From positions 7,491 to 71,490 of the forward strand of contig CAKVMH010000004.1 in assembly GCA_934772045.1 (NCBI GenBank): a stretch of DNA of 64,000 bases, given 5' to 3'. The first letter of the stretch is position 1, and every line of letters begins with the position of its first letter. This stretch comes from an uncultured Clostridia bacterium. GTDB taxonomy: Bacteria; Bacillota; Clostridia; Christensenellales; UBA1242. Of the stretch, positions 1 through 64,000 are shown piece by piece. Both the position numbers and the translations under genes were made by a program. The notes under the pieces are model-generated. The model saw only the letters and a list, made by a program, of their open reading frames with translations. It ran no database searches and was not told where the DNA came from.

Positions 1-1
1 G

Positions 2-1495
2 CTCCTTTCAATTTTAAAATGCGTCATTAACACCGCCGATGATGTCGACTATTTAGCGTCGTTTTACGCTTTAACAGGCTTGCAAATGGACGATTTTATG
101 CAATTCCGCACGCCTAACAACAGTTTGTATGACGATTTAATTGCCAACATTCAAAACTTTAAAATCGCGGAAGGGTTTAAAAAACTTGAACTTATCCGCA
201 TGCAATCATATGTCAGCACAAATGCTGAATTGTTGCGCTTTATTTTGAATGATATGCAGGTCAAAAACTACCTTTTGGCGCACCCTTACGGCGATAAAGA
301 ATTGCAGTTAATTGAACAGTTTTTGAATAAACTTTCAGTTGAAAATTCTTTAAGCCTTGCCGAGTTTATTACAATCATTGAAACAAATGTTAGCCGTGGC
401 AATGATTATTTGGACATGGACAATGAAGACAGCGTCACATTCCAAACAATTCACAAAAGCAAAGGGCTTGAATACCCAGTTGTGATACTTTTCAACGCTA
501 GTAAAGAGTTTTCATACCTGCGCGACCACGACACAATCACATTTAATGCCGACATAGGTTTGGGTGTAGATTATTTCGACACAGTAAACCGCCAAAAAAC
601 ATTAAGTTTACCAAAATATGCAATCAAATTGACAAACGCAAGCAAAGGGTATAAGGAAGAAATGCGCCTTCTTTATGTCGCACTTACACGCGCAAAAAAT
701 AAACTGTATATTACAGGGCAATACCCTAAAAAGTTGTTGGAAGAAAAACTTAAAAAAACAAGTTACCTAAACATGATTTTGTCCTGCTATCAAGACGCAA
801 TAATGGCAGGCAAAACCGATTTCAATTTGTGCGAGTTTATGTTTTTTACCGATCCTGAAAATAACACAGTAACATTCAACGATGTGTTACCAGAAATCAA
901 TTTTGTTAAACCAAATTTCATTTATCCAAACACAAGCAAATTTTCAATAACATTCAAAAACAGTGTAACAGGTTTAAATTCCAAACAAAGTGAACAAACC
1001 AAGTTTGAAACAAAGTTATGGCTCACACCAAACACACAATACCTTGTAAATGAAGATAAAGCACTAATCGGCACACATTATCATAAGGCGCTTGAACTTT
1101 TAAATCTAACCGAACCATACACACAAAACACGTCATTTGAAGATGTAGATTACGATAAAATTCGCCTTGCACATTCAGCATTGCAACCTGTTGTTAAAAA
1201 TGCTTTGGCAATAAAAAAGGAAGCGGACTTTATGATGTTTGTGCCTTATAACAGTTTAGTTAAGGCTAGCGCATACACAGATAAAGTGCTTGTTCAAGGT
1301 GTTGTCGATTTGCTTGTTGAGTTTGACGACCATTTTGACATTGTCGACTATAAATTTTCTAATTTAAAGCCGTCAGTTTTGAAAGAGAAATATGCCGAAC
1401 AACTTAGGCTTTACGCAATGGCAGTTGAAAAAGCATATAATAAGCCAGTTAAAAACACTTATATCTATTCAATTCCAACTGGAAAATTAGTTTAG
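2..1495 (+). CDS. addA: Helicase-nuclease AddA/RexA-type, C-terminal part (5' end lies upstream of window)
   Basis: Frame open from nt 2 with no stop before the listed Met at 80. UvrD-family motif VI TIHKSKGLEYPVVILF, LLYVALTRAKNKLYI, and C-terminal PD-(D/E)XK-like VDLLVEFDDHFDIVDYK. Confidence 0.85.
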   Translation, partial: LLSILKCVINTADDVDYLASFYALTGLQMDDFMQFRTPNNSLYDDLIANIQNFKIAEGFKKLELIRMQSYVSTNAELLRFILNDMQVKNYLLAHPYGDKELQLIEQFLNKLSVENSLSLAEFITIIETNVSRGNDYLDMDNEDSVTFQTIHKSKGLEYPVVILFNASKEFSYLRDHDTITFNADIGLGVDYFDTVNRQKTLSLPKYAIKLTNASKGYKEEMRLLYVALTRAKNKLYITGQYPKKLLEEKLKKTSYLNMILSCYQDAIMAGKTDFNLCEFMFFTDPENNTVTFNDVLPEINFVKPNFIYPNTSKFSITFKNSVTGLNSKQSEQTKFETKLWLTPNTQYLVNEDKALIGTHYHKALELLNLTEPYTQNTSFEDVDYDKIRLAHSALQPVVKNALAIKKEADFMMFVPYNSLVKASAYTDKVLVQGVVDLLVEFDDHFDIVDYKFSNLKPSVLKEKYAEQLRLYAMAVEKAYNKPVKNTYIYSIPTGKLV

Positions 1496-1537
1496 TGCCA
1501 ACAAAATTCTCGTGTCCCTTTGAAATTGCATTTATTT

Positions 1538-1755
1538 GTCATTCTGAGCGAAGCGAAGAACCTGAACGATTTTGGTAAAAAATATTATGTATATATATTC
1601 GTCTGTCATTCTGAGCGGAGCGAAGAATCTTGCAAGGCTTGCCTTGCTTTTGAGAAATTAATCTTTAAAAGTGCTACGCACAAGACCCTTCGTTTGCACT
1701 CAGGGTGACACATAAGTACGCAAAGCCTGACATGTTAAGTATGTTCAGGGTGACA
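1538..1755. repeat. Cluster of GC-rich palindromic (REP-like) units GTCATTCTGAGCGRAGCGAAGAA
   Basis: Two direct copies (1538-1562, 1605-1629). One inverted copy (1687-1709, CCTTCGTTTGCACTCAGGGTGAC) and one partial inverted copy (1744-1754). Extra hairpin GCAAGGCTTGCCTTGC at 1632-1648. Confidence 0.7.
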
Positions 1756-1770
1756 TTTTTTGTTGATGAT

Positions 1771-2152
1771 GTTGAGCAAGGGTAATTAAAATATTATTGT
1801 ACATAATAAAATTATGACATATTTTAATTAGCTTGCATAGAAGCAAAACAAGGAGAGCAAGAGTAATTAAAATATATTTACATACACTATATGTATGACA
1901 TATTTTAATTAGCTTGCATAGAAGCAAAACAAGGAGAGCAAGGATAATTAAAATATTATTGCACATAATAAATTATGGCATATTTTAATTAGCTTGCATA
2001 GAAGCAAAACAAGGAGAGCAAGAGTAATTAAAATATATTTACATACACTATATGTATGACATATTTTAATTAGCTTGCATAGAAGCAAAACAAGGAGAGC
2101 AAGAGTAATTAAAATATTTTTACATACACTATATGTATGACATATTTTAATT
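1771..2152. repeat. Tandem array, ~81-bp unit x ~4.7
   Basis: Unit starts (GACATATTTTAATTAGC) at 1816, 1897, 1977, 2058 and 2139. Each unit has the 12-bp inverted repeat ATATTTTAATTA...TAATTAAAATAT around GCTTGCATAGAAGCAAAACAAGGAGAGCAAG. Two alternating ~22-nt linker variants. Confidence 0.9.
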
Positions 2153-2355
2153 ACCACGCGAAAGCAAAAAAATTAATAACAACAAACCATTTGCTTGCGG
2201 TTACTATATTTGATAGGTATCATCACATTTATCCGGCAATGGTGTTGTACTTTGACATAAACAGGCCTATCCCTATTAGGGAATATCGGTGGGCAGAATA
2301 TATGCCGTTAATAAAACAAGCAAATGTTCAAATTCAGGATAAGCGCATGAAATAG
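2137..2355 (+). CDS. Hypothetical 72-aa ORF; its first 5 codons are part of the upstream repeat unit
   Basis: ORF track only. No SD and no recognisable motif. Confidence 0.25.
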   Translation: MTYFNYHAKAKKLITTNHLLAVTIFDRYHHIYPAMVLYFDINRPIPIREYRWAEYMPLIKQANVQIQDKRMK

Positions 2356-2448
2356 GCAATGCACACTAGCAACAAAAAATTATTGTTTAATTAGAATACT
2401 TTTATTAAAAATCATATATACAAATGCATGCTTTTAAAAAATGGTAAA

Positions 2449-2478
2449 GAAAAAGGGCATCAAGTGATGCCTTTTTAG
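2449..2478. terminator. Rho-independent terminator (bidirectional look)
   Basis: AAAAAGGGCAT-CAAGTG-ATGCCTTTTT hairpin flanked by A and T runs, just downstream of the minus-strand ORF ending at 2527. Confidence 0.6.
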
Positions 2479-2526
2479 TTTCAAATTAATTATGTGTTGG
2501 GTTTATATTTTAAACCTTACATTAAA

Positions 2527-3060
2527 TTACATGTTTTCAATTGAAATTGTGCCAGTTTTTTCAAATTCCTTTTCAACTTGACCATAGTCTTTTGCTAATT
2601 TGATGAAACGGTAAACAAAGTAACCTAAAATGCCAGCAACAACAACTGCAACAATGGCGATGTGCCAACCCTCAACAAATTCATCTAAAACAATGCTTGC
2701 TGGAGGTGCTTTAAATATAACTTCTTTAACAGCAAGTTCTTCACATTCTTGTTTAGTGCGAAGGCTTGTTTCACTGATTTGATTAGCACTAAGGGCAGGA
2801 GCATTTTTGTCGTTTTGCTTTGCACTTGGATTGTAGAAAAGGACAAAATACTTGTCATCTTCAACTTCAATACAATAAGCAACTGTTTCACCAGCTGTCA
2901 TAACCGAATTTGGGCCGTATTTCATAAACGATTTAACGCCGATTGAATAAATCATACCACACATAAGGATAACTGCTATAAAACAAGCGCAAACAGCAAT
3001 CAATGTCTTTAAAGACATTTCAATAAACTCACGCTTTTTCATTTTTTTAATAAATTCCAT
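2527..3060 (-). CDS. Membrane protein, unknown function (two predicted TM helices)
   Basis: 177-aa ORF. Hydrophobic segments LIAVCACFIAVILMCGMIY and IAIVAVVVAGILGYFVY. Weak SD (GGGGA) upstream. Confidence 0.7.
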   Translation of the reverse strand: MEFIKKMKKREFIEMSLKTLIAVCACFIAVILMCGMIYSIGVKSFMKYGPNSVMTAGETVAYCIEVEDDKYFVLFYNPSAKQNDKNAPALSANQISETSLRTKQECEELAVKEVIFKAPPASIVLDEFVEGWHIAIVAVVVAGILGYFVYRFIKLAKDYGQVEKEFEKTGTISIENM

Positions 3061-3333
3061 AATTCCCCACTAAATGCCAATTTGGCTTAATTAATAATAG
3101 GATAAATAAAATAATTGCATTTGTCAAAGCTTTTGGGAAGATTTTCAAAATTTTATCCTTTTTTGTCGGTTTTTGTTTGGTAAAGTTCAAGTTTGCTCTT
3201 TTTTAGAACATACAACCGTAAAATAAAAACAAATCATTAAAAATCTGGTTCACCATATAAATTAGTGCCTTTTATTACTATTAAATAATTGACTGTACTT
3301 TACAAAATTATAAAATTATGTTATTATTTTTGC

Positions 3334-3726
3334 ATGAAAAATGAAATAAAGGACGAGATATACCAAAAAAATGCGTTAACATTGGCGTATTTGGGTGACG
3401 CAGTTTTCACACTCATGGTGCGGGAGTATCTCATAAACAAAACCGATTTCAAAGCCAACATGCTAAACAAAATTGCCAACGGAATAGTGTGTGCAAAAAA
3501 TCAGGCAATAATTATGGAGCAAATTAGACCGCTTTTGAATGAAACAGAAACTGAAATTGCAATGCGTGCAAGGAACGCGCACCCTAACAATAAGGCAAAA
3601 AATTCAAGTTTGCAGGAATACAGCTTGGCAACTCAGTTTGAAGCGCTTGTTGGCTTTTGGCATTTGGAAAAACAAAACACAAAATTAAACGAAATTTTTA
3701 AAAGGTATGTGGTTGAAAAATTATGA
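3334..3726 (+). CDS. mrnC: Mini-ribonuclease III
   Basis: LAYLGDAVFTLMVREYL motif. Lies upstream of rlmB-sigH as in Bacillus yazC-yacO-sigH. Internal ATG at 3334 chosen as start. Confidence 0.85.
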   Translation: MKNEIKDEIYQKNALTLAYLGDAVFTLMVREYLINKTDFKANMLNKIANGIVCAKNQAIIMEQIRPLLNETETEIAMRARNAHPNNKAKNSSLQEYSLATQFEALVGFWHLEKQNTKLNEIFKRYVVEKL

Positions 3727-4442
3727 TAGTTGAAGGAATAAATGTTGTTAATGAATTGATAAGTTCACGCGCACAAATTGATAAAATTTTGGCAGAAAAA
3801 ACAAATAATGCTGACATTAACAGGATAATTGACTCTGCCCGCAAATTGAATATTGCAGTTGAAATTGTGGACAAGGTGTTGCTTGAAAAAATTTATAAAG
3901 GCAAAACACAAGGCGTGATTGCATATGTGCCAAATTATAAGTATGCGGATGTGGATGATATTTTACAGCACGCAAAGGACAACAACAAAGCACCATTCAT
4001 CGTTATTTTAGACAGCATTGTTGACCCACATAATGTTGGTGCAATTATAAGGACATGCGAATGTGCAGGCGTGGACGGCGTTATTATCCCTGAAAATCGT
4101 GCATGTTTGGTTAACGAAACTGTATATAAAACCAGTGTTGGTGCGGTGAGCCATATCAAAGTGGCACTTGTTAAAAATTTGACACGCACAATTGAATATT
4201 TAAAAGAACAAGGCATATGGACATACGCCTTAGAAGCAGGTAGTAAGCGCATTTATGAAGCAGATTTCACTTATCCAACCGCGCTTATAATCGGCAGTGA
4301 AGGCAAAGGTGTTTCGCGCCTTGTTAAAGAAACGGCGGACGAAGTGCTTTCGTTAGATATGTATGGTTTGGTCAACAGCCTTAATGCGTCATGTGCAGGC
4401 GCAATTGCTATTTATGAAGTTGTAAGGCAAAGGAGAAATTAA
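3723..4442 (+). CDS. rlmB: TrmH/SpoU-family 23S rRNA 2'-O-methyltransferase
   Basis: SpoU motifs (ILDSIVDPHNVGAIIRT, LIIGSEGKGVS, SLNASCAGAIAIYE). ATGA overlap with mrnC. Confidence 0.9.
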   Translation: MIVEGINVVNELISSRAQIDKILAEKTNNADINRIIDSARKLNIAVEIVDKVLLEKIYKGKTQGVIAYVPNYKYADVDDILQHAKDNNKAPFIVILDSIVDPHNVGAIIRTCECAGVDGVIIPENRACLVNETVYKTSVGAVSHIKVALVKNLTRTIEYLKEQGIWTYALEAGSKRIYEADFTYPTALIIGSEGKGVSRLVKETADEVLSLDMYGLVNSLNASCAGAIAIYEVVRQRRN

Positions 4443-5036
4443 TTGGAAGACGTAACAGAATTGGTGCTTAAAGCGCAAAAAGGTGATGAAATTGCAATGG
4501 AAAACATTGTGAATATGTTTCGCCCAAAAGTTAGCGCCATTTCGCGTGAATATTTTTTGGTTGGTGGCGGACTTGACGACATCATACAAGAAGGTATGAT
4601 TGGTCTATTTAAGGCAGTTTACGGCTATAAACCGGACAAAAATCACAGTTTCAGTGCATTTGCTTCGCTTTGCATTGAACATCAAATTCAAACCGCTATT
4701 AAAAACGCAAATCGCAAAAAAAACAGCCCATTAAATAATTACGTTCCAATTAGCCATTTTGACGACCGCGACGACGATGACGAAAATTTAAAACTTGTCC
4801 TTGTTGACGACACGGACTTTGAGCAAGATTACATAAACCGCGAACAAAATGTCGTTGTTATGAGTAAAATTAAAAGTTTGCTATCAAGCGAACAATTTAA
4901 ACTTTTAAAAATGTTTTTAAATGGTAAAAGTTATGTTGAAATGGCAGACGCAATGGGCATGACAACTAAGCAAGTGGACAACAATTTGCAAGCCATTAAA
5001 AGGATATTAAGGACATTAAAAGGAGATATTCAATGA
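4443..5036 (+). CDS. sigH: Sigma-70 family factor, SigH-like
   Basis: TTG start 7 nt after AAAGGAG. DIIQEGMIGLFKAVYGYKPDKNHSFSAFASLCIEHQIQTAIKNANRKKNSPLN resembles the SigH region 2 signature. Synteny after rlmB. Confidence 0.8.
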   Translation: MEDVTELVLKAQKGDEIAMENIVNMFRPKVSAISREYFLVGGGLDDIIQEGMIGLFKAVYGYKPDKNHSFSAFASLCIEHQIQTAIKNANRKKNSPLNNYVPISHFDDRDDDDENLKLVLVDDTDFEQDYINREQNVVVMSKIKSLLSSEQFKLLKMFLNGKSYVEMADAMGMTTKQVDNNLQAIKRILRTLKGDIQ

Positions 5037-6511
5037 GTTTAGCATTATACCGCGAATTTAGGCCAAAAACCTTCGATGATGTTATAGGGCAAGATTATAT
5101 TATTAAAACATTAAAGAACCAGGTTAAATCGAACAATTTATCGCATGCATATTTGTTTTGTGGGCCAAGGGGTACAGGTAAAACCAGCACTGCAAAAATC
5201 TTTGCTCGCGCAGTGAATTGTACGCATTCAACTGACGGCAATCCATGTGGAATGTGTGCTGAATGTGTTGCACTTAATGAGCCTAACACAGATATTTTTG
5301 AAATTGATGCCGCTTCAAACAACCGCGTGGAAGAAATACGTGACTTGCGCGAAAAGGTAGCATATCCACCACTAATAGGGAAGTATAAGGTCTATATCGT
5401 GGACGAAGTGCACATGTTAACCGACAGCGCCTTCAATGCCTTGTTAAAAACACTTGAAGAACCACCAAAACATGTCATTTTCATTTTGGCAACCACTGAA
5501 ATTCACAAACTTCCAGCCACAATTTTGTCGCGCTGTATGCGTTTCGACTTTAAATTGTTGCCAGTCAATTTGTTGGCTGAACATTTAAAAAATGTGTTTG
5601 ATAAACGCAAAATAACTTACGATGAAAAATCATTACATCTTATTGCCAAAGCGGGCGAAGGCAGTGTGCGTGACATGCTTTCAATTGCGGATAGCGTCGC
5701 ATCATATTGCAACAATGAAATAACTTACGCACAAACTGAAAGTGTTATAGGCTTGTCCAGCAAGGACAGTATAAAGGACATTTTGTTAAGCATTGCAAAC
5801 AAGGACATTAACAAATTGTTTGTCGCTGTTAAGCGTGCGTTGGGCAGTGGTAAAAACATACAAGTGCTTTGTAAGGAAATGGCAGATTTTGTTAAAAACC
5901 TTATAATGATAAAAGTTGGCGTTGGCGATTACACCGTGCTTGACATTTTACCGGGTGAATTTGCTAGTTACGCGGAGATCGCTTCTCAGTTCGACTTGGA
6001 ATTGCTTAAAATTGCATTCAGCCGTTTTGCGGAAGTGGAATTAGATTTAAAATACAGCATAAACCCAGAAAATTTGTTTGAATCCACTTGCCTTAGTTTG
6101 CTTGTTAACCCAACTACCATGGTAACAGAAACAAAGGCTCCAACACAAGTTGTTGTGCCGGTTCAACAGCCAGAAATTAAGGCAGAAAGTTCAAATGAAA
6201 TTGACAAAATATGGGGCAATGTGCTCATAAAAACAAAGGAACGCAACTTGTTTGCTTTGTCTAACGCTTTAATCAACATTGTCAAAGTGGAAAAACGCTT
6301 AAACAAACTTATTTTGCACACAAATGATTTGGGCTCGTTCCAAATGATTGACAATAAAGAACGCCTTAATGTAATATTAGAGTTAGTTAATTTGTTTGAC
6401 GACAGCATAAAGGATATTGAAATCCAGTATGATAAAACAAATGCCTCAACACAAGATGTTAAGGACAGTTTAAAGGACGCATTTAAGTCAAAAATTAAGT
6501 TTAAAGAATAA
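5033..6511 (+). CDS. dnaX: DNA polymerase III subunit tau/gamma
   Basis: Walker A GPRGTGKTS, zinc module CGMCAECV, DEVHML, SRC motif. dnaX-ybaB-recR synteny. Confidence 0.95.
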   Translation: MSLALYREFRPKTFDDVIGQDYIIKTLKNQVKSNNLSHAYLFCGPRGTGKTSTAKIFARAVNCTHSTDGNPCGMCAECVALNEPNTDIFEIDAASNNRVEEIRDLREKVAYPPLIGKYKVYIVDEVHMLTDSAFNALLKTLEEPPKHVIFILATTEIHKLPATILSRCMRFDFKLLPVNLLAEHLKNVFDKRKITYDEKSLHLIAKAGEGSVRDMLSIADSVASYCNNEITYAQTESVIGLSSKDSIKDILLSIANKDINKLFVAVKRALGSGKNIQVLCKEMADFVKNLIMIKVGVGDYTVLDILPGEFASYAEIASQFDLELLKIAFSRFAEVELDLKYSINPENLFESTCLSLLVNPTTMVTETKAPTQVVVPVQQPEIKAESSNEIDKIWGNVLIKTKERNLFALSNALINIVKVEKRLNKLILHTNDLGSFQMIDNKERLNVILELVNLFDDSIKDIEIQYDKTNASTQDVKDSLKDAFKSKIKFKE

Positions 6512-6558
6512 GTAAATATATTAAACAATCGTTTAATTAAAAGGTTAAGGAGAATTTT

Positions 6559-6897
6559 ATGGCATATGGTGGTTTTAACGGTGGCTTCGGTGGCGGTATG
6601 AATATGAATGCCCTCATGCAACAAGCCCGCAAAATGCAAGAACAAATGGAAAAGGCACAAGAAGAATTAGAGAGTGCGGAAGTTGTTGGCAAGGCTGGTG
6701 GCGACATGGTTGAAGTGACAATGACTGGTAAAAAGGAATTGAAATCGGTTAAACTCAACAAAAACGCAGTTGACCCAGACGACATTGAAATGCTTGAAGA
6801 TTTGCTTGTGGTTGCTTTCAACGACGCAATTGCCAAAGCTGATGAACTCAGCAAAAGCAAAATGGGTGCCATGGGTGGCCTTGGTGGGTTGATGTAA
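6559..6897 (+). CDS. ybaB: Nucleoid-associated protein YbaB/EbfC family
   Basis: MQQARKMQEQMEKAQEEL...GGDMVEVTMTGKKE...D(I)EMLEDLL pattern. Strong SD AAGGAG. Confidence 0.9.
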   Translation: MAYGGFNGGFGGGMNMNALMQQARKMQEQMEKAQEELESAEVVGKAGGDMVEVTMTGKKELKSVKLNKNAVDPDDIEMLEDLLVVAFNDAIAKADELSKSKMGAMGGLGGLM

Positions 6898-7490
6898 TGA
6901 ACCAAATTGACTCAATGGAAAGGCTTGTAAATGAATTTTCACACTTACCAGGTGTTGGCAAAAAAACAGCACAAAGGTACGCTTATTTTTTGCTGACCTT
7001 GTCGGACAGCGAAGTTAAAGATTTTGCAGATGCAATGGTGACTGCAAAGGAAACAATCCATTATTGCAAAATTTGTGCAAACTTCACAGATAAGGAAGTT
7101 TGTGACATATGTTCACGCCCTAAAAAGGACAACATCATTTGCGTTGTAAAAGAGCCAAAAGATGTAACCGCGCTTGAAAAGGTGCGCGAATTTAATGGCA
7201 CATACCATGTTTTGCATGGCGTCATTAATCCGCTTGAAGGCAAAGGGCCGAATGATATAAACTTAAAGTCACTTTTATCACGCGTTCAAACGGAAAACAC
7301 ACAAGAAGTTATTGTTGCAACAAACCCAGATGTTGAAGGCGAAGCAACTGCAATGTACATCGCAAACATGCTTAAACCAATGGGCATCAAAGTGTCACGT
7401 ATTGCACAAGGCGTAAGCATGGGCAGTGAGTTGGAGTACACCGACGCAATGACCCTTTCAAAAGCCCTTCAATCACGCCGTGAGATGTAA
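6897..7490 (+). CDS. recR: Recombination protein RecR
   Basis: HLPGVGKKTAQR HhH motif, C4 zinc finger CKICANFTDKEVCDICS, Toprim region. Confidence 0.95.
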   Translation: MNQIDSMERLVNEFSHLPGVGKKTAQRYAYFLLTLSDSEVKDFADAMVTAKETIHYCKICANFTDKEVCDICSRPKKDNIICVVKEPKDVTALEKVREFNGTYHVLHGVINPLEGKGPNDINLKSLLSRVQTENTQEVIVATNPDVEGEATAMYIANMLKPMGIKVSRIAQGVSMGSELEYTDAMTLSKALQSRREM

Positions 7491-7570
7491 TTTTTAAATA
7501 AAACGCATGAATAATTCGTCGTGAAATGATACACATTTGCAAAATAAATTCGTAATGAAATAAATAGATT

Positions 7571-7612
7571 AAAAAACTACCCGCATTTAAGTAAAAATCA
7601 GGGTAGTTTTTT
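7571..7612. terminator. Rho-independent terminator between convergent recR and the XRE gene
   Basis: AAAAAACTACCC-(18 nt)-GGGTAGTTTTTT. Confidence 0.65.
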
Positions 7613-7854
7613 AATTTATACTAAAGGCACACTATTTTATGAATGCTAGTGAATGATAGTTCTTTATTCCGCCAAACAATAAATTATAATCGCCAGTAAA
7701 ACCCAATTATATATATATTCTTTTTAGCGTTTTTAAAATGTCCTACTTTGTCTTGTTCCATTGGTTAGTGTTGGTTGGTACGAATGTAATGAGTACCAAA
7801 TGGTAGTTAAACTGCTTTGCCTTTAAAATTGCACTTATTTAGTGGAAAGGAATT

Positions 7855-8067
7855 TTAAATAATATCAACACCAAGTAAAAAGTCAACACTCACTTGGAAA
7901 TAATTTGCAATCAAAATAAGCGTATCTAAGTCAGGTTCACGCGCACCAATTTCCCAAAAACTTACAGTTTGGTTAACCACATTAAAAATTTTGCCTAATT
8001 CACGTTGTGAAAGACCTTTTTCAACCCTTAATTGTTTAAGTATACGCCCAAAATTGTTATTTTTCAT
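7855..8067 (-). CDS. XRE-family helix-turn-helix transcriptional regulator
   Basis: LKQLRVEKGLSQRELGKIFNVVNQTVSFWEIGAREPD is a typical HTH_3 pattern. Confidence 0.85.
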   Translation of the reverse strand: MKNNNFGRILKQLRVEKGLSQRELGKIFNVVNQTVSFWEIGAREPDLDTLILIANYFQVSVDFLLGVDII

Positions 8068-8070
8068 TAA

Positions 8071-8130
8071 TTACATTTTCGTCAATTTTTCCTACATTTT
8101 GTTGACTTACTACATTTTGTAGGATATAAT
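8071..8130 (+). promoter_or_regulatory. Sigma-A-type promoter (TTGACT-17-TATAAT) with three TACATTTT repeats (candidate operators)
   Basis: -35 at 8102-8107 and -10 at 8125-8130. TACATTTT at 8072, 8093 and 8111. Inverted CCTACA/TGTAGG at 8091-8096 and 8118-8123 brackets the -35. Confidence 0.55.
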
Positions 8131-8204
8131 ATTGTTGATATTTACCAAAAAACTAAGCCATATTCGTCCCCATGGTGGTTTAAGGTAGATTAAAAGGAGA
8201 AAAA

Positions 8205-9848
8205 ATGACAAAAACAAAAAATAATTTGTTGGTTAAATTGCTTGTTGCAGTTGCATTTGTATTGTCCGCAATTTGCATGACTGCTTGTGCAAAAGCCAAC
8301 AAAAACATTTCAAAGATTTCTGTTGTTTCTTCAACCGTTCCAGCGGAGATTGTTGTCGGCAAATTTGACGAAGCGGGCATTAAAATCAAAGTGGAATATG
8401 AAGACGGAAGTTCAGCAGAAATGGCAGTAACCACCAGTATGTTAGATGATAATGCAAAACAACTTGTAAACACAAAATCTGGCAGTTACATCATCACAAT
8501 TAAATTCCGCGGTGAAGAAACTAAAATAACAGTAAATGTTATCGAAGCAACCGAAGTTCACACTGTAAAATTCTACAACGCTTACGGTTACATGATTTAT
8601 CGTGACGACAATGTTAGACATGGCCAAGCGTCAACCCTTCCAAGCGACGCTTCAGTTGAATGCCCAGGCTACACCTTTGTTGAATGGGACAGGGCAACTG
8701 ACAATGTAACAGGCGACATTGATGTTTACGGCATTTATTACAAAGTTGATGAAACAATGACAAGTGCCCAAATGGAATCTAAATTGGTTTCAATTAACGA
8801 ACAATTGTATTCATCATCATTCACGTCAAATACTGAAACAAAGTGTTATAGTCGTAATGGTGAGGATATCACGGATTTTGTATTAAGTTCTGCTTATTCT
8901 ACACAATTTAATTATCACTATCTTTCTAATAATAGTTTTGCTACTCAACGTTTCGATGAATCTTTTATGCAATCTGTAATGGTAGAGAATGAAAAACTTT
9001 ATTTAAAAGAATATTCAAAAGAATCAGGTGCTTGGGTAGGTGCAACAACTGCCGTAGAAGATTACAATGCAGAAGTTGGATATTGGGGTAGCGAAAGCGC
9101 GGTGATTGGTGCAATAGCAAACTTTAATCTAAACGAATTGCTTGAACATGCGTCATCAACAGATACCAGCAAATACACAAATACACAAAAGACATTTACA
9201 TACAAAAAATTTACAAACGGCAAAAATATGTACAATGCTAAATTGGAATATGATTTTAACTATAATGGTGGGTTTTCTACACCTGAAAATCACGTCATAG
9301 AAATAGTTTATGATGACAATAAAATATTAAGTGTTAAGCATACAAAATTGACAGACAGTAACAAATCTGATGAAACAATATACTTTGATTATGCTGAAAA
9401 AGACTTTGAAACTGTTACTGGTGATTTGGTAATTGAAGAAGGTTTGACAAATGCAAAAGAACTTATTAGTGCATTAAAGTCTGCCGATCACACATTATCA
9501 CTTGTGTCACAATCTCCAAGCGAAACATCAACTACTTTCACATACAATAGTAGCGCAAGATGTTATGTTGGTAATGATACAGAATCAACTATACTACCTA
9601 TCATCGCTAACTTTGAAAATAACATTGATTCAACAGTAAGTTTCAGTTATTTAAAATCTAGCGATACAGAATATGAATATGAAATCCAAGTATCACTTAA
9701 TGGTAAGTTATATGAGCATGGTGAAAACTTAACAATTAAAATTAGCAATAATAAGATTACAAGATTTGTATATTATACTCCAGCCGATGAATCTGTTGAG
9801 GATAGTCACCCAAATCGATATGAACTTACTGTTGTTTATGCTGACTAA
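8205..9848 (+). CDS. Surface lipoprotein with Ig-like and Listeria-Bacteroides (InlB B-repeat) domains
   Basis: Signal peptide with lipobox-like CMTAC. HTVKFYNAYGYMIY...PGYTFVEWD...GDIDVYGIY matches the Flg_new/Listeria-Bacteroides repeat pattern. Confidence 0.8.
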   Translation: MTKTKNNLLVKLLVAVAFVLSAICMTACAKANKNISKISVVSSTVPAEIVVGKFDEAGIKIKVEYEDGSSAEMAVTTSMLDDNAKQLVNTKSGSYIITIKFRGEETKITVNVIEATEVHTVKFYNAYGYMIYRDDNVRHGQASTLPSDASVECPGYTFVEWDRATDNVTGDIDVYGIYYKVDETMTSAQMESKLVSINEQLYSSSFTSNTETKCYSRNGEDITDFVLSSAYSTQFNYHYLSNNSFATQRFDESFMQSVMVENEKLYLKEYSKESGAWVGATTAVEDYNAEVGYWGSESAVIGAIANFNLNELLEHASSTDTSKYTNTQKTFTYKKFTNGKNMYNAKLEYDFNYNGGFSTPENHVIEIVYDDNKILSVKHTKLTDSNKSDETIYFDYAEKDFETVTGDLVIEEGLTNAKELISALKSADHTLSLVSQSPSETSTTFTYNSSARCYVGNDTESTILPIIANFENNIDSTVSFSYLKSSDTEYEYEIQVSLNGKLYEHGENLTIKISNNKITRFVYYTPADESVEDSHPNRYELTVVYAD

Positions 9849-10018
9849 AAGTGTTGATTAACGGCAATTTAAATTCTAATACATGATGAAAATAATTGAG
9901 AAATTAAGCCATTAAACAAATTCGAGATAAGGTTAATTGTAGTTTACAGTGTTGAAAATGTTAACACGATTAACACGAAAAAATTATATTCAAATGTAAC
10001 AAAATAAAAAGGGGATAC

Positions 10019-10052
10019 AAAAAAACACGGATAATAAGTCCGTGTTTTTTTT
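10019..10052. terminator. Bidirectional Rho-independent terminator (lipoprotein gene / secA)
   Basis: AAAAAACACGG-ATAATAAGT-CCGTGTTTTTTTT. Confidence 0.8.
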
Positions 10053-10065
10053 GCATTTTGTAATG

Positions 10066-12768
10066 TTATTTATTTGCCATATCTTTAATCATGCAACAGT
10101 TTTTATATTTTTTGCCACTCCCGCAAGGGCAAAGGTCGTTACGTCCAATATGAACATCTTTTTTACGTGCGCTTGATTGTTCGGTTTTATTTGTTTGTCC
10201 GCCAGCAACGGGACCAACAGGGCGCTTAGGCACGATTTCAATTTTAAGTTGTGATTTAAACAATGTTTCGGCAGTGTAGTCGCGTATGTCGGTAATCATC
10301 TTGTCGAACATTTCAAAACCGTCGTTTTTGTATGCAACGATAGGGTCTTTTTGACCATAAGCCATAATGCCAATTTCATTGCGAAGGGTGTTCATAGCGT
10401 CGATGTGATCAGTCCAGAACTTATCAACAACGCGGAGCAAAATGTTACGTTCCAAAATGCTGAAATCAATATTAAGTTTTTTAACTTCGGCAATTTTTGC
10501 TTCGTAAATTTCCAACAATTTTTCATAAACATTTTGTGCAACTTGATGTGCGTCAAGCCCGTCAACAAATTCAGCAGTAACCAAATTTGTGTTTGGTGCC
10601 AAAAGTTTTGCTTCTAACTCTTTATTCAATGGTTCCAAATCCCATTCGAAGTAAGGCTTTGCTTCGTCTAAATAGTTAAGGCAAGTTTCAAACACATATT
10701 CTTTAAGCATTTCAAGGATTTGTGGGTGAATGTCCACACCATCAAGCACTTTGTCGCGTTCACCGTAAATGATTTGGCGTTGTTTGTTCAAAACATCGTC
10801 ATATTCAAGCACGTTTTTACGCATGCCAAAGTTCATTGCTTCAACTTTCTTTTGTGCAGACTCAAAGAACCTTGTTAAAATCCTTGATTGCAAAGGCATA
10901 TCTTCATTACCGCGGAAGGCGATAGCGAACCAGTTTTTCATTCTATTTTCGCCAAACCGTTGTGGTAAGTCATCTTCCAATGAGATGAAGAAGATACTTG
11001 AACCTGGGTCACCTTGACGGCCAGCACGACCACGCAACTGGTTATCAATACGACGTGATTCATGGCGTTCAGTGCCAAGAATGTGAAGCCCGCCAAGTTC
11101 AATAACCTTTTTCTTTTCTTCGTCAGTAACCTTTTTAAAATCTGCCAAATACTGTTGATATTTTTCCTTTAAAACCTTTTCTTCGTCGGTTAAATCTGCG
11201 TTGTATGAAGTGATTTTTTCCATAACGGCAGGCTCAACATTTTCGTTAAGCATTTTTTGTTTTGCCAAAAATTCAGGGTTACCACCAAGCAAAATATCGG
11301 TACCACGACCTGCCATGTTTGTTGCAATTGTAACTTGACCAACACGACCAGATTGTGCAACAATTTGACCTTCCAATTCATGGTTTTTAGCATTCAAAAG
11401 GTTGTGTGGAATGCCAAGTTTTTTAATTTCACGGCTTATGCGTTCACTTTTTTCAACTGACGCAGTACCAACCAAGATAGGTTGACCTTTTTCATATTTT
11501 TCCTTAATTTCTTCAACAATAGCGTTATATTTTGCTTGTTCGGTGAAGAAGATAAGGTCTTGTTCATCAACACGTTGAACCGGCTTGTTTGTAGGAATGG
11601 TTACAACGTCAAGGTTGTAAATTTTGTTAAATTCGCTTTCTTCGGTTTTTGCAGTACCAGTCATACCGCTAAGTTTTGAATAAAGTTTGAAGTAGTTTTG
11701 AAGGGTAATGGTTGCAAGTGTTTTGTTTTCTTCATTGATTTTAACACCTTCTTTTGCTTCAATTGCTTGGTGCAAACCGTCGCTGTAACGCCTGCCTTGC
11801 ATGATACGGCCAGTAAATTCATCAACGATAAGCACTTCATCGTTTTTAACAATGTAGTTGATGTCGCGTTCCATAATAAAGTTAGCACGAAGGGCATTGT
11901 TGATGTGGTGGTTGATTTCAAGGTTTTGAATATCACTCAAATTTTCAAGTTTGAAATAAGTTTCAGCCTTGCTTACACCAGTTTCGGTTAAGCGAATTTG
12001 TTTGTGTTTGATGTCGATGTCAACATCTTCTGGTTTCAACCTTTTTGCGAAATTGTCGGCAACAGAGTAAAGGTCGGTTGATTTGCCACCAGCGCCAGAA
12101 ATAATCAGCGGTGTGCGCGCTTCATCAATTAAAATAGAGTCCACTTCGTCCACAATACAGAAATTGTGCCCACGTTGCACTTTGTATTCTTTGCTAACTT
12201 GCATATTGTCGCGCAAATAGTCAAAGCCAAATTCATTGTTTGTGCCGTATGTGATGTCGCATTCGTATGCCTTTTTCTTTTCGGCTGGTTGTTGCCCAGA
12301 AAGGGTGCAACCAATAGTTAAGCCCAAGAATTTGTACAACTTGCCCATCATTTCCGCTTGTGTGGTTGCCAAGTATTCATTGACGGTAATTACATGCACA
12401 TTTTTGCCTGTAAGTGCGTTCAAATAAACCGCGGTTGTTGCAGTTAAAGTTTTACCTTCACCTGTGCGCATTTCTGCAATACGACCTTGATGCAAAACAA
12501 CACCACCAATAAGTTGAACATGGAAGTGACGCATGCCTAAAACACGCGTTGCAGCTTCACGCACAACAGCAAAAGCATCTGGCAAAATGTCGTCAGTTGT
12601 TTCACCGCTTGCAAGCCTGTCTTTAAAAATTTGTGTTTGGCTTTGCAATTCGCTGTCGTTCATGGCAGAATAATAATCTGCTTTATCTTCAATTTGTTTT
12701 ACAATTTTTTCAATTTTGTTAAGGCTTCGTTTGTTGTCCGAAGCGAATAAGTAAGAAAATAATCCCAT
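10066..12768 (-). CDS. secA: Preprotein translocase ATPase SecA
   Basis: Start moved to MGLFSYLF (ATG at 12768, SD AAAGGA). MRTGEGKTL Walker A, DEVDSILIDEARTPLIISG, C-terminal zinc motif CPCGSGKKYKNCC. Confidence 0.95.
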   Translation of the reverse strand: MGLFSYLFASDNKRSLNKIEKIVKQIEDKADYYSAMNDSELQSQTQIFKDRLASGETTDDILPDAFAVVREAATRVLGMRHFHVQLIGGVVLHQGRIAEMRTGEGKTLTATTAVYLNALTGKNVHVITVNEYLATTQAEMMGKLYKFLGLTIGCTLSGQQPAEKKKAYECDITYGTNNEFGFDYLRDNMQVSKEYKVQRGHNFCIVDEVDSILIDEARTPLIISGAGGKSTDLYSVADNFAKRLKPEDVDIDIKHKQIRLTETGVSKAETYFKLENLSDIQNLEINHHINNALRANFIMERDINYIVKNDEVLIVDEFTGRIMQGRRYSDGLHQAIEAKEGVKINEENKTLATITLQNYFKLYSKLSGMTGTAKTEESEFNKIYNLDVVTIPTNKPVQRVDEQDLIFFTEQAKYNAIVEEIKEKYEKGQPILVGTASVEKSERISREIKKLGIPHNLLNAKNHELEGQIVAQSGRVGQVTIATNMAGRGTDILLGGNPEFLAKQKMLNENVEPAVMEKITSYNADLTDEEKVLKEKYQQYLADFKKVTDEEKKKVIELGGLHILGTERHESRRIDNQLRGRAGRQGDPGSSIFFISLEDDLPQRFGENRMKNWFAIAFRGNEDMPLQSRILTRFFESAQKKVEAMNFGMRKNVLEYDDVLNKQRQIIYGERDKVLDGVDIHPQILEMLKEYVFETCLNYLDEAKPYFEWDLEPLNKELEAKLLAPNTNLVTAEFVDGLDAHQVAQNVYEKLLEIYEAKIAEVKKLNIDFSILERNILLRVVDKFWTDHIDAMNTLRNEIGIMAYGQKDPIVAYKNDGFEMFDKMITDIRDYTAETLFKSQLKIEIVPKRPVGPVAGGQTNKTEQSSARKKDVHIGRNDLCPCGSGKKYKNCCMIKDMANK

Positions 12769-12927
12769 AAAAAATCCTTTCAAATTAATACTTTTCTCAT
12801 TGTAACAAAAGTTTAATTTTTTGTCCACTAAATTATACTTAAATAACAATATAAATAACAGGGCGACAGTGTAAAACTGAGCATATCGACATAAAAATAC
12901 ACTTTAACTTGCTTTACATTATTCACA

Positions 12928-12958
12928 CAAAAAAACCACTAATTAAAGTGGCTTTTTT
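12928..12958. terminator. Weak hairpin with T/A runs downstream of minus-strand ORF 13009
   Basis: AAAAAACCACT-AATTA-AAGTGGCTTTTTT. Confidence 0.45.
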
Positions 12959-13008
12959 ATTGTATTTTAAATCTTTTGCATCTGAATTAAACTAAGCAAG
13001 CCATTCAC

Positions 13009-13824
13009 TTAAAGTTGATTAATTAAATCATCACGTTTTTTAGCATATTCTTCTTCAGTTATAAGGTTTTGGTCAAGCAATGATTTAAGTTCTTTTAATT
13101 GAGCTTGAACAGATTTATCATCTTTTTGTTTTGCAAGTTTATCGTCGCCAAACATTGGGACACCTTCGCGTTGACGGCGTCTATCCATATTTCGAATAAT
13201 TCCATTTGAAATAGCAACAAAGGCTAAAGCCATGATTGCAAACATTATTGTCAACTTGTTTGACAAAAACCCTGCGTTTGCAATTGGTTCAAATCCGTTG
13301 TTTCCAATTTTTACTGAAGCTAGTGCTATTGAACCATAAAAGTCAAGGAATAATTGGCTTATGTATGTCACAACTTGAAAAGCAATCATTGTTTTGCGGT
13401 ATTTTACTACAAATGTTGCAATTGAGTTTGTAACTATAATTTGAAATGATATAATTAAACTGATTTTCAAAAAGCGTAATTGACCAATCAAAAGTCCTGC
13501 ATTTTCAGCTTTAATCGCATCTGCAATTTTGATGCCAACAATTATGTCAACAATCCAAAGTATACAGCTAAAAGCTGTCAATCCAAACATAACATAACAT
13601 AAGATTTTAAATTCGCCTTTGCTCAGTACCTTAACCCATGGTAGTGTCATCATACAGCATACGCTAACAACCAAAATGATAAGCACAAGGGCAAGCATTC
13701 CTGATGAGTATTTGATGTATTCAAATCCCATCATAATTACCAACGCAACAGACACAAACATGCCAACAATTGCAATGGTTTGGATTAAGCGGTAAAGTTT
13801 TTCATTATTCTTAGATTTTTCCAT
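13009..13824 (-). CDS. Polytopic membrane protein with C-terminal SHOCT-like domain
   Basis: Start at MEKSKNNE (AAGGAG 5 nt upstream). Six or more hydrophobic helices. C-terminal LKELKSLLDQNLITEEEYAKKRDDLI resembles SHOCT. Confidence 0.8.
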   Translation of the reverse strand: MEKSKNNEKLYRLIQTIAIVGMFVSVALVIMMGFEYIKYSSGMLALVLIILVVSVCCMMTLPWVKVLSKGEFKILCYVMFGLTAFSCILWIVDIIVGIKIADAIKAENAGLLIGQLRFLKISLIISFQIIVTNSIATFVVKYRKTMIAFQVVTYISQLFLDFYGSIALASVKIGNNGFEPIANAGFLSNKLTIMFAIMALAFVAISNGIIRNMDRRRQREGVPMFGDDKLAKQKDDKSVQAQLKELKSLLDQNLITEEEYAKKRDDLINQL

Positions 13825-13948
13825 ACGAACTCCTTTTAATCCCAAAAATGAAATTCATTTTAAGTTTAATGTAATTATACACAAAAACGCTGTTAAAAGC
13901 AAGAAAAACTGCATAAAAAATTAATTTCCATAAAATCCAACAAAATTT

Positions 13949-14764
13949 TTAAGCAATTTTCTGCTTATTTTTTTTGTTTTTACACTTTTTCTTTTTACTT
14001 TCAAATTCCATTCTGCCCAATTCGTTGCAACGGGCAAGCAATTTTTGCGCAATCTCATCACGTGTTGCGCCATCTTTTGTTAGTTCACTATATTTAACAG
14101 GCGCGTCAAAAATGTAAACTTTTTCCTTAATTTTAAAAAAAGAAACATAAATCGGCACATCAATACCTTTTGCTTTACAAACATCAGCGAAAGACAAAAA
14201 CCCTTTATAAAACCCTTCAAGTTGGGGTAGATAACCTTTGTCAGACTTTTCAGGGAAAATCACGACATTGTCACCATCTTGAATAGCTTTCAAACTTTCT
14301 TTCAATGTTTGGCGGAACCTTGCATCGTGAAAGGTGGAAATTAAATTAAGCCCTTTATAATATAAATTTGTAAGCGGGCTAGCAATTAAACAAAACATTC
14401 TGGCAAGAAATAAATTCCAATGCTTTTTTTCATGGTAGTAAACTTTAGTTTGATATGCATAAAGTTTTCTAAGCCCTGAATTCATCTCGCCTGTTCCCCA
14501 AAAACGGATAGGAAAATCGCAATACATTTCAAGTGATAGTGGGGCATCGGTGCCTTCATGGTTACTTATTATAATTGCTCCTTTCGTGGGCTTTTCACCT
14601 AAAAACACAAATTCGGGGCGTTTATAACGGCAAACCATAAGCTTTTTCATAAACCTAAACCAAGCTTTTCGTTTCTGTTTAAATTTTTTTGATTTTTTTT
14701 GTTTTTTATTGTTGTTTGGCTCAACTTCAATATTTAATTTATTTTCTTTTTCTTCTGTTTCCAT
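13949..14764 (-). CDS. PlsC/LPLAT-superfamily acyltransferase (lysophospholipid acyltransferase-like)
   Basis: NHEGTDAP (H-x-D box variant) and VVIFPEKSDKGY (PEG-box-like). Lys-rich N and C tails. No SD, so the start is uncertain. Confidence 0.7.
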   Translation of the reverse strand: METEEKENKLNIEVEPNNNKKQKKSKKFKQKRKAWFRFMKKLMVCRYKRPEFVFLGEKPTKGAIIISNHEGTDAPLSLEMYCDFPIRFWGTGEMNSGLRKLYAYQTKVYYHEKKHWNLFLARMFCLIASPLTNLYYKGLNLISTFHDARFRQTLKESLKAIQDGDNVVIFPEKSDKGYLPQLEGFYKGFLSFADVCKAKGIDVPIYVSFFKIKEKVYIFDAPVKYSELTKDGATRDEIAQKLLARCNELGRMEFESKKKKCKNKKNKQKIA

Positions 14765-15110
14765 ATATGAATATTATCATAAATGACCAATATTTAAAAA
14801 CAATTTTCGTCAAAAATCTACATTTGGTGTTTTTCCGAATAATTTTTAAGCGGTAATCCATTTTAGAGTTTAAAATTAAATAAAAAGATAAAATTATATA
14901 TAAGTTGCACTTAAATTTCACATTGTAGCAGAAAATTCTATTCACAATAGAGTTTTAGAATTGACTTTCCAAGTACGTGAGAGAAAAATACAAACTCTCA
15001 TGTGCGAAAATAAATTATCTAATTTTAGTAACCTAAGTTTAGAGCAAAATTTGGCAATTCTCTTGCAAAAATGAATAAACAAATATTAATATTACAACAC
15101 TGGAGGACGC

Positions 15111-15923
15111 ATGAAGGAACAACAAGTTATTTATTTCAGTGATGAATTAAATGATGATTTTGCTGAAACGAAAGACGATATTAAACCGCTTAGTGATAAG
15201 TTTGTTTATTTCAGTACAAATCCGTTTTGGCAAATTAAACATTTTTTTTGGAATAAAATTGTTGCTTACCCAGTTGCCTACTTGCATGCCAAATGCAGGT
15301 TTAAGTGGAAAGTTAAAAATAAAAAACTTTTCAAAAAAGTTAAAAAGACAGGCTACTTTATTTATGGCAACCACACTCAGCAGTTCTTCGACGCGGCTAT
15401 GCCCAAAATCCTTGCAAACCATGAAGCATATGTCATGGTTAACCAAGTAAACTTAAATTTAAAAGGTTTAGGTTGGTTGGTCAAGCGTTTAGGTGCATTG
15501 CCAGTGCCAACTAATGTACACGAAACTAAAAGGTTTGTTTCGGCAGTTGACAAATTGATGGAAAAACACAAATCAATATTAATTTACCCAGAAGCACACA
15601 TTTGGCCATACTACACAAAAATTCGCCCATTTGTTTCCACTTCGTTTAGGTATCCAGTGAAGTACAATGTTCCTGCATTTTGTTTTACTAACACATATCA
15701 CAAACGAAAAAATGGTAAAGTGCAAATCACGACCTATGTGGACGGTCCATTTTATCCAAACACTGAATTGCCAACAAAAGAAAGGACACAAGCCTTGCGT
15801 GACCAAATTTACGAAACAATGGTTGAACGCAGTAAACTGAGTGATTATGAATTTGTGAAGTACATTAAAAAAGATACAAAGATAGAAAACTCAAATGAAA
15901 AAAATACAACACATAATTGTTAA
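15111..15923 (+). CDS. PlsC/LPLAT-superfamily acyltransferase
   Basis: YGNHTQQFFD and ILIYPEAHIWPY boxes. SD GGAGGA. Confidence 0.75.
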   Translation: MKEQQVIYFSDELNDDFAETKDDIKPLSDKFVYFSTNPFWQIKHFFWNKIVAYPVAYLHAKCRFKWKVKNKKLFKKVKKTGYFIYGNHTQQFFDAAMPKILANHEAYVMVNQVNLNLKGLGWLVKRLGALPVPTNVHETKRFVSAVDKLMEKHKSILIYPEAHIWPYYTKIRPFVSTSFRYPVKYNVPAFCFTNTYHKRKNGKVQITTYVDGPFYPNTELPTKERTQALRDQIYETMVERSKLSDYEFVKYIKKDTKIENSNEKNTTHNC

Positions 15924-16010
15924 ATTGGTGCATTAAGAACAGTTTAACATTTGTTAATTAATGTGTGTGCACACAAAATTATTAGTTAAATTTATAAAAG
16001 GAGTACACGA

Positions 16011-16877
16011 ATGATTAATGTTTTATTTTCAGGCAATTCAAAAGTGTTCGATGGTGCGTTGACCACTATGCTTTCAATATTCATGCGCACAACAACAAAA
16101 GAGCCATTTAAATTTTACATTTACACAATGGACATAACAAGGATAAAACCTGAATATACAGCAATTGATGATAAAATGGTTCAATTTTTGGACAAGGTTG
16201 CCAAAAGTTACAATGAAGAAAACAGTGTTGTAAAAATTGATGTAGGCGACTTATATAAGCAAGAGTTTGAAAACAGCCCAAATGAACAGTGCTATTGCTC
16301 ACCTTACACATTGCTTCGCTTATTTGCGGATCTTATCCCAGATGTGCCAGATAAATTGCTTTACCTTGATATTGACATTATGTTTAACCGTGACATTACA
16401 TTACTTTATAATCAAGACATTGAAGGATACGAGTACGCAGCGGCGCAAGATCATTATGGGAAATTCACAATAAACCCAAGGTATATTAATGCAGGCGTTT
16501 TGCTTCTTAATATGCCAGAAATTAAAAAGACAGGCTTATTTGCCAAAGCACGTAATTTGATTAAAACCAAGAAGATGTTATTCGCCGACCAAGATGCAAT
16601 TTGGCGTTCAACAACAAAATTTAAAACTTTGCCACAAAAGTTTAACGACCAAAAGTTTTGCCATAAATCAACAGTTGTAAGGCATTTCAGCAAAAGGCTG
16701 TTTTGGACGCCTTACCCACACACTGCGAACATCAAACAATGGCATGTAAGCAAGGTACACAAAGTGTTCCATTACTATCAATTTGACGACATTTTATATG
16801 AATACATTTACTTAAAAAAGTGTTATGAAAATAGTTTAAAAAATTTAAAAGGGGAAATAAAAAATGAACAAAAATAA
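16011..16877 (+). CDS. Glycosyltransferase family 8
   Basis: LLYLDIDIMF (DxD), INAGVLLLN, FADQDAIW. SD AAGGAG. Confidence 0.85.
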   Translation: MINVLFSGNSKVFDGALTTMLSIFMRTTTKEPFKFYIYTMDITRIKPEYTAIDDKMVQFLDKVAKSYNEENSVVKIDVGDLYKQEFENSPNEQCYCSPYTLLRLFADLIPDVPDKLLYLDIDIMFNRDITLLYNQDIEGYEYAAAQDHYGKFTINPRYINAGVLLLNMPEIKKTGLFAKARNLIKTKKMLFADQDAIWRSTTKFKTLPQKFNDQKFCHKSTVVRHFSKRLFWTPYPHTANIKQWHVSKVHKVFHYYQFDDILYEYIYLKKCYENSLKNLKGEIKNEQK

Positions 16878-17964
16878 AAAAGACAACATCATACCAATTA
16901 TCTTCACATGTGATGATAAATACATTCCATTTTTGGCAGTGTCGCTAGAATCTTTGGAAACAAATGCTTCACGCCAATACAAATATGATATTAAAATTTT
17001 GCATTCAAACAATGTCAGCGAAGAAAACCAAAATATTATACGCAACAAGTACAACAACAAAATTTTTAAAATCAGTTTTGAAGACATTTCATCATATGTC
17101 GAACTTATTGCAAGCAAATTACACACACGCGACTATTACTCAAAAGCAACATATTATAGGCTTTTCATTCCAAACCTATACAAACATTATGACAAGGTTT
17201 TATATTTGGACAGCGATATTGTTGTCCAAGGCGATATTTCAGAACTTTACAACACAGATTTAGGCAACAATTTTGTTGGCGCAATCCCTGATGAATTTGT
17301 ACAATGCACACCTCTTGCATGGGATTATGTTGAAAAGCACGTTCCACTAGGCAAAGGTAATCATACAAAATATTTCAATGCTGGCATTTTGCTTATGAAT
17401 TGCAAACGCTTGCGTGAAATTGACTTTGAAGGTAAATTTATTGATTTACTAGGCAAAGTTAAATTCCAAGTTGCACAAGACCAAGACTATCTAAACTGCA
17501 TTTGCCGTGGTAAGGTTAGGTTAATTAATTCAGTTTGGAACAAACAACCTTTCCCGTCAGCGACAATCAAAGAAAAGGATATTAAAATTTTCCACTATAA
17601 CTTAGATTTGAAACCTTGGAAAAAAGACGGCATTTTGTACGAAGATTATTTTTGGAATTATGCAAAATCAAGCGGTTATTTAAAAGATATTGCACAAATG
17701 AAAGCAAATGTAACAGAAGAATCTATTAAGTTAGCAGAAGAACAAACTAAAAACCTTTGTGAAAACATTGTCGCACAAGCAAACGATATTGTGGACAATG
17801 CAAGGATAAAGAAAATTGTTGACGAAATATTTAAAGATAAAGGTTCTCCATTAGTTAAAAATACAGTGGTTGCATGTGATGTGGAAGAATTGGAAAATGC
17901 AGACATATTCGCAGGGCTTGAATTAAGTTCAGTGCCAACCAAGCCACAAGGGCAGAATGGTTAA
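16864..17964 (+). CDS. Glycosyltransferase family 8 with C-terminal extension
   Basis: VLYLDSDIVV (DxD), FNAGILLMN, AQDQDYLN. 14-nt overlap with the upstream GT8 gene. Confidence 0.85.
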   Translation: MNKNKKDNIIPIIFTCDDKYIPFLAVSLESLETNASRQYKYDIKILHSNNVSEENQNIIRNKYNNKIFKISFEDISSYVELIASKLHTRDYYSKATYYRLFIPNLYKHYDKVLYLDSDIVVQGDISELYNTDLGNNFVGAIPDEFVQCTPLAWDYVEKHVPLGKGNHTKYFNAGILLMNCKRLREIDFEGKFIDLLGKVKFQVAQDQDYLNCICRGKVRLINSVWNKQPFPSATIKEKDIKIFHYNLDLKPWKKDGILYEDYFWNYAKSSGYLKDIAQMKANVTEESIKLAEEQTKNLCENIVAQANDIVDNARIKKIVDEIFKDKGSPLVKNTVVACDVEELENADIFAGLELSSVPTKPQGQNG

Positions 17965-18033
17965 TAAAAACTGTTAGTGTAAATTAACAACGATTTTGCA
18001 AGGTAAAAAATTCTTCAATTTTAAGGAGTAACA

Positions 18034-18888
18034 ATGGAAGAAATCAAAAAAGCACAAGATAGGTTAGAAGTTTTAAAGAAAATTGAAGAACTGGAAACAA
18101 AAGGCATATTCGATGTCGATGTTGAGGTCGACCCACCAACAATCGAACTTAAACCTAATGAAATTGATTATAAGCATAAAAAGCTATCAGATAAAATCAA
18201 AAGGTTTTTCACATACAAAATAGCTGGCAAAATGCTAAAAAAATTAAAAAATGACGGTATGTTTAGGCTTAATGAGATTGAAGGTCTTGAAAATATGCGC
18301 TCAGTTAAAACTGGGGCAATCGTCACCTGCAACCATTTTGGTGTGATTGACAGTTTTATTATGGACCAAACTTTCAGGCAAGCAAAATTAAAGCATAAAC
18401 GCATGTATAAAGTGATACGCGAAGGAAATTACACAAACCCGCCAAGGGGCTTTGAACCTATATTTAAATATTGCGACACTTTACCTTTAAGCCAAAATAA
18501 GGACACAATGAAAAAGTTTTTACGTGCCACTAATGAACTTTTACAAGAAGGCAATTTTGTGCTTGTCTACCCAGAAGAAAGTATGTGGTGGAATTACCGC
18601 AAGCCTAAGCCATTAAAAACAGGGGCATTCCGCTTTGCTGTTAAAAATAATGTGCCAGTCATTCCTTGTTTTGTCACAATGGAAGATAGCGACCAAATTG
18701 GCGCAGATGGTTTCCCTGTTCAAATACACACCATGCACATTCTTAAACCTATATATCTTGATAAAGGTCTAAACGACAAACAAAACATTGAAAATATGAA
18801 ACAGCAAAACTATGACATGTGGAAGGCGTTATATGAAAAAGTTTATAACAAACCTTTAACATATTTGTGCGATAAAAACGCCAAATAA
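18034..18888 (+). CDS. PlsC/LPLAT-superfamily acyltransferase
   Basis: Canonical HX4D (CNHFGVIDS) and LVYPEESMWW boxes. SD AAGGAG. Confidence 0.8.
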   Translation: MEEIKKAQDRLEVLKKIEELETKGIFDVDVEVDPPTIELKPNEIDYKHKKLSDKIKRFFTYKIAGKMLKKLKNDGMFRLNEIEGLENMRSVKTGAIVTCNHFGVIDSFIMDQTFRQAKLKHKRMYKVIREGNYTNPPRGFEPIFKYCDTLPLSQNKDTMKKFLRATNELLQEGNFVLVYPEESMWWNYRKPKPLKTGAFRFAVKNNVPVIPCFVTMEDSDQIGADGFPVQIHTMHILKPIYLDKGLNDKQNIENMKQQNYDMWKALYEKVYNKPLTYLCDKNAK

Positions 18889-19060
18889 ATGAAAAATAAA
18901 TAAAATGTGTTTTATAACACTATAACAATATAAAAACTAATACCAAGACAACACATGTTCTTAACTACATAATCGTTTTCTATTAACGCAAAATAAAAAC
19001 ACGATTGAAGTATTTAATAACTAGTTAAATAAATATTTAAAAGGTTACATAAACTAAAAT

Positions 19061-19366
19061 ATGTTAAAACTTATTAAATTTTCAATCGTTTTCAGCATGA
19101 TTTTTAACCCCTTATCAGTCGTGGTTTCAGTGTTAACCACTGTTTTTTGGGGTACACCGATTATATTTTTGATTCTAACATGTATTTATGCAACTGTAAT
19201 AAGTTGGTCGGTGGGCATTTTTGCTTTGAAAAAGTTGAACACAGCAAAAACGAAAAAAGAATTAAAGCCTATGGCAATTTTAACTTTGCTTGGAAACAAT
19301 CCTTTGGCAGGCGTTTTAATGCTTGTAATTAAAGATAAGGATTTAGTAGGTCAACAGGTTTTATAA
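19061..19366 (+). CDS. Small membrane protein, unknown function
   Basis: 101-aa ORF with three hydrophobic segments. Weak RBS. Confidence 0.5.
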   Translation: MLKLIKFSIVFSMIFNPLSVVVSVLTTVFWGTPIIFLILTCIYATVISWSVGIFALKKLNTAKTKKELKPMAILTLLGNNPLAGVLMLVIKDKDLVGQQVL

Positions 19367-19383
19367 AAAATTATGTTTAACTG

Positions 19384-19412
19384 TTGACAAATAAAAAATG
19401 TAGGTATATAAT
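19384..19412 (+). promoter_or_regulatory. Sigma-A-type promoter TTGACA-17-TATAAT
   Basis: Consensus hexamers at 19384-19389 and 19407-19412, upstream of the Rrf2 gene. Confidence 0.65.
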
Positions 19413-19448
19413 TAATTCATACCGTTTTGGTAGGTAAAGGTGTATTAA

Positions 19449-19853
19449 ATGAAAATTTCATCAAAAGGAAGATATGCAGTTAGGGTTATGGCAGAGATTG
19501 CAAAACACCCAAATCAATATGTTTCAGTTGCGGAGTTGAGTGAAAAACAAAACATAACAACAAAGTACCTTGAAAAGATTATTGCAATGCTAGTAAAGGT
19601 GAAACTAGTTGAAAGTGTGCGTGGTTCAAAGGGTGGGTATCAACTTAAAATTTCACCGGAGAAAATAACAGTTGCACAAATTTTAAACGCCACCAATGAT
19701 TTACCTTGTTTGGCACCTTGTTTAAAAAAGGGTAGTGTGTGCCAAATGCAAAACAAATGCGACAGCGTGGGTTGTTGGGAAAAACTTAATGCCATGATTG
19801 TAAACTATTTAGATGGAATTACACTTAAAAATTTAATAGACAAAAAATTGTAA
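19449..19853 (+). CDS. Rrf2-family transcriptional regulator (IscR/CymR-like)
   Basis: MKISSKGRYAVRVMAEIA...GSKGGYQL. C-terminal Cys cluster. Precedes nifS-nifU. Confidence 0.9.
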   Translation: MKISSKGRYAVRVMAEIAKHPNQYVSVAELSEKQNITTKYLEKIIAMLVKVKLVESVRGSKGGYQLKISPEKITVAQILNATNDLPCLAPCLKKGSVCQMQNKCDSVGCWEKLNAMIVNYLDGITLKNLIDKKL

Positions 19854-20028
19854 CAAATTTTGTTTAACAACAAACTGTATTAGCAGGTGTTAGCAAAAAT
19901 CAAGTTTATGTTAAAATAAGTTTGTAAAAAACGCGCCCAAAAGGCTGTCGTGTTGACAGTTTAAAAAGGCGTTTTTAAAATTTTAAAAATCATACCAAAT
20001 TAGTAGGAATACAAGTAAAAGGAAAAAT

Positions 20029-21231
20029 ATGCAAAATAAACAAAAAACGATTTATTTAGATAACGCTGGCACAACAATTGTAAGGTCAGAAGTGAAACTT
20101 GCAATGTTGCCTTATTTTGATGAGATTTATGGCAACGCAAGCAGTTTACATTCATTAGGGCAAATTGCAAAAGAACATTTGCAGTCTGCAAGGCAAACAA
20201 TGGCAAGATGTTTAAATGCTGACACTGATGAAATTTATTTTACATCTGGTGGCAGTGAAAGTGACAATTGGGCAATTGAAACAGCATGCAAATATGGCAA
20301 ATTGACAGGGAAAAATCAAATCATTACATCGGCATTTGAACATCATGCAATTTTGCATACCTTAGAAGAAAAACAAAAGCAAGGCTTTGAAATTGTGTAT
20401 TTGCCGGTATACGAAAACGGCATTATTCATATTGACGACCTTAAAAAAGCGATAACCGACAAAACTTGTTTAGTAACCATCATGTTTGCAAACAATGAAA
20501 TTGGCACAATTCAACCAATAAAAGAAATCGGTGCAATTTGCCGTGAAAAACATGTCATCTTTCACACCGACGCAGTGCAAGCAGTTGGACATTTGTCAAT
20601 TGATGTAAAAGATATGAATATCGATATGTTGAGCCTGTCTGGGCACAAATTTCATGGGCCAAAAGGTGTAGGTGCATTGTATTGCAAAAAAGGCACGCCT
20701 TTATTCAGTTTTATTCATGGTGGTGCACAGGAATGTAATCGTCGTGCAGGCACAGAGAACCTTGTAGGTGTTGTTGGCATGAGTGTTGCGCTTGATTTGG
20801 CATGTAAGGAAATGCAACAAACTGCTGAGCATGAAATTAAACTTCGCAATAAATTATTCGACGCGTTAACTAAAATTCCACATTCGAAAATCAATGGCGA
20901 TTTAGTAAATCGTTTGCCAAACAATTTTAATATGTCATTTGAGGGTATAGAAGGCGAAAGTTTATTGTTACTGCTTGACGATAAAGGTATTTGTGCGTCG
21001 AGCGGTTCAGCGTGCACATCAGGTTCGTTAGACCCTAGCCATGTGTTGTTGGCAATAGGTCTGCCACATGAAATTGCGCATGGTAGTTTGCGTTTAACAT
21101 TAAGTAAATACACGACAGCGCAAGAGATAGACACAACAATTAAAGCTGTGCCAAAGATTGTTGAATATTTACGAAAAATCAGCCCAGTGTGGGACAAACT
21201 TAAAAAAGGAGAGATTAAACATGTTATATAG
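20029..21231 (+). CDS. nifS: Cysteine desulfurase, NifS/IscS type
   Basis: PLP lysine motif SLSGHKFHGPKGVG and active-site SSGSACTSG. Confidence 0.92.
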   Translation: MQNKQKTIYLDNAGTTIVRSEVKLAMLPYFDEIYGNASSLHSLGQIAKEHLQSARQTMARCLNADTDEIYFTSGGSESDNWAIETACKYGKLTGKNQIITSAFEHHAILHTLEEKQKQGFEIVYLPVYENGIIHIDDLKKAITDKTCLVTIMFANNEIGTIQPIKEIGAICREKHVIFHTDAVQAVGHLSIDVKDMNIDMLSLSGHKFHGPKGVGALYCKKGTPLFSFIHGGAQECNRRAGTENLVGVVGMSVALDLACKEMQQTAEHEIKLRNKLFDALTKIPHSKINGDLVNRLPNNFNMSFEGIEGESLLLLLDDKGICASSGSACTSGSLDPSHVLLAIGLPHEIAHGSLRLTLSKYTTAQEIDTTIKAVPKIVEYLRKISPVWDKLKKGEIKHVI

Positions 21232-21655
21232 TGAAAAAGTAATGGACCATTTTCGCAATCCTAGAAATGTTGGTGAAATGGAAAATCCAGACGGAGTAGG
21301 CGAAGTTGGCAATGCAAAATGCGGTGATATTATGCGCATGTATATAAAGGTTAAGGATAGTATAATAACCGATGTCAAATTTATGACTTTTGGGTGTGGC
21401 AGTGCAATTGCAACAAGTTCAATGGCAACCGAACTTATAAAAGGAAAACCTATTGACCAAGCATTGGAACTTACAAACCAAGCGGTTGTTGAAGCATTAG
21501 ACGGTTTGCCAACACACAAAATTCACTGCTCTGTGTTGGCAGAAGAGGCAATTAAATCTGCCATTAAAGACTATTACGACAAACACAATATCGTATACGA
21601 CCGAGCCAAATTTTGCAAAAAAGGTGCATGTTGCTGCGATGTTGATAAAGATTAA
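21221..21655 (+). CDS. nifU: Fe-S cluster scaffold NifU/IscU-like
   Basis: Start at MLYSEKVMDHFRNPRN, overlapping the nifS stop. GNAKCGD, FGCGSAIA and HCSVLAEEA Cys motifs. Confidence 0.9.
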   Translation: MLYSEKVMDHFRNPRNVGEMENPDGVGEVGNAKCGDIMRMYIKVKDSIITDVKFMTFGCGSAIATSSMATELIKGKPIDQALELTNQAVVEALDGLPTHKIHCSVLAEEAIKSAIKDYYDKHNIVYDRAKFCKKGACCCDVDKD

Positions 21656-21799
21656 AAATGAAAAAATTTAAAAAAAATATATAAAAACATCTATTATTTT
21701 AGTGAATTTTAACGCAAAATTGAGATTTTTTATTATTTTTTCATTAATTGCAGTATTTAATATTTAAAATTTTGGGTATTCACACTCTCAAAAAAACAG

Positions 21800-21840
21800 A
21801 GGACAAATGTTTTGACTTGTCCTAATTTTTTTGTTAAAAT
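21800..21840 (+). terminator. Terminator hairpin overlapping a TTGACT-17-TAAAAT promoter
   Basis: AGGACAA-ATGTTTTGAC-TTGTCCT followed by a T run. -35 at 21812-21817 lies inside the hairpin; -10 at 21835-21840. Confidence 0.55.
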
Positions 21841-21873
21841 CAAATTAATACATAAGAAAAGGAAAAATTTATT

Positions 21874-22638
21874 ATGATGACTATTGGTGGCACAGCCCAT
21901 ATTTTAATGGTGTTGGCTTCTATTGTTGTTGTAGTGGTTTTGATGCTTATAATATCTCATATAAGTTATAAGTGGCAATGTGTAATGATTTATTCTGCTG
22001 TTATTGTTTGCATGATAGGGATAATGTTTTTGCATTTGACACACTATGGCAAAAGCCTTGACTTTAAAAATTTCTTTGTTCAAATGTTTCAGGTTTGCAA
22101 CTTCAACTTTATTTTGCTTCCGCTTTGCCTAATCAAGAAAAATGAATTGGCAAGACAATATTTATTTTATTTCTCAATGCCTTGTGCACTTTCAACATTT
22201 GTAACTTATGTATCTGATGTTGAAAATTCAATGTGGTATTCAGTGGTAACACTTAACTTCTGGATTGATCATTTGCTTGTTGTGCTTGTTCCTCTTTTAA
22301 TGATTGCAGCGCGTTGGATGAAGCCTCAGAAAAAATATGTTCTTTGGGTTTGCCTTTGCGTTTTAGCATATTTTGGTGTGTGCTTTCTTGCTAATTATGC
22401 ATTAAATGGCTTTAACATAAGCGGACCGCATAATCATTCATATACAATGGGACCTGACGGAATCATGGTTCTTGTCCCGCTTTTTAAACTTATACCAATC
22501 CCTTTTATATATCTGTTTCCAATGCTACCAGTCTGCGGAATTTTGTTCTATCTTGTTGCGTTGTGCTTCACAAAATATAAAACACTAGATATTTATACCC
22601 ATTCAGCCCAAACCGATTCAAAAAATTGTTTGAAATAA
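21874..22638 (+). CDS. Polytopic membrane protein, YwaF/TIGR02206-like
   Basis: 7-8 TM segments. FQVCNFNFILLPLCL and FWIDHLLVVLVPLL resemble YwaF-family signatures (recalled, not searched). Confidence 0.7.
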   Translation: MMTIGGTAHILMVLASIVVVVVLMLIISHISYKWQCVMIYSAVIVCMIGIMFLHLTHYGKSLDFKNFFVQMFQVCNFNFILLPLCLIKKNELARQYLFYFSMPCALSTFVTYVSDVENSMWYSVVTLNFWIDHLLVVLVPLLMIAARWMKPQKKYVLWVCLCVLAYFGVCFLANYALNGFNISGPHNHSYTMGPDGIMVLVPLFKLIPIPFIYLFPMLPVCGILFYLVALCFTKYKTLDIYTHSAQTDSKNCLK

Positions 22639-22665
22639 TATCATGAAAAAAACAAAGGAAAAAAT

Positions 22666-24165
22666 ATGTTTTATTTAATTTTGTTAATCGTTATTGCAGT
22701 TTTAATGGCCACCTATTGTATTTTAAGATTTTGTGTTTTTAAAGGAAACGAAAAATTTGCAAAAGTTATAAATAAAATTTTAAAAATCAGTGTTGTTGTT
22801 TATGCTTGTTTAATGCTTGTTTCTTTGATTTTGCCAGATGCCTTTGTTCTTAGTTATTCACAAGAAGATCTGGCATCAATGCCGGCAAGGTATGGCTATG
22901 CAATTGTAAGATGGTTCAGTATGGTTTCTTTTATCTGTTTGCCAATTGCAGTTTTTTATAAGAACCGAACAATAAGAAATATCGCAATTTATTTTTGCAC
23001 AATCATGACAATTGTTCAAATATGCTTCTTTAAACAATATCTTATAGATTTTACATCAACCGCAGGTAGGGGGCTTAATTCAATTTCAGTTATCTCTGAT
23101 GGCTTTAAACAATTTTTAATCAACCCAACATTCCGCTCAATTTGGTTTGGAATTCTAATGTGCCTACAACTTGTGATTCCTATTATTCTTGCTATTCAAG
23201 AGAGGCATGTGTTTGAGTTTAAAAATAAAAAAGAATATCTCAATTTCTTTATCACACTTCCTTTCATGATTTTATCTGCGCTTCCAATTTATGTGTTGCA
23301 ACACTTGTTTGGATATACAAATCTCATTTTTGAAGCATATGGCATAGTTCACTTCGCATGGATCTTCTTGATCGTCTGTGAAATTATTGCACTTTATTTT
23401 ATATTCAGGAAACGAAGTGAAGAGACTAAAATGGTTTTGCTTCTTGTTTTGTCTCTGTCACTTATAATGCAATATTTGCAAATGTTTTCGGCAATTTCAA
23501 TCAATGTGGCACGTTTACCTTTCCAACTATGCAACCTAGGATCTTTCTTTATTTTATTTTCGCTTATAACAAAAAATAAACATTTGTTTAACTTTACTGT
23601 GATTATAAATGTCATCGGTGTTTTGTTTGCTTTGGCAAGTCCAGATTTAGATAATAAAGGATTATTTTATCTTTACAACATGCATTTTATTCTGGAACAT
23701 GGCAACGTTATGATTATTCCTCTTCTTGCTTTGCTTTTTGGCATTTTCCCTAGACTTGACAAAACTGCATTAAAAGATTGCTTGATTGGCTTTACAATTT
23801 ACTTTGTCTGTGTTTGGGCTCTTGGAACGATGTTTAATGCAATTGCACTTAAAACAGGCAATGATTTCTGGGCAGCAAACTACCTGTTTATGTTTGACGC
23901 ATCAAAAGCTATAAAACTTCTGGGTGATGGTGTTGGAAAATTATTTGTATCTTTTAAAATTGGGTATGGAACATTGTATCCAGTGATTCAACTTGTTATT
24001 TATGTGGTGTTTATGGCTGTTTGCGTTCTTTTGTGGCTTTCAATCCAACTTATTTATAAACTAAAAGACATTGGCAAAAACAAAAAACAAAAACTTGCAG
24101 TTACAAGCGAGGTTGCACAAGGAAATAACGAATTTGTTGAAAATGAAAAGCAAGATAAACAATAA
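22666..24165 (+). CDS. Polytopic membrane protein; C-terminal half paralogous to the upstream YwaF-like gene
   Basis: LPFQLCNLGSFFILFSLITKNK and FILEHGNVMIIPLLALLFG parallel motifs in ORF 21874. Confidence 0.7.
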   Translation: MFYLILLIVIAVLMATYCILRFCVFKGNEKFAKVINKILKISVVVYACLMLVSLILPDAFVLSYSQEDLASMPARYGYAIVRWFSMVSFICLPIAVFYKNRTIRNIAIYFCTIMTIVQICFFKQYLIDFTSTAGRGLNSISVISDGFKQFLINPTFRSIWFGILMCLQLVIPIILAIQERHVFEFKNKKEYLNFFITLPFMILSALPIYVLQHLFGYTNLIFEAYGIVHFAWIFLIVCEIIALYFIFRKRSEETKMVLLLVLSLSLIMQYLQMFSAISINVARLPFQLCNLGSFFILFSLITKNKHLFNFTVIINVIGVLFALASPDLDNKGLFYLYNMHFILEHGNVMIIPLLALLFGIFPRLDKTALKDCLIGFTIYFVCVWALGTMFNAIALKTGNDFWAANYLFMFDASKAIKLLGDGVGKLFVSFKIGYGTLYPVIQLVIYVVFMAVCVLLWLSIQLIYKLKDIGKNKKQKLAVTSEVAQGNNEFVENEKQDKQ

Positions 24166-24227
24166 ACCAGAAAACTCAAAGATTGAACATTTTAAAATTA
24201 GCAAAAAACAGAAACAATAAAATTTAT

Positions 24228-24262
24228 AGGGTTCACTTCATTTATGAGGTGTTCCTTTTTTG
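24228..24262 (+). terminator. Rho-independent terminator
   Basis: GGTTCACTTCA-TTTA-TGAGGTGTTCC followed by TTTTTT. Confidence 0.6.
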
Positions 24263-24623
24263 TATTTGTGTCAAAAATTATAGATAAAATAACCAGTTGT
24301 TTATTCAGTTGAATGTTTTTCGTCTATATTTTTATAATTTTATGGCAATTTAGATTTGCTTAGCTACAAAACAATGCAGGCATTATCCATTTTTAAATAA
24401 AAACATTGTTCAAATTGACTTAGCTTTGATAGAACAAATCTTCCGCAATATACTGGCATCAGATGAGGTAAGTTTTTAAAGCTAGTTCCTTGTCAAAACA
24501 TTTTATACGATTTCAGATTTGCTTAGGTAAACTATTTTCTTTTACAGAATCTTGTGTACATAAATAAACTTTGCAAAACTAATTTTATAAAAAAATGCTT
24601 GACTGACGTCAAACACTTGTTCT

Positions 24624-24700
24624 TGGTAGAGATGAGTGGACTCGAACCACCGACCCCCACCTTATCAGGGTGGTGCTCTAACCTGCTGAGCTACATCTCT
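24624..24700 (-). tRNA. tRNA-Ile (anticodon GAU), CCA encoded
   Basis: Reverse complement AGAGATGTAGCTCAGCAGGTTAGAGCACCACCCTGATAAGGTGGGGGTCGGTGGTTCGAGTCCACTCATCTCTACCA folds as a cloverleaf with anticodon loop CTGATAA. Confidence 0.95.
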
Positions 24701-24830
24701 ATATTAAATTGTTATGTTTTAGTGAGTTCATCTCTCAAACTCACCCAGATAAGGTGGTAACCCACTTATAAGGCAATCGCAAGCGATTATGCCTTGGCGT
24801 TCGCATGAAACTTCGTATCATGCTCGGCTA

Positions 24831-24865
24831 CAGGGTGGTGCTCTAACCTGCTGAGCTACATCTCT
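24831..24865 (-). pseudogene. Exact 35-nt copy of the tRNA-Ile 5' half (5' end through anticodon nt 34)
   Basis: 24831-24865 is identical to 24666-24700. It lies 165 bp upstream on the minus strand. No matching 3' half follows it. Confidence 0.9.
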
Positions 24866-25033
24866 TCGTCGCAATTCGCCTTTTAGCGAGTTTGCTTCTA
24901 GTTATCGCAAACGTCCGCTTGTTAGGCGTTTGCTCCTCTACAAAGTGGCAACAAAGTTTCCCCTTTGTGAACCCCTTGATTTAAAGAGGTGTATTTTGGA
25001 AACGGAAAACTAAATTTCACATCTCAAAATATT

Positions 25034-25049
25034 TTTGGTGGAGAATATC
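25034..25049 (-). repeat. Copy of the tRNA-Ala 3' end (acceptor 3' strand + CCA)
   Basis: TTTGGTGGAGAATATC at 25034-25049 equals 25140-25155, 106 bp downstream of the real 3' end. The adjacent hairpin CTGTTT...AAACAG gives a minihelix-like shape. Confidence 0.75.
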
Positions 25050-25141
25050 TGTTTGCAATAAATTACATAAACAGAATTCAACCACAAATGTTCTATGAAT
25101 TTGGCGAACACTAATTATGTTCGCCGTCTTCCTATAACATT

Positions 25142-25218
25142 TGGTGGAGAATATCGGATTCGAACCGATGACCCCTTGCTTGCAAGGCAAGTGCTCTAGC
25201 CAACTGAGCTAATCCCCC
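25142..25218 (-). tRNA. tRNA-Ala (anticodon UGC), CCA encoded
   Basis: Reverse complement GGGGGATTAGCTCAGTTGGCTAGAGCACTTGCCTTGCAAGCAAGGGGTCATCGGTTCGAATCCGATATTCTCCACCA. G3:U70 pair present. Confidence 0.93.
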
Positions 25219-25417
25219 ATAAAATATGTGTTAATTTAGCAAATGCATGTGTATACTACCAATTTTAAAATCGTTTGTCAATAAATTTTTACAAATTTTT
25301 TACAAATTTTTTAACTTTATTCTAAATTTGTTTTTGATAACTGTTTTTATTAGGCAGACAAGAAAGAACCTAGTTTATTTTTTTTATTTTGGGGCAATAT
25401 TGTCATGTGGAGGAATT

Positions 25418-26044
25418 ATGGATTTTCAACAAAGCAAAACAAAGGAAAATTTGGCTCGTTCTTTTGCCAGTGAATGTATGGAAGGGGCAAGGTATCAATT
25501 TTTAGCAAAAATGTCACAACAGCAAGGATATGTGTATTTAAGCAATTTGTTGCGTACATTGGCGCACAATGAAATGTCGCATGCACAACAGTTTTTTAAC
25601 AAAATAAATGAACATGGAGGGCAAGAAACCCAAAATATTGAAATTAAAGCAGGTTATCCTTTTAAACAGGGTGCTGACATTTGTGAAACATTAAAGTTAG
25701 AAGCACACAATGAAGAAATGAGTGCAGAATCAATTTATCCAACATTTGCCGACATTGCTCGTGATGAAGGATTTAAAGATGTGGCAGAATTGTTTGACAT
25801 GGTTGCCAAAGTGGAAAAAACGCACCAACGCACGCTTGAAAAGTTGCATGAAGGCTTAAAATGTAATTGTCTTTACAAATGCAATTGTGGCGAAGCATGT
25901 TTTAAATGTGATGAATGTGGAACGATTATTGAAGGCAAACAAGCGCCTAAAACTTGCCCATTATGTAAAATGGAGCAAGGCTATTATCGCATTGATTTTA
26001 GCCTAATTGGCAATGGTAAACATCGCACAAAACCTAACCAATAA
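25418..26044 (+). CDS. rbr: Rubrerythrin
   Basis: Start at MDFQQSKTKENLARSFA (SD GGAGGA). Ferritin-like ExxH motifs. C-terminal rubredoxin-type CDECG...CPLC plus an extra CNC..CNC..C cluster. Confidence 0.9.
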   Translation: MDFQQSKTKENLARSFASECMEGARYQFLAKMSQQQGYVYLSNLLRTLAHNEMSHAQQFFNKINEHGGQETQNIEIKAGYPFKQGADICETLKLEAHNEEMSAESIYPTFADIARDEGFKDVAELFDMVAKVEKTHQRTLEKLHEGLKCNCLYKCNCGEACFKCDECGTIIEGKQAPKTCPLCKMEQGYYRIDFSLIGNGKHRTKPNQ

Positions 26045-26229
26045 AAAGGTCACTTTAAACTTTTAAGGCTCTGCCAAGAGAGTTTAAGGTTTACATAAAC
26101 TCGTTTTAATGTGAAAGCTTGCCATTTTACATTTAAGTAATAAATCAGGCACAATAAAACATAAAACCCCATTGATTCGTTTGACTTATGCTTAAAGATA
26201 GTGTAGGTTAATTGTACCTGAAATTGTCA

Positions 26230-26239
26230 GGGGGGGGGG
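26230..26239 (+). repeat. Homopolymeric G10 tract 4 nt upstream of the start codon
   Basis: GGGGGGGGGG followed by TAAT then ATG (26244). The only long G/C homopolymer seen in this AT-rich window. Confidence 0.95.
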
Positions 26240-26243
26240 TAAT

Positions 26244-28037
26244 ATGAGTAAAAATAAGAAAATACCAAAAGCTGTTTGGATACCGCTTGTGTCAGTTGGC
26301 GGAGCACTCCTAGTTGGGCTTTTGGTATTTTTGCTTGTGTATTTTTGCGTGCTTAAAGTTGACGTGAAAGCGTTTGCATCACAAATCGACCAGACACAAG
26401 CAATTGAATTAAAATGGGAAGCTCCAAAACAATTCGACAGCATAAAACTGTCTGTTTATCACGGCAATGATTTGGTTAATGTAAAGTATATAACCAAAGC
26501 AAGCCAAATGGCTAATAACAGCGCTACAATTGAAGGTTACTATGGCAGAATGACTGTAAAAGCACAATTCAAAAAGGGCATTTACAGCACAACAAAAACA
26601 TTTGAAGTTAATCTTTCAGCAGATGAATACAACATTGCACCTATCACTGCTACAATGCCGGTGACTTTGTTTACTTTGTCCTTAGATGAAATTACAAACA
26701 AGGGCACAATTCCAACATTTGTTTGGTTTAAACGTAGCGGTGCGTGGGATTGGACAAAACTTCCACAAAATGTTTACGAAATGCCTGTTGCAACTGCTGA
26801 GCAATTTTTGAACAGCAACCAAGATGTTATGTACAGTTCAACATCTAAATGGGTTAAAGAATTATATTCAATCAACAAAAACTCTAAATTTAATTTCTAC
26901 TACAACGATTATTATGCATATGGTTGGATGCAGGCAACAATCGCAAATGGTATACCAGCAGAAAACTATAAAGTAACATTGCTTTCAGATGGAACCGCTT
27001 CTTTCAATTATTTCAATAATCATTTGAACAACGCAAACTATGCATCTAATTATGAGGCAATGAAAGCAAATTACTTAAAATTAAAAGATGAAATTGCTTC
27101 TAAGAAAAAGTATACAGAATCAAGCAGAGGTTTCACAATTGACGCAAATACAGTGCGTGAGTACGCTTTTGTTATGGCAAAAGAAGAACCAAATGTAGAA
27201 TGGTGGTTAACGCGTACAAACGGCACATTAGGCACATATGTTTTGGATAGTGAAGCGGGTAAAACAGTTTACAGCGAATTTGTTCGCCCAACAGAAGGCA
27301 GTGCAATTCAAGTTAAAGATTTAAAAACATTGCTTGTTAAAATTGACCCACGTGTGGATACAAGCAACGCAAGTAAGACTGAAGAAGAAATCGAAGCAAT
27401 GGTTGCTGACAGATGGTTCAAAAAGGCTGATTTAAAGGCACTTTATAAATTCAGCGACACAATGTTTGAAGTTGCAGAACAAGCACATAAACAAGTTATG
27501 GTAATTTTAGGCACATGGACAGAAACTGAACAAGCCGACTATTTTGACAATTATGTTAAAGCAATCAAAGCATATTATGGCGACAATTATGTCTACTATT
27601 ATAAAGGTCACCCTAAAAACCCAACTGACACAGTTGAAGGTAAGCGTGCACACCTTGAAAATGATTTAGGTTTAATTGATATTGACTCAACAATTCCAGC
27701 TGAACTTATATTCTTCTTTAATCCAGAAGCATTTGGTTCAGGCTATCAATCGTCAACATTCCTTTCAGTTAGTGCTGAAAAGACATGTGCTATTATTAAG
27801 ACACGCAAGAGTGCGTTTGGTGAATCTTACAAGGACAATGTTGATGTATTCATGTCAACTAACACTTTAAACGCTGAAAAAACCGGTTTTGAAGCATCTT
27901 CAACTCAGGTTTTAATTGAGTTCAATAACAGCACAGCTTACGACATTGCAATTTACGATGTCACAACAAACACAATGAAATATTATAAATTAAACAGCAC
28001 AACTTCAATCTATGACGAAGTGCAAGTTGTAGGTTAA
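26244..28037 (+). CDS. Membrane-anchored protein with N-terminal beta-sandwich-like region and GT80 sialyltransferase-like GT-B domain
   Basis: N-terminal TM helix. TLLSDGTASF (D/E-D/E-G-like), YYYKGHPKNP (HP motif), IPAELIFFF and GYQSSTFLS line up with recalled PmST1 motifs YDDGS / FKGHPR / SFEVLMM / VASSLYF. Confidence 0.6.
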   Translation: MSKNKKIPKAVWIPLVSVGGALLVGLLVFLLVYFCVLKVDVKAFASQIDQTQAIELKWEAPKQFDSIKLSVYHGNDLVNVKYITKASQMANNSATIEGYYGRMTVKAQFKKGIYSTTKTFEVNLSADEYNIAPITATMPVTLFTLSLDEITNKGTIPTFVWFKRSGAWDWTKLPQNVYEMPVATAEQFLNSNQDVMYSSTSKWVKELYSINKNSKFNFYYNDYYAYGWMQATIANGIPAENYKVTLLSDGTASFNYFNNHLNNANYASNYEAMKANYLKLKDEIASKKKYTESSRGFTIDANTVREYAFVMAKEEPNVEWWLTRTNGTLGTYVLDSEAGKTVYSEFVRPTEGSAIQVKDLKTLLVKIDPRVDTSNASKTEEEIEAMVADRWFKKADLKALYKFSDTMFEVAEQAHKQVMVILGTWTETEQADYFDNYVKAIKAYYGDNYVYYYKGHPKNPTDTVEGKRAHLENDLGLIDIDSTIPAELIFFFNPEAFGSGYQSSTFLSVSAEKTCAIIKTRKSAFGESYKDNVDVFMSTNTLNAEKTGFEASSTQVLIEFNNSTAYDIAIYDVTTNTMKYYKLNSTTSIYDEVQVVG

Positions 28038-28070
28038 TTTATTAATTTGACATTATTTAATTGAGTTTTT

Positions 28071-28103
28071 AAAAAATCACCCGCGTTCTGCTGGTGATTT
28101 TTT
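28071..28103 (+). terminator. Rho-independent terminator
   Basis: AAAAAATCACC-CGCGTTCTGCT-GGTGATTTTTT. Confidence 0.8.
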
Positions 28104-28120
28104 ATTCAATTAACAAACAA

Positions 28121-28192
28121 CTACTGTATTTGACTGGTTGGAGTTATTCTAAATATAGTCCCACGCTGTTCATGGTGGGCGGCGTCAAAACG
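28121..28192 (-). pseudogene. Relic duplicate of the last 23 codons + stop of the MBL-fold hydrolase gene
   Basis: Translates RFDAAHHEQRGTIFRITPTSQIQ* versus the real RLDIAHHEQRGTIFRITPTSQKQ*. Offset is 199 bp. No start codon, and a stop lies a few codons upstream. Confidence 0.8.
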
Positions 28193-28319
28193 CTCACATT
28201 TGGTTAATTGCTAGTAAACAACGCAATTTACGCTTTATGTTCGGTTTTTCCTTAACCCCAACAAACAAAAATGTTTGATTGGGGACCCCAGTCGACATCA
28301 CCCGTCTTACTCCAATAAC

Positions 28320-29123
28320 TTATTGTTTTTGGCTAGTTGGAGTAATTCTAAATATGGTTCCACGCTGTTCATGGTGGGCGATGTCGAGACGGACATCGCG
28401 GTTTGGAACAATGTTTTTACTTTCCAAATAACTGGCAATTGTGTTGACTGCCAAATTGACAGTATTGCTATGTTCACTTATGTGGCTAAGCACAACTAAC
28501 CTTGTGCCTGTTGCCACTAGTTTTTCAATCGCTTTGGCACATTTTATGTTGCTTAAATGCCCATGCCCACCGCTTATGCGTCGTTTCAAAAATGGTGGAT
28601 AGCCAGGGTAGGATATAAGCATTTCAGGGTCGTAATTTGCTTCTAAATACACAAGCGCACTGGACTTAACAATCTCGAAAGTCTCATTTGAAAATTCACC
28701 TAAGTCAGTGCAAACTGAAACAACAGCGTCTTCTTCATTGACACGATAACCAACGCAGAATTTACTGTCGTGTGGTAAAGGGAAAGGTTGGATATGTAGG
28801 TCTAAAATATCAAAATCGGTGTCAAAGAAAATGAAATTATTTAAATCAACATGGATTTGATTTGGAAGAATTTCCTTTATTTGCGCGTGCGCGTATATTT
28901 TTGTATTGTATGCGCGCGCGAACTTTTCAACGCCTTTAATATGGTCGCTATGTTCATGAGTTATTAAAATTGCGTCAATACTCTCTGGTGCGACACCAAG
29001 GCTTGTAAGTGCGTTAACAGTGTATGAAAAAGGTTTGCCGTTGTCGATTAAGATTTTGGCATTTTTGCTTTCAATATATGTACAGTTTCCACTGCTTCCG
29101 CTTGCTAAATTACATATGCGCAT
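28320..29123 (-). CDS. MBL-fold metallo-hydrolase (YycJ/WalJ-like)
   Basis: MRICNLASGSSGNCTYIE N-terminus and HEHSDH (HxHxDH) motif. Confidence 0.88.
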   Translation of the reverse strand: MRICNLASGSSGNCTYIESKNAKILIDNGKPFSYTVNALTSLGVAPESIDAILITHEHSDHIKGVEKFARAYNTKIYAHAQIKEILPNQIHVDLNNFIFFDTDFDILDLHIQPFPLPHDSKFCVGYRVNEEDAVVSVCTDLGEFSNETFEIVKSSALVYLEANYDPEMLISYPGYPPFLKRRISGGHGHLSNIKCAKAIEKLVATGTRLVVLSHISEHSNTVNLAVNTIASYLESKNIVPNRDVRLDIAHHEQRGTIFRITPTSQKQ

Positions 29124-29129
29124 ACGCGC

Positions 29130-29158
29130 ATTTTAGCAGAATATAAAATTTTTTGCAA
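29130..29158 (-). promoter_or_regulatory. TTGCAA-17-TAAAAT promoter ending 6 nt before the ATG (leaderless geometry)
   Basis: -35 at 29153-29158 and -10 at 29130-29135 on the minus strand. No SD before the ATG at 29123. Confidence 0.55.
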
Positions 29159-29189
29159 CAAGTTGTTGGGGTGACTTAATATTTTCCTA

Positions 29190-29217
29190 TTGACAAATTA
29201 AGGTAAAGTGTTATAAT
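29190..29217 (+). promoter_or_regulatory. Sigma-A-type promoter TTGACA-16-TATAAT
   Basis: Hexamers at 29190-29195 and 29212-29217. Confidence 0.65.
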
Positions 29218-29243
29218 GAAATAAATTTATATGGAAGGTTCGT

Positions 29244-29639
29244 ATGGGGATAAACACAAATTCACACATTGACGATAGATACTTAAAGCCTTTAAAAAAA
29301 TTAGAAAAAGTTAAAACATTGTTAATTGAAACAAACAATAAGAACGAAATTCAAGCAATGATTGACTCGTTAAAGGGTCTTTCAGGTCTAATTCCAAAAG
29401 AAAAATACAATACATTGACGCAAATGATTGTTATTTTGCAAGATATGGAAAAGCAACAAAAGGACAAATGGTTTAAGTTGGACGGGGAGCTTTCTTTTGA
29501 AAATAGATTTTTTAGGCGAAGCGAATTAAAAAATAAATTAAAAAAACTTTCAAAATTGATTGTCGAATTAGGTAACGGCGTCGAAATGATGTACGACTTA
29601 AAAAGTCAAGAAAGTGAGTGTGCTGTGAAGTTATTTTAG
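29244..29639 (+). CDS. Small predicted helical protein, unknown function
   Basis: 131-aa ORF with SD GGAAGG and its own consensus promoter. Lys/Glu/Leu-rich. Confidence 0.7.
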   Translation: MGINTNSHIDDRYLKPLKKLEKVKTLLIETNNKNEIQAMIDSLKGLSGLIPKEKYNTLTQMIVILQDMEKQQKDKWFKLDGELSFENRFFRRSELKNKLKKLSKLIVELGNGVEMMYDLKSQESECAVKLF

Positions 29640-29669
29640 TTACAATTAATAAATGCTAAGGAGGTAAAT

Positions 29670-30122
29670 ATGGATTTTTATGCTTATATTGATTACATGA
29701 TTGTAAGAGAAGATGTGGATGAAAAAGTTAGGGATTTTTATAATATTTTTAGGTATGTGGCAAATTATTTAAGCGAAATTTTTAGTTCAAATGATGAAAC
29801 TTCTAGCGCAGATAATGAACTTTTATCCTTAAGAGTGTATGAAAACCTTATGTATATCGCAAAATCCGATTCTATTGCTGAAATTAAGGAATACATATTA
29901 ACATTGAAACTTTTGTTAGGGCAAATTAAAGATATACATAATCTAAAAGAACAAAATTTGGATATGCAAATTTGTGAGGCGAAGAATTTATTCGTTAAAC
30001 TTTCATTGATAATTAAACTTAAAAAAGAAAAGAAGTTTGGTAAACATTTAGACGAATTAGAAAAATTATGTCAAGACATGAATATGTTTGTTGACCCATA
30101 TTTAAATGCGTCAAAAGTTTAA
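29670..30122 (+). CDS. Small predicted helical protein, unknown function
   Basis: 150-aa ORF with strong SD AAGGAGG, 30 nt after the previous ORF. Confidence 0.75.
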   Translation: MDFYAYIDYMIVREDVDEKVRDFYNIFRYVANYLSEIFSSNDETSSADNELLSLRVYENLMYIAKSDSIAEIKEYILTLKLLLGQIKDIHNLKEQNLDMQICEAKNLFVKLSLIIKLKKEKKFGKHLDELEKLCQDMNMFVDPYLNASKV

Positions 30123-30187
30123 ATTTCGCATTTTAAATAAAAAACGTAATTAATTCAAAATTCGTGCCAACTTAAGTTATAAAATTA

Positions 30188-30215
30188 TTGACAATTTATC
30201 AATAAATGATATAAT
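30188..30215 (+). promoter_or_regulatory. Sigma-A-type promoter TTGACA-16-TATAAT with extended -10 TG
   Basis: Hexamers at 30188-30193 and 30210-30215, with TG at 30207-30208. Confidence 0.65.
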
Positions 30216-30237
30216 ACTTAAATTAATTGGAGAATTT

Positions 30238-30684
30238 ATGGCAAAGACAAAAAATAATGACAAGAATAGTGAATATGGATTGCAAAATACAATTGATGAA
30301 ATTGCTGAAAAAACATCTTTAATAATTGAATATTATCAAAATGTGGATAGAAGGACATCGTTGGGTAGGCAAGTTAAGGTTTTGGAAACAAACCTTCAAG
30401 CATTGCAAGAATCATGCACAGCAGATGCAAGTATAATGTGTAGTTTACAATTTGATAAAAGTTTAAAAGATATCAAATTAAACATTCAAAAAGAGGTTGA
30501 TGAAATGGCTGAAACAATTAAAAATAACAGCCCAACAATCTTTTCTAAAATGTCAATGAACAGGGCATTGAAAGATAAAAAGAATTTACTTGCTTTGGCT
30601 AAAAAGATAATTGAAGACAATGCAAAGTTTCGTGAGCTTTTAATTGCATGCGGTGCCGTTGCGGTACGTGGTAACAAAGATTAA
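30238..30684 (+). CDS. Small predicted helical protein, unknown function
   Basis: 148-aa ORF with SD GGAGAA, its own promoter and a terminator. Confidence 0.7.
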   Translation: MAKTKNNDKNSEYGLQNTIDEIAEKTSLIIEYYQNVDRRTSLGRQVKVLETNLQALQESCTADASIMCSLQFDKSLKDIKLNIQKEVDEMAETIKNNSPTIFSKMSMNRALKDKKNLLALAKKIIEDNAKFRELLIACGAVAVRGNKD

Positions 30685-30703
30685 ACATAGATATAATTAA
30701 GCA

Positions 30704-30729
30704 ATCGTCCACCTAGAAGGTGGATTTTT
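30704..30729 (+). terminator. Rho-independent terminator
   Basis: TCCACC-TAGAA-GGTGGATTTTT. Confidence 0.75.
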
Positions 30730-31073
30730 GCTATGGTTTATTTAGTGTGCGCAAAAAGTCGTTGAACAAAAATTTTAAATGCAAAATACATCTTTATTGT
30801 TTGTTGTGTTTCCTTTGACATTTTAATTATAATATTTTAAAATAAACAAAATAAAGGCAGGTGAAACATGAGCATAAAACTTTAAACTCAGGTTAAAATT
30901 TTAGGCAGATTTTAATTTTTTAATGGTTAAAAATATAACACATTTTTGATTGTGCAATTTTTGCAACGCGTCAAGGCGAGTTTTGTTTTTAAAGCAAATT
31001 AAACACAACCTTTTTTTGAGTATAACGGTGGCGGAAAGCCAAATTGCCTAAATTTATGTTTAAAGGAGAGTTT

Positions 31074-32153
31074 ATGTTTGATAACACAATAAAGAAAATT
31101 AAAAAGGCATATTTAGTTTGTGCATATGCCGATATGTTAGACGCGGAACACCGTGCAAAAGAATTGGAACTTTTAACCAAAAGCGCACTATACGAGATTG
31201 TTAAGTGCAACATTTTCCAACCAAAAGAGTTGAATGCGCGCACATATTTTGGCAGTGGCAAGGCTGAAGAAATACGCGACGAGTTGGCAAGTTTAGGTGC
31301 AGATATTGTCATTTTGGATTGCCCACTTACAGGTTCACAGTTACGCAATTTAGGCGAAATTTTTGACGTTGAAACAATCGACCGCACTATGCTCATTTTG
31401 GACATTTTTGCAGGGCGTGCGAAATCAAGTGAAGGTAAATTGCAAGTTGAACTTGCACAACTTAAATATAGTTTGCCAAGGCTCAGTTGCTTGGAACTTA
31501 ATGCAGAGCGTCAAATGGGCAAAGGCGCGGGCGAAAAATTGAAAGATTTAAGCAAACGCAAAATTCAAGAAGATATCGCAAGGCTTGAAAAGGAAATAAA
31601 GGACATTCAAAAGAACCGCCAAACACAGCGTAAACAACGCCTTTCACGCATGAGAAGTGTGGCACTTGTTGGATACACAAATGCTGGTAAATCTACACTG
31701 ATGAACGCAATTGCAAAGGCCGGCACATACGCAGATGATAGGCTTTTTGCAACCCTTGATGTACTCACCAAAAAAGTGTGGGACGCAGGTGTTGAGTATG
31801 TTTTAATTGATACTGTAGGTTTTGTAAGCAACCTTCCACATGAATTAATGTACGCCTTTTCAGCGACACTGGAAGAAACAATGGACGCTAACGTCTTGTT
31901 GCTTGTTGTGGATGCAAGCGACCCACATAAATACGACCAAATTTCAGTTGTGGAACGTGAATTTAACCGCCTAGGGGTCGACCCAAACCGCATTATTTTA
32001 GTTTATAATAAGGCTGATAAACTTAACAACGCTGAAATACAGCAACTTAAATCCTATCCATACGACACATGTTACATCGGCGCAAAAACTGGCAAAAACA
32101 TTGTTCAGTTAAAGCAAATGATTATTGAAAAGTTGCAATCTTTCAGTTTTTAA
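31074..32153 (+). CDS. hflX: GTPase HflX
   Basis: Start at MFDNTIKK (SD AAAGGAG). GYTNAGKSTLMNA (G1), DTVGF (G3), NKAD (G4), and an HflX N-terminal domain pattern. Confidence 0.9.
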   Translation: MFDNTIKKIKKAYLVCAYADMLDAEHRAKELELLTKSALYEIVKCNIFQPKELNARTYFGSGKAEEIRDELASLGADIVILDCPLTGSQLRNLGEIFDVETIDRTMLILDIFAGRAKSSEGKLQVELAQLKYSLPRLSCLELNAERQMGKGAGEKLKDLSKRKIQEDIARLEKEIKDIQKNRQTQRKQRLSRMRSVALVGYTNAGKSTLMNAIAKAGTYADDRLFATLDVLTKKVWDAGVEYVLIDTVGFVSNLPHELMYAFSATLEETMDANVLLLVVDASDPHKYDQISVVEREFNRLGVDPNRIILVYNKADKLNNAEIQQLKSYPYDTCYIGAKTGKNIVQLKQMIIEKLQSFSF

Positions 32154-32202
32154 ATTAAAATTGTAAAAGAGGAATAAATAATTTAAAACATTAATATATT
32201 AA

Positions 32203-32238
32203 AAGTTTACGGAAATTTGTTTTTTCCGTAACTTTTTA
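32203..32238 (+). terminator. Rho-independent terminator
   Basis: AGTTTACGGA-(loop)-TCCGTAACTTTTT. Confidence 0.7.
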
Positions 32239-32333
32239 TTGTGCGACTGCGTACTATGTAGTATACAAAGGAAATTAAGGCACTTAAGAAACACTTTGTA
32301 AATACATAACAATTAAACACAATAGGAGGAACT

Positions 32334-32540
32334 ATGTTCAACAAATTCTTTGGTGGCAACGATTGCGGTTGCAATGAAGGCATGAACACTGGGTGTGGCG
32401 ATTGCGCTTGGATCATTATCCTTATTTTACTCATCTGCAATTGCGGTTGCAAAATTGACCCATGCTTGCTTATAATCATTTTGTTGTTGCTCTGTGGCTG
32501 TGGTTGCGGTGGCAAGAACACAGGCTGTGGTGGTTGCTAG
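32334..32540 (+). CDS. Tiny Cys/Gly-rich hydrophobic peptide (16 Cys of 68 aa; possibly related to the YjcZ-like tiny-TM family)
   Basis: Strong SD AGGAGGA. Two modules of CGC/GCG-rich stretch plus IIILILL/IIILLLL hydrophobic core. Confidence 0.65.
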   Translation: MFNKFFGGNDCGCNEGMNTGCGDCAWIIILILLICNCGCKIDPCLLIIILLLLCGCGCGGKNTGCGGC

Positions 32541-32711
32541 GAATTGCCACGCCTAAAACTAAAATTTGCCAAGGCATTGGCAAATGTAAACCCTTAGGCG
32601 GGCAATTCCTGCTAACAAGGGACACCACTTAACGTGTTTTCCCTTGTTTATCCTTTCCGAATTAAATAGGATACGGTTGAAAATGCCACGCCTAAAACTA
32701 AAATTTGCCAA
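32541..32711 (+). repeat. Structured 3' region: long imperfect hairpin plus a 28-nt exact direct repeat 139 bp apart
   Basis: GGAATTGCCACGCCTAA...TTAGGCGGGCAATTCC (32540-32601) with inner TTGCCAAGGCATTGGCAA. TGCCACGCCTAAAACTAAAATTTGCCAA at 32545-32572 and 32684-32711. Confidence 0.8.
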
Positions 32712-32765
32712 ACAAAAGTTTGGTGAAGCACAAAAGAAAAATTAAAATAACAGTGGTTTAATGTG

Positions 32766-32791
32766 AAAGGGGCGAAGTAACGCCCCTTTTT
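32766..32791 (+). terminator. Rho-independent terminator
   Basis: AGGGGCG-AAGTAA-CGCCCCTTTTT. Confidence 0.85.
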
Positions 32792-32886
32792 ATAGTTGTA
32801 GGCTAAAAAGTAGTAAATTGATGTTTAAAATTAAGGATTTGGGCAAAAATTTCTTAAAATTTTGTTAAATTTCGATATAAAATCTA

Positions 32887-32915
32887 TTGACATAACTTGT
32901 ACATTGTGTTAAAAT
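32887..32915 (+). promoter_or_regulatory. Sigma-A-type promoter TTGACA-17-TAAAAT (extended -10 TG) for rpoBC
   Basis: Hexamers at 32887-32892 and 32910-32915, ~95-nt leader before rpoB. Confidence 0.6.
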
Positions 32916-33009
32916 CGGTCAGTATGAATAATGCTCGCTAAGGGTTACCTTAAAGTTTATACTAAAGTATAAATATGGCGGGTTTTACAACTGAATAAGG
33001 AGTTAATGG

Positions 33010-36000
33010 ATGAATTCAAACACACTGAACATCAAAAAACTAAAACAAGGCAAGGCTGAACGCATGAGTTTTGCCAAAAAAGAAATCCCTTATGTTATGC
33101 CAGATTTGCTTAGCATTGCAAAAGAGAGTTACGAAAATTTCTTAAATGAGGGCATTGGTGAAGTGTTGAACGAATACAACCCTATCATAGACTACTCGAA
33201 CAAAGCCGAGTTGTCTTTTTTAGGTTATTCTATCGACCGCACACCAAAGTATTCATGGAACGAATGTAAAACTAAACAAATGAGCTACACAGTTCCACTT
33301 AAAGTCAATGTCCGTTTGCTTGTTAAGGAAACTGGTCAAATTATGGACCAAGAAGTGTTCATGGGCGACATTCCTTTCATGAGCAAAGACGCTGGCTTCA
33401 TCTGTAACGGTGTTGAAAGGGTTGTTTTGAACCAGTTAGTTAAGTCACCTGGTGTTATTTTTGGTGGTGAAGTTAACAAGTACGGCCGTATGGATTACAA
33501 TGGCGCAATCCAACCAAGTTACGGTATGTGGGTTCAAACTGAACAAGTTACTGGCGACATGCTCCGCGTCATTGTTGAGCGTAAGTTTAAAATGAGCGCA
33601 GGCGTTTTGCTTAAATGTTTCGGTTACACAAATGAAGAATTGCTTAACATTTTTGATAATCATCCATACATTGTAAACACACTTGAAAAAGAACCACAAA
33701 TCACACAAGAAGATGCACTTATCGAATTTGGCAGGCGCACTCGTCCGGGTGAAATTCCAAACCCAGACAACACTTTAAGTTATATCAACGACCGTTTCTT
33801 CAATCAACAACATTACAACCTTGAAAAAGTTGGTCGTTTTAAAGTTAACAAAAAATTGTCACTTGCAAACCGTATCACTGACCAAATTTCAGCAAGCGAA
33901 GTTAAACTTGGCAAAAAAGTTTTTGTTGGTGCTGGTGAATATATCGACCACGACACCGCAGTTGCAATCCAAAACGCAGGTATCAACTCAGTTGATGTTA
34001 TGGTTGAAGATAAAAAAGTGCGCGTTGTTGGTAATGCTCGTGTTGATCTTAAAGCATATGCAAAACTTGACCCAGCTGAATTTGGCATAACTGAACTTGT
34101 TTACCTTCCATTGTTGCAAGAACTTATGAAAGCAAACAAGGGTGATGAAGAAGGTTTGAAGCAAGCAATCAAAGCAAACGCACACAAACTTGAAGATTAT
34201 CAAGTTACATTAGACGATATGATTGCAACAATCAGTTACCACTTGAATCTTATCGACGGTTTGGGCGAAACTGACGAAATTGATAACTTGTCAATGCGTC
34301 GTGTTGCTACATGTGGCGAATTGCTTAGGGACGAATTCCGTCGCGGTATGACAAAACTTCAAGCACAAGTGCGTGAAAGTTTGCAAAGCCGTGATTTAAC
34401 AGACATCACACCAAGCCAAATTGTAAATGCTCGTCACATCAACAAAGTGTTTAAAGAATTTATGGCAACCAGCCAACTTTCAGCTTTGATGGACCAAATC
34501 AACCCAGCTGCAAGTTTAAGGCATAAACGTCGTTTGAGCTCATTCGGCCCAGGCGGTGTTAAGAAAGAACGTGCAACAGTTGAAGTGCGTGATATTAACC
34601 CAAGCCATTACGGTCGTATCTGTTTGGTTGAAACACCAGAAGGTCAACCTATCGGTTTGATGACATCTATCGCTGCTTATGCGCGCGTTAATAAATATGG
34701 GTTTATTGAAACTCCATTTAGGAAAATTGACCCTAAAACTAAAAAAATTACTGACGAAATCGTGTTCTTAATGGCGGACGAAGAAAGGGGACACTACATT
34801 GCACAAGCAACAGCAGATTTAAATGAAGATAAAACACTTAAAGAAGGCATGATTGCTTGCCGTTATAATGGTCAAGCTGAACGCGTTAACAGCCAAATGG
34901 TTGACTTAATCGAACTCAGCCCAAAACAATGTTTGTCAATTGGTGCAAGCCTTATTCCTTTCTTTGAACACAGCGCAGGTAACCGTGCGTTGATGGGTTG
35001 TAACATGCAATGTCAGGCAGTTCCACTTATTAAAACTGACAGCCCAATAGTTGGTACTGGTGTGGAACATAAAATTGCAGTTGACTCTGGTGCACTTATT
35101 CTTGCTGAACAAGACGGTGTTTGCAAATATGTTTCTGCTGACTATATCACAATGGAATACGCAGACGGTAGCATTGTAAACCACAATCTCCGCAAATTTG
35201 AGCGTACAAACGAAAAAGCATGCTTCAACCAAAAACCTATCGTTAAGAAAGGTGAAAAGGTTAAAGCTGGTGATGTGCTTGCTGATGGCGCTTCAACAGA
35301 TAAAGGTGAAGTGGCACTTGGTAAAAACATGACTGTTGCATTCATGAACTGGGAAGGGTATAACTTCGAAGACGCTATTTTGATTAACCAACGCGTAGTT
35401 CGTGAAGACGCTTATACATCTATTAGTATTCAACAAGTTAAAACAGAGGCCCGCACAACAAAACTTGGCGATGAAGAAATCACACGCGACATCGCAGGTG
35501 TTGGCGAAGACGCTTTGAAGAACTTGGACGAAAATGGTATCGTGCGCGTGGGCACAGAAGTGCGCGTGGGCGACATATTGGTTGGTAAAGTTACACCTAA
35601 GGGTGAAACTGACTTGACCCCTGAAGAAAGGCTTTTAAAAGCAATCTTCGGTGAAAAAACAAAAGAAGTTAAAAACACATCTCTCAAAGTTAAACATGGT
35701 GAAGAAGGTGTGGTTGTTGGCATTGAAATTTTGTCACGCAAAAACAAGGACGAACTTGACGCTGGCGTTAATATGTGCGTAAAAGTTTACATCGCACAAA
35801 AACGTGTGCTTCAAGTGGGCGATAAACTTGCTGGTCGTTATGGTAACAAAGGTGTTGTATCAGTTGTTTTACCTGAATGCGATATGCCTTATATGCCAAA
35901 CGGCGAAACAGTTGATATCTTGCTTAACCCATTAGGTATTCCATCTCGTATGAACTTGAGTCAATTGTTGGAAGTTCACTTGGGTTGGGCTGCAAAACAC

Positions 36001-36684
36001 CTTGATTGGAAGGTTGCAACCCCAGCATTTGATGGTGCATCTGAAGAAGATATAAAAGCATTGCTCCGTGAAAACAATTTGCCAGAAGACGGCAAAATGC
36101 AACTTTACGACGGACGTACAGGCTTACCATTTGATAACAAAACAACAGTTGGTGTTATGTACATGCTTAAACTTGATCATATGGTGGACGACAAAATCCA
36201 CGCACGTGGCATTGGTCCTTATGCACTTATCACACAACAACCACTCGGTGGTCGTAGCCAACTTGGTGGTCAACGTTTCGGTGAAATGGAAGTTTGGGCA
36301 TTGGAAGCATATGGTGCATCAAGGTTGTTGCAAGAAATGCTTACAATTAAATCAGACGATGTGGAAGGGCGTATTAAAACCTATGAAGCAATCGTTAAAG
36401 GTGAACCTATCCCAGAACCTGGCATGCCTGAATCATTCAAAGTTTTGGTTAAGGAAATGCAAGGTTTGTGCTTAGACGTTAAGATTTTAACTGCTGATAA
36501 CCACGAACTTACAATTAACGAAGTAAGTGAAGAAGGTGAAGAAGTTGCAACTGTTGAACCAGTTAATAAACAAGCCCTTGAAGACATCACACTTGAATTT
36601 GACGACATGCAAAAGAATTATGAAAACGATGTAAATACAACCGCATTTGACGAGTCTGAATTGTTTGACGACTTAGACGAGTAG
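33010..36684 (+). CDS. rpoB: DNA-directed RNA polymerase subunit beta
   Basis: 1224 aa with conserved beta motifs (e.g. GRYGNKGVVS, LGIPSRMN, QRFGEMEVWALEAYGA). Confidence 0.98.
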   Translation: MNSNTLNIKKLKQGKAERMSFAKKEIPYVMPDLLSIAKESYENFLNEGIGEVLNEYNPIIDYSNKAELSFLGYSIDRTPKYSWNECKTKQMSYTVPLKVNVRLLVKETGQIMDQEVFMGDIPFMSKDAGFICNGVERVVLNQLVKSPGVIFGGEVNKYGRMDYNGAIQPSYGMWVQTEQVTGDMLRVIVERKFKMSAGVLLKCFGYTNEELLNIFDNHPYIVNTLEKEPQITQEDALIEFGRRTRPGEIPNPDNTLSYINDRFFNQQHYNLEKVGRFKVNKKLSLANRITDQISASEVKLGKKVFVGAGEYIDHDTAVAIQNAGINSVDVMVEDKKVRVVGNARVDLKAYAKLDPAEFGITELVYLPLLQELMKANKGDEEGLKQAIKANAHKLEDYQVTLDDMIATISYHLNLIDGLGETDEIDNLSMRRVATCGELLRDEFRRGMTKLQAQVRESLQSRDLTDITPSQIVNARHINKVFKEFMATSQLSALMDQINPAASLRHKRRLSSFGPGGVKKERATVEVRDINPSHYGRICLVETPEGQPIGLMTSIAAYARVNKYGFIETPFRKIDPKTKKITDEIVFLMADEERGHYIAQATADLNEDKTLKEGMIACRYNGQAERVNSQMVDLIELSPKQCLSIGASLIPFFEHSAGNRALMGCNMQCQAVPLIKTDSPIVGTGVEHKIAVDSGALILAEQDGVCKYVSADYITMEYADGSIVNHNLRKFERTNEKACFNQKPIVKKGEKVKAGDVLADGASTDKGEVALGKNMTVAFMNWEGYNFEDAILINQRVVREDAYTSISIQQVKTEARTTKLGDEEITRDIAGVGEDALKNLDENGIVRVGTEVRVGDILVGKVTPKGETDLTPEERLLKAIFGEKTKEVKNTSLKVKHGEEGVVVGIEILSRKNKDELDAGVNMCVKVYIAQKRVLQVGDKLAGRYGNKGVVSVVLPECDMPYMPNGETVDILLNPLGIPSRMNLSQLLEVHLGWAAKHLDWKVATPAFDGASEEDIKALLRENNLPEDGKMQLYDGRTGLPFDNKTTVGVMYMLKLDHMVDDKIHARGIGPYALITQQPLGGRSQLGGQRFGEMEVWALEAYGASRLLQEMLTIKSDDVEGRIKTYEAIVKGEPIPEPGMPESFKVLVKEMQGLCLDVKILTADNHELTINEVSEEGEEVATVEPVNKQALEDITLEFDDMQKNYENDVNTTAFDESELFDDLDE

Positions 36685-36768
36685 AAAATCTATTCACAAT
36701 TCAGCGAATCCAGGGTTTTGCAATAAAACCCTGTCGAACTGAATTGTTTGACGACTTAGACGAGTAGA
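36656..36768 (+). repeat. 83-bp near-tandem duplication carrying the rpoB 3' end (last 8 codons + TAG)
   Basis: 30-nt exact CTGAATTGTTTGACGACTTAGACGAGTAGA at 36656-36685 and 36739-36768. Between the copies is the hairpin CAGGGTTTT-GCAAT-AAAACCCTG. Confidence 0.9.
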
Positions 36769-36813
36769 TTTTAACAAAACAAACAGCAATTTAGAGAGAT
36801 TAAGGAGAATACA

Positions 36814-37053
36814 ATGGATAAAATTAATGAAGAACAAGTTACCGTACATTTAACAAGGCATGATTACCGCCTGCTAAGCCAATCAAATAGGCCAAATTAT
36901 ACACAATATGATGGTCAAAAAGTTACACGAGATAAGTGGGACGAAATTATGAATTACTTACAAAAACTTAACGATAAGTACTGGAAAAAACATAACAAAT
37001 GCCCAATTTATGTGGAAACAGGTTTGATTGGACAAGAAGGTATATCTAATTAA
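36814..37053 (+). CDS. 79-aa protein of unknown function encoded between rpoB and rpoC
   Basis: Strong SD TAAGGAG 7 nt upstream. No terminator between it and rpoC (35-nt gap). No recognisable motif. Confidence 0.7.
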   Translation: MDKINEEQVTVHLTRHDYRLLSQSNRPNYTQYDGQKVTRDKWDEIMNYLQKLNDKYWKKHNKCPIYVETGLIGQEGISN

Positions 37054-37087
37054 TTTGTCCATTTAAAAAATATTTAGGAGAAAATGA

Positions 37088-40000
37088 ATGTTTGAATTAA
37101 ACAATTTTGACTCAATAAGAGTGGCAATTGCATCACCTGAAATGATAAGGTCATGGTCACGCGGTGAAGTTACAAAGCCAGAAACAATAAACTATCGTAC
37201 ACAAAAGCCTGAAAAAGACGGGCTTTTCTGTGAACGTATTTTTGGACCTAAAAAGGACTGGGAATGCCATTGTGGTAAGTACAAACGCGTGCGTTATAAA
37301 GGTGTTGTGTGCGATAAATGTGGTGTTGAAGTTACGCGTAGCAAAGTGCGTCGTGAACGCATGGGTCACATTGAACTTGCTTGCCCAGTAAGCCACATTT
37401 GGTTCTTTAAAGGTGTGCCAAGCCGTATAGGTATTGCATTGGATATGAGCCCAAAACTTTTGGACGAAGTTTTATACTATGTAAGTTACGTTGTGCTTGA
37501 CCCTAAAAACACTGAATTTGCATACAAACAAGTTATCCGCGATAAAGAATATCGCGAAGCACTTGAAAAGTATGGTCCAAATGGTTTCCGTGCAGGCATG
37601 GGTGCTGAAGCAATTAAAGAATTATTGGCAAATATTGACCTTGAAAAAGAACGCGATGAACTTACTGGAATTATGCACACCACAAAAGGTCAACGCAAAC
37701 TTAAAGCGACAAAAAGGTTGGAAGTTATTGAGTCATTTATCAAATCCGGCAATAAGCCAAGTTGGATGATTTTGGACGTGATTCCAGTTATTCCACCAGA
37801 TTTACGTCCTTTAATTCAAATTGATGGTGGCAAATTTGCAGCAAGTGACTTGAACGACTTGTATCGCCGTGTTATTAACCGTAACAACAGGCTTAAAAAG
37901 TTGATTGAACTTGGCGCCCCTGAAATTATCGTGCGTAACGAAAAGCGTATGCTTCAAGAAGCAGTTGACGCTTTGTTTGATAATGGTAAGCGTGGCAGGG
38001 CAGTGCAAGGTAGCCGTCAAAGAGATTTAAAATCATTGACAGCAAGCCTTAAAGGCAAACATGGTCGTTTCCGTCAAAACTTGCTCGGTAAGCGTGTTGA
38101 CTATTCTGGCCGTTCAGTTATCGTTGTTGGCCCAGAACTTAAAATTTATCAATGCGGTTTGCCAAAAATGATGGCACTTGAATTGTTCCGTCCATTTATT
38201 ATTAAACGTTTGTTGGAACTTAACGCAACAAACAACCTTAAAAAAGCAACAAGAATGATTGAGCAAGAACGCCCAATTGTTTACGACATATTGCAAGAAG
38301 TTGTTGAAGGACACCCAGTTCTTTTGAACCGTGCGCCAACCCTTCACAAACTTTCCGTACAAGCCTTTGAACCTATCCTCGTTGAAGGTAAGGCAATCCG
38401 TCTTCCACCTTTGGCGTGCGGTGGCTTCAACGCCGACTTCGACGGTGACCAAATGAGTATGCATGTTCCACTTTCAGTTGAAGCACGTACAGAAGCCCGC
38501 ATGTTGTTGTTGGCTTCAAACAACGTACTTAAACCTAGTGATGGTAGCCCTAACATGGTGCCTAGCCAAGACATGATTTTAGGTAACTATTACTTAACGG
38601 CAGTGCGCGAAGGTGCATTGGGTGAAGGTATGACATTTGCAAGCACTGATGAGGCACGACTTGCATACGAAAATGGCAAACTTAGCCTTCAAGCAAAAAT
38701 CAATTTGCGCCGTACTGTTGACTTTAATGGTGAAAAAGTTACTGGCCGTATTGAAACAACCCTTGGTAAAGTTATTTTCAACAGCATCATTCCACAAGAC
38801 CTTGGTTTTGTTCCACGCGACACAAAAGAAAACGCACTTCGTTTGGAAATTGAAGACGAAGTTAAAAAAGGTAACTATGGTAAATTGATTGAAACATGTT
38901 ATCGTAAACATGGCACAAACACCACAGTTACAATGATTGACGACATTAAGAACATGGGCTATAAATACAGCACACTTTCAAGCGTTTCACTTTCAATTTT
39001 CGATATGAAAGAAGCAGAAGAACGTGAACAAATCATTGCAGATGCAGACAAAATCGTTCAAGCGAATGACGAAATGTACATGCAAGGTTTGATGAGTTAT
39101 GCTGATAAATATAACAAAAACATGGCTGTTTGGGATAAAGCAGTTAATGACGTTGTTAAAATCACTTCCAGTCATTTGGATAAATTTAACTCAATTAAAG
39201 TTATTATCACATCAAAAGCCCGTGGTGGTGAAGACAGCTTGAAACAACTTTGCGGTGTTATTGGTAACACAGCGGTTGCGTCTGGTTCTGTTAGTGATGT
39301 TCCAGTTAAATCTAACTTCCGCCGTGGCTTAAACCCACTTGAATACTTCATGGCAGCACGTGGTAGCCGTAAACAATTGATGGATACAGCGCTTAAAACT
39401 GCTGACTCTGGTTACTTGACCCGTCGTTTGGTTGATATTGCACAAGATACAACCGTAACAGAAGAAGACTGCTTTGCAAACCTTGGCGAAACAGTTAAGG
39501 GTATTGATGTAACCGAAATTAAACAAAACGGCACAGTTGTTGAAACTTTGGAAGCACGTATTGTTGGTCGTTTCACTGCAATGCCAGTTATCGACCCTAA
39601 AACAAAGAAAGAAATCATTGGTGCAGACTGCTACATTAATGATGAAATGGCAAAAACAATTGCAAATGCAGGTGTTGAAAAAGTTAACATCCGTAGCTTG
39701 CTTACATGTAAGGCTAAAAACGGCGTATGTGCAAAATGCTATGGTCGTGATATGTCAACAAACGACCTTGTTCACATCGGTGAAGCAGTTGGTGTTATCG
39801 CTGCTCAATCAATTGGTGAACCAGGTACACAGTTGGTGCTTCGTACCTTCCACAGCGGTGGTACCGCTTCTAACGATATTACCTCAGGTTTGCCTCGTGT
39901 TGAAGAAATTTTCGAAGCACGCAATCCTAAGGGTGCCGCTGTTATCAGCGAAATCGGTGGTAAAGTTAGCATCAATCAAATTGACAAACGCTTTGAAGTT

Positions 40001-40660
40001 GTTGTTAAAGGTCAAACAGAAGAAAGTTACATTCTTCCATTTGGTTCAACAATCAAAGTTAAACAAGGCGATGTAATCACCCCAGGTACAGCACTCACCG
40101 AAGGTCCATTGAACCCACGTGATGTATTGCGTACACGCGGTGTGAAAGCCGTACAAGAATACTTACTTAACGAAGTTCTTGAAGTTTATAAATCACAATC
40201 TGTTGCTATTAACGCAAAACACTTGGAAATTATTATTAAACAAATGCTTCGTAAAGTTAAAATTGAAAACGCTGGCGACACAGATTTGTTACCAGGCGAC
40301 ATTGTTGATATCCGTGTTTACGAACAAGCTAACCAAAAGGCTTTGGCAGAAGGTGGTGTTCCTGCAACTGCTAAACGTGAACTTCAAGGTATCACAAAAG
40401 CAAGTTTGACAACTGAAAGCTTCTTGTCTGCTGCATCATTCCAAGAATCAAGCAATGTGTTAACAGAAGCTGCCTTGAAGGGTAAAGTTGACCACTTGAT
40501 TGGTTTGAAAGAAAATATCATTATCGGTAAGATGATACCTGCAGGTACAGGTGCACCTGCTTATCGTAATGTCCTTCCAAAACAAGTTAAGGAAGATAAC
40601 AGCCTATTCACAAACGAAAATGTCGACATGAAATTTGACGACATTGATGAAGAAGAATAG
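37088..40660 (+). CDS. rpoC: DNA-directed RNA polymerase subunit beta'
   Basis: 1190 aa with zinc motif [20 protein letters not shown] and catalytic NADFDGDQM. Confidence 0.98.
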
Positions 40661-40794
40661 AACTTAAACAAAATTTCATGCAAAAGGTGGCTTAAAAAGG
40701 GTCACCTTTTACATCAATTTGACGACATTGATGAAGAAGAATAGAACTAAACAATATTTCATGCAAAAGGTGGCTTAAAAAGGGTCACCTTTTT
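40632..40794 (+). repeat. 84/83-bp tandem duplication: rpoC last 8 codons + stop + terminator hairpin, two copies
   Basis: 40632-40710 versus 40716-40793 are near identical (1 indel, 1 substitution). Each carries AAAAGGTGGC-TTAAAAAG-GGTCACCTTTT; the second is followed by a longer T run. Confidence 0.9.
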
Positions 40795-40803
40795 TGTTTT
40801 ACT

Positions 40804-40832
40804 TTGACTTTTATATAAGCCTTTGATATAAT
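40804..40832 (+). promoter_or_regulatory. TTGACT-17-TATAAT promoter ending 6 nt before the ATG (leaderless geometry)
   Basis: Hexamers at 40804-40809 and 40827-40832. ATG at 40839 with no SD. Confidence 0.6.
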
Positions 40833-40838
40833 ATTATT

Positions 40839-41669
40839 ATGAGTTTAAAAGTAAAAATTTCAATTAACAACTTTATTAACAAAACTTACACAAATAAAGA
40901 TGGTGTCGTTTTTCCAACGGTACCAAATAATAACAAGAAATTAGTAAGTGAATTTTTAAACAATTTTTATAAAGCGTTTGAAACCCTTTTTACAGATAAA
41001 CATGAAGCTGAACGTATTTTTATTTCTGCATTAGAAAAAGTTAAATTCGTGCGTTTAGATGATAAGGACAAAAATCTTCATCCACTTAAAGGTGTTTATG
41101 ACGAAATGCAAAAGACTTGCCAAGGACGACGCTTAGATGGCGGAATAACTTATTTAGGTGACGATTTTGTCGCGGTTGTTGATATGGACTATAATTTATT
41201 ATCAAATGAGGAAGCAATGCAAACATTAGTGCATGAATTTGTACACGCGATGACAATAAGAGAAAAGGTTCATGACGGAACAAAGAAGTTAGTTTTAGGT
41301 GTTCAAACACCAAGTGAAAAAAATGAAATTATGACAGCTTTGAACGAAGGCTTAACTGAAATTATCGCCAAACAGATTTATCAAAAAATGTATAATAAAC
41401 CTGTTAAACATGTCAACCGTTATGGTTTTTATCAAATGTGTGTTAATCAACTATTTGATTTGCTGGGCGATAGAAATGAATTAATAGAAGATTATCTTGT
41501 GGATGCAGATTTATTTAAAGAGCGTTTGAAAAAACAAGAAAATGATAAAAATGAAAACATGCTTGACTATATCAAATCTTTAAAGATTAACGATATAAAA
41601 AACAACCCTGAAATTTCTAAAAATTTACATGAATTCAAATTTAAAAAACAAGATAATTTCACAATATAA
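40839..41669 (+). CDS. Putative zincin-like metallopeptidase (HExxH), unknown family
   Basis: LVHEFVHAMT with downstream LNEGLTE (possible third ligand). Confidence 0.6.
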   Translation: MSLKVKISINNFINKTYTNKDGVVFPTVPNNNKKLVSEFLNNFYKAFETLFTDKHEAERIFISALEKVKFVRLDDKDKNLHPLKGVYDEMQKTCQGRRLDGGITYLGDDFVAVVDMDYNLLSNEEAMQTLVHEFVHAMTIREKVHDGTKKLVLGVQTPSEKNEIMTALNEGLTEIIAKQIYQKMYNKPVKHVNRYGFYQMCVNQLFDLLGDRNELIEDYLVDADLFKERLKKQENDKNENMLDYIKSLKINDIKNNPEISKNLHEFKFKKQDNFTI

Positions 41670-41832
41670 TTATTCTTAAATTATTTAAAAAAATAAAATA
41701 AAAACCCCGCTAGAATACTATATTTAGGGCAATTAAGCAATTTTTAATATTTTAAAAAATTTTATTAAAAAACTATTTACAAACTTAATATTTTGTGGTA
41801 TTATATGGTCATAAATTAAAGGAGGCGTTGCT

Positions 41833-42081
41833 ATGATAAACAAAACATATATTGAAAAGGCTAGGCAACAATTTAAAGAAGAAACTACAAAACTTGTAAA
41901 TGAGCTTACAAAAAAACATGGAAAAACTGCCACTCCCAGTTCTCCGTTAAAACCAAAATCAATTGAAACAGGTATTAAGGAATTTAGTGATTTAGTTGCT
42001 AAAAGAGCTGAATATTTAGCTAAATCTGGTGAATATTTAAACTATTTAGGTAATTCAAACGACAATACAATAACCGCTTAA
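41833..42081 (+). CDS. Small 82-aa protein, unknown function
   Basis: Strong SD AAAGGAGG. The terminator stem begins inside the last codons. Confidence 0.65.
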   Translation: MINKTYIEKARQQFKEETTKLVNELTKKHGKTATPSSPLKPKSIETGIKEFSDLVAKRAEYLAKSGEYLNYLGNSNDNTITA

Positions 42082-42097
42082 CCACAGCGGTTTTTTT
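42066..42097 (+). terminator. Rho-independent terminator
   Basis: AACCGCT-TAACCAC-AGCGGTTTTTTT. Confidence 0.8.
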
Positions 42098-42272
42098 GTT
42101 TTCTTATGGCAAATGCATGTATCTTCCACAGGTTTATCTATTGCATTAAAATTGTGTTCAAAATTGTTTTACTTAAATGAAATTATGTGTTATCATATAT
42201 TTTGATGAATAATGTCAACTGCTTTTGTTTCTATTTTTATGGCAGTTTGTTCTAACAAAGGAAAGGTATTTT

Positions 42273-42542
42273 ATGAAAGATTTAGTTTATCCAGCAGTAT
42301 TATATAAAGATGATGAAAAGGGCACCAACACAGGTTGGTACACAATTTCAATTCAAGATTTAGGCATTGTAACCGAAGGTGCAACAGTTGTGGAAGCATT
42401 CATTAAGGCAAAAGAATATTTGTGTGCGACCATGCAATGTGCAGTTAAATTTGATTGTGAAGTTGAATCACCAACCGATTTTGAAACTGTCTATAATGCC
42501 AACAAAAAGCATATCGTTTTGCTTGTAGACGCATTAATGTAA
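42273..42542 (+). CDS. HicB-like (UPF0150) antitoxin-fold protein
   Basis: Start at MKDLVYPAVLYKDDEKG. YPAV..KDD.G.Y.I...DLGIVTEGATVVEAFIKAKEYL resembles the HicB N-terminal domain. Confidence 0.6.
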   Translation: MKDLVYPAVLYKDDEKGTNTGWYTISIQDLGIVTEGATVVEAFIKAKEYLCATMQCAVKFDCEVESPTDFETVYNANKKHIVLLVDALM

Positions 42543-42557
42543 TAAAAGGATTTGCTT

Positions 42558-43085
42558 ATGACAAAAGTTAACGCACAAAACTGGGCGCAACTTGATTTTT
42601 TGATTAACAACTTTTATGAAATCGTTGAATATAAGCGCGGTCGTGGCGTGTATGGCGATAGGGTGGTGTTAAAACGCCCACTTCATGTACAAACTTTGCT
42701 TGGCGAAGTCAGCCGTTTGTACGAGTTTTACTACATGGACGCTAATGCTGTTAAAGAATTACCGCGCACAATCATGGAAAAGATAAAAGTCATATTAAAG
42801 ATTGTTAATTCGCCTGAAAACATGAACATTTTATGCAATTATACACCCACAAATGGTGTTGAACCAACCGAATGGGCTGTGACAACTGCAAACCAGCTTC
42901 AAGCCCTAAATTCAATTAATTTTGAAGTGTTGAATAATGCGCTAATTGAAAGGTACAAGTTATTAGGGAGTGAGTTTTTATCACTTTTAAAGAAACATAG
43001 GGAAAAACAATATTTTTTGGCAAGCAGTGAAGAATTTAACTTTATAACTAAAGAATACGCAACCGAGCAATTGTCAAGGATTTAA
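42558..43085 (+). CDS. 175-aa protein, unknown function, immediately downstream of the HicB-like gene
   Basis: ATG at 42558 with SD AAAGGA, 15 nt after the HicB-like stop. Confidence 0.65.
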   Translation: MTKVNAQNWAQLDFLINNFYEIVEYKRGRGVYGDRVVLKRPLHVQTLLGEVSRLYEFYYMDANAVKELPRTIMEKIKVILKIVNSPENMNILCNYTPTNGVEPTEWAVTTANQLQALNSINFEVLNNALIERYKLLGSEFLSLLKKHREKQYFLASSEEFNFITKEYATEQLSRI

Positions 43086-43110
43086 AATTGGCTCTTTTGG
43101 CCAATTTTTT
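43085..43110 (+). terminator. Rho-independent terminator
   Basis: AATTGG-CTCTTTTGG-CCAATTTTTT. Confidence 0.6.
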
Positions 43111-43238
43111 CAATTTTCGACATCATAAATATCATCAAATTCTTTATTTCGACATAACTAGTGTTTTTTCTTTGGTTAAAACTGGAAATTAATCTTAAAC
43201 TAATTCTAGTAAACTTTAAAAAACACGCCTATTTTCGT

Positions 43239-43267
43239 TTGACAAAAAAGTCCATATTTTATATAAT
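43239..43267 (+). promoter_or_regulatory. Sigma-A-type promoter TTGACA-17-TATAAT
   Basis: Hexamers at 43239-43244 and 43262-43267. Confidence 0.65.
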
Positions 43268-43297
43268 TTTTTAGATTTACTAATATAGGAGAACATA

Positions 43298-46200
43298 ATG
43301 AAATCATTTACAAAGTATTTTAAAGTAATCTTATGCTTTATGGCGTTCGCTGTGGCAAGCTTTTTGTTCGCTTTTGCACCAACATTGTCCAGCTACGCAG
43401 CACTTCAAACAAGCATTAGTGGCTACAATATGGCTATTAAAGCAGTTAAAATGCCACGCAAAGCCTATGTTGATGAAACAACAGGTGCACAAAGTTTGCG
43501 CGTGCCACTTCTTACAACAGGCAATTCTTGGCAAGACACTGCTAAATACACAATCCGTGTAATTGACCCAAGCTTCACAGCTCACGATTTTAATGTTGAT
43601 GGTGCAAATGGCTCCACAAATGAAGCTGATGCTGGTTATTTCACAAAAATTAAAGTTAATGGTACAACAGTTGTTAAATCAACAGATGAAGGCTACGACA
43701 CCGCAAGCGGTGACGAGTTTGTTTCAATCAGCGCACTCAACAATGGTAAATATGACATTATTTACATTATGCAAGAGGGCGATGGTGAAAACGCTAAACG
43801 TTATTATTCTAACACCTATTCAATTACAGTTGAAAATGTTAGCTATAGTCTTGATTTTTCAATTCAAACAGAAGGCGAGTCAAAAGGCTTGAAAGTTTTG
43901 TTGCCTGAAACAGTTGCAAAATCAAATCAAGACAGCGCAAAAATTGCTTTACCAAAAGCAAATGTTAAAAACAACAAGTCAAAAGAATGCCTTGAAAATG
44001 TAAGCGTTGCTCCAAAAGTTTTCAACGATTATGGTAGGGAACTTAGCGAAGGCGAAATCTTCAAAAAGGAAGGGGACAACTATTATTTGTGCCCAACAAC
44101 TGAAGGTAAGTATACAATTGAATACACTTACGCATATGGTAACAACCCACCTAAAAAGTCTTTCACAATTGAAGTTGTTGACGGTTTTACAAAGCCAACT
44201 TCAAGTGATTTGACAATTGCAACTCCTACAATGCCTAGTGTTGAATTAGGTCAAAAAGAAGTTAAGTTACCAGATGTTACAGTTAGCAACAAAACAACAG
44301 ACGATGTTGAGCACAATGTTGTTTCAATTGAAATTAGCAAAGGTAGCATTTCAAAGAAATTAACAAATAATACATTTACTTTTGACATGACTAGGGAATT
44401 CTTTGAACAGTCAAAATATGACAATATGTTTGGCGCGTGGTCAGTTAAGTATACAATTCAAGATGCATATGGCAATGAGAAGTCAATTACGATGCAACTT
44501 GAAAATGTTGTAGACAACACAAACCCAGACGTATTCATGGCTTATGACTATGATATTGACACTACAACAGGTTTACCAGTTAATGCTGACAAAATTGACA
44601 CAACAGTTGTAACTGAACTTAAACCTGAATATGGTTACAATGAATTGTATTTCCCAGCAATTTACGCCAAGGATAATGTAACTGCTTACAATGAGTTTAT
44701 TTTTGTGCGTTACATTCAAAGCACACGTACAGACACAATTTACTACATTGATAATGTAATTGAAAAAGATGGTGAACGCCATGTTATCACTGCTGAAACA
44801 GATGCTGAACTTGCAAGCCAAATGAATGCATCTGGCGACGCAAATATTGGTTCACAAAACAAAGCTGTTAAATTTGATTTCAATGTTGAAGGCGAAACTG
44901 AAACAGAAAAGAATGCTAAAAAATCAGAACTCTCTGGCGAATATAAATTAGGTTATATGGTTATAGCAAAAGATAAGACCAAACAAAAAAGCTACTTATA
45001 CTCAGCAAACACAACCATGTATACCTTTGAAATTTTGCCTACACCAACAAGGGATATCACAACTTCAGTTGATCACACTGTTGAAATTAACAACATTAAA
45101 GATGGCATTTCAATTGCGAGCGATGGCAAACTTTCAGTCAACATAACAGCAAATGAAAAGAAACGTGGCGATTCAACAACTTATGCTGATAAACGCCTTA
45201 AAACTGCAGTGTTCTATTACTACACAACAACATCTACAAATATTAAAGGCGACATAAAATCAATCTTTGACAGCGTTAAAACTGACAGGGCAACAAACCA
45301 TGTTTACTATGGTAGTGAACACATCATTGATAGCGAAGCATTCATAACTGCAATGAAGGCTAAATTTACAGGCTTTGAATATGCAGAATTAAAAAATAAA
45401 AACAATTATGAATTGACTCTTAAAGATTATCAATCAAGTTATGGCAAACAAGCACATGTAATTGCAATTTCTATTGACGACGATGGCAACATTGCACTTG
45501 CAGACAAGCTTTTGAACATTAAGGACATGAACGATGTTACAGCCCCAAGTTGGACTTTGCTTTCAGGTGTTGGGCATGAACATAGTTTCACTGATACAGC
45601 ATTAGAAGTTAAACAAGGCACAGTTATTGAACTTCCTGACATCGAATTCACTGATGATGATAAGACATTAAGCATGAATGTTACTTACTATGTTAACTCA
45701 CCTATTAATGAATTAACAGGTTTTGATTATAAGGCGCCTATTGGTAAAAATTACAAAAATGTAAATGGCAAATCAATTGTTTATGGTGGTCAAATTAAAA
45801 CTGACATTGTAGGTGAATATCATGTTGTATATTCAGCAACCGATGATGCTGGCAACACAACATATGTGTACTTCACATTCAAAGTTACACCAGATGCTGA
45901 CCCAATTTTGAAAGTTTCAGCGACAGGTGAAGATATTACAGTTTCAGGTGCAAGTTCAATTACCGGCGAAATCGGTATGCAAGTTAACTTTGACGCAGTT
46001 TTATGGTCAAATGATTTAACACAAAACTTAACGAACGAATCTGGCGTTGTAATTGACTATACTGTTGAAGATGGCGGTAAGAGGTGGAGCACTGGTGATG
46101 ACGCAACAAGCTTCATTTTCAGTGAACAAGGTGATTACTACATCACTTTCACAGCAAAATATGGCAGTTACAATATTGAATCACAAAAATTCACAATCAG

Positions 46201-47188
46201 CGTTTCTCGTCCTGACCTTGAATGGAATGAAACATTGAATGAAAAAGATTACAGTTATGCTCCTAAAGATAGTTGGGTTTCATTACCTGATTTAAGTGCT
46301 TCTCAAGGCGATATTAAAGCCAAAGTTGAATTGAAAGTTACTTTCAAAGGTGAAAGCCAAACTGTTAAAAAGGAAATTATAAACGGAACAACTGTTTGGA
46401 GATTTAAAACAAACGCAACACTCACAGGTGATTACAAAGTTGAATACACAGCAACAACTGCGTACAGTTCAATTAAGAAATCATTTACAATCAAAGTAGG
46501 CGATAATGTTCCACCAATTATCAGTATGGAACATGTTGCAGATTTAGCACAAGACCTTATTTACGATGGCAAGACAAGCATTGAATACAAAATCTACTTG
46601 TATCCAACATTGACATCAAGTAAAGAACGTCAACTTAAAATCACAATCACAAATGGTAGTGATGTTAAGACTTACGATACAAAATTAAAGATTACAGATA
46701 AAGACGAAAACGGCGAAGTTAAAGAAATTAACTGGAACAGTTTGACCGTTGAATTGATGAATGGCAGTTCAACTATGAGTGCTAGCGCAAGCAGTGATCA
46801 AAGGTACACTAAGACATACAGCATTAGTTCAACTGGTGATTATAAATTAGTGCTTAAAGTTACCGACAGCAATTCAAACACAACAACTAAAGAAATTAAG
46901 TTCACAGTTAAAACTGAAACTGAAGTTGAAAAGAAAAATGATACAGTTGTAGGCGTTGTTCTCATCGTATTGTCATTGGTTGTTCTTGCTGGTGTTATCT
47001 TGTTCTTCGCTTTAACCGGCAAAGGCGAGGGTGGTTCAAACAAATCTAAATCTTCAAAACAAGTTAAAACAACAAAATCAGTTGAAGAAAACAAGGTTGA
47101 AGTTTTAGAAGATACAAAAGTAGCTGAAGATGTTGAAGTTGAATCAGAAGCTCAAGAAACTGAACCAAAATCTGGCGATGTTGAATAA
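43298..47188 (+). CDS. Large surface protein with repeated Ig-like (DUF5011-like) domains, C-terminal TM anchor and acidic tail
   Basis: Signal peptide. Recurrent D-x-T/N-x-P-x motifs (DNTNPDVF, DVTAPSW, GDNVPPII). TM helix VVGVVLIVLSLVVLAGVILFFAL near the C-terminus. Confidence 0.85.
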   Translation: MKSFTKYFKVILCFMAFAVASFLFAFAPTLSSYAALQTSISGYNMAIKAVKMPRKAYVDETTGAQSLRVPLLTTGNSWQDTAKYTIRVIDPSFTAHDFNVDGANGSTNEADAGYFTKIKVNGTTVVKSTDEGYDTASGDEFVSISALNNGKYDIIYIMQEGDGENAKRYYSNTYSITVENVSYSLDFSIQTEGESKGLKVLLPETVAKSNQDSAKIALPKANVKNNKSKECLENVSVAPKVFNDYGRELSEGEIFKKEGDNYYLCPTTEGKYTIEYTYAYGNNPPKKSFTIEVVDGFTKPTSSDLTIATPTMPSVELGQKEVKLPDVTVSNKTTDDVEHNVVSIEISKGSISKKLTNNTFTFDMTREFFEQSKYDNMFGAWSVKYTIQDAYGNEKSITMQLENVVDNTNPDVFMAYDYDIDTTTGLPVNADKIDTTVVTELKPEYGYNELYFPAIYAKDNVTAYNEFIFVRYIQSTRTDTIYYIDNVIEKDGERHVITAETDAELASQMNASGDANIGSQNKAVKFDFNVEGETETEKNAKKSELSGEYKLGYMVIAKDKTKQKSYLYSANTTMYTFEILPTPTRDITTSVDHTVEINNIKDGISIASDGKLSVNITANEKKRGDSTTYADKRLKTAVFYYYTTTSTNIKGDIKSIFDSVKTDRATNHVYYGSEHIIDSEAFITAMKAKFTGFEYAELKNKNNYELTLKDYQSSYGKQAHVIAISIDDDGNIALADKLLNIKDMNDVTAPSWTLLSGVGHEHSFTDTALEVKQGTVIELPDIEFTDDDKTLSMNVTYYVNSPINELTGFDYKAPIGKNYKNVNGKSIVYGGQIKTDIVGEYHVVYSATDDAGNTTYVYFTFKVTPDADPILKVSATGEDITVSGASSITGEIGMQVNFDAVLWSNDLTQNLTNESGVVIDYTVEDGGKRWSTGDDATSFIFSEQGDYYITFTAKYGSYNIESQKFTISVSRPDLEWNETLNEKDYSYAPKDSWVSLPDLSASQGDIKAKVELKVTFKGESQTVKKEIINGTTVWRFKTNATLTGDYKVEYTATTAYSSIKKSFTIKVGDNVPPIISMEHVADLAQDLIYDGKTSIEYKIYLYPTLTSSKERQLKITITNGSDVKTYDTKLKITDKDENGEVKEINWNSLTVELMNGSSTMSASASSDQRYTKTYSISSTGDYKLVLKVTDSNSNTTTKEIKFTVKTETEVEKKNDTVVGVVLIVLSLVVLAGVILFFALTGKGEGGSNKSKSSKQVKTTKSVEENKVEVLEDTKVAEDVEVESEAQETEPKSGDVE

Positions 47189-47209
47189 TCACAACAATAT
47201 TAAATAAAT

Positions 47210-47240
47210 AAAAAAACACATCAATTGATGTGTTTTTTTA
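47210..47240. terminator. Bidirectional Rho-independent terminator
   Basis: AAAAAAACACATC-AATT-GATGTGTTTTTTT. Confidence 0.85.
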
Positions 47241-47308
47241 TTGTGAATACAACAAATTATATATATATGAGCGAGAGTGAAATAAATTGGTTTATAAAAT
47301 AATAAATA
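47241..47308 (+). repeat. Dispersed intergenic element, copy A (terminator + 26-nt linker + ATGAGCG..GAAATAAATTG motif)
   Basis: ATGAGCGAGAGTGAAATAAATTGGTTTAT at 47267 matches 53965 at ~80% over 36 nt. Same position 27 nt past the last terminator T, and the preceding terminator is similar. Confidence 0.6.
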
Positions 47309-47370
47309 AACTTTAAAATAGAACGAATAAAGACATGCGTTATTTAAATAGTATTTTACTAAAACTAAAT

Positions 47371-48171
47371 TTACTTTCCTTTTTCATATAGGTTATAAAC
47401 ATATGATTTTGTAAGATGATACTTTTCTTTAATTGTTTTGAAGACTTGTTGTTTTTCTTCTGTTTTTAACATGGCTTTTATTTCTTTTAAAATTTGTTCG
47501 TCGCTAGGCTTTTCACCTTCTTCATGGACATTTTCAACAACAATAACAAATTCGCCTTTGGGGTCGTCAACTTGGTGTGGCAATGCAACAATGTCAACAT
47601 GTTCATGCAGTTTTGTAATCTCGCCAACAATTGCAACACGGACTTCACCTAGGCTTGAATAAAGTGAAGATAAATCTTTATTTAAATTATATTTTGAAGA
47701 ATAAATAATTACACTTCCGTTAAAAGCTTTGATTTGAGATAATTGATCTTTTAATTCCTTATTCTTTTCACTTAAAAAACCGAAAAACGCAAAATGTGAA
47801 GGGTCGAAACCGGAAAGAACTAGGGCAGATAGCCCAGCATTTGCACCTGGAATGACTGTGAATTGCATACCGTTTGCAATCAATTTTTGTGCTAAGATGT
47901 TGCCAGGGTCAGATATAACAGGCATGCCAGCATCGCTTATAACTGCGACATTTTTACCTTGTTTTAAAAGTTCAATTATTCCGTCGGCACTGTTTTGTTC
48001 GTTGAATTTATGGTAAGCAATTGTTTTTGCTGTTATGTTGTAATGTTCCAACAAAATTTTGGAGTGTCGAGTGTCTTCACAGGCAATCACATCACAACTT
48101 TTTAGTGTTTCAACTGCGCGGAAACTGATATCATCTAAATTGCCTATTGGTGTGGCTACAAAGTATAACAC
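47371..48171 (-). CDS. rsmI: 16S rRNA (cytidine1402-2'-O)-methyltransferase
   Basis: LYFVATPIGNLDDISFRAVETLK..IACEDTRHS signature. Confidence 0.93.
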   Translation of the reverse strand: MLYFVATPIGNLDDISFRAVETLKSCDVIACEDTRHSKILLEHYNITAKTIAYHKFNEQNSADGIIELLKQGKNVAVISDAGMPVISDPGNILAQKLIANGMQFTVIPGANAGLSALVLSGFDPSHFAFFGFLSEKNKELKDQLSQIKAFNGSVIIYSSKYNLNKDLSSLYSSLGEVRVAIVGEITKLHEHVDIVALPHQVDDPKGEFVIVVENVHEEGEKPSDEQILKEIKAMLKTEEKQQVFKTIKEKYHLTKSYVYNLYEKGK

Positions 48172-48236
48172 AAATTACTCCTTTTTATTTCAATATTTTT
48201 AGTTTTTGTAAAATTTATATAAGTAAAACTTTGGGT

Positions 48237-48902
48237 TTAGTTTTTTAAAATTCTAACACCTGGTTTTGCGCCTTTTACGGCTTCAACAAGCACTAAATAG
48301 GCCTCTTTATCATTGTTATATATAAATTTCATTTGCTTTACTTGCATTCCGTATTTTTCACACAAAACAACAATTTCAGTGCTACGCGATGCAAGGTGCA
48401 CCATGTATAACCTGCCTTTATCTTTTAAAAGTTCGGCGGTTTTTTTAATGATGTCGTCCAAAGTTGCACTGAGTTCGTGCCTTGCCATTGCAATTTCAGG
48501 GCGTTCATTAATTTTACTATTTGGGTTCAGTTTTTGATAAGGTGGGTTGCAAATGATGACATCAACATTTTTAGGGAAGTCAGTAAGTTTTAAATCTTTT
48601 AAATTGCAATTGAAAATTTTGCTTCGCCTTTTAAAGTTATTAAATGCCACATTTTCTTTTATTATTTCGCACATTTCTGGTTGTATTTCATTAAAGTACA
48701 AATGGTTGTAAGGGCAGATAGAATAGGCGTAAAAACTTATGACGCCACTTCCTGCACATAATTCAAGCACATTGTCACTGTGTTTAATATTACAAAAATT
48801 TGCAAGTAAAATGGCGTCTTGCGTAAATTTGTAATAATTGTCACTTTGGATAATGGAAATACCATTTTCAAAATGTTCTAGTTTCAAGTTTTCTATTTTC
48901 AT
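48237..48902 (-). CDS. SAM-dependent N6-adenine methyltransferase (YabB/TrmN6-like)
   Basis: LELCAGSGV SAM motif and ICNPPY catalytic motif. Synteny with yaaT/holB/rsmI. Confidence 0.8.
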   Translation of the reverse strand: MKIENLKLEHFENGISIIQSDNYYKFTQDAILLANFCNIKHSDNVLELCAGSGVISFYAYSICPYNHLYFNEIQPEMCEIIKENVAFNNFKRRSKIFNCNLKDLKLTDFPKNVDVIICNPPYQKLNPNSKINERPEIAMARHELSATLDDIIKKTAELLKDKGRLYMVHLASRSTEIVVLCEKYGMQVKQMKFIYNNDKEAYLVLVEAVKGAKPGVRILKN

Positions 48903-48907
48903 ATGTG

Positions 48908-49705
48908 TTAATTATTCTTTTGTTGAGTTTTAATATCTTCAACATTATAAACTTTATTTTCAGTCGTGTCTTCATCTTTTTTGAAACTTACAGTAACAGT
49001 TTCTTTTAAAAAGTCAACACTCGCAACTGTGCCGACACCATCTGGTGTTGTAACTTTGTTGCCAACGCGTGGCATTTTCTTTTGCATTGCTTCATAAAAT
49101 TCATCTTCATATTTTAAACAACACAAAAGCCTGCCACACATGCCATTTATACGGTTAGGGTTGAGTGCAATACCTTGATTTTTTGCCATTTTTATCGAAA
49201 CTTTATCAAAATCTTTCAAGTATGCCTTGCAACAGGTTTCGCGCCCACACATGCCAAGTGCACCAACGGCCTTGCTTTCGTCGCGGTTGCCAATTTGTTT
49301 CATTTCGACCTTAACTTTGTAAGTGCTTGTTAAAATTTTAAGCAATTCCCTGAAATCTACGCGTTCATCAGCAGTGTAATTGACACTAAGTTTTGATTTA
49401 TCCAAGCTGAAAACAACAAAACTAATTTTCATGTTTAAATGCAAATTTTCAGCAAATTTTTTAATTTCACCTTGAATTTTGCGTGCATATTTACAGTTTT
49501 CACAATTCTTTAAAAAGTCATCTTTGTTTGCTGGGCGCACAACATCAACCAATTCAACATCATCACCTTCAACATTGCGTTTAATTATGCCTAATTCAAG
49601 CACGCCATTGCATGAAACAACGACCTTTTGGTTAGGTTCAAACTTTGAAGGCTTTGAGTATACGATTTTGCCGTAATTTTGTAATTGTATTTCAGTTAGT
49701 TGCAT
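48908..49705 (-). CDS. ricT: PSP1-domain protein RicT/YaaT
   Basis: PSP1 C-terminal Cys pattern (CGRETCCKAYL, CGRLLCCLKYE). Lies downstream of holB. Confidence 0.88.
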   Translation of the reverse strand: MQLTEIQLQNYGKIVYSKPSKFEPNQKVVVSCNGVLELGIIKRNVEGDDVELVDVVRPANKDDFLKNCENCKYARKIQGEIKKFAENLHLNMKISFVVFSLDKSKLSVNYTADERVDFRELLKILTSTYKVKVEMKQIGNRDESKAVGALGMCGRETCCKAYLKDFDKVSIKMAKNQGIALNPNRINGMCGRLLCCLKYEDEFYEAMQKKMPRVGNKVTTPDGVGTVASVDFLKETVTVSFKKDEDTTENKVYNVEDIKTQQKNN

Positions 49706-50612
49706 AGTATTTCTCCTTTAAAATATTAAATAATAGGTTATCTAAAATGTAATAAAAGTTTACATTTGATTTAAGTTTTTTGTAAGCATCATCGATTAAT
49801 GGTAGGCATCTAGCCAAAACTGAAGGTGAAAACCTTAATGCGATAGAGGCAATGTCCTTTTTTTCAAATTGGTTTGTTTGTTTAATAACGCACATAAACA
49901 TGTCCTGCATTAATGGAAAGAACTCGTCTTTGTCAACATCGCCAAGCGAACTAACGATTTGCGGAATGCTTGAACTGTTATTAAGATTATCAAAAATTTT
50001 TGTTATTGCTTGTAAAGTGTTGTTTGTTTTTTTATCTGTAAATGTTAACATGTTGGTGAGTGTATCAAAATTTTTAAATGATGATAAATTGATGTTTTTT
50101 GATTTATATTCGTTAATAATTGACAACTTGTCATGTTCAGAAAGGGTAGGCACATGCACTTTACTAAGCCTACTTAAAACCGTTGGCAAAATTTTGTCTA
50201 ACTTAGTTGATGTCACAATAAAAATGTTACTAGGGTTAGGCTCTTCCAACGATTTTAACATCTTGTTTTGTGCACGCTCATTAACATTTTCAAAATTTAA
50301 GACAACAAAAACTTTATGTTTGCTGTAAACTGGCAAAGTTGCCATTTTGTCTAACAATTTTGCCACATCTTCCACTTTTATGCTTTTGTCGTCTAGGATA
50401 TAAAAGTCTGGGTGCGAGTTACTTTCAAATTGCATGCATGAACTGCATTTGCCACACGCTGAACCCTTTTCACATAAAATAGATTCCGCAAATGTAAGTG
50501 CTATTTCGTTATTAAGGGCTTGGTCATTAGAATAAAAAAGATAAGCATGACTCAATTCACGCCCTAAACTAAGTGTGCGGTAAGATGATGTGTTTACAAT
50601 ACATTTTAACAC
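49692..50612 (-). CDS. holB: DNA polymerase III subunit delta'
   Basis: SHAYLFYS, zinc-like CGKCSSC, LKSLEEP, SRL motif. Confidence 0.85.
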   Translation of the reverse strand: MLKCIVNTSSYRTLSLGRELSHAYLFYSNDQALNNEIALTFAESILCEKGSACGKCSSCMQFESNSHPDFYILDDKSIKVEDVAKLLDKMATLPVYSKHKVFVVLNFENVNERAQNKMLKSLEEPNPSNIFIVTSTKLDKILPTVLSRLSKVHVPTLSEHDKLSIINEYKSKNINLSSFKNFDTLTNMLTFTDKKTNNTLQAITKIFDNLNNSSSIPQIVSSLGDVDKDEFFPLMQDMFMCVIKQTNQFEKKDIASIALRFSPSVLARCLPLIDDAYKKLKSNVNFYYILDNLLFNILKEKYYATN

Positions 50613-50741
50613 GATACAATTATAACATAGGTGCGATAAAAATACAATAATTTTCGTTGATTGTGCCTAAAAACCGCGAAATCAAATTAATTAGTTGACA
50701 TAGAATTTTGTCGATGATATTATTATATCAAGAGGTGAAAT

Positions 50742-51230
50742 ATGACAAAAGCTAAATCTGGTTTTTTAAAAGCTGGGGCAATCTTCGGCATAATTTGGGC
50801 AGGTTTCTTTGCAATATTCGGCATGACGTTATTTACAATTCAAGGTGAACTATCGCATAAATATATAATTGAAGATATTATGGAGTACAAGAAAACAGAA
50901 TACGATACTATTAATAATTTTGATGGCTCAATTACATATAAGTTAACAAAAGATGGCGAAGTAAAGGAAATTAAGGGCGACCAATTAGACGATATCATTG
51001 AATTATCTAAAAAAGTTTTAACAGTCGGTGGCATTTATGTGTTAGCATTTTCAGTTGCTTCACTTGCACTTTCAATTCTAGTGCTTGTAAACTCAGAAAA
51101 GGAAAAGGCAAACAAAGGTTTAATAATTTCATTACTTTGTGTCAGCGTTTTCTCCGCCAACATTTTAACCTTAGCATTTATGATTGTTGCTTTGTGTTTA
51201 AAGGATAAAAAAGTAGAAGAAGTGAAATAG
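50742..51230 (+). CDS. Small membrane protein (DUF4064-like?)
   Basis: Four hydrophobic helices. SD AGAGGTG. Confidence 0.7.
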   Translation: MTKAKSGFLKAGAIFGIIWAGFFAIFGMTLFTIQGELSHKYIIEDIMEYKKTEYDTINNFDGSITYKLTKDGEVKEIKGDQLDDIIELSKKVLTVGGIYVLAFSVASLALSILVLVNSEKEKANKGLIISLLCVSVFSANILTLAFMIVALCLKDKKVEEVK

Positions 51231-51560
51231 AAGCAACATCTAATGGGAAGTGGAACGACCTTTAAATTGTTGCTTTGTGTTTAAAGGATAAAAAAGTAGA
51301 AGAAGTAAAATAGAAGCAACATCTAATGGGAAGTGGAACGACCTTTAAATTGTTGCTTTGTGTTTAAAGGATAAAAAAGTAGAAGAAGTGAAATAGAAGC
51401 AACATCTAATGGGAGTGAAACGACCTTTAATTTGTTGCTTTGTGTTTAAAGGATAAAAAAGTAGAAGAAGTGAAATAGAAGCAACATCTAATGGGAGTGG
51501 AACGACCTTTAAATTGTTGCTTTGTGTGTAAAAGATAAAAACTAGCAACAATTTAATAAT
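51183..51560 (+). repeat. Tandem array, 83/82-bp unit x ~4.5, unit = last 15 codons + stop of ORF 50742 + ~35 nt
   Basis: Unit starts (ATTGTTGC) at 51183, 51266, 51349, 51431 and 51513. The final unit is degenerate. The 8-bp stem AAGCAACA/TGTTGCTT spans each junction. Confidence 0.92.
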
Positions 51561-51570
51561 ACAATTTAAA

Positions 51571-51600
51571 AAGAACTGAACACGTTTGTGTTCAGTTCTT
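51571..51600. terminator. Bidirectional terminator (greA / array side)
   Basis: AAGAACTGAACAC-GTTT-GTGTTCAGTTCTT with a T run on the minus strand. Confidence 0.8.
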
Positions 51601-51633
51601 TAATGTTTATAGTATTCAATTTTAAATTAATTA

Positions 51634-52110
51634 TTAAGACAATTTAATTTTAGTGATTTTATATGAAACCAAACCGCCTGGGGTTTTAATTTGAGCAATT
51701 TCACCAACTTTTTTGTTCATCAAACCGGCACCGATAGGGGATATGTTGCTGATAATGCCTTTGAATGGGTCACTGTCTGTGTCACCAACAATTTTGTATT
51801 CAACAACCTGGTTTGTTTTTAAATTTGTGGCGGTAACTGTGCAACCAACACCAACTTTGTTTGTGTTAACTTTTTTAGGGTCGATAACAACGGCTGATTT
51901 TAATTTTGTTTCCAAATCAAAAATTTCGGCTTCAGTGTTAATTTGCTCTTCACGGGCGATGTCATATTCACTATTTTCACTTAAATCACCATAACTGCGC
52001 GCTTCAGCAAGTTTTTTTGCCACTTCTTGGCGTTTGGTTGATTTTAAATACTCTAATCTTTCTTGGGTCTTTTTAAGCCCTTCTGCTGTCATAAAAACTT
52101 TTTCTTCCAT
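51634..52110 (-). CDS. greA: Transcription elongation factor GreA
   Basis: Start at MEEKVFMTAEG (GGAG 6 nt upstream). ARSYGDLSENSEYD motif. Confidence 0.93.
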   Translation of the reverse strand: MEEKVFMTAEGLKKTQERLEYLKSTKRQEVAKKLAEARSYGDLSENSEYDIAREEQINTEAEIFDLETKLKSAVVIDPKKVNTNKVGVGCTVTATNLKTNQVVEYKIVGDTDSDPFKGIISNISPIGAGLMNKKVGEIAQIKTPGGLVSYKITKIKLS

Positions 52111-52311
52111 AACTTTCTCCAAATAAAAAAAATTTTAAGCATTTTGTGCATATAAAACACAAAATTGCAATGATTTCTCATTACAACGACACAATTATAA
52201 CATTTATTTAAAATTGATGTCAAGGTTTTTTAACTCAATTTTTAAACGCTTGTGATTGCCTGTGCTTTAGCATATGCAAAAATATTAAAAAATGTGCGGA
52301 CTTTTAAAATT

Positions 52312-52566
52312 TTAACGGTGTAAATGTTCCAAAGTGAACTTATCAAAAATTACGCTTTCAACAAAATCATCTGGTTTAAAAACACACATGTTAAACAAGT
52401 TAAAATCGTATACGTGCTTGTCTAATAAAACTGGGGTAGGGATATTCAAAGATGCAGATAAGTCTTTTAACATATCAAAAAAAGATGTGGTTTTTTCATC
52501 CACTTCAATAGTGTTAGATTTTATAACCTTTTCATTGCAAATCAATTTGCCCCAAATTTTTATCAT
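52312..52566 (-). CDS. 84-aa protein, unknown function
   Basis: Long ORF for AT-rich DNA. No SD, but a leaderless-type promoter abuts the ATG. Confidence 0.5.
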   Translation of the reverse strand: MIKIWGKLICNEKVIKSNTIEVDEKTTSFFDMLKDLSASLNIPTPVLLDKHVYDFNLFNMCVFKPDDFVESVIFDKFTLEHLHR

Positions 52567-52572
52567 AGGCTT

Positions 52573-52601
52573 ATTTTATATCAAATTGAAAAATAATGCA
52601 A
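52573..52601 (-). promoter_or_regulatory. TTGCAT-17-TAAAAT promoter ending 6 nt before the ATG (leaderless geometry)
   Basis: -35 at 52596-52601 and -10 at 52573-52578 on the minus strand. ATG at 52566. Confidence 0.5.
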
Positions 52602-52674
52602 GAAATTACACGAACTTATCATCAACAATTAAGGCTAAAACTTAAATATTAAAATAATATGTAAAACAACATGT

Positions 52675-52703
52675 TTGACAAAAAATTTTCAAAAGTGTAA
52701 TAT
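52675..52703 (+). promoter_or_regulatory. Sigma-A-type promoter TTGACA-17-TAATAT
   Basis: Hexamers at 52675-52680 and 52698-52703. The ATG at 52710 is 6 nt after the -10 and has no SD. Confidence 0.55.
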
Positions 52704-52709
52704 AAAAAT

Positions 52710-53876
52710 ATGGATAATTCGGTTTCAATAAAAAGCATAGATAATTATAATTTGGAAAATGTTAAGGCAACAATGGCAAACCTTTTTGCTTCAATAGATG
52801 CAGAAAAACTTTTTAAACCTAATATGAAAGTTTTAATAAAAGTCAATGCAGGCATTGATGCTGACCCTGATTTAGGGCTAACAACTCACCCAACAGTGGT
52901 GCAAGCGCTTGTAGACTTAATAAGCAAAACTGGGGCAGTATGTATTGTGGCAGACAGCCCAGTTAAACAATATTCGCTTAATTATTTGGAAAAAATCTAT
53001 TTTGACACAGGCATGCTTGAAGTTGCCAACTCGACAAAGTGTCAACTTAACCATGATTTATCCACCACACAAATTAAAATTCCAGCAGGTGCGAAAACTA
53101 AATTTACCACAGTTTTAAGTGTTGCAGATTCGGTCGATGCAATTGTAGTTGTTGGTAAAGTTAACGTTGATAATCGCCTTGGTTTCCAAGCGGTTAGCCA
53201 AGGTTTGTTTGGGCTTATTCCGGGGGAAATGAAAAATTTATACCTTAATAGGTTGACAACGATTGCGGATTACAACGAATACTGTTTGGACCTATACACT
53301 TATTTTAAAAACAAACTTATTTTAAATGTGCTTGACGGCGTTGTGGCTGTTGAAACAAACCAAAGCCAAAGAATGTTATCTTGTTTGGCAATGAGTAAAA
53401 ATATGCTCAGTTTGGAAGCGGTTGCAAATGCAATTGTGGGCAGGAATTTTAATGAAACCATATTAAAAACCGCAGAAACAAGGGGCGAAATTGATTTATC
53501 AAACGCTTATAAGCTTGTTGATGGCACAATTGAAAACTTTACATTGACCGATTTTGATTTTGGTGAAATCGTAAATAGTTCAAACATACATAAAAGTAAA
53601 CAAAGCAAAAAACAGTATTTTAGGCACAATCAACAAAGGCTTATAATTGTACCAAACAAGTGTAAAGGTTGCGCGCGTTGTGCTAAAATTTGTCCAGTTG
53701 GTGCAATAACCATGAAGTACGACAAAATGGGCGAGCTATACGCAAAAATTAATTACGACAAGTGCATATTTTGCAACAAATGCTTTACCGCTTGTCCTTA
53801 TGAAATTATTAGGCAAAAAACACCGCTTGGGTTTAAGATTATCACTGGCAGTGTAAATAAATACAATGAAGAATAG
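52710..53876 (+). CDS. DUF362-like protein with C-terminal 2x[4Fe-4S] ferredoxin domain
   Basis: VLIKVNAG N-terminal pattern. CKGCARCAKICP and CIFCNKCFTACP clusters. Confidence 0.75.
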   Translation: MDNSVSIKSIDNYNLENVKATMANLFASIDAEKLFKPNMKVLIKVNAGIDADPDLGLTTHPTVVQALVDLISKTGAVCIVADSPVKQYSLNYLEKIYFDTGMLEVANSTKCQLNHDLSTTQIKIPAGAKTKFTTVLSVADSVDAIVVVGKVNVDNRLGFQAVSQGLFGLIPGEMKNLYLNRLTTIADYNEYCLDLYTYFKNKLILNVLDGVVAVETNQSQRMLSCLAMSKNMLSLEAVANAIVGRNFNETILKTAETRGEIDLSNAYKLVDGTIENFTLTDFDFGEIVNSSNIHKSKQSKKQYFRHNQQRLIIVPNKCKGCARCAKICPVGAITMKYDKMGELYAKINYDKCIFCNKCFTACPYEIIRQKTPLGFKIITGSVNKYNEE

Positions 53877-53914
53877 ACGATCTAAAAGATATAAATTTAT
53901 TGATCCTTACAATT

Positions 53915-53938
53915 AAACACACATTTAGTGTGTTTTTT
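53915..53938 (+). terminator. Rho-independent terminator
   Basis: AAACACAC-ATTTA-GTGTGTTTTTT. Confidence 0.75.
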
Positions 53939-54005
53939 GTTGCGATTAACAATAAACCAGATTAATGAGCGTCAGCGAAATAAATTGATTTATTTTATAA
54001 ATAGC
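53939..54005 (+). repeat. Dispersed intergenic element, copy B
   Basis: ATGAGCGTCAGCGAAATAAATTGATTTAT at 53965. See copy A at 47241-47308. Confidence 0.6.
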
Positions 54006-54158
54006 AATTTGAATTTTTGTTTGTTAATGAAGGATATGTCAGTTGAGAGATTTATGTGTATCAGTTTAAAATAAAAAAGCACCATTTCTATAAAATAGTG
54101 CCAAATAATTCGCATAATTATAACATTTAAAAGCACACTAATTTTAGAGGTGTTGTTT

Positions 54159-54410
54159 ATGAGATGGATAGCATTTGGTTTAACATGTTTGGGTGGAGTT
54201 AACTGGCTGATGATTGGGGCGTTGCAATATGATTTCATTGCAGGGCTTTTTGGCACGCAAGCAAACATTTTTAGCCGAATTATTTATATAATTATTGGTG
54301 TTGCAAGCGTTTATATTTTGTTTGTAACATTGTTTAGTAAAGGTAGATTGAAATTGTTTGGCTATAAAAAACCTAAACCTCAAAAACAAAAATTGGAAGA
54401 AGACTTTTAA
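54159..54410 (+). CDS. DUF378-family small membrane protein
   Basis: MRWIAFGLTCLGGVNWLMIGALQYDFIAGLFG matches the DUF378 pattern. SD AGAGGTG. Confidence 0.8.
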   Translation: MRWIAFGLTCLGGVNWLMIGALQYDFIAGLFGTQANIFSRIIYIIIGVASVYILFVTLFSKGRLKLFGYKKPKPQKQKLEEDF

Positions 54411-54502
54411 AGAAAATGAATTAAAATTAAATATCTATATAAATTGTGGCTATAATTATAGTACTCTAGTATGGCTTTAATAAATTTAAAAACAGAGAAA
54501 TT

Positions 54503-54533
54503 AAAAAAAGTTGGCGTGTGCCAACTTTTTTTT
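54503..54533. terminator. Bidirectional Rho-independent terminator
   Basis: AAAAAAAGTTGGC-GTGT-GCCAACTTTTTTTT. Confidence 0.85.
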
Positions 54534-54639
54534 GTGTTTCATATTAAGGTGTTGTTGTTTTTTGATTGTTATACTTTTTTATTTTTAACTTATTCTTTTT
54601 GGCAATTTAGGTTTTACTGCTAAAAGTAGAGTAAGGGGG

Positions 54640-57600
54640 CTAACCTTCAATAACAACGATGTCGTCCTTATTTAAAATTGTTTCAAGTTCAAAAATTAAA
54701 CTTTGCCTTACCATAACACCCTGTGTTAGTTTATAGGCTTTGTTTGTTGCGGTGTCCTTAACGCAAACTGTATCAATGCCGACATATCCGTCTAAGATTT
54801 TTTTAACAGCTTGGTGCAATATGCCGTCGCTCATATTGTAGCGCAAACATAATTTTTTAGGTTTTACAATTTCTATTTCAGTTTCTTGCGTTTCAGGTTC
54901 GGAAGGGTCTTGCGTGGAAGCATCGCTCAATTGTTCAATGCTGTCTACTGTGATTGAAGGGCGTTTACCATCGCGCACTGAAAATCTACCTTTGATTGCA
55001 ACAAGTGTGTCTTTTTGTATTTCGTCTTTAAATTTGTCGTATGACTTGTTGAAAAGGACGGCTTCAAAACTTCCAGTTAAATCTTCAATTGTAAGGAATG
55101 CCATTTTGCTTCCGGTTTTGGTTTGAATTGTTTTAATTTCGGTTATTACGCCACCACAAGTCACAACATCGCCATTTTTTAAGCCGTTATAAAGTTCTTC
55201 TTCTGGGCCAAAATCTTCTAATTCCGCTGTGCCATTATCTTCTTCATCGTCAAGGCTTTCGCTTGGTATCATGCTGGAATCAAAGGTGAATGTTTTAATT
55301 GTGTCCATAAACCCGTCAAGTGGGTGGCCAGACAAATAAGTGCCGGAAATTTCACGCTCATATTGAAGTTTTACAGTGTTAACATATTCATTTATGTTAG
55401 GGTACTCATTTTCTTCAATAAGGTTAGTGTCTTCAATAAAATCGCCAAACAAGTCCATTTGTCCGTTCATCGATTTCTTTTTCCTTTCAATTGCGCGGTC
55501 AACCATTATGCTGTAAACCGCCATTAATTGGCTCCTTGGTCTGCCAAAGCAGTCAAACGCACCGGCCTTGATAAGTGATTCAATACAACGCTTGTTCAAC
55601 GCTTGAGAGTTGGAACGCCAAATAAAGTCTGCTAAATCTTTATAATCGCCGTTTGCTTTCCTTTCTTCAATAATCTCGTCAATGACGCCAACGCCCACAT
55701 TTTTAAGGGCGGCCAAACCAAAGCGGATAACTTTGCCGTCTGTGCTGAAATAGGTTTCACTTAAATTGATATCTGGTGGCAAAACTTGAATTTTTTCCGA
55801 TTTAGCATAGGCAATGTAATGCTTTAACTTTTCAATGTTTGTTATGCGGTTGTTAAGGGTGGAAGTGATAAATTCAGGCAAGTAGTAGTTCTTTAAATAC
55901 GCGGTTTGGTAGGTGATAAGTGAATACGCCGCCGCATGCGATTTATTAAACGCGTATGAAGCAAATGCTTCCATTTCGTTCCAAATTTTGTTTGCAGTTT
56001 CTTCGCTTACGCCATTGTTGATTGCACCAATAATTTTTGGGCTGTACTTGCCGTGGTCGTCGGTGTAGGCTTCACGCCCATAAAGGAAAGCGTCCTTCCA
56101 CTTCAACATTTCTTCCATTTTCTTTTTACCCATGGCACGCCTAATCATATCGGCTTGACCAAGAGTGAAACCTGCCATTGCTTGGCAAATTTTCATAACC
56201 TGTTCTTGGTAAACGATGCACCCATAAGTAACTTTCAAAATAGGTTCCAAAATAGGGTGGTCGTAAGTGGTGTCTTCTGGGTGGTGTTTGTTGTGAACAT
56301 ATCTAGGAATACTATCCATTGGGCCAGGGCGGTAAAGCGACACTGCCGCCACAATGTCTTCTATACAGGTTGGTTGTAATTCTTTTAAGAACTTTTTAAA
56401 ACCAGCCGATTCAATTTGGAAAATGCCTTCCGTGTTGCCAGTTGAAATGAGTTTAAATACGTTAGGGTCATCGTAACTGGCATGTTCAAAACTGATGTCA
56501 ATATTACGTGTTTTCTTAACAAGGTTAATTGTGCCTTTAATATCGGTAAGGTTCCTTAAACCCAAAAAGTCCATTTTTAAATGCCCAAGGTGCTCCATAT
56601 CAACACCTTCGTACTGCGTCGTAATATCTTCGCCGTTACGGCTCAATGGAACAAAGTCTTCCAAAACGCCTGCGCCAATGATAACGCCACAAGGGTGGGT
56701 GGTGCACTGGCGTGGGAAATCTTCCACTTTAAGGGCAATGTCCACAACGCGTTTAACTTGTGGGTCAGTGTTATACATTTCAACCAGTTCAGGCACTGCA
56801 TAAACTGTGCCAAAATCTTTATCGCCCGGCTTTGGCACATGGAAACCAAAAGCCTTAGGCAAAATTGGGCTTTTATACATAGGAATGATTTTTGTTATTT
56901 TATCGCAAAGAGAATAAGGCACACGCAAAACACGCCCCACATCTTTAATGGCGTTTTTCGCTTTCATTGTGCCAAATGCAATGATATGTACAACGCGGTC
57001 GTCACCATATTTGCGCCTTACATAATCAATAACTTCGCCACGGCGCACATCTTCAAAGTCTACGTCAAAATCGGGTGCGGAAACCCTTTCGGTGTTAAGG
57101 AAGCGCTCGAAGAACAGTTCAAATTTAAGTGGGTCAATGTTAGTAATGCCCATAGTGTAAGCCACAAGCGAACCAGCACCAGAACCACGCCCGGGTCCAA
57201 CAGAAATGCCCATTTTGCGCGCGGCGTTGATGTAATCCCACACAATAAGGAAGTATTCAATAAACCCTTGCTTTTCAATGACGCCAATTTCGGTTGCAAT
57301 ACGCTCCCTAATTTCATCGGTGTATTCGCCATATTTTTCTTTAACACCTTTGTCCACAAGGTTCATAAGGTATTCTTTCGGTGTTGCGCCAACTTCGGCA
57401 TTGTAACCGCCTTCCGGGGTATAACTAGGGAAGTGGTATTTGCCGTATTCAAACGAATAATTACATTTGTTTGCAATTTCAATGGTGTTATCCAAAGCTT
57501 CTTCATCATTTGGCAAACCTTCAAGCATTTGGTCGTAAGTTTTAAAATATAATTCATTAGTAGGGAATTTTAACCTGTCTGGGTCGTCAACAAACTTTTG

Positions 57601-58266
57601 CATAGCAACGCACATCAAAACATCTTGCATTTCTGCGTCTTCTTTGTAGAGGTAATGTACATCGTTTGTCGCAACAAGTTTAATGTCGAACTTTTTAGAG
57701 TATTCCCTCAATTTTTCATTGACAATTTGCTGTTCAGCAATGCCGTTTTGTTGAATTTCAAGGTAAAAATCGTCTTTAAAAAGATTTTTGAACCACAAAA
57801 TGAGTTCTTCTGCTTTTTTATATTGTTCTTGAATAATCAATTTAGGAATGTCACCAGCCAAACAAGCCGACAAACAAATTAAACCTTCATGGTACTTTTC
57901 AAGGGTTTTGTAGTCAATCCTAGGCTTGTAATAAAAACCATCACGGAAGGCAATAGTGTTCAGTTTGCAAATGTTTTTGTAACCTTGCTCGTTCTTAACC
58001 AAAATTATAAGGTGAGAGCGTTCTTGCTTGCCAGTTTTGTTGTAAAGGTCTTCTGCGACATAAAATTCCGTGCCAAAAATTGGTTTAATGCCTTCTGCCT
58101 TGCATGCGTCAAAAAAACGGGTGGAAGCGTACATATTGCCATGGTCGGTCATCGCAATTGCAGGCATGCCGTATTCTTTTGCTAATTTAACCGCTTTTTT
58201 AATGCGCGTTGCACCGTCAAGCAGTGAAAATTCAGTGTGTAAATGCAGATGAACAAAAGGTTTCAT
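54640..58266 (-). CDS. dnaE: DNA polymerase III alpha subunit, DnaE type
   Basis: N-terminal PHP domain FVHLHLHTEFSLLDGA, PDFDVDF catalytic motif, OB fold near the C-terminus. Confidence 0.96.
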   Translation of the reverse strand: MKPFVHLHLHTEFSLLDGATRIKKAVKLAKEYGMPAIAMTDHGNMYASTRFFDACKAEGIKPIFGTEFYVAEDLYNKTGKQERSHLIILVKNEQGYKNICKLNTIAFRDGFYYKPRIDYKTLEKYHEGLICLSACLAGDIPKLIIQEQYKKAEELILWFKNLFKDDFYLEIQQNGIAEQQIVNEKLREYSKKFDIKLVATNDVHYLYKEDAEMQDVLMCVAMQKFVDDPDRLKFPTNELYFKTYDQMLEGLPNDEEALDNTIEIANKCNYSFEYGKYHFPSYTPEGGYNAEVGATPKEYLMNLVDKGVKEKYGEYTDEIRERIATEIGVIEKQGFIEYFLIVWDYINAARKMGISVGPGRGSGAGSLVAYTMGITNIDPLKFELFFERFLNTERVSAPDFDVDFEDVRRGEVIDYVRRKYGDDRVVHIIAFGTMKAKNAIKDVGRVLRVPYSLCDKITKIIPMYKSPILPKAFGFHVPKPGDKDFGTVYAVPELVEMYNTDPQVKRVVDIALKVEDFPRQCTTHPCGVIIGAGVLEDFVPLSRNGEDITTQYEGVDMEHLGHLKMDFLGLRNLTDIKGTINLVKKTRNIDISFEHASYDDPNVFKLISTGNTEGIFQIESAGFKKFLKELQPTCIEDIVAAVSLYRPGPMDSIPRYVHNKHHPEDTTYDHPILEPILKVTYGCIVYQEQVMKICQAMAGFTLGQADMIRRAMGKKKMEEMLKWKDAFLYGREAYTDDHGKYSPKIIGAINNGVSEETANKIWNEMEAFASYAFNKSHAAAYSLITYQTAYLKNYYLPEFITSTLNNRITNIEKLKHYIAYAKSEKIQVLPPDINLSETYFSTDGKVIRFGLAALKNVGVGVIDEIIEERKANGDYKDLADFIWRSNSQALNKRCIESLIKAGAFDCFGRPRSQLMAVYSIMVDRAIERKKKSMNGQMDLFGDFIEDTNLIEENEYPNINEYVNTVKLQYEREISGTYLSGHPLDGFMDTIKTFTFDSSMIPSESLDDEEDNGTAELEDFGPEEELYNGLKNGDVVTCGGVITEIKTIQTKTGSKMAFLTIEDLTGSFEAVLFNKSYDKFKDEIQKDTLVAIKGRFSVRDGKRPSITVDSIEQLSDASTQDPSEPETQETEIEIVKPKKLCLRYNMSDGILHQAVKKILDGYVGIDTVCVKDTATNKAYKLTQGVMVRQSLIFELETILNKDDIVVIEG

Positions 58267-59144
58267 TAGTTTTCTCCTTTATGCTTTTTGTAAATATCAA
58301 TAATCTTGTCAAGGCGGTATTTTATGCCAGCACGGCTGATGTCTTTATTTAATGCTTTCTGCAATTCACTGAGTGGACCATAAGGGTTGGCATAACGCAG
58401 TAAGGCAATTTCTTTTAAATTTTCGTCTAACAAATCTAAATTGTCGGTGTCGATAAAATAATTGATTGCTTTCATTTGCTCGGCACTGGCGTAAAGCGTT
58501 TTATCAAGGTTAGATTCAAAACAATTGTTCTGCCTGTTTGCCGTGTTACGAATTTCGCGCACTGCAAGGCTGTTTTGCACATCAAGGGCAGTGTACTTGG
58601 CACCAAGAAGCACCAAAAAGTCACAAATGATGTCACTATGTTTTGTGTAAAACACAACACCATTTTGGCGTGGCTTTGATTTAAAATCTAAATTAAACTC
58701 AACTAGTAATGATTTTATAAAGTTTTGACTTTCTGGACGCACAAAAAACTCTAAGTGATAGCCTTTTGAATTTTGATTGTTGTCCAACTCGCAATTAAAA
58801 TTGCCAACCAACAAAAATGCGGTTTTAAGGAGAGTAAGCCTGTCGCAATCGGTTACAAAAAGCGAATAATTAGGCTTATCGTCGATATTGCAATCAACCA
58901 AAATGCTTCGAACGTCGCCGGAAAGCGCCAAAAAATCTTTTAAACTGTTAACAATAATATTAGGGTAAAAGTTGTTTACAATTTTAACAACTTTTTCACA
59001 AATAAAGTCGGTGCTAGAAATTATTATACGGGAATTTGCAATGTCCACAAGCCCGCAAAAATCAATAACAACCGATAAAAAAGCATGGCTACAACAATTG
59101 TTAGACGGTATAGAATTAATGATTTGTTGTTTATAGCCAAGCAT
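58266..59144 (-). CDS. whiA: Sporulation/cell-division regulator WhiA
   Basis: Start at MLGYKQQI (AAGGAG upstream). LAGLIDADG-like N-terminal domains. C-terminal HTH region LSELQKALNKDISRAGIKYRL. Confidence 0.88.
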   Translation of the reverse strand: MLGYKQQIINSIPSNNCCSHAFLSVVIDFCGLVDIANSRIIISSTDFICEKVVKIVNNFYPNIIVNSLKDFLALSGDVRSILVDCNIDDKPNYSLFVTDCDRLTLLKTAFLLVGNFNCELDNNQNSKGYHLEFFVRPESQNFIKSLLVEFNLDFKSKPRQNGVVFYTKHSDIICDFLVLLGAKYTALDVQNSLAVREIRNTANRQNNCFESNLDKTLYASAEQMKAINYFIDTDNLDLLDENLKEIALLRYANPYGPLSELQKALNKDISRAGIKYRLDKIIDIYKKHKGEN

Positions 59145-59145
59145 T

Positions 59146-59922
59146 TTAACTCCTTTTCTTGCGTTTTTCCTTTTTGAATTTTGGTAAATCGTTATAATTG
59201 ACAATGCAACTATCTGGTAACCTTAACCTTAGGGCTGCTTCCAAGCCTAAATGACATTCGCCAACGCGTTTGCAGTGGTGTGCATCACTGTCAATCACAA
59301 ATTTACAACCTAATTGATAGCATGTCAAAATTTCTTTATCGCTCATGCCAAGGCGTTTGCCGTTAAGTTCAATCAATGTGTTTGTTTCTTTTGCAACACG
59401 CGCAACCTTTTCAACGTCAACTTTACATGCGTGGTTAAGGTGAGTGATGATGTCAATGTCATATTTTCGCATTGCGTTTATGTAAGCGTTAGTGTTCTTT
59501 TCACGCTGACGTTTGCTTGTGTGGTGGAAGATTTCACACATAATGTTTTTGATAACAAACTTCCATTGTTCACGTGTGCTTGTCGATTTAACAAACCTGT
59601 GAAAACCGCACAAAACAATGTCCAAATTGTCGTAATCGGACTCCACAATATCAATGTCACCTTGGCTACTTATCAAATTTGCTTCAACGCCAAGCAAAAC
59701 ATCGATAGGGTAACGCTCTTTGGCGTCTTCAATGTCCGCTTTAAGTTGTGGAATATCTTTGCGCCTAATGCCATAAAGTTTTTGGTTAAAACCATGGTCA
59801 GTAATTGCAATTTGCCTAAGCCCTTTTTGATAAGCGCAACGCACATTTTCTTCCACGGTTGATTTGCCGTGGTTGTTGCGCGAATATTTCGTGTGGGTGT
59901 GATAATCTGCCAAAATAGCCAT
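59146..59922 (-). CDS. PHP-family metal-dependent phosphoesterase
   Basis: MAILADYHTHTKYS...ITDHG PHP motifs. Confidence 0.85.
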   Translation of the reverse strand: MAILADYHTHTKYSRNNHGKSTVEENVRCAYQKGLRQIAITDHGFNQKLYGIRRKDIPQLKADIEDAKERYPIDVLLGVEANLISSQGDIDIVESDYDNLDIVLCGFHRFVKSTSTREQWKFVIKNIMCEIFHHTSKRQREKNTNAYINAMRKYDIDIITHLNHACKVDVEKVARVAKETNTLIELNGKRLGMSDKEILTCYQLGCKFVIDSDAHHCKRVGECHLGLEAALRLRLPDSCIVNYNDLPKFKKEKRKKRS

Positions 59923-60086
59923 AATAAACTCCTTTTGAAGGCTAGTTTGGCTTAATCTGCCAAAATAGCCATAATAAACTCCTTTTTGATGGCGATTTGG
60001 CCTAATCTGCCAAAATAGCCATAAATAACTCCTTTTGATGGCGATTTGGTCTAATCTGCCAAAATAGCCATAATAAACTCCTTATG
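59903..60086 (-). repeat. Tandem array, 50-bp unit x 4: SD + ATG + first 6 codons of the PHP gene (three upstream copies end in a stop)
   Basis: Unit starts at 59904, 59954, 60004 and 60053. Mini-ORFs ATGGCTATTTTGGCAGATTAR at 59952-59972, 60002-60022 and 60051-60071 (minus strand), each 6 nt after AAGGAG. Confidence 0.92.
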
Positions 60087-60258
60087 ATATTCCTTAAACT
60101 AATCCTGCATGTTATTATAACACGGCTGTTAAAAAAAAACAATCGTTTTACATTTTGCGTTAAACATTTTAAAATTTTTGGCATAAATTTAATTTGTTAA
60201 ATGTTACTTTTTATGCCAGCCATAACAAACCGTTATGGACTTGGATATTGCTTTGCTA

Positions 60259-60286
60259 TTGACAAATTGCGAATTTATGCTATACT
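60259..60286 (+). promoter_or_regulatory. Sigma-A-type promoter TTGACA-16-TATACT
   Basis: Hexamers at 60259-60264 and 60281-60286. Confidence 0.6.
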
Positions 60287-60349
60287 TAAGCCAAAAGAAA
60301 TAATAGGAGTTATTTTTAATTAATTAACAGTTCATTAAAAGGAGAACGT

Positions 60350-60808
60350 ATGTTTAATCGTGCTAAAAGGAAAAATTTAATTTTGGAATTGGTCGACCGC
60401 TATGATTATCTGGAAAAATTAACGGCAAACAAAAAAGTGCTAGGGAGTAAGGATTACAAAATATACCAAAATGAAAGGAAAAATTATATTGGAAGCACTA
60501 AAATTTGCGTAGATGTTGAAAGTTTAATTGACACTATATTATATATTGATGACACTTCAAATTCAAGCATAACTGGTTATCAAAAACCTAATATGGCTAG
60601 TGACAGGGCTTTAGAAGTTAAAAAGGCAGTTGGTTTGATATGTAGCCTTTTTGATGAAAGTGAAATGCCAGCATTGTTGGAAGAATTAGGCAAGTCAAAT
60701 TACATCACTTTGACAGTTGCGCAAATCAACAAAAATGAAACAATCAAAAAATCTGTAATTAGTTTGACACAGTGTAATTCAGCATTTGTTGATACACTGA
60801 ATTTATAA
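60350..60808 (+). CDS. 152-aa protein, unknown function
   Basis: SD AAAGGAG. No recognisable motif. Confidence 0.7.
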   Translation: MFNRAKRKNLILELVDRYDYLEKLTANKKVLGSKDYKIYQNERKNYIGSTKICVDVESLIDTILYIDDTSNSSITGYQKPNMASDRALEVKKAVGLICSLFDESEMPALLEELGKSNYITLTVAQINKNETIKKSVISLTQCNSAFVDTLNL

Positions 60809-60823
60809 CATTAGGGAGATGTT

Positions 60824-61324
60824 ATGCTTGAAATAACAAAATATATAAAAATCTATGAAAAATTTTCTGACCGACAAAAAGAATTGAAAGACAAATTGTA
60901 CAATTCAGTTTCTTCACTTGAAAAAGAAGAACAGGATAATTTAATTGCAGAAATTGATAGTTTAGACGCCAAAATGCAAGAAATTGAAAGCAAAACATTT
61001 GTATGCGAGATTAGCACTCTTAGGGAAAATGTTATTAAAATAATGCACAGGAAAGGCTATTTTGCCAACATGCCATACAAGGATTATGATGAAATCCGTT
61101 ATTATAAAGATGCAATGGCAAACCATGAAATTCGCAGAATGTACATTTTAGACGATGAATTTTGCAAAAAACAAATGGAAAAGTTTGGTGATTACGGTGA
61201 AATAGAATTACGTATAGATTTAATCCTTAATTCCTCAATTATGTACGAATCGGTTCTTCTTATGGAAAAGATGATTATGAAAAGAAAATATTTAAAGGAC
61301 AAATATAACATAGACATTTTTTAA
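60824..61324 (+). CDS. 166-aa protein, unknown function
   Basis: SD AGGGAG. Coiled-coil-like N-terminus. Its 3' end overlaps the convergent murB stop by 4 nt. Confidence 0.7.
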   Translation: MLEITKYIKIYEKFSDRQKELKDKLYNSVSSLEKEEQDNLIAEIDSLDAKMQEIESKTFVCEISTLRENVIKIMHRKGYFANMPYKDYDEIRYYKDAMANHEIRRMYILDDEFCKKQMEKFGDYGEIELRIDLILNSSIMYESVLLMEKMIMKRKYLKDKYNIDIF

Positions 61325-62238
61325 TCAACATATTCGATTTCGCGTTCTAAGGTGGCGGAGTATTTGGCGTAAATCACTTCTTCAATTTTTGTGATAAGTG
61401 CTTTTACATCCTTGCTGGTTGCGTTGCCTATATTCACAATGAACCCCGCATGTTTTGTTGAAACTTGTGCACCGCCGATTGTCGTTCCTTTTAACCCAGC
61501 TTCGTCAATCAATTTGGCGGGCAAAAAATTTGATCGCTTAAACACACTGCCTGCGTTGGGGTAACCTAATGGTTGGGCAGTTTGTTTTTTTGTTAAGGCG
61601 GTTTTTATGTTTTGTTCAATCCTTGATTTGTTTGATTTATCCAATTTTAATTTAACTTGAGTGATGATAAAATTTCCACTACTAAAAACACTGCCACGAT
61701 ATTTAAATTTACATTCCTTATTTGAAAGCGTATAGGTTTTAAAATATTTAATGCTTGTGTTCTTAGATGTTTTGTAACTGACAATGTCAGCCTTTTTCGG
61801 TGGAACATAAAATCCTTTAACATAAACCACAATGTTTGCTAATTCGTGCCCCCATGCACTTAAATTATTGAAAACGGCACCACCAAGCGTAGATGGTATG
61901 CCAGCAAATGCTTCTAATCCTGATAAGTTGTGCTTTTTTGTAATGTCAATTAATTCAGCCATTTTTATTCCAGCATTTGCAACAATATTTTCGCCTTTAA
62001 TCTTGCATTGTTTTGCACAATTTACGACAATTGCACCATTATATCCTAAATCATCAAAAAGCAAGTTTGCACCGCACCCAACCACCTTATATTTAATGTT
62101 TTGCATGCAACAATTTTTAATAACTTTTTTAATGGCATTGTTTGTATGCACTTTAAATAAAAAATTTGCATTTCCACCGATATTGAAAGTGCAAACTTTT
62201 TTTAATGACGCGTTTTTATAAACTTCAATTTTTTTCAC
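61321..62238 (-). CDS. murB: UDP-N-acetylenolpyruvoylglucosamine reductase
   Basis: FAD-binding pattern GGNANFLF, GCGANLLF, GIPSTLGGAVFNN. C-terminal MurB domain. Confidence 0.92.
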   Translation of the reverse strand: MKKIEVYKNASLKKVCTFNIGGNANFLFKVHTNNAIKKVIKNCCMQNIKYKVVGCGANLLFDDLGYNGAIVVNCAKQCKIKGENIVANAGIKMAELIDITKKHNLSGLEAFAGIPSTLGGAVFNNLSAWGHELANIVVYVKGFYVPPKKADIVSYKTSKNTSIKYFKTYTLSNKECKFKYRGSVFSSGNFIITQVKLKLDKSNKSRIEQNIKTALTKKQTAQPLGYPNAGSVFKRSNFLPAKLIDEAGLKGTTIGGAQVSTKHAGFIVNIGNATSKDVKALITKIEEVIYAKYSATLEREIEYVD

Positions 62239-63179
62239 TAATCAAACACTTTTGCAATTCTACACCTTAAAATTGCATTCTCCATGTCATTATATATGCC
62301 TTCCACGTAAAGTTTGTTTTTTAGGGCGGAAAACAAGTGATATTCACTAAGTTTTGCTTGGTTTTCACTAGCAAAACAACGCGCACAAAATTGCTCGATG
62401 ATGTTGTCGGTTCGCGTGCGAGCAATGTATTGTAAAAGGTCAGTGTAACTATCAATTGGTGTAATGCTCGCATTAGTTCTGCCAATTTTATTTAAGTTAT
62501 CAACCCTAAACACATCTCGCGCAGTTCCTAACAGAGCATGGTCTTGGTGATACACAAAATTTTTGTATGTGTCAAAAGGTGTACCAAAATTCACTGCAGT
62601 CAATTTGTTGTTTGCAAGGGCAATGGTTGGGCAGTTGTAACCTGTTGTGCCATATTCAATTCTATTTTCGCTTACACCATGTGAAAACATAGCATAGCCA
62701 CTTACAATGTATGGCAAAGCATAAACCTTTCCGTTGAATTTGCATGCATCAACAAGTTCACTTCTTACATCATGATTGTCATCAAAAGGGCATAGGTATT
62801 TTAAAATTGTTTTCCCAACACCAAAACCAAAAGAAATAATGTCAGGTTGTCCATCTTTTAATAAAATTTCAAGTTTTTGCGGTTCCACTTTTTGAACATT
62901 AATAAGCACACCGTCATTTTCTTTTTCTAACTGCCTAGCAATGCTTTTTAGGTAATCAATACGCGGTTTTGCGCCACCTTCAAATGTTTCAACATGCCAT
63001 ACGGTGTAAATTTTTGTTTCAACAACTGGTTTATTGTAAATTTCAAAGATATTGGCTTTTTTAAGCCCAAAACAGAACACATAAACACAAATGGCAACAA
63101 TGCAAATTAGACTGAAAAATTTAACAAAGATTTTGTTGTTAAACTTTTTTAAATTAAATGACGCAAAAAATTTTTTCAT
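62238..63179 (-). CDS. Membrane-anchored protein, unknown function (possible solute-binding-protein-like fold)
   Basis: N-terminal TM helix. 1-nt overlap with the murB start suggests co-translation. Confidence 0.65.
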   Translation of the reverse strand: MKKFFASFNLKKFNNKIFVKFFSLICIVAICVYVFCFGLKKANIFEIYNKPVVETKIYTVWHVETFEGGAKPRIDYLKSIARQLEKENDGVLINVQKVEPQKLEILLKDGQPDIISFGFGVGKTILKYLCPFDDNHDVRSELVDACKFNGKVYALPYIVSGYAMFSHGVSENRIEYGTTGYNCPTIALANNKLTAVNFGTPFDTYKNFVYHQDHALLGTARDVFRVDNLNKIGRTNASITPIDSYTDLLQYIARTRTDNIIEQFCARCFASENQAKLSEYHLFSALKNKLYVEGIYNDMENAILRCRIAKVFD

Positions 63180-63267
63180 AAAACAATTTATGATTAATTC
63201 TTACAAAATATATTAAAACGATTGTAGAATTTGTGAATTTATGGTATCTTGCTTGTAAGAGGATCCT

Positions 63268-63651
63268 ATGATTATAAATGAAGAAATTGTTAAAGCGTTT
63301 TTAAATAAAAACGGCGTGGAAGGGGTAAGGAGTATTGAATGTTTGAACGACAAATTTTACGGTGAACATGTTAAGGTTATTTTGGGCTATTACAATGCTG
63401 GTAAGTTTATAGTTACTGATATTTTGAGGTTTTACGATTATGTAGACATCGATCAAGAAGATGTAAGTTTTCTAGTTTTAGATAGTGTTGATTTCCGTAA
63501 ATTTGTTTATAAATATTTAAAAAAGACAAATATTTTACTTGCAGATAGTTATAAACAAAAAAATAATGAAATTCATCTTAAAAATATTAAAGCCATTAAA
63601 GATAATGCCAAAAGTGAACTTTCAAAAGAAAAAAATAATATAATAATCTAA
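63268..63651 (+). CDS. 127-aa protein, unknown function
   Basis: SD AAGAGGA. No recognisable motif. Confidence 0.65.
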   Translation: MIINEEIVKAFLNKNGVEGVRSIECLNDKFYGEHVKVILGYYNAGKFIVTDILRFYDYVDIDQEDVSFLVLDSVDFRKFVYKYLKKTNILLADSYKQKNNEIHLKNIKAIKDNAKSELSKEKNNIII

Positions 63652-63661
63652 TTAATTTATC

Positions 63662-63695
63662 AAACTTGCACACATGTTATGTGTAAGTTTTTTTA
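63662..63695 (+). terminator. Rho-independent terminator
   Basis: AAACTTGCACAC-ATGTTAT-GTGTAAGTTTTTTT. Confidence 0.7.
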
Positions 63696-63924
63696 TTACA
63701 TCAAAACTGATTATATTTACAAAGTGCACGTAAAAATCAAGTAACTTTTGACCTTATATGGTGTAAGTTGTTTAATTAATACTCATCATTTAGGTGATGT
63801 ATCTTTTAAGACTGTGAAAGAAATACATTTAAAAATTTTATATTTTTCACAAATACAAGACGGGCAAAATGCAAGTTAAATTTAACTTTATTGTTTTTTA
63901 TCTTTAAATAAAAGATTAAAATAA

Positions 63925-63952
63925 TTGAAAAACTTTTTATTTGTGGTATACT
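63925..63952 (+). promoter_or_regulatory. TTGAAA-16-TATACT promoter (extended -10 TG) ending 6 nt before an ATG (leaderless geometry)
   Basis: Hexamers at 63925-63930 and 63947-63952. ATG at 63959. Confidence 0.5.
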
Positions 63953-63958
63953 AACAAC

Positions 63959-64000
63959 ATGAACATTGTTTTGGACAAAGTTAAGCGCCTGCCAAATGAC
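63959..64000 (+). CDS. 5' end of an ORF running off the window (N-terminus faintly UvrC-like)
   Basis: MNIVLDKVKRLPND recalls the UvrC N-terminal L-K-x-L-P-x-x-PGVY pattern, but only 14 codons are visible. Confidence 0.3.
   Translation, partial: MNIVLDKVKRLPND

Follow-up and report, generated by a model that had tools for sequence, protein, structure and literature searches.

Why does the intergenic DNA of this gut bacterium repeatedly hold extra copies of the end of the adjacent gene? The window (the whole stretch of DNA that was analyzed, 64,000 nucleotides) comes from an uncultured Clostridia bacterium, a reduced-genome gut Christensenellales of the family UBA1242 that is 'Ca. Onthoplasma'-like and has a genome of less than 1 Mb (PMC12306168). 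Below, A denotes the copied gene end, B the spacer separating two copies, and E a structured element of about 106 nt. Independent local direct-repeat loci with a score of at least 16 numbered 10 in the window versus 0.1 expected from block shuffles, and 9 of the 11 repeats listed in the original prediction lay far above chance. Those at ORF 2137, tRNA-Ile, tRNA-Ala, the MBL-fold hydrolase gene, rpoB, rpoC, the membrane ORF, and the PHP gene were found where they had been placed, all far above chance. At the Cys-rich ORF, the 28-nt exact repeat is real; it adjoins the gene end and does not straddle it as proposed, because it begins 2–5 nt past the stop at 32540. Two other proposed similarities, the recR-end echoes and a pair at 24337/24500, scored below 14, a level also reached by shuffles:

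7513..7568, + strand: claimed echoes of the recR end, similarity not above chance
24337..24529, + strand: proposed 30-nt pair with 163-bp spacing, 24/30 matches, no better than chance

A further locus, previously missed, carries a 24-nt motif twice (1537/1604, 67 bp apart). The true tandem arrays are five loci with periods of 81, 83, 83–84, 82–83, and 50 bp, and they are minisatellite-like:

1774..2153, + strand: array at the start of ORF 2137, 81 bp × 4.7 copies, 90% matches
36656..36768, + strand: rpoB end, A-B-A, copies at 36656/36739, 30 nt exact, period 83 bp
40632..40793, + strand: rpoC end, 79 nt at 97.5%, 1.9 copies, period 84/83 bp
51183..51541, + strand: membrane-ORF array, 83/82 bp × 4.3 copies, 96%
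59903..60088, − strand: 5'-end array of the PHP gene (59146–59922), 50 bp × 3.8 copies, 91%

Short-read metagenome assembly could have created or expanded such repeats. Contigs break inside the 83-bp array (L003, L109, and L115) and scaffold N gaps lie there (L002, L103, and L104), so some copy-number differences could be collapse. However, a single read is longer than an A-B-A pair, these pairs are identical across samples and assemblers, array variants differ in unit composition as well as number, and orthologous structures occur in other species. The same repeat structures were present in independent human-gut metagenome assemblies from other samples (L001, L099–L104, and L108–L115). Judged from these sequence comparisons, an assembly artefact appears unlikely, to the point of being negligible. 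The duplications are lineage-specific. Non-coding or edge repeat loci numbered 26 in 474 kb of the clade versus 9 in 867 kb of outgroups, and no such repeats, the PHP-gene array included, were found in 20 kb of the syntenic region in the distant relative L116.

The genic fraction of the window is 85%, and none of the 10 loci lies wholly within a gene. In a simulation of tolerated duplications of 50–199 bp, 40–85% would straddle a gene or tRNA end, and the straddling of 7–8 of the 10 loci is therefore expected. The null explanation of the original prediction, frequent short duplication with selection sparing one intact gene, is the best-supported account of the five tandem arrays. The proposed clustering at 81–84 bp was borne out in a post hoc test within the window (P ~1e-4 to 4e-4 for the five arrays); with all 11 loci counted, P was 0.008–0.017, again for the window only and post hoc. 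The suggestion that two more pairs sit near twice that value was not supported: of these, the one at 163 bp does not exceed chance, and the one at 165 bp consists of a non-tandem copy attached to the 3' end of E. The 165- and 199-bp spacings are not multiples of 83. That four independent arrays have an 81–84 bp period in common is not predicted by slippage alone, and this counts against the template switching considered below.

The arrays change in copy number between strains and between sibling species. The unit at ORF 2137 consists of a 48-nt hairpin (TAATTAAAATAT...ATATTTTAATTA) and a 33-nt spacer (fold z = −5.0), and clean units number 4.7 in the window, 2.7 in L107, and 1.7 in L105 and L106. 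The final hairpin reaches 17 nt into ORF 2137–2355, a putative gene, so called by metagenome annotation, whose 72-aa product gave no Pfam match. The membrane-ORF unit comprises the last 15 codons and stop of a 162-aa ORF plus 37 nt, and the terminal unit has diverged. In strain L111, which is 98–99.7% identical to the window, this whole array is missing: A is joined straight to the downstream flank, and the protein is 5 aa shorter. Comparison with homologues shows that the long C-terminus (KDKKVEE...) is ancestral, and L111 therefore represents a deletion between copies.

At rpoB, A is the last 8 codons with TAG and 1 nt, and the 53-nt B holds the inverted partner of A's first 9 nt and a conserved hairpin. 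The structure is orthologous in L005, L006, L004, L054, L084, and L051; L004 and L054 show A-B-A, L084 shows A-B-A-B-A with 100% identity, and L051 has 2.4 copies. Evolution of the rpoB-end copies is concerted across species: where the gene end carries species-specific synonymous changes, the downstream copy carries them too in L004, L005, L051, and the window, and not in L006, where the downstream copy has decayed. Past the last copy in L051 lies a significantly similar, diverged B (p < 0.002), and this B and the diverged last membrane-ORF unit reflect a tandem origin with a decaying terminal unit. The sequence past the second copy was not significantly similar to B in the window (p = 0.25) or L004 (p = 0.87), which speaks against template switching. 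The rpoC unit includes the last 8 codons, the stop, the 3' UTR, and an intrinsic terminator. Its duplication stands at 97% identity in the window and 85% in L054, is decayed in L006, and is absent in L004 and L005; the L004 end looks like a recombinant of both L054 copies. The A-B-A form is kept across species at 4–14% RpoC divergence, which is unexpected for useless DNA in a genome below 1 Mb and counts against template switching.

The inner edge of most copied gene ends falls at the 5' arm of an inverted repeat whose partner lies just outside the gene, so the junctions fall at hairpin bases. A significant inverted repeat between the gene end and downstream DNA was found in 4 of 4 genes with a duplicated 3' end versus 1 of 50 other genes. 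At rpoB the repeat has p = 0.005, at rpoC it is 10 nt long (p < 0.005), and the PHP start-codon region pairs with an inverted copy upstream. The agreement of inner boundary and 5' arm was also seen by eye in L016, L021, and L025, and the fold z scores of repeat regions range from −2 to −6.6. These inverted copies of the gene end just beyond the gene mark the duplication boundary and had been missed by the original prediction; hairpin arms at the duplication boundaries of gene ends are a new observation.

The best explanation, which we hold at about even confidence, is hairpin-guided template switching during replication with subsequent array dynamics, all under purifying selection. The codons at the end of a gene (at its start in the PHP gene) would pair with the short inverted copy outside it, with the stop or start codon in the loop. 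A nascent strand stalled at one hairpin base would re-align at another by slipped-strand misalignment, and would re-copy a 50–200 bp segment starting at the 5' arm of the gene-end stem-loop. Misalignment between existing copies could then expand the array (A-B-A to A-B-A-B-A), contract it, or delete it, and would also homogenise the copies while the outermost unit decays. Selection would purge gene-breaking events, with survivors expected in spacers and across gene or tRNA ends. We infer the template-switch step itself. In at least five independent A-B-A loci (rpoB, the MBL gene, the Cys-rich ORF in L025 and L016, and tRNA-Ile at +1), the copies stop 0–4 nt from the stop codon or, for the tRNA, precisely at the mature end. 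Such ends are not expected from random breakpoints and count against template switching, and a supposed homogenisation that persists only where one copy is constrained has to be invoked to account for them.

The duplicated ends could instead serve a selected function at the RNA level. The post-stop inverted segment would pair with either the coding copy (masked by terminating ribosomes) or the downstream copy, coupling termination or mRNA stability to translation as a switch; duplicate terminators would serve as fail-safes, and upstream mini-ORFs would tune PHP-gene translation. The rpoB A-B-A is kept across at least 5 species with compensatory changes in the B hairpin (CAGGGTTTT/AAAACCCTG, CAGAGTTTT/AAAACTCTG, and CAGCCATATTT/AAAATGTGGCTG), although hairpin-arm template switching also yields seemingly 'compensatory' changes, and L006 carries compensatory T>C / A>G changes in the stem enclosing the rpoC stop codon. 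The middle arm is able to pair with either flanking copy, with alike loop sizes of 29–38 nt, yet pairing needs only 8–10 nt and 26–35 nt stay identical. The second rpoC terminator has a stronger T-tract, and every upstream PHP unit combines a ribosome-binding site with a mini-ORF (ATG start, MAILAD, in-frame stop). However, copies are lost with no visible compensation at rpoC (L004/L005), the membrane ORF (L111), and rpoB (decayed in L006), copy number ranges from 1.7 to 4.7, distant relatives use plain terminators at the same genes, and the tRNA fragments have no evident role. We consider an RNA-level function distinctly unlikely.

The remaining copies are non-tandem, and two of them adjoin E:

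24624..24700, − strand: tRNA-Ile(GAT) gene, source of the copied 5' half
24831..24865, − strand: tRNA-Ile copy, 35/35 match to nt 1–35, 165 bp upstream of the gene
24866..24975, − strand: E by the tRNA-Ile copy, 78.7 bits, E-value 3e-18
25034..25054, − strand: tRNA-Ala 3'-end copy, 16 nt exact (25034–25049), 19/21 overall, 106 bp downstream
28122..28181, − strand: MBL-fold hydrolase gene-end copy, last ~19 codons + stop
28182..28289, − strand: E in the MBL 3' spacer, 96.6 bits, E-value 4e-23, holding the GGGGTCCCC hairpin
28290..28391, − strand: real MBL 3' end (ORF 28320–29123) and 30-nt linker, inverted repeat p = 0.025
32542..32711, + strand: direct pair 3' of the Cys-rich ORF, 31 nt, 28 nt exact (32545/32684), 139 bp apart

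The tRNA-Ile copy begins exactly at tRNA position +1, and the MBL copy ends at the stop codon; both adjoin the 3' end of E. The tRNA-Ala copy comprises the T-stem 3' strand, the acceptor strand, CCA, and 2 nt (gene at 25142–25218). The MBL pair (28122–28192 versus 28321–28391, 199 bp apart) matches at 85% over 71 nt, 89.5% over 57 nt, and 93% over 45 nt. Its 30-nt linker repeats the gene end in inverted, condensed form, and together they therefore give a hairpin with the stop codon at its tip. An orthologous pair in L084 has a 13-nt inverted repeat at the duplication boundary, and the window's pair shows shared as well as copy-specific changes relative to it. Beyond the 68-aa Cys-rich ORF (32334–32540, its stop just before the pair), the first copy and an inverted copy of it that comes next form a long hairpin (fold z = −6.6); in the relatives L016, L021, L025, and L019, the 3' end of this gene was duplicated independently.

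E is intergenic, conserved, and structured with strong covariation: 92% of cells are paired, and 12 of 13 pairs show compensatory change. It consists of a 5' hairpin, a AGGAGCAAACGC motif, two covarying helices, and the 3' end GGCGAATTGCGACGA, and it had no match in Rfam. A model search found 27 matches in 982 kb, outgroup families included, with only 2 in the window and none in the five tandem arrays. The original view that the units are unrelated and not one mobile family is right for the tandem arrays and wrong for the MBL and tRNA-Ile pairs, whose spacers hold members of one conserved family. A structured repeat element without a known RNA family, adjoining two gene-end copies, is new. Under template switching, the junction partner in these two pairs would be the closing stem of E. 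In 9 of about 16 E copies, the 3' end lies against a copied end of a nearby gene or tRNA, which suggests an active role of E and counts against template switching.

E, and perhaps other hairpin spacers, could be non-autonomous mobile DNA that inserts with a long target duplication. Landing just past a gene-end stem-loop would duplicate the preceding 25–70 nt to give A-element-A, and arrays would be built by further insertion or by amplification. Besides the dispersed, conserved, structured nature of the family and the adjoining of its 3' end to copies, this reading draws on gene-end copies that run up to the stop codon, as insertion immediately behind it would produce. The end of the Cys-rich ORF has two downstream copies in L016 that agree at 100% across 44 nt, while the E elements beside them are only ~60% alike; independent insertions account for this better than a duplicated unit does. 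Among all loci retrieved, the 9-mer GGGGWCCCC is confined to such spacers. The indel between L105 and L106 contains a partial E (its 3' part), 25 nt copied from the 3' end of tRNA-Gln, and another E in inverted orientation, but it could be an insertion or a deletion, since the locus ends within it. Against insertion stand the five tandem arrays without E and the E copies in L006, L015, and L032 without an adjoining gene-end copy. Each locus has its own linker joining the real gene end to E; it is the local gene copied in inverted orientation, and E therefore does not carry it. No transposase, integrase, or reverse transcriptase domain was found among the window's genes, and to our knowledge, variable target duplications of 25–71 nt match no known transposition chemistry. 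Insertion is unlikely in our estimate.

The landmark ends also bear on two further readings. In site-specific integration, an element targeting a tRNA gene or the 3' end of a gene would bring a replacement gene end and leave attL/attR direct repeats, with later deletion of the element to a short remnant. Mature tRNA ends are classic positions of att identity blocks, and three copies end there: the one of tRNA-Gln in L106, which spans 25 nt from the T-loop to CCA, the 3' copy of tRNA-Ala, and the 5' half of tRNA-Ile. Copies of protein genes finish at the stop codon, and the (A-B)n-A form is that of tandem integration. However, a genome below 1 Mb would have to supply one integrase specificity for each of at least 8 different targets, and no integrase was found in the window or the flanking 20 kb. 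The 53-nt spacers are too small for elements, each with an inverted copy of its own local gene end, and near-identical strains differ by whole array units. Such remnants are very unlikely. In RNA-mediated copying, reverse-transcribed fragments of abundant RNAs (tRNA 3' ends, a tRNA 5' half released by anticodon-loop cleavage, or mRNA trimmed to the terminating ribosome) would be inserted nearby. Copies start or stop at positions that matter for RNA or translation (tRNA +1 and anticodon nt 35, the CCA end, and the stop codon), the source genes (rpoB, rpoC, and tRNAs) are probably highly expressed, and the rpoC unit ends within the terminator T-tract. Yet the window lacks a reverse transcriptase, the copies are direct-oriented and 50–200 bp from their source, like local DNA events, the units hold untranscribed or non-terminal sequence, and the tRNA-Ala copy runs 2 nt past CCA. 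We regard this route as extremely unlikely.

Template switching remains our preferred reading, and we infer an elevated rate of it in this lineage, for example from loss of single-strand exonucleases or of flap processing. In E. coli, work from the Lovett laboratory reportedly showed that loss of ssDNA exonucleases raises RecA-independent expansion and deletion of tandem repeats as well as quasi-palindrome template switching. In yeast, rad27/FEN1 mutants gather duplications of 5–108 bp.

The direct repeats in the window were analyzed using Tandem Repeats Finder and two self-alignment scans, which bore out most of the duplications at gene termini listed in the original prediction; that observation is largely real. 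Tandem Repeats Finder detected five tandem arrays of head-to-tail copies, with a unit size (10–100 bp) typical of minisatellites, periods of 81, 83, 83, 50, and 83/84 bp, 1.9–4.7 copies, and 90–97% matches. The arrays and the non-tandem pairs were as follows.

1774–2153: tandem array (i), overlapping the start of ORF 2137–2355, 81 bp × 4.7
36656–36768: tandem array at the rpoB end, 30-nt exact copies 83 bp apart
40632–40793: tandem array at the rpoC end, 84/83 bp × 1.9
51183–51541: tandem array at the 3′ end of the 162-aa membrane ORF, 83/82 bp × 4.3
59903–60088: tandem array at the 5′ end of the PHP gene (59146–59922, minus strand), 50 bp × 3.8
Non-tandem pair: exact copy of tRNA-Ile nt 1–35, 165 bp upstream of the gene
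Non-tandem pair: copy of the tRNA-Ala 3′ end, 106 bp downstream
Non-tandem pair: copy of the last ~19–23 codons plus stop of the MBL-fold hydrolase gene (28320–29123, minus strand), 199 bp downstream
Non-tandem pair: 28–31 nt, 139 bp apart, starting just past the stop of the 68-aa Cys-rich ORF (32334–32540, plus strand)

The sensitive scan revealed ten independent local direct-repeat loci with a score of at least 16, compared with 0.1 in block-shuffled windows. Two entries of the earlier list, the "echoes" of the recR end and a pair at 24337/24500, fell below the score that shuffles reach and were not counted. Comparison of the window with itself gave no cross-locus matches among the five arrays, each unit being a copy of its own gene end. 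Pfam supported the gene names assigned previously (AddA-like helicase-nuclease, RecR, MBL-fold hydrolase, and PHP domain), and the ORFs at 8205–9848 (547 aa), 26244–28037 (597 aa), 43298–47188 (1296 aa), and 62238–63179 (313 aa) had no Pfam match. Our literature searches found no description of such a gene-end duplication pattern.

RpoC groups the window with uncultured Clostridia MAGs labelled 'Candidatus Onthoplasma' or Christensenellales, and the family UBA1242 consists of gut bacteria with genomes of ~0.7–1 Mb (2025 paper, PMC12306168). The same region was recovered by exact-protein look-ups from many human-gut assemblies (Hadza, Nepal, and others), with pairs and arrays at matching places; population-level sampling relied on these look-ups, and a metagenome scan with RpoB yielded only 2 useful loci. 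An assembly artefact cannot account for 30–70-nt pairs that fit within a single read and are found again in other samples and species. For the 83-bp array, some contigs end within the array or have N gaps there, so exact short-read copy numbers need care. Across all fetched loci (handles L001–L116, homologous loci from other assemblies, strains, and species), repeat loci in non-coding or edge positions numbered 26 in 474 kb of the clade versus 9 in 867 kb of the outgroups, and the distant species L116 had no such repeats in the syntenic 20 kb.

The null explanation offered in the original prediction, frequent short tandem duplication from which selection leaves only boundary-crossing events, was mostly right. 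The window is 85% genic, and we simulated duplications of 50–199 bp placed at random, discarding those wholly inside a gene. Among the remaining duplications, 40% (50 bp), 56% (83 bp), or 80–85% (165–199 bp) straddled a gene or tRNA end, so the observed straddling at 7–8 of 10 loci is unsurprising and agrees with the simulated expectation.

What plain slippage leaves out, and what had gone unseen in the original prediction, is that the boundaries of the copies are defined by hairpins accompanied by inverted copies of the gene end. At every duplicated 3′ end, the DNA directly past the stop codon includes a short inverted copy of part of the last ~30–45 nt of the gene, so that the stop codon sits in the loop of a stem-loop. 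The inverted-repeat arms were as follows.

rpoB: CTGAATTGT / ACAATTCAG
rpoC: CATGAAATTT / AAATTTCATG
membrane ORF: TGTTGCTT / AAGCAACA
MBL gene: TTACTCCAA / TTGGAGTAA, plus a second arm

A significant gene-end inverted repeat was present in 4/4 genes with a 3′-end duplication, compared with 1/50 of the other genes in the window. The 5′ arm of the gene-end stem marks where the copied segment has its inner boundary (combined p 7e-7, from loci that are not all independent). The 3′ end of the Cys-rich ORF was duplicated independently in three relatives (L016, L021, and L025), with periods of 109–178 bp, and its inner boundary likewise lies at the 5′ arm as judged by eye. The PHP array is the mirror image: a stem forms between the start-codon region and an inverted copy upstream, with the ribosome-binding site in the loop, and each additional unit encodes MAILAD and then a stop. 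In array (i), 48-nt hairpins follow one another in a string. Because the copy boundaries coincide with stem arms, the duplication junctions are placed at hairpin bases; breakpoints at inverted repeats, with direct and inverted copies occurring together, are what template switching at structured DNA would be expected to leave. A hairpin enclosing the stop codon was also considered as a general feature of genes here and was rejected, as only the duplicated genes have one.

Whole-unit copy number varies between strains, as in VNTRs, in data from short-read assemblies. Array (i) comprises 4.7 units here, against 2.7 in L107 and 1.7 in both L105 and L106, with clean edges and differing unit variants. 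The membrane-ORF array is entirely missing from strain L111, which is 98–99.7% identical to the window and in which the first copy joins the downstream flank directly, giving the protein C-terminus KDKN versus KDKKVEEVK in the window. Homologues in other species retain KDKKVEE-like ends, so the array-bearing ORF has the ancestral end and L111 represents a deletion between copies. In the sibling strain L114, the 83-bp and 50-bp arrays are both kept with reshuffled unit variants. At its locus 18405–19442, the gene caller gives a PHP gene of 345 aa, compared with 258 aa here; the extension crosses the upstream 49–50-bp array, and unit variants can thus change which upstream reading frames are open.

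The rpoB-end copies number 1.3 versus 2.2–2.4 among relatives. The period is 83 bp in the window, L005, and L006 (the last with a decayed second copy), 87 bp in L004, L054, and L084 (2.2 copies at 100% identity in L084), and 86 bp in L051 (2.4 copies); the structure is missing from more distant relatives. In the window, L005, the L004 group, and L051, synonymous differences that set the species apart in the last rpoB codons reappear in the downstream copy, and the copies have therefore been homogenised or regenerated within lineages; the downstream copy of L006 has drifted. After the last rpoB copy, L051 carries a diverged but significantly similar version of the spacer between copies (p < 0.002). 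Divergence is likewise seen in the final unit of the membrane-ORF array. These two observations are compatible with a tandem origin in which homogenisation does not reach the outermost unit. For rpoB in the window and L004, similarity between this spacer and the downstream flank was not significant. The rpoC-end duplication has 97% identity in the window and 85% in L054, is decayed in L006, and is absent from L004 and L005; the L004 rpoC end resembles a recombination product of the two L054 copies.

Several other features were observed around these loci. A second small repeat family, TGTCATTCTGAGCGAAGCGAAGAA, follows the AddA gene as direct copies at 1530–1563 and 1597–1630 and inverted copies at ~1686–1712 and 1745–1756; it also lies downstream of rpoC in sibling species (L005 9708; L006 9748 and 11615–11640). 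A third motif, CATACCGAG...GAGTGTATCTTT, recurs in L005 and L006. Between rpoB and rpoC, a 79-aa ORF without a Pfam match (36814–37053, plus strand) forms an unusual insertion in the rpoBC operon; a similar ORF occupies the same place in L005, L006, L047, and L061, and not in L004, L054, L051, or L013. The Cys-rich ORF just upstream of rpoB encodes a conserved 64–70-aa Cys/Gly-rich hydrophobic peptide with an internal repeat (...ILLICNCGCK.DPCLLIIILLLLCGCGCG...), also found in L016, L017, L019, L021, and L025. Both downstream copies of its 3′ end in L016 keep the reading frame but vary in sequence, GCGCGNTQNNGCGC versus GCGCGNQGNAGCGC.

We propose, as the model that accommodates most of these observations, that hairpin-guided template switching would make the first extra copy, after which slipped misalignment or unequal exchange between copies would expand, contract, delete, and homogenise the arrays, while the terminal unit would decay and purifying selection would clear all gene-breaking events. 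Loss of ssDNA exonucleases or of flap processing raises these event classes, and such a loss would not be surprising in this reduced genome; AddAB, RecR, UvrC, and DnaE are encoded nearby (64 kb plus flanks). We leave room for a selected RNA role of the extra copies, which is consistent with the persistence of the rpoB structure across species and with compensatory changes in the rpoB hairpin and the rpoC stem, although close relatives often lose copies, which argues that such a role is not a necessary one.

The spacers of several non-tandem copies align to one ~106-nt structured intergenic element, here called E: those of the MBL pair (window and L084), the tRNA-Ile copy, the Cys-rich-ORF copies (L016, L021, and L025), and a strain-specific copy of the tRNA-Gln 3′ end (L106 against L105). 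From 5′ to 3′, E consists of a 5′ hairpin (often with GGGGWCCCC), the motif WAAGGAGCAAWCG, an inner hairpin, and a closing stem ending ...TTGCGACG. The covariance model detected 27 copies in 982 kb. Copies of E lie at the following positions.

24866–24975, minus strand: E, window
28182–28289, minus strand: E, window
L016 1390–1497 and 1560–1658; L021 340–437; L025 1596–1698: E, relatives
L106 20224–20324; L015 9833–9940; L006 11649–11750: E, relatives
L035 12470–12797; L032 5771–5875 and 10923–11131: E, relatives

Pairing on the model-fitted alignment was found in 92% of cells, compared with 68% in shuffles and 33–51% with partners slid; compensatory changes occur in 12/13 pairs, and RNAalifold recovered the same two helices from an independent MAFFT alignment. 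Rfam gave no match for E, so the known RNA families were rejected: only two tRNAs passed, and permissive searches of both window E regions returned chance-level hits. A scan of viral contigs did not find E. The element extends to more distant Christensenellales (L032 and L035), with tandem copies directly upstream of a tRNA-Leu gene; there, several tandem E lie between a promoter-like site and the tRNA-Leu, ending 3 nt before tRNA position +1. E may be a tRNA-leader or 3′-UTR RNA, or a repeat element. In the window, the tRNA-Ala(TGC) and tRNA-Ile(GAT) genes (24624–25218, minus strand, in that order) are 441 bp apart, with no rRNA gene in the 64 kb; this pair is usual in the 16S–23S spacer. A permuted tmRNA over the tRNA spacer was rejected: the weak hit (13.8 bits; gathering score 47) does not exceed chance, and ARAGORN finds no tmRNA.

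E is a new structured element that is fused to gene-end copies: in 9 of about 16 cases, its 3′ end directly adjoins a duplicate of a neighbouring gene or tRNA end, or an entire tRNA. Two convergent E copies surround a 25-nt centre in L106 (20224–20470) and L015 (9833–10068), and in L106 this centre reproduces the final 25 nt of tRNA-Gln exactly. The segment is missing from strain L105, where a truncated E is found instead; the difference comprises ~300 bp, including part of E, with the L106 sequence stopping inside it. A homologue search with AddA did not recover the protein of the same species and so gave no longer sequence for this insertion. Under template switching, the closing stem of E would be one more hairpin base used as a junction. 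The alternative that we keep alive is insertion of E, and possibly of further hairpin modules, behind gene-end stem-loops, accompanied by a long duplication of the target. Like a MITE, E has dispersed homologous copies at differing loci and in different species (nhmmer and covariance model); many copies that flank a spacer end 0–4 nt from the stop codon or exactly at the mature tRNA end, identical gene-end copies in L016 flank dissimilar E copies, and fusion of E to gene-end copies is uncomfortably frequent. Nevertheless, E has no terminal inverted repeats, its flanking duplications vary between 25 and 71 nt, and the window holds two copies, with none in the five tandem arrays. The same three observations on copy ends, L016, and E fusion also count for att remnants or RNA-templated copying, which we keep alive more weakly. 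Direct gene-end repeats stopping at a tRNA end or stop codon resemble the attL/attR of integrative elements; unlike them, only 53–166 nt lie between the repeats, many targets are involved, the spacers are locus-specific, and no integrase domain was found in the genes of the window or 20 kb of flanks, where no reverse transcriptase or transposase is encoded either. E-adjacent copies were also considered as small ORFs and rejected, an in-frame ATG with a ribosome-binding site being present in L025 and absent in L016 and L021.

The original prediction further proposed an 80–84 bp quantum. The post hoc probability that four independent arrays fall within 81–84 bp was P ~1e-4 to 4e-4 considering the five arrays and 0.008–0.017 considering all 11 loci. 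Orthologous periods range from 80 to 87 bp, and L016 carries an unrelated 86-bp pair. The three 3′-end units are built alike, with a second hairpin after a ~50-nt stem-loop that encloses the stop codon, and this common design may partly explain their shared size. Spacings of 163 and 165 bp, read previously as 2 × 83, do not hold up as such: the 163-bp pair is at chance level, and the 165-bp pair is an E-linked non-tandem copy whose spacing is unrelated to 2 × 83, as the two E copies in the window both lie outside the tandem arrays. Periods of 50, 81–84, 106, 165, and 199 bp approximate multiples of 10.3–10.5; helical phasing was given no weight, as 67 and 139 do not fit.

We regard it as unlikely that the gene-end copies, instead of surviving at random, come from a dedicated hairpin-guided copying process. 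In such a process, (a) E and smaller hairpin modules would insert after gene-end stem-loops, the duplicated gene end being a long target duplication, or (b) the length of re-copied DNA would be fixed at ~82 bp (8 helical turns) by a ruler that a protein or a structure sets. If true, such copying would be a previously undescribed remodelling of gene ends in reduced genomes and could supply spare 3′-end cassettes, as hinted by the in-frame end variants in L016.

If the pattern extends across the genome, this uncultured, host-associated bacterium with a genome under 1 Mb would be a natural case in which hairpin-guided template switching shapes gene boundaries, and a testable link from lost repair functions to minisatellite birth is suggested. 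The duplication process alters protein C-termini (the length of the membrane protein, 157 or 162 aa, differs between strains), duplicates terminators, and gives rise to upstream mini-ORFs, and the repeat loci are usable for strain typing. The ~83-bp clustering, if upheld genome-wide, could reveal a length-setting step in replication or repair. As a covarying Christensenellales element in tRNA leaders and 3′ UTRs without an Rfam family, E merits its own study.

Among known systems, E resembles REP/BIME, BOX/RUP/SPRITE, and Correia/NEMIS in being dispersed, structured, and ~100 nt long, and its placement in 3′ UTRs and tRNA-operon spacers, sometimes as tandem or convergent pairs, is like that of REP-type elements. 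It differs from them in having no sequence or Rfam match, in its 5′ hairpin and two nested covarying helices in place of a simple palindrome, and in a 3′ end often fused to a nearby gene-end copy. A near-copy of a gene 3′ end a short distance downstream recalls diversity-generating retroelements; here, however, the copies are 26–71 nt and involve housekeeping genes and tRNAs. Such a retroelement was rejected, as the MBL mismatches (C>T, A>G, T>C, T>A, and others) show no adenine bias and the window has no RT domain. A CRISPR array was rejected because the gene-end part and the intervening part both repeat within the arrays.

Mycobacterial MIRUs are tandem units of ~46–101 bp that lie between cistrons and reach into the stop and start codons of the flanking genes. 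The arrays share with MIRU/VNTR minisatellites a unit of tens of bp, a location in spacers and gene ends, copy-number polymorphism between strains, and unit-wise gain and loss. However, MIRUs are one dispersed sequence family, whereas each array here copies its own local gene end with no sequence in common, and no MIRU-like homology was found between units at different loci. E. coli without the ssDNA exonucleases ExoI, ExoVII, RecJ, and ExoX reportedly shows tandem-repeat instability and quasi-palindrome template switching, and yeast rad27/FEN1 mutants are said to have a duplication mutator phenotype with duplications of 5–108 bp. The pattern described here has in common with these mutants the size range, the RecA-independent style of whole-unit gain and loss, the direct and inverted copies of neighbouring sequence, and the junctions at hairpins; those are laboratory mutator phenotypes, whereas here the pattern would be natural and lineage-wide.

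Follow-up and report, generated by a model that had tools for sequence, protein, structure and literature searches.

The tract, the gene and its predicted transcription signals

The locus consists of a run of ten guanines followed by a gene for a 597-aa protein in the genome of an uncultured gut Clostridia bacterium. In the 64,000-nt stretch of DNA that was analysed (the window), the run occupies positions 26230-26239 and is followed by TAAT (26240-26243) and by the ATG of the open reading frame, whose coding sequence extends from 26244 to 28037; these and all features described below lie on the plus strand. A first-order Markov model predicts 0.003 runs of at least ten G for the window. The G10 was the only run of six or more G or C residues found there, C runs of this length being absent.

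Upstream regions of nine lineages were aligned, and the tract was superimposed on the GGAGG Shine-Dalgarno (SD) sequence of related species. Because of this placement the G10 is considered the sole SD-like element of the gene. Its uniqueness, the GGAGG alignment and the length variants described below led us to annotate 26230-26239 as a hypermutable homopolymeric G tract serving as SD. An uninterrupted homopolymer of at least about eight residues in the 5' UTR of a gene for a surface-anchored product is one mark of a contingency locus, and is present here. A hypermutable homopolymer as ribosome-binding site is an unusual regulatory arrangement. The preliminary description, made from the letters of the sequence alone, had reported a G10 ending 4 nt upstream of the ATG, called it the only long G/C homopolymer of the window and the only SD-like element, and cautioned that it sits in the 5' UTR, outside the reading frame; each of these points was borne out.

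A putative promoter precedes the tract. The -35 hexamer TTGACT (26181-26186) includes a TTGAC that was invariant in the nine-lineage alignment, and the -10 hexamer TAGGTT (26204-26209), with a TG before it and a 17-nt spacer, kept its place relative to TTGAC in all nine lineages. The corresponding -10 box of the sister lineage is TATGTT; other lineages have TAACTT, TACAAT or TATACT. The promoter was called by this cross-species conservation; it was absent from the list produced by a simple promoter scan, because the -10 box is weak. Transcription would start at about 26216. A 5'-proximal hairpin (CCUGA-AAUUG-UCAGG) is predicted at 26217-26231, with the first two G's of the tract in its 3' arm, and was part of the minimum free energy structure at tract lengths of at least 10. 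The sister lineage has an identical hairpin stem with the loop AAUA.

Downstream of the gene, at 28071-28108, an intrinsic terminator was found: a hairpin (-17.8 kcal/mol, z = -5.8) with a U run behind it. None of 200 shuffled sequences folded as well. Clustering of the neighbouring ORFs of 80 homologous loci revealed neither a conserved neighbour nor nonulosonic-acid genes. On the evidence of the terminator and of the lack of a conserved neighbour across the 80 loci, the gene is monocistronic.

Architecture and affinities of the 597-aa protein

The AF2 model of the 597-aa protein was confident (pLDDT 89.9) and, with the ORF and the Foldseek matches, defines a membrane-anchored, extracytoplasmic GT80-like protein. 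A Lys-rich cytoplasmic tail is followed by an N-terminal TM anchor, modelled as a helix at aa 9-36 (26268-26351), and by an Ig-like beta-sandwich domain at aa 40-125 (26361-26618; AF2 strands at 42-124). The model also shows an extra insertion (around aa 330-400) and, at the C terminus, a small beta domain. The best Foldseek matches, with 521-528 aligned columns, were Photobacterium enzymes that bear an N-terminal Ig-like domain. Matches of aa 331-426 to transthyretin/HIUase (PF00576, TIGR02962) fell well short of threshold and were dismissed as chance similarity within the insertion.

Extracytoplasmic features recur among the relatives of this protein. A hydrophobic N-terminal segment was present in 216 of 257 relatives, 46 of which also carry a lipobox-like motif as judged by a regular expression, and fusions to SLH, ChW, ricin-B lectin, Listeria-Bacteroides repeat and BspA-LRR modules were observed. 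These TM or lipobox N-termini and cell-wall or lectin fusions indicate that extracytoplasmic location is a family-wide trait. Members were found in 273 species-level genomes, and 537 matches were obtained among 50%-identity cluster representatives; in the representative search, the best 150 matches listed were close family members without exception. We found no description of this family in the literature. It is large, widespread, uncharacterised and extracellular.

The top five Foldseek matches in the PDB were all GT80 structures (4r83, two chains; 2z4t; 8u9i; 2ihz), with E values of 1.9e-15 to 2.5e-9, a probability of 1.0 and TM scores (target) of 0.47-0.62. GT-B structures outside GT80 ranked next, with E values of about 3e-5 or worse, and no GT38 structure appeared in the top 50. 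The protein shares with GT80 enzymes (PmST1/PM0188 and the alpha2,6-sialyltransferases of Photobacterium damselae and Photobacterium sp. JT-ISH-224) the GT-B fold of two Rossmann domains, and these are its nearest solved structures. GT80 enzymes carry export or anchor signals too, and those of Photobacterium resemble the 597-aa protein in having an N-terminal membrane anchor and an Ig-like domain. A likeness to the Photobacterium layout had been suggested previously from the TM anchor and beta-sandwich, and helix, sandwich and Foldseek results all agree with it; the accompanying caveat that the GT domain lies outside the membrane is correct and describes a family-wide feature. Structure prediction, proposed at the same time as a check, returned GT80 enzymes as the nearest PDB neighbours, 2ihz included.

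Similarity at the level of sequence was more restricted. The Pfam model for GT80 (PF11477, Sialyltransferase PM0188) matched only aa 442-520, with 15.5 bits (E 0.0087) where 25 are required, and reached E<=0.01 in 4 of 36 relatives. The model for GT38 (PF07388, alpha-2,8-polysialyltransferase) matched aa 428-491, which is the HP region only, with 19.9 bits where 23.3 are required, and reached E<=0.01 in 13 of 36. PDB searches with the whole protein as a single sequence gave no GT80 match, nor did the full-length profile, which returned folliculin alone, a chance match. GT80 was reached once the profile was cut down to the C-terminal Rossmann domain: 14 GT80 chains then came first, with PmST1 at E 4e-4, and hhalign aligned the same domain to PmST1 with a probability of 82.7% (E 9.5e-6). 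A profile of the N-terminal domain found no sequence in the PDB, hhalign against the PmST1 N-domain gave a probability of 0.3%, and a homologue search from a 91-aa PmST1 fragment returned nothing. The sequence-level alignment to GT80 spans about 130-160 C-terminal residues, and the N-terminal half, which would hold the acceptor site and the catalytic base, is alike by fold only.

Conservation of individual residues was counted over 36 family sequences, and PmST1 numbering was checked against 2ex0_A. The HP motif YYKGHP (aa 452-457; 27597-27614) is invariant from Y452 to P457 and aligns with YFKGHP of PmST1, H456 corresponding to His311. E487 (27702-27704), also invariant, aligns with Glu338 in both the profile and the hhalign alignments, and S503-S504 (27750-27755) align with Ser355-Ser356; S503 is at least 90% conserved, and the sequences that were examined visually have Ser or Thr at position 504. 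In PmST1, His311 of the HP motif contacts the CMP phosphate, and Glu338 and Ser355/Ser356 have roles in the CMP site (PMC4202792). The predicted site in our protein thus retains the CMP-binding His, Glu and Ser-Ser of GT80. A candidate for the D/E-D/E-G motif that holds the catalytic base is S248-D249-G250 (26985-26993), in which S248 is conserved in at least 90% of the sequences, and D249 and G250 in all of them. We infer that D249 is the equivalent of Asp141 in PmST1, a step that stays inferential because the N-domain profile and hhalign searches found nothing.

The protein is related to GT80 only distantly and is not a curated member of it. It differs from GT80 enzymes in falling below the Pfam threshold, in an N-terminal half without detectable sequence similarity, in having S-D-G for D-D-G, and in its insertion and C-terminal beta domain; its host is a gut anaerobe of Gram-positive lineage, and fusions to SLH, ChW or ricin modules occur among its relatives. 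The preliminary description had aligned the protein with GT80 sialyltransferases by eye. Its GT80-like fold and the aligned His, Glu and Ser-Ser stand, whereas the proposed Pfam check came out below the threshold of PF11477, as did the score for PF07388 below its own. Three of the four motif pairings made at that time (YYKGHP/YFKGHP, AEL/FEV and SS/SS) were recovered by profile alignment, and the fourth, SDGT with YDDGS, by no sequence method. By sequence, the claimed alignment of the C-terminal ~400 aa holds only for the C-terminal 130-160 residues noted above; the N-terminal half is alike in fold.

It is a serious possibility, somewhat short of an even chance, that the protein is not a sialyltransferase. 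It could be a surface GT-B protein that uses another CMP donor (legionaminic or pseudaminic acid, or Kdo), its main activity could be that of a CMP-dependent sialidase or trans-sialidase, or it could be an adhesin for host or dietary glycans. Pfam scores below the GT80 and GT38 thresholds, an N-domain unrelated in sequence to GT80, the motif S-D-G in place of D/E-D/E-G, and an extracellular family with lectin and cell-wall-anchor fusions are all consistent with such a role. Donor supply points the same way. As had been cautioned, Pfam annotation showed no neuA/B/C-like genes for CMP-sialic acid synthesis in the 64-kb window, which contains housekeeping genes only, plus two GT8 genes and acyltransferases 8-11 kb upstream, and no donor pathway was found near the gene in the 80 loci either. 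A CMP-sugar-dependent transferase outside a Gram-positive-type membrane has no obvious donor supply. Sialidase and trans-sialidase activity of GT80 enzymes, via reverse sialylation, has been documented (PMC10795189), and the HP and D/E-D/E-G motifs are present in non-sialyl transferase candidates too (PMC7439481). On the other hand, the CMP-site His, Glu and Ser-Ser are invariant or nearly so family-wide and align with PmST1, and the nearest structures are exclusively GT80 sialyltransferases.

Tract-length variation and poly-G tracts in related species

Tract length was compared among eight independent assemblies from differing projects and assemblers, all examined as consensus sequences, and ranged from 10 to 15. 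Four of these carried G10, G10, G11 and G12 on flanks that were identical over 650 nt upstream and 2100 nt downstream of the tract (0 mismatches), and the four assemblies of the sister lineage carried G11, G11, G13 and G15. Repeat-length polymorphism on otherwise identical flanking sequence is a further mark of a contingency locus. The tract is hypervariable, or hypermutable, among consensus assemblies. A flank-anchored pattern scan for the tract in JGI metagenomes gave 0 matches.

Homologous genes were surveyed for similar tracts in a census of 816,569 nt from 80 other species. G runs numbered 165 (G5), 15 (G6), 1 (G7), 4 (G8), 5 (G9) and 1 (G14), and C runs 145 (C5), 16 (C6) and 2 (C7), with no C run of eight or more. 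Nine of the ten long tracts lay within -150 to +280 nt of the start of the gene (P = 1.6e-11). In 9 of the 80 species the homologous gene had a G8-G9 run at its 5' end, with G on the sense strand in every case. In L015 a G8 occupies the promoter spacer between TTGACT and TAAAAT, and in L085 a G9 abuts the TATAAT -10 box. The tract of L017 falls in codons 9-11, that of L064 in the lipoprotein signal peptide, that of L037 at the end of the TM segment and that of L051 after it, and those of L027 and L053 lie in the Ig-like domain.

Three of the relatives' tracts were one G out of frame. For the L027 species, an ON allele encoding the full-length 572-aa protein (...SYDVGGGIYGYIDV...) was found in public assemblies, and OFF alleles, in which a 101-aa product ending ...SYDVGGGFTDILM at a stop is accompanied by a 471-aa product, were found in others; each form recurred in several assemblies, one of them a 487-kb contig. 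Judged by these sequences, the gene family gained tracts independently at least eight times, and in the relatives they sit where the predicted consequence is a clear ON/OFF switch. The repeated gain of poly-G and the visible ON and OFF alleles suggest that the protein is a prime target of fluctuating surface selection. Phase variation, first proposed from the G10 and its neighbouring gene, is backed by G10/G11/G12 in identical backgrounds, by poly-G in nine other species and by public ON and OFF alleles.

We considered whether the tract is a neutral hot spot, in which the SD grew by slippage and its length drifts without effect on expression, all lengths of at least about 7 working equally. 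The effect of tract length could indeed be small, because the 3' end is fixed 4 nt from the ATG and lengths of 10-15 all leave a usable G-rich SD. The TAAT-ATG boundary was constant, so that an SD at 4-9 nt spacing is always present, and none of the lengths seen deletes it. When G-quadruplexes were left out of the ViennaRNA folding, the SD and AUG had a mean unpaired probability of 0.34-0.56 from G6 to G16. We nevertheless regard neutral drift as unlikely. Unselected runs are normally broken, as in L018, where a point mutation interrupts the G run, whereas an uninterrupted run was kept in two lineages whose proteins are 8% apart. Neutrality is also at odds with at least eight gains of tracts at sites with apparent ON/OFF consequences.

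Homopolymer lengths in short-read assemblies are prone to error, runs of at least ten G are hard for short-read chemistry, and the evidence for length differences comes wholly from consensus assemblies. That these differences are assembly or sequencing artefacts around a tract of fixed length is, however, very improbable: the range of 10-15 in eight independent assemblies is wider than typical +/-1 errors, the L027 ON and OFF forms each recur, the 487-kb contig included, and that a tract exists is beyond question.

Weakest of all, and hardly credible, is an action through the reading frame, in which upstream in-frame starts (TTG at 26225 here, ATG in the sister lineage) would make the tract Gly-coding and modulate initiation by coupling or interference, with G11 or G14 giving an N-terminally extended protein, G10 an upstream frame that stops at the TGA overlapping the ATG (ATGA) and G12 a stop at the TAA one nt before the ATG; gene callers did give extended products of 608, 610 and 611 aa at G11 and at the run of L087 (14 G then GAAT, an uninterrupted G run of 15), and TAATATGA provides stops in both other frames, but the upstream starts have no SD, the probable transcription start rules out the first TTG, and no OFF state is predicted because the main ATG retains a strong SD in every state.

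Proposed mechanism and comparison with known systems

We consider it fairly probable that this is a contingency locus, phase- or volume-variable, for a surface GT80-like enzyme of an uncultured gut Clostridia bacterium. The gene would be monocistronic, expressed from a conserved promoter of its own and closed by its own terminator, and its product would comprise the TM anchor, Ig-like domain, GT-B catalytic module and small C-terminal beta domain. An ancestral GGAGG SD would have expanded to an uninterrupted G run in the lineage of the window, and slipped-strand mispairing during replication would alter the length of the run much faster than other sites mutate. A change in length may in turn alter translation initiation by three routes: a shift in the register and strength of SD/anti-SD pairing, a shift in the distance from the SD to the 5' hairpin, whose stem takes up the first two G's, or an RNA G-quadruplex, which forms from G11 upward in the ViennaRNA energy model, a threshold that belongs to the model only. 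The outcome would be a population heterogeneous in the amount of surface enzyme. This enzyme most likely transfers a CMP-activated nonulosonic/ulosonic acid to extracellular glycans, or else acts on them by the reverse, CMP-dependent (trans-sialidase) reaction that GT80 enzymes are known to catalyse. Pressure from phage, immunoglobulin or changing niches, to name examples, would have selected for expression that can be switched and would have produced poly-G in the same gene of unrelated species.

Further-reaching, and rather doubtful as a whole, is the conjecture that the members of this GT80-scaffold surface family are CMP-recycling trans-sialidases or scavengers of host CMP-sialic acid, which would take sialic or other nonulosonic acids from host or mucin and place them on bacterial glycans or on others nearby. 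Fluctuating selection by phage, IgA or niche would then have given rise to at least eight poly-G switches, one of them a new type in which the homopolymer is the SD.

Contingency loci built on homopolymers are textbook knowledge for Neisseria, Haemophilus, Campylobacter and Helicobacter. Their homopolymer-controlled LOS/LPS glycosyltransferase genes, of which the gonococcal lgt locus is an example (PMC2191774), have 5' poly-G with in- and out-of-frame alleles, as do L017, L027, L037, L051, L053 and L064. The tract in the window differs from these in being the SD, outside the reading frame, of a gene for an extracytoplasmic enzyme in uncultured gut Clostridia. Promoter-spacer homopolymers, as in Neisseria opc/porA/fetA and Bordetella fim, have their counterparts in L015 (G8) and L085 (G9), whereas the tract of the window is downstream of the -10 box.

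Closer in position are G-repeats in leaders. Moraxella catarrhalis uspA1 has a poly-G in its 5' UTR, and the variable leader G-repeat of H. pylori tlpB/hp0102 is targeted by the sRNA RepG (PMC8295292). These share with our locus a hypervariable G run in the 5' UTR, not in the ORF or promoter spacer. With its length, such a run grades the expression of a function connected with the surface or with glycans, and the tract of the window may do likewise; unlike them, it doubles as the SD and ends 4 nt before the ATG.

For the enzyme, a precedent is Lst of Neisseria gonorrhoeae, a surface-exposed GT52 sialyltransferase that uses host CMP-Neu5Ac. Lst illustrates how a sialyltransferase may work outside the cytoplasm without an endogenous donor pathway, but it belongs to GT52, resides in a Gram-negative outer membrane and has no homopolymer control.

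Phase variation in the human gut has been mapped mainly as DNA inversions, in Bacteroidales and some Firmicutes. Our literature search found no report of SSR-based phase variation for uncultured gut Clostridia, the gut papers retrieved being concerned with invertons. Here, ON and OFF alleles of one gene family are directly visible in public metagenome assemblies, and a sialyltransferase-type CMP site is carried by a protein displayed outside the cell and often fused in its family to lectins or cell-wall anchors. If active, such enzymes would provide a new route by which commensals interact with sialylated or nonulosonate glycans, and they may be a new source of biocatalysts.

Position and length of the tract

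Around the start of the family gene (26244-28037, forward strand) the sequence is ...CCTGAAATTGTCA-GGGGGGGGGG-TAAT-ATG, in which a run of ten G (26230-26239) ends 4 nt before the ATG (26244) of a 597-aa ORF that stops at 28037. As stated in the preliminary description, this is the lone long G/C homopolymer of the window. It was the sole G or C run of 6 or more in 64 kb of DNA with a window-averaged GC content of ~35%, and it is far beyond chance, with 0.003 runs of ten or more G expected under a first-order Markov model.

Upstream regions were aligned for nine lineages, comprising the window lineage, its sister lineage (92% amino acid identity) and seven others. The -35 element TTGAC was invariant and the position of the -10 box was conserved. 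The G tracts of the window and sister lineages aligned onto the canonical GGAGG of the seven other lineages, which bears out the proposed Shine-Dalgarno (SD) role and indicates that the tract is an expanded SD, with its 3' edge fixed 4 nt before the ATG.

Among assemblies of the window lineage, the tract was G10 in the window and L002, G11 in L086 and G12 in L001; in the sister lineage it was G11 in L003 and L004, G13 in L088 and G15 in L087. The four window-lineage assemblies showed 0 mismatches across 650 nt 5' and 2100 nt 3' of the tract. It is thus the only variable site within 2.75 kb, and was shown to be hypermutable in length in this lineage. These lengths were taken from assemblies, for which error at homopolymers is a minor caveat, and the tract is very probably a genuine, selected hypermutable element.

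Poly-G tracts in homologous genes

Run lengths were counted at 80 homologous loci from other species (816,569 nt in total) and were bimodal and strand-specific. Runs of five (165 G, 145 C), six (15 G, 16 C) and seven (1 G, 2 C) occurred on both strands, and runs of eight (4), nine (5) and fourteen (1) consisted of G, with 0 of C. Relative to the homologous gene's start, nine of these ten long tracts fell at -150 to +280 nt (P = 1.6e-11), in differing, non-homologous positions. Three lay upstream of the start: G8 in the promoter spacer between TTGACT and TAAAAT (L015), G9 abutting TATAAT (L085), and G8 ~147 nt 5' of the start (L018). The others were found at codons 9-11 (L017, G9), within a lipoprotein signal peptide (L064, G8), at the end of the TM segment (L037, G9) or immediately past it (L051, G9), and in the Ig-like domain (L027, G8; L053, G9).

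At the deposited length, a shift of one G put the genes of L064, L051 and L027 out of frame. In the species of L027, in-frame (ON) and frameshifted (OFF) alleles were both present in the protein collection, from different samples; the ON allele is full-length (572 aa) and reads ...SYDVGGGIYGYIDV..., and the OFF form is broken into a 101-aa fragment, which ends ...SYDVGGGFTDILM at the stop, and a 471-aa remainder. Such recurrent tracts are a contingency-locus signature of convergent origin.

In some species the gene appears to have been inactivated by other means. That of L010 (5983-7764) is split by a stop codon into ORFs of 282 and 290 aa, L011 carries an early frameshift (1640-1760), and in L018, where the gene is OFF, a coding tract has decayed and is interrupted (CCGGGGGTGGG), with a +1 shift (472-575).

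In all long tracts, namely the ten from other species and those of the window and sister lineages, it was the sense strand of the gene that carried G, never C; the non-coding tracts in promoter and SD positions were no exception. A replication-strand bias or an RNA-level role is possible. Locus L014 holds a second, unrelated gene (8065-9235) ~375 nt 3' of its family gene, with a G14 at 8085-8098 that lies at codons 7-11 and is in frame; the product combines a short tail and a TM helix with an extracellular part. These genomes thus seem to carry more poly-G contingency genes that encode surface proteins.

Identity, location and setting of the protein

The 597-aa protein matched no curated Pfam family, with sub-threshold scores only, around aa 428-520 (GT38, 19.9 vs a cut-off of 23.3 bits; GT80, 15.5 vs 25 bits), and NCBIfam gave nothing relevant. 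The first homology search, in which the 8,000 best candidates were scored, found at least 273 relatives at E <= 0.001; there were 273 matching stretches in GTDB species-representative genomes and 537 matches at E <= 0.001 among 50%-identity cluster representatives. In a confident AF2 model (pLDDT 89.9), a TM helix spans aa 9-36 and an Ig-like sandwich aa 40-125; the other parts are a GT-B module with two Rossmann domains and, at the C-terminus, a small beta domain. The top five PDB matches of the model were all GT80 sialyltransferases (E 1.9e-15 to 2.5e-9), from Photobacterium damselae (two chains), Photobacterium sp. JT-ISH-224 and Pasteurella multocida (PmST1, twice), with generic GT-B enzymes at E ~3e-5 or worse.

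When the C-terminal Rossmann domain was searched as a profile, 14 GT80 chains came ahead of all else, and hhalign against PmST1 gave a probability of 82.7% (E 9.5e-6). Invariant or near-invariant residues of the family aligned with PmST1 (numbering verified on 2ex0_A): H456 of YYKGHP with His311 of YFKGHP, E487 of AEL with Glu338 of FEV, and S503-S504 with Ser355-Ser356, residues reported to matter for catalysis in PM0188 (PMC4202792). Similarity of the N-terminal half to GT80 is confined to the fold; the D/E-D/E-G motif may plausibly have its counterpart in an invariant S-D-G (aa 248-250). A 5.8-billion-protein collection was unusable as a bridge between the family and GT80, as a 91-aa PmST1 fragment identical to PDB 2ex0 had no match in it. 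The earlier GT80 assignment held for the fold and the HP, Glu and Ser-Ser motifs, but not for the curated Pfam threshold or the sequence of the N-terminal half. By curated criteria the protein is not a GT80 member, although it is predicted to work alike; we regard the family as a distinct, distant GT80 sister among HP-motif sialyltransferase-like GT-B enzymes. True sialyl transfer is a tentative prospect.

The N-terminus is Lys-rich and followed by the TM helix. A hydrophobic N-terminal segment was present in 216 of 257 relatives, 46 of these 216 with a lipobox-like pattern and several with clear lipoprotein signals. In longer relatives the protein is joined to extracellular modules, namely SLH domains, ChW repeats, ricin-B lectins, Listeria-Bacteroides repeats or BspA-type LRRs. 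Anchors and fusions together argue that the catalytic module is displayed outside the membrane, as had been predicted, a location that fits phase variation because surface-exposed proteins are its typical targets. For a CMP-sugar enzyme this raises a donor problem, and CMP-nonulosonate synthesis genes were absent from the annotated 64-kb window. Lst of N. gonorrhoeae is a surface sialyltransferase fed by host donors. GT80 enzymes also run sialidase and trans-sialidase reactions via reverse sialylation (PMC10795189). Both make an extracellular role conceivable.

The window is ordinary chromosome, with genes including a UvrD-like helicase, dnaX, recR, secA, rpoB, dnaE, whiA and murB, and a 1,190-aa ORF (37088-40660) in the rpoC position. 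Flanking genes code for a rubrerythrin and, in convergent orientation, an MBL-fold hydrolase, and a strong terminator hairpin (-17.8 kcal/mol, z = -5.8) follows the family gene. No neighbour was conserved across the loci of 80 species, and the gene is therefore solitary and monocistronic. The closest genomes were all MAGs of uncultured gut Clostridia, Eubacteriales or Christensenella-like bacteria from humans (Hadza, Nepal), ruminants, rabbits and mice.

Elsewhere in the window, a block of acyltransferase, GT8, GT8 and acyltransferase genes (15111-18888, forward), 7-11 kb 5' of the tract, may be a glycolipid or cell-envelope glycosylation cassette. A 1296-aa ORF (43298-47188, forward) with an N-terminal signal peptide and C-terminal TM anchor, without Pfam match at E<=1e-4, is a large uncharacterised surface protein. 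A 547-aa ORF (8205-9848, forward) with a lipoprotein-type signal (…CMTACAK…) likewise lacked Pfam matches, as did three consecutive small ORFs of 131, 150 and 148 aa (29244-30684, forward). The latter are kept 3' of the MBL gene in window-lineage assemblies, and at least the first two (129 and 150 aa) are also downstream in L003. Two adjoining TMEM164-family membrane proteins (21874-24165, forward) measure 254 and 499 aa, the larger with an extra N-terminal half of ~220 aa. The genes for tRNA-Ile(GAU) and tRNA-Ala(UGC) (24624-25218, reverse), a pair usually found in the 16S-23S spacer, stand alone; Rfam found no rRNA genes in the window.

Proposed action of the tract

Changes in tract length probably modulate translation initiation. 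With its 3' edge fixed, the tract keeps a G-rich SD at all lengths observed, and the effect on the family gene may therefore be graded rather than ON/OFF. The short conserved leader carries a 5' hairpin (CCUGA/UCAGG) that takes up the first two G of the tract, and one candidate mechanism is a shift in the distance between SD and hairpin. Length changes could also alter the register of pairing with the pyrimidine-rich 16S rRNA 3' end or make it over-stable. Longer tracts might form an RNA G-quadruplex, which ViennaRNA predicted with two tetrads from G11 and three from G15, and not at G10. A further candidate is a C/U-rich sRNA that would pair with the tract, as RepG does on tlpB in H. pylori (PMC8295292).

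The bases after the tract (26240-26247, TAATATGA) hold stops in both alternative frames, a TAA directly after the run and a TGA that overlaps the ATG. The third frame runs open into the family ORF, and gene callers therefore lengthen the protein by 11-14 residues upstream at G11 or G14 (608-, 610- and 611-aa variants). Action of the tract on the reading frame through upstream start codons is unlikely.

The composite explanation, a contingency locus in which an SD tract controls a surface GT80-like enzyme, is in our view somewhat favoured. The genetic switch belongs with the SSR contingency loci, a well-known class. Three features are new: the occurrence in uncultured gut Clostridia, the convergent recurrence within a single extracellular family that is uncharacterised, and a ribosome-binding site that consists of the homopolymer itself.

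Follow-up and report, generated by a model that had tools for sequence, protein, structure and literature searches.

The window, by which we mean the whole 64,000-nucleotide stretch of DNA analysed here, carries the genes for the β and β′ subunits of RNA polymerase (RNAP), rpoB and rpoC, separated by a spacer of 403 nt that contains an open reading frame of 79 codons, orf79 (Table 1). The translation of this ORF, the length of the spacer and the TAAGGAG Shine-Dalgarno (SD) sequence that were given in a preliminary description of the same DNA were all reproduced. Pfam RNA_pol_Rpb2 domains were seen on the RpoB of a related locus, L001, which is 99.7% identical to the RpoB of the window. The ATG of orf79 is in the same frame as rpoB and lies 129 nt after its stop codon. 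Expression as a read-through fusion to β was considered and rejected, as an in-frame TAA occurs about 13 codons past the rpoB stop (read by eye); in the relatives that we refer to below as group B, the ORF and rpoB do not share a frame.

In consensus scans of positions 32000-42000, the strongest promoter-like and terminator-like sites of the plus strand bracket rpoB-orf79-rpoC. The promoter-like site upstream of rpoB is presumed to be the start of the rpoB-orf79-rpoC transcript, and the terminator-like hairpin after rpoC is presumed to be the operon end. The spacer itself had been described as free of promoters and terminators, and the scans bear this out: no sigma-70-like promoter and no intrinsic-terminator-like site was found within 36685-37087, with the caveat to the promoter scan that a weak promoter-like match (9/12) is present inside rpoB at 36487-36515. 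The conserved stem-loop of the spacer is not terminator-like in the same kind of scan. Given a spacer that carries neither kind of site, orf79 probably shares its mRNA with rpoB and rpoC. Translation of orf79 in the window and its nearest relatives (group A, below) would start from its own strong SD sequence. In six other loci (L022, L024, L020, L042, L050 and L051) the start codon is only 2-22 nt past the rpoB stop, suggesting that in groups B and C translation may be coupled to rpoB termination. An inverted repeat (TTTGATTGGACAA / TTGTCCATTTAAA) extends across the orf79 stop codon (window 37023-37067). We also observe that a TTGTCCATT motif 3′ of orf79 is kept in group A, and that a related CACCATTAAA remains in the ORF-less loci L012 and L013.

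Table 1. Features of the rpoB-orf79-rpoC region and of the hairpin arrays of related loci. Positions refer to the window unless a locus is named.
Feature	Position	Strand	Remarks
Promoter-like site upstream of rpoB	32887-32915	+	TTGACA, 17 nt, TAAAAT, TG extension; 11/12 matches, consensus only
rpoB (RNAP β, 1224 aa)	33010-36684	+	Acidic end ...ESELFDDLDE
Repeat copy 1 (30-nt direct repeat)	36656-36685	+	Last 8 rpoB codons, stop and one base
Conserved stem-loop	36697-36746	+	Outer stem CAATTCAG/CTGAATTG, middle CGA/TCG, inner CAGGGTTTT/AAAACCCTG
Repeat copy 2, non-coding rpoB-tail copy	36739-36768	+	100% identity, period 83
orf79 Shine-Dalgarno TAAGGAG	36801-36807	+	6 nt before ATG; kept in group A relatives
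orf79	36814-37053	+	79 codons; ATG 36814, stop 37051-37053
rpoC Shine-Dalgarno AGGAG	37076-37080	+	Kept in all loci, with and without the ORF
rpoC (RNAP β′, 1190 aa)	37088-40660	+	
Intrinsic-terminator-like hairpin and T-run after rpoC	40765-40793	+	12 pairs, tail TTGTTTTACT
Hairpin array, window and L006			1 hairpin each
Hairpin array, L003 and L005			2 hairpins each
Hairpin array, L004	5599-5965		4 hairpins; period 84, 4.4 copies, 99% identity
Hairpin array, L032 (ORF-less)	6173-6377		2 hairpins; period 86, 2.4 copies

Outside the operon, rpoBC of the window is not linked to rplKAJL or to rpsL/rpsG, and an HflX-like GTPase is encoded upstream (29244-32153 and 40839-47188 inspected). Eight of ten neighbouring ORFs have no Pfam match; these include ORFs of 131, 150, 148, 276, 82, 105 and 177 aa and one of 1296 aa (43298-47188). 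The lineage-specific C-terminal tail of RpoB, used as the query against GTDB genomes (one for each species), identified 51 loci (related loci are named here with the prefix L), nearly all of which carry the label Candidatus Onthoplasma, uncultured Clostridia or Christensenella and originate from metagenome-assembled genomes of the human, chicken, sheep, rabbit and other guts. NCBI places Candidatus Onthoplasma in the Christensenellales. According to a paper of 2025 (PMC12306168), Onthoplasma corresponds to the GTDB family UBA1242, its genomes are smaller than 1 Mb and are without most biosynthetic pathways, and an obligate symbiont or parasite lifestyle has been suggested for it.

When the spacer was shuffled 5000 times with its dinucleotides preserved, an ATG-started ORF of at least 79 codons arose in 24 of the shuffled sequences. 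By the method of Nei and Gojobori, dN/dS is 0.13-0.16 in three group A pairs, 0.20 for L022/L024 and 0.29 for L050/L051, with a dN of 0 in the flanking codons of rpoB and rpoC. Conservation and these ratios together place orf79 well beyond what is expected by chance, and we conclude that it is a genuine protein-coding gene under purifying selection. The proposal that the ORF is a real, lineage-specific gene thus stands, with selection on its amino acid sequence, a conserved SD and relatives that are confined to Ca. Onthoplasma. Its retention in a genome of less than 1 Mb also argues for a function where the gene is kept. The synonymous sites of orf79 are distinct from those of its neighbours: between the window and L002 its dS is 0.56, three times the 0.19 of the adjoining rpoB-end and rpoC-start codons, and its GC3 is 0.27 against 0.32-0.34 in the flanking rpoB and rpoC codons, suggesting weaker selection on translation or on codons, or a different recombination history.

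Relatives were collected at several depths. Two close relatives (97% and 81% identity) were picked up when 5.8 billion proteins were searched with a word index, and an exhaustive HMMER search of 1.84 billion representatives found four credible members, adding a protein of 76 aa (58% identity) and one of 72 aa (32%); two further borderline HMMER matches, to repeat proteins, are regarded as spurious. With a profile of all members, the whole family comprises about 14 clusters among the 5.8 billion proteins, and further small ORFs were detected by reading the rpoB-rpoC spacers of all loci directly. The proteins fall into group A (window, L001-L006, L009, L010, L033 and L036), group B (L022 and L024) and group C (L042, L050, L051 and L058), with L020 being intermediate but nearer to group C. 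Across all groups a core of about 45 residues can be aligned gap-free (V.LT..(D/E)Y.LL ... G..V....(W/Y)..I...L..L), and the group A profile matches that of groups B and C with an hhalign probability of 80% (P 1.4e-5, 50 ungapped columns); on the basis of the gap-free core and this match, the three groups are treated as one family. The divergence within the family is considerable, as identity between groups is 11-25% for orf79 and about 90% for RpoB. The JGI metagenome contigs, searched with the group A profile, contained no relatives. The preliminary description raised the question of whether homologs always sit between rpoB and rpoC, and they do so in every member with visible context; the genes outside the operon vary among members, being an HflX-like GTPase, an LRR protein or an acetyltransferase. 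As there are no Pfam or NCBIfam matches to orf79 (two listed Pfam matches are below their cut-offs), and as no published account of a gene at the rpoB-rpoC junction emerged from a literature search, the family appears here as a previously undescribed orphan family restricted to Ca. Onthoplasma. A duplicated part of rpoB or rpoC was tried as a source of the protein and rejected (hhalign P 0.15 and 0.39, respectively).

The length of the spacer varies between 11 and 661 nt among the loci. Of the GTDB species loci, 49 show both gene ends; five of them are outgroups and lack the ORF, and in the remaining 44, the ingroup species genomes, orf79 is present in ten and absent from 34. On a neighbour-joining tree of concatenated RpoB and RpoC proteins, a single gain demands at least nine losses among 36 tips, and unconstrained parsimony needs five changes. 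Two of the ORF-less loci, L012 and L013, nest inside group A, have a C-terminal part of RpoB that is 97% identical to that of the window, and retain the hairpin together with the second rpoB-tail copy, both described below. The 34 genomes without the ORF, and the nested position of L012 and L013, show that orf79 is dispensable and exclude a required stoichiometric core subunit; the earlier expectation that the protein would be made stoichiometrically, in the manner of an RNAP core subunit, is therefore not supported. Absence from close relatives had been named in the preliminary description as an argument against an RNAP subunit or regulator, and such absence is real in L012 and L013, whereas other relatives keep a conserved ORF.

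The part of the spacer upstream of orf79 carries a conserved stem-loop between two copies of the 3′ end of rpoB, and the 3′ arm of the outer stem is formed by the first 8 nt of the second copy. The region 36640-36830 folds more stably than expected (z = -3.9). Across ten species 90.8% of the cells of the stem-loop are paired and six pairs show compensatory changes, a level of covariation that was reached in none of 500 shuffles; slid registers are 31-45% paired. Comparison of the loci reveals that the repeating unit consists of the last 30 nt of rpoB plus a hairpin of 53-56 nt, and that it forms a variable-number tandem repeat of one to four hairpins, always closed by an extra copy of the rpoB tail (Table 1). 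L003, L004, L005 and L006 encode an identical 76-aa protein despite their differing numbers of hairpins, so this is a copy-number polymorphism within one species. A 120-aa gene has been called through the tandem repeats of L004 (5595-5957); it is almost certainly a gene-calling artefact, the frame being open through the repeats because the unit of 84 nt is a multiple of three.

The two copies of the rpoB tail do not diverge independently. In L001 a synonymous change in rpoB (GAC to GAT) is repeated in the non-coding copy, and in L033 four differences from the window are common to both copies (the stretches compared in the window are 36664-36685 and 36747-36768). The copies in L001 and L033 thus evolve in concert, likely by gene conversion, unequal exchange or re-duplication. 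Pairing does not explain the change in L001, because the changed base lies in a stretch that is predicted to be unpaired. Within window 36650-36775, two segments, CAATTCAG and TCTATTC, have alternative pairing partners: copy 1, which includes the rpoB stop codon (locally about -13 kcal/mol), and copy 2 (about -31 kcal/mol). It may be speculated that the two pairings constitute a translation-sensitive alternative structure.

The preliminary description referred to an rpoB-end duplication flanking the ORF, of which orf79 might be the cargo. The exact 30-nt repeat is real, but it is not flanking, as both copies are upstream of orf79. That an event or mobile element duplicating the 3′ end of rpoB brought in the gene is suggested by the adjacency of repeat and ORF in the window. 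However, groups B and C have no repeat although they carry the ORF, and L012, L013 and L032 have the hairpin and repeat but no ORF. The hairpin/repeat module is thus separate from orf79, and because each is found without the other we reject the cargo explanation, whose probability we regard as close to negligible. The absence of relatives from the viral contigs searched, and the sub-threshold noise that was all that PHROGs and PADLOC returned, also speak against it. A phage or defence origin of the protein was rejected on the same results, together with a Foldseek search of BFVD that gave nothing with E<2.

Further irregularities of the rpoB 3′ end are seen in loci without the ORF. In L034 the rpoB-tail motif TTTAGATGATT is present in three copies spaced about 30 nt apart, with inverted ATCTAAA copies interspersed (6198-6295), and the rpoB 3′ end of the lineage appears to be generally slippage-prone. 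In L032 the array is followed by about 130 nt of comparatively GC-rich sequence (6378-6514) containing a stem-loop (GCCACGC...GTGTGGC) and a palindrome (CTAGATATTTATATCTAG), which could be a small RNA or a remnant.

The structure of the window protein was modelled by AlphaFold2 (AF2) with an alignment of 14 family sequences, giving a mean pLDDT of 81, and above 90 over residues 11-60. The predicted topology is β1 (residues 8-10), α1 (15-22), α2 (27-32), β2 (36-38) and α3 (39-60), that is, a core of approximately residues 8-60, followed by a tail (61-79) that is predicted to be disordered. A second AF2 model, of a 56-aa member of group C, has the same topology (pLDDT 84.5). The protein is near-neutral and without an acidic tail, and the prediction is of a soluble β-α-α-β-α domain, about 50 residues long, to which a variable, disordered tail is attached. 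Foldseek searches of the PDB with both models, and of BFVD with the first, gave nothing with E<2. Considered together, dN/dS and the two models indicate a real gene whose product is predicted to be a folded domain.

This bears on whether the peptide matters at all, since the ORF could be a relay in which translation alone is important, ferrying ribosomes over an expanded spacer, from the end of rpoB to the beginning of rpoC. The spacing is suggestive: in ORF-less species 11-60 nt separate the rpoB stop from the rpoC start, and where the ORF is present its end is 10-59 nt from rpoC in all groups, and in groups B and C its start codon follows the rpoB stop by 2-22 nt. A functionless peptide is nevertheless difficult to reconcile with an amino acid sequence that is constrained (dN/dS 0.13-0.29) and with a fold that is confidently predicted and conserved, and rpoC keeps its own SD everywhere; we consider the relay very improbable.

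The best PDB sequence match of the family profile is helix B of the Arc repressor, at an E value below significance (0.095-0.12). It raises the alternative that orf79 encodes a ribbon-helix-helix (RHH) nucleic-acid-binding regulator of the Arc/MetJ/CopG type, which would autoregulate rpoBC or act on the adjacent hairpin. The likeness lies in the G-x-x-V-N/T-x-x-x-Y/W-x-x-I/V-M sequence that opens the last helix of orf79, and hhalign aligns the strand, helix A and helix B of Arc with the family (probability 57%, P 1.1e-4). The proteins are similar in size to Arc, Mnt and CopG, and their N-terminal strand alternates hydrophobic with polar or basic residues. However, the Arc match is sub-threshold, the family profile does not match Mnt (hhalign P 0.16) or CopG (P 0.39), and no Pfam RHH family is matched at E≤10. 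The AF2 topology, with two strands by DSSP and three helices, has an extra helix and a second strand with respect to strand-helix-helix, and Foldseek returned no RHH protein, with the qualification that the topology was judged on monomer models and the RHH strand pairs across a dimer. RHH identity was therefore rejected, and a regulator of this type seems improbable.

A second pointer leads to the N-terminal domain Ia of the NAD+-dependent DNA ligase LigA: PDB 1b04 (E 0.6-0.8), phrog_6466, a small phage "DNA ligase" (E 0.084), a 75-aa "DNA ligase" in BFVD (E 4.5) and the Foldseek matches 6ksc and 7k72 (E about 9, TM-scores of at most 0.42). Only the loop and last helix of orf79 align with this domain (hhalign P 0.008 over 27 columns). 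As all of these matches are sub-threshold, membership of the LigA domain Ia family was rejected, and the resemblance is a weak lead rather than a relationship. A fragment of an FGE-sulfatase (SUMF1, PF03781) was also discarded, with an hhalign probability of 1.6% and no Pfam match; the E value of 9e-4 of P0005 is obtained solely by summing three repeats.

What remains to be weighed is whether the protein acts on RNAP. Based on its operon context, orf79 may be an optional RNAP-associated accessory factor, a reading that we prefer to its rivals but put forward tentatively and rate at a little under even. The gene would have arisen, or been acquired, once in the rpoB-rpoC spacer, and would then have been inherited with the operon under very fast divergence and repeated deletion. 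Its product, made together with β and β′, would bind RNA polymerase or β/β′ assembly intermediates; it would not be a core subunit but a dispensable factor that modulates the enzyme or helps in its assembly. Several observations sit uneasily with such a factor. Between groups, identities of 11-25% set against about 90% for RpoB imply a poorly conserved surface, which is unusual for the partner of a highly conserved enzyme, and synonymous divergence and GC3 differ from those of the flanking genes. The gene is missing from most of the ingroup, L012 and L013 included, and if gained once has been lost at least nine times. No residue or indel of RpoB or RpoC cleanly tracks presence of the ORF, the best columns being conservative and following the phylogeny. 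The position itself says little about RNAP binding. As rpoB and rpoC always stay together, a gene that arose between them would be expected to remain there, whatever its role.

The main alternative is an orphan protein, born de novo or captured, whose function is unrelated to RNA polymerase, and we take this to be credible, though clearly short of an even chance. Such a gene would persist because the site provides constitutive expression and cannot be broken up, and its position would carry no information about a partner; this account of its persistence we regard as plausible to the same limited degree. Patchiness with repeated loss, extremely fast evolution compared with RpoB and RpoC and the lack of covariation with either are in its favour, as are the surrounding genome, which is rich in orphans (Pfam-less ORFs being eight of the ten neighbours), and a spacer that is unusually plastic in this lineage. 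On the other side, where the operon of a large complex also encodes a small protein, that protein is often a subunit or an assembly factor of the complex, and no search points to another partner or function. The accessory factor may also be stated in a fuller form, as a novel RNAP accessory protein with a fold without detectable relatives, perhaps of de novo origin in the spacer of a reduced-genome symbiont, translated from the mRNA that also encodes β and β′, and acting in assembly or modulation, with the hairpin and repeat possibly tuning its dose. We regard this version as rather doubtful.

The rpoB-rpoC junction is among the most invariant gene adjacencies of bacteria, and a selected protein-coding gene inserted there is rare. 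If the orf79 product does bind RNAP, it would extend the list of lineage-specific accessory factors by one that has a new fold and comes from a host-dependent, uncultured gut lineage of almost unknown biology, and the ten species with the gene and 34 without it would offer a natural presence/absence series for the study of such factors. If it does not, orf79 would be a clean case of an orphan, fast-evolving small gene, and an example of how "guilt by operon" can mislead.

With respect to known systems, archaeal rpoH (Rpb5-like) offers a precedent: it has about 80 codons, specifies a small subunit and belongs to the operon that encodes the large RNAP subunits. It is universal and essential in archaea and lies immediately upstream of rpoB. 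No homology was detected between the two; orf79 is like rpoH in size and operon setting, and differs in being bacterial, patchy and dispensable. The preliminary description could see no resemblance to the small Firmicute subunits or to L7Ae/YbxF, and our comparisons agree, as none of these families is matched in Pfam or NCBIfam at E≤10. Delta (RpoE, PF05066) is a protein of about 170 aa with an N-terminal HARE-HTH domain and a long acidic C-terminal tail, and was rejected for a near-neutral protein of 79 aa without such a tail. Epsilon (RpoY/YkzG, DUF1447, about 70 aa) was rejected in the absence of a match or of a related PDB structure by Foldseek, and omega (RpoZ; RNA_pol_Rpb6, PF01192) and L7Ae/YbxF (PF01248) for want of a match. 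To our knowledge, none of delta, epsilon and omega is encoded between rpoB and rpoC, and we know of no report of the β-α-α-β-α topology for any of them. Although they have no sequence similarity to orf79, the delta, epsilon and omega subunits of Bacillota are small (about 70-170 aa), non-catalytic, taxonomically restricted, not required under laboratory conditions and produced together with the core enzyme, and they represent the functional class that the operon context suggests for orf79.

Follow-up and report, generated by a model that had tools for sequence, protein, structure and literature searches.

A probable strain-variable tandem duplication of a PHP gene start in the leader of PHP-whiA-dnaE in an uncultured Clostridia bacterium

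Leader-peptide attenuators of the trp, his, and erm types combine a short leader ORF with alternative RNA pairings. Bacterial upstream ORFs (uORFs) and upstream ribosome-binding sites act by translational coupling or by occluding the main ribosome-binding site (PMC13285730). The mycobacterial MIRU loci, as summarized in PMC5056196 (citing Supply et al. 1997), consist of tandem intergenic units of 40 to 100 bp that follow the orientation of the adjacent gene and contain small ORFs; the same account describes them as a family dispersed over 41 loci that are related in sequence, and as lacking palindromes. Finally, quasipalindromes are well-established sites of mutation by template switching (PMC7202029, PMC7954356).

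We compared with these systems a tandem array located upstream of the genes PHP, whiA, and dnaE in 64,000 nucleotides of DNA from an uncultured Clostridia bacterium (the window; GCA_934772045.1, contig CAKVMH010000004.1, positions 7,491 to 71,490). The closest public genomes are those of uncultured gut Christensenellales labelled Candidatus Onthoplasma, a group with reduced genomes of about 0.8 to 0.9 Mb (PMC12306168). The reading that we favor, at a probability of roughly 0.7, is that of a VNTR: the 5' end of the PHP gene would have been duplicated in tandem, in copies that vary from strain to strain, within the leader between a conserved promoter and the real start.

Anatomy of the array and its leader

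Three genes are arranged one after another on the minus strand:

59146..59922, minus strand: gene for a PHP-domain phosphoesterase of 258 aa, whose first 20 nt are the repeated segment (Pfam PF02811, E=2.3e-13)
58266..59144, minus strand: whiA, 292 aa as called in public assemblies, beginning 2 nt past the PHP stop (by homology)
54640..58266, minus strand: dnaE, 1208 aa, with a start that overlaps the whiA stop codon (by homology)

An earlier sequence-only reading of this DNA had proposed that the promoter-distal copy of the repeat continues as the real PHP gene. This is confirmed by the 258-aa ORF with its PHP domain, by WhiA and DnaE coming next, and by the N-terminus MA(I/L)LADYHTH, which is conserved in the closest relatives and thus identifies this copy (unit 4) as the real gene start. 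Against NCBIfam, the PHP protein matched generic PHP-domain and PolX-type phosphoesterase models only, with scores below the curated cut-offs. Three neighboring ORFs, at 60350-60808 (152 aa), 60824-61324 (166 aa), and 62238-63179 (313 aa), had no Pfam or NCBIfam match.

At 59903-60088, Tandem Repeats Finder reported an array with a period of 50, 3.8 copies, 91% matches, and a score of 305, which corresponds to four head-to-tail units of 49 to 50 nt on the minus strand (60088-59903). The 20-mer ATGGCTATTTTGGCAGATTA has exactly four minus-strand copies, with the A's of their ATGs at 60071, 60022, 59972, and 59922, where 0.01 copy would be expected by chance. Both results bear out the 50-bp unit, occurring four times, that had been noticed previously. 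Each repeat unit combines a ribosome-binding site with the 20 nt that open the coding sequence and with a linker of 16 to 17 nt, and the array can be written as X-u1-(u2-u1)n-Y, in which u1 is the ribosome-binding site plus ATG..GATTA and u2 is the linker. In units 1 to 3, AAGGAG and 6 nt are followed by ATG GCT ATT TTG GCA GAT and then by a stop codon. Codon 7, for which the earlier reading gave TAG, TAG, and TAA upstream versus TAT in the real copy, indeed reads TAG in unit 1 (60053-60051), TAG in unit 2 (60004-60002), TAA in unit 3 (59954-59952), and TAT in unit 4; the Shine-Dalgarno sequence claimed for each copy is present as well, as AAGGAG with a 6-nt spacer before all four ATGs. The peptide MAILAD encoded by the mini-ORFs equals the N-terminus of the PHP protein. 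The elements of the array, as they would be met by a ribosome, are the following:

60078..60083, minus strand: ribosome-binding site AAGGAG of unit 1 (from the sequence)
60051..60071, minus strand: mini-ORF 1, MAILAD then TAG (from the sequence)
60038..60050, minus strand: anti-start arm 1, ACCAAATCGCCAT, predicted to form a hairpin with AUG 1 (-9.4 kcal/mol)
60029..60034, minus strand: ribosome-binding site AAGGAG of unit 2, with the spacer TTATTT (from the sequence)
60002..60022, minus strand: mini-ORF 2, MAILAD then TAG (from the sequence)
59989..60001, minus strand: anti-start arm 2, GCCAAATCGCCAT, predicted to form a hairpin with AUG 2 (-12.5 kcal/mol)
59979..59984, minus strand: ribosome-binding site AAGGAG of unit 3 (from the sequence)
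59952..59972, minus strand: mini-ORF 3, MAILAD then TAA (from the sequence)
59938..59951, minus strand: anti-start arm 3, GCCAAACTAGCCTT, predicted to pair with AUG 3 (-15.5 kcal/mol) or with the real AUG 4 (-13.9 to -15.2 kcal/mol)
59929..59934, minus strand: ribosome-binding site AAGGAG of unit 4, that of the real gene (from the sequence)

From the last stop before the gene, that of mini-ORF 3 (59954-59952), the distance is 17 nt to the main ribosome-binding site and 29 nt to the real ATG.

Promoter elements and a short sequence of special interest for the history of the locus lie upstream of unit 1:

60137..60142, minus strand: weak -35 candidate, TTGTTT (from the sequence)
60114..60122, minus strand: extended -10 element, TGtTATAAT (from the sequence; the T-run and TGnTATAAT are kept in other strains and in the closest species)
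60099..60108, minus strand: GCAGGATTAG, candidate remnant of an ancestral ribosome-binding site (first six bases) plus unit-like TTAG (by comparison with L003, L007, and L008, loci of related species; the junction is GCAGATTAG)

The -10 box occupies 60119-60114, with the TG extension at 60122-60121 and a T-run upstream. A candidate -10 had been placed near 60105-60115 from the sequence; the TATAAT box is present, but its position was off by a few bases. About 43 nt separate the extended -10 from the first decoy ATG downstream of it, and an internal promoter was rejected, as the scan revealed no promoter-like site inside the units on the minus strand. From the conserved upstream promoter we infer the transcription start, and the units would then be transcribed as a leader of about 185 nt. 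The scan of the minus strand of the leader (59600-60500) found no terminator-like site. A search of 59800-60400 against Rfam (E<=1) gave no match to a known structured RNA leader (riboswitch, T-box, or ribosomal-protein leader), and at the gathering score the whole window yielded two tRNAs only.

The plus strand of unit 3 contains a promoter-like sequence, TTGGCT-17-CATAAT (59947-59975), a consensus match only, which is antisense to the leader and faces the divergent 40-aa and 152-aa ORFs. Weaker versions of it, TTGGTC and TTGGCC, were seen by eye on the plus strand of units 1 and 2.

Variation within the species and absence from other species

It is hardly credible that the array is an assembly artefact, that is, a mis-assembled repeat. 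Assemblers did have trouble here: one scaffold (L085, ~2056-2100) has a gap of 10 Ns at the array border together with a duplicated CATAAGG, and three Logan contigs (L163, L165, and L166) break exactly at the array, starting at AGGAGTTATTATGG. Against such an origin, the four units of the window are distinguishable, the same sequence was obtained from independent assemblies of different samples, and different yet related arrays are present in other strains. In fact, no fewer than three further metagenome assemblies (L001, L002, and, save for its scaffold gap of Ns, L085) carry the array of the window unchanged, which rules out an error peculiar to a single assembly. When WhiA and the 152-aa neighbor were used for exact look-ups, only the same clone was returned, plus one scaffold whose N-gap at the array had given the impression of a 17-nt variant.

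Strain loci were collected from other samples by taking near-identical proteins in the 90% cluster of the PHP protein, and their contigs were compared:

Window, L001, L002, and L085: PHP protein 258/258; three upstream units; stops TAG, TAG, and TAA
L161, from a Hadza gut sample: PHP protein 257/258; three upstream units; the CTAGC-type arm is in unit 1 and not in unit 3; unit 1 has TAT
L167: PHP protein 257/258; two upstream units; unit 1 has TAT
L162 and L164: PHP protein 253/258; one upstream unit, whose ribosome-binding site is degenerate (TAAGGG); part of the flank differs

The two contigs of the L162 type have a one-base difference in the arm. Unit number, unit order, stop codon, and quality of the ribosome-binding site all vary between strains, although the copy numbers come from short-read assemblies, in which identical units may be collapsed; for instance, L161 holds a collapsible exact tandem stretch of 98 nt, such that its difference in unit number from L167 (4 versus 3, the real copy included) is not secure. 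Assembly collapse cannot account for the differences in the sequence and order of the units. The two hallmarks of a VNTR, head-to-tail copies and polymorphism of unit number and composition within one species, were thus both found.

What becomes of the first decoy differs greatly between strains. In L161, all units are 49 nt and the first ATG is in frame with PHP, giving a 49-residue extension. The public call at 2501-3538 of this locus (protein P0011) is 345 aa, 87 residues too long, an artefact of the array that arose because TAT and the 49-nt units let an ORF from upstream of the promoter read through. In L167, the ORF of unit 1 is at least 79 codons long and runs out of frame across the real start.

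Outside the species, no second copy of the gene start was found upstream of PHP in any of 80 species representatives or 74 metagenome loci (PHP identity of 90% or less), and Tandem Repeats Finder detected no array at the orthologous locus in any of these 80 and 74. A scan of JGI metagenome contigs with the PHP protein yielded no contig of the same species, the best match being 89%. These data indicated that the array is confined to one species-level lineage, since it is absent from all other species compared. In L003, L007, and L008/L057, which have no array, GCAGGAG-N7-ATG follows within about 20 nt after TGnTATAAT. GCAGGA is still found directly after the promoter in the window (60108-60103), where it now runs into TTAG and the array.

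In other Onthoplasma-like species (L006, L016, L017, L019, and L022, among others), the stretch of leader that separates the conserved -10 from the ribosome-binding site varies in length between about 20 and about 180 nt, and the leaders upstream of PHP often contain palindromes of the AACAAT/ATTGTT type. This range of lengths and these palindromes suggest that the leader evolves quickly across the genus.

The strain comparison bears directly on the three roles that the sequence-only reading had proposed for the units, namely, a ribosome-loading or standby device, a leader-peptide-type regulator, and a neutral duplication of the 5' terminus. It had named free variation of unit number among strains as grounds against the functional roles; such variation was looked for and found, with one, two, or three upstream units. 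The standby option is not supported, given the variation of unit number, order, stops, and ribosome-binding site and the lack of the array in other species; the leader-peptide option fares no better given the variation in the unit 1 stop and in unit number and the absence of the array from other species. Free variation among strains and absence outside the species support the neutral option.

We therefore regard it as very unlikely that the locus is a leader-peptide attenuator, in which translation of MAILAD would be sensed, or a standby device by which it would deliver ribosomes to the real start. Such a role could draw on the strong AAGGAG at 6-nt spacing before each ATG and on the alternative pairings described below. 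Nevertheless, the peptide is simply the PHP N-terminus, no T-run follows the hairpins and the scan of the leader's minus strand gave no terminator-like site, and no Rfam leader family was matched. Furthermore, the unit 1 stop is missing in L161 and L167, the ribosome-binding site of L162 is degenerate, the 29 nt between the last stop and the real ATG provide no geometry for overlap or occlusion, and all other species compared do without the array.

Inverted linkers and a proposed mutational origin

Each upstream unit contains an inverted repeat, ATGGCTATTTTGGC / GCCAAATCGCCAT, which was absent from the sequence-only reading. The linker between the stop and the next ribosome-binding site carries a 13- to 14-nt reverse complement of the start region; it reads GCCAAATCGCCAT or GCCAAACTAGCC, whereas a perfect complement would be GCCAAAATAGCCAT. 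This complementarity is far beyond chance, as only 6 to 11 of 2000 linker shuffles scored equally well. No other copy of the linker was found elsewhere in the window. A simple tandem duplication, with the upstream flank (TTTAAGGAATATCAT) or the coding sequence past codon 7 (TCACACCCACACG) as the origin of the linker, was considered and rejected, with identity at about the chance level by eye. Since the linker resembles neither flank, an inverted templated insert is the preferred source.

We then evaluated local hairpins and pairing probabilities in place of the global fold of the leader, which was uninformative (a very diverse ensemble, z = -1.66). The local hairpins of units 1, 2, and 3 have predicted energies of -9.4, -12.5, and -15.5 kcal/mol, respectively, versus -2.0 kcal/mol for the real start with its downstream sequence, and the local folds of all decoys in all strains fall between -9.4 and -15.5 kcal/mol. 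The real AUG has no downstream pairing partner. Each arm may instead form a stem with the AUG that follows it, at -9 to -15 kcal/mol and with the ribosome-binding site in the loop; these alternative pairings account for the diffuse ensemble of the global fold. In the predicted equilibrium ensemble, the decoy AUGs are unpaired with probabilities of 0.10, 0.28, and 0.24, and the real AUG, at 0.39, is only moderately more open. The unit hairpins precede CAAAAGGAG, and no T-run is present there.

The 20-nt start segment is identical in 7 of the 7 distinct decoy copies seen, whereas the linkers show many differences, most of them in the internal loop, with the stems GCCAAA and GCCAT or TAGCC spared. 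The selected real start may drive concerted evolution, the quasipalindrome may be a mutational hot spot, or selection may act on the hairpins or decoys; each of these could produce the invariant start and the spared stems.

On the favored reading of a VNTR, the first event would have occurred in a recent ancestor of the species, by replication slippage or serial template switching at a hairpin-prone site, and would have re-copied the ribosome-binding site and start region while adding a short inverted templated stretch. Units may later have been gained, lost, and reshuffled via slippage or unequal exchange, and the three upstream units probably descend from one another. The mini-ORFs would be by-products: placed beside the first G or A of the linker, the TA of the Tyr codon becomes TAG or TAA. 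Two of the four possible bases suffice for a stop at this junction. GCAGGATTAG may mark a deletion that joined the ancestral ribosome-binding site (GCAGGAG) to a unit (GCAGATTAG), in which case an earlier decoy has already been lost. Moreover, each decoy AUG would be sequestered by its own arm, such that decoys would be poorly used and the duplication nearly harmless; free variation is what one might expect if hairpin-silenced decoys make the duplication cheap. The effect on PHP-whiA-dnaE expression is probably small and incidental, judging from these predicted structures and the strain comparison. Several observations speak against this explanation: the start segment is invariant in the decoys and the stems are spared, the predicted fold is very heterogeneous with a real AUG only moderately more open than the decoys, and anti-start arm 3 can also pair with the real start, at an energy close to that of its own hairpin.

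The window contains three further strong arrays, with units of 81 to 83 nt and all at gene ends. Array A (1774-2153, plus strand) has 81-nt units of two alternating subtypes with a super-period of 161 nt and duplicates the start of a 72-aa ORF (2137-2355). Its decoys read ATG ACA TAT TTT AAT TAG (MTYFN) and the real copy has TAC in place of TAG, which agrees with the sequence-only claim that the Tyr-codon-to-stop junction recurs in this array. Each of its units has a 12-nt perfect inverted repeat, TAATTAAAATAT / ATATTTTAATTA, over codons 3 to 6. There are five units in the window and two to three elsewhere (L174-L176), some with TAA, although assembly collapse is possible for these counts. In the spacer before array A, GTCATTCTGAGCG(A/G)AGCGAAGAA occurs twice (window 1538 and 1605, plus strand) and looks like a small intergenic repeat element.

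Array B (40627-40793, plus strand) consists of two tandem copies of the last 8 codons of rpoC and its terminator hairpin; the T-run is lost in the first copy (CCTTTTACATC) and kept in the second, and the array is identical in two other assemblies. Array C (51183-51541, plus strand) repeats an 83-nt unit 4.3 times at the 3' end of a gene for a membrane-like protein of 162 aa. It shifts the C-terminus from KDKN-stop to KDKKVEEVK-stop, and its unit variants are shuffled between strains (L168-L171). An array-less allele ending in KDKN-stop was predicted from the anatomy of array C and was then found: P0016, of 157 aa, is otherwise an identical protein, with a downstream gap of 88 nt versus about 400 nt.

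There is no significant sequence similarity among the four arrays. A 10-mer, ATAGAAGCAA, common to A and C had suggested a single repeat family for all four, but it was not significant and this candidate was rejected. The loci of related species (443 kb) contained just three weak arrays, in a sample that covers this one neighborhood only.

A copy-number-tunable leader is a rival that several of the above-described findings could serve. On this view, the translation or mRNA stability of PHP-whiA-dnaE would depend on the series of hairpins and decoy ribosome-binding sites, and gain or loss of units would be heritable, reversible tuning in the style of a contingency locus; possible routes are protective 5' stem-loops, decoys that compete for ribosomes, or a relay in which an anti-start arm pairs with the preceding or the following AUG. 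The array does lie in the leader downstream of a conserved promoter, hairpin stems are kept in all strains around a variable internal loop, each arm can pair with either of two partners at similar energies, no decoy departs from the common ATG segment, and strains differ in unit number; in addition, there is precedent in bacteria for uORFs and upstream ribosome-binding sites that modulate a downstream gene (PMC13285730). However, there is no conservation beyond one species, and the strains tolerate a first decoy that ends after six codons, extends PHP in frame, or overlaps its start over a long stretch out of frame, which argues that the decoys are little used or that the exact level of expression is of no great importance. 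Arrays of unrelated sequence at the 3' ends of other genes show the same behavior, which points to a mutational process rather than a design specific to this locus. A tunable leader is, in our judgment, unlikely.

More speculative is a scheme that spans the arrays: serial template switching at hairpin-forming gene termini would repeatedly build arrays of 50 to 83 nt units in this species, the array in the PHP-whiA-dnaE leader would be kept because it is self-insulating, with each decoy locked by its own inverted copy, and unit number would act as a heritable expression dial on an operon that includes the replicative polymerase. We consider this combination improbable.

A regulatory device at this place would have been unusual, and the strain comparison makes such a reading unlikely. 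What the locus offers is a clean natural example of a bacterial gene start duplicated, probably without harm, in which one can see junctions that create instant stops, an inverted templated insert that is predicted to fold decoy starts away, and gene callers that are misled. With the three other gene-end arrays, this uncultured lineage carries several polymorphic minisatellites, which could serve as strain-typing markers and could help to study template-switch mutation in a genome of this small size (PMC12306168).

Comparison with known systems

The PHP array has in common with the trp, his, and erm attenuators a short leader ORF and alternative pairings, but it lacks their regulatory codons, arrest motif, terminator, and conservation: neither an intrinsic terminator nor a conserved leader ORF with regulatory codons or an arrest motif was found. 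With the uORFs of PMC13285730 it shares a ribosome-binding site and start codon that precede the main start within the 5' leader. The uORFs described there overlap or directly adjoin the main ribosome-binding site, whereas the stop of mini-ORF 3 falls 17 nt short of it, and the PHP upstream ORFs, unlike them, are tandem copies of the main start whose form is not conserved between strains. The geometry for coupling or occlusion is thus missing in the window, and it is inconstant within the species, as the unit 1 ORF of L167 does overlap the start out of frame. With units of 49 to 50 nt, the array also differs from a simple-sequence contingency locus, which has a 1- to 9-nt unit and undergoes phase variation.

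The likeness to MIRUs, as these are portrayed in PMC5056196, extends to head-to-tail units, location at a gene boundary, orientation with the flanking gene, small ORFs, and strain-variable copy number. In contrast to that portrayal, the four arrays of the window are mutually unrelated, each being built from a local gene end, and the PHP unit holds a strong inverted repeat; with a linker that is unique in the window and no significant similarity among the arrays, no dispersed family of the MIRU type is apparent.

The template-switch events at quasipalindromes in PMC7202029 and PMC7954356 are single mutational events in reporters or genomes, whereas the PHP array is amplified and polymorphic, with a mechanism deduced from its sequence only. 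The correspondence lies in the junctions: as in those events, the insert is an inverted copy of the neighboring sequence, and the differences between units of the PHP array cluster at the imperfect positions of the palindrome.
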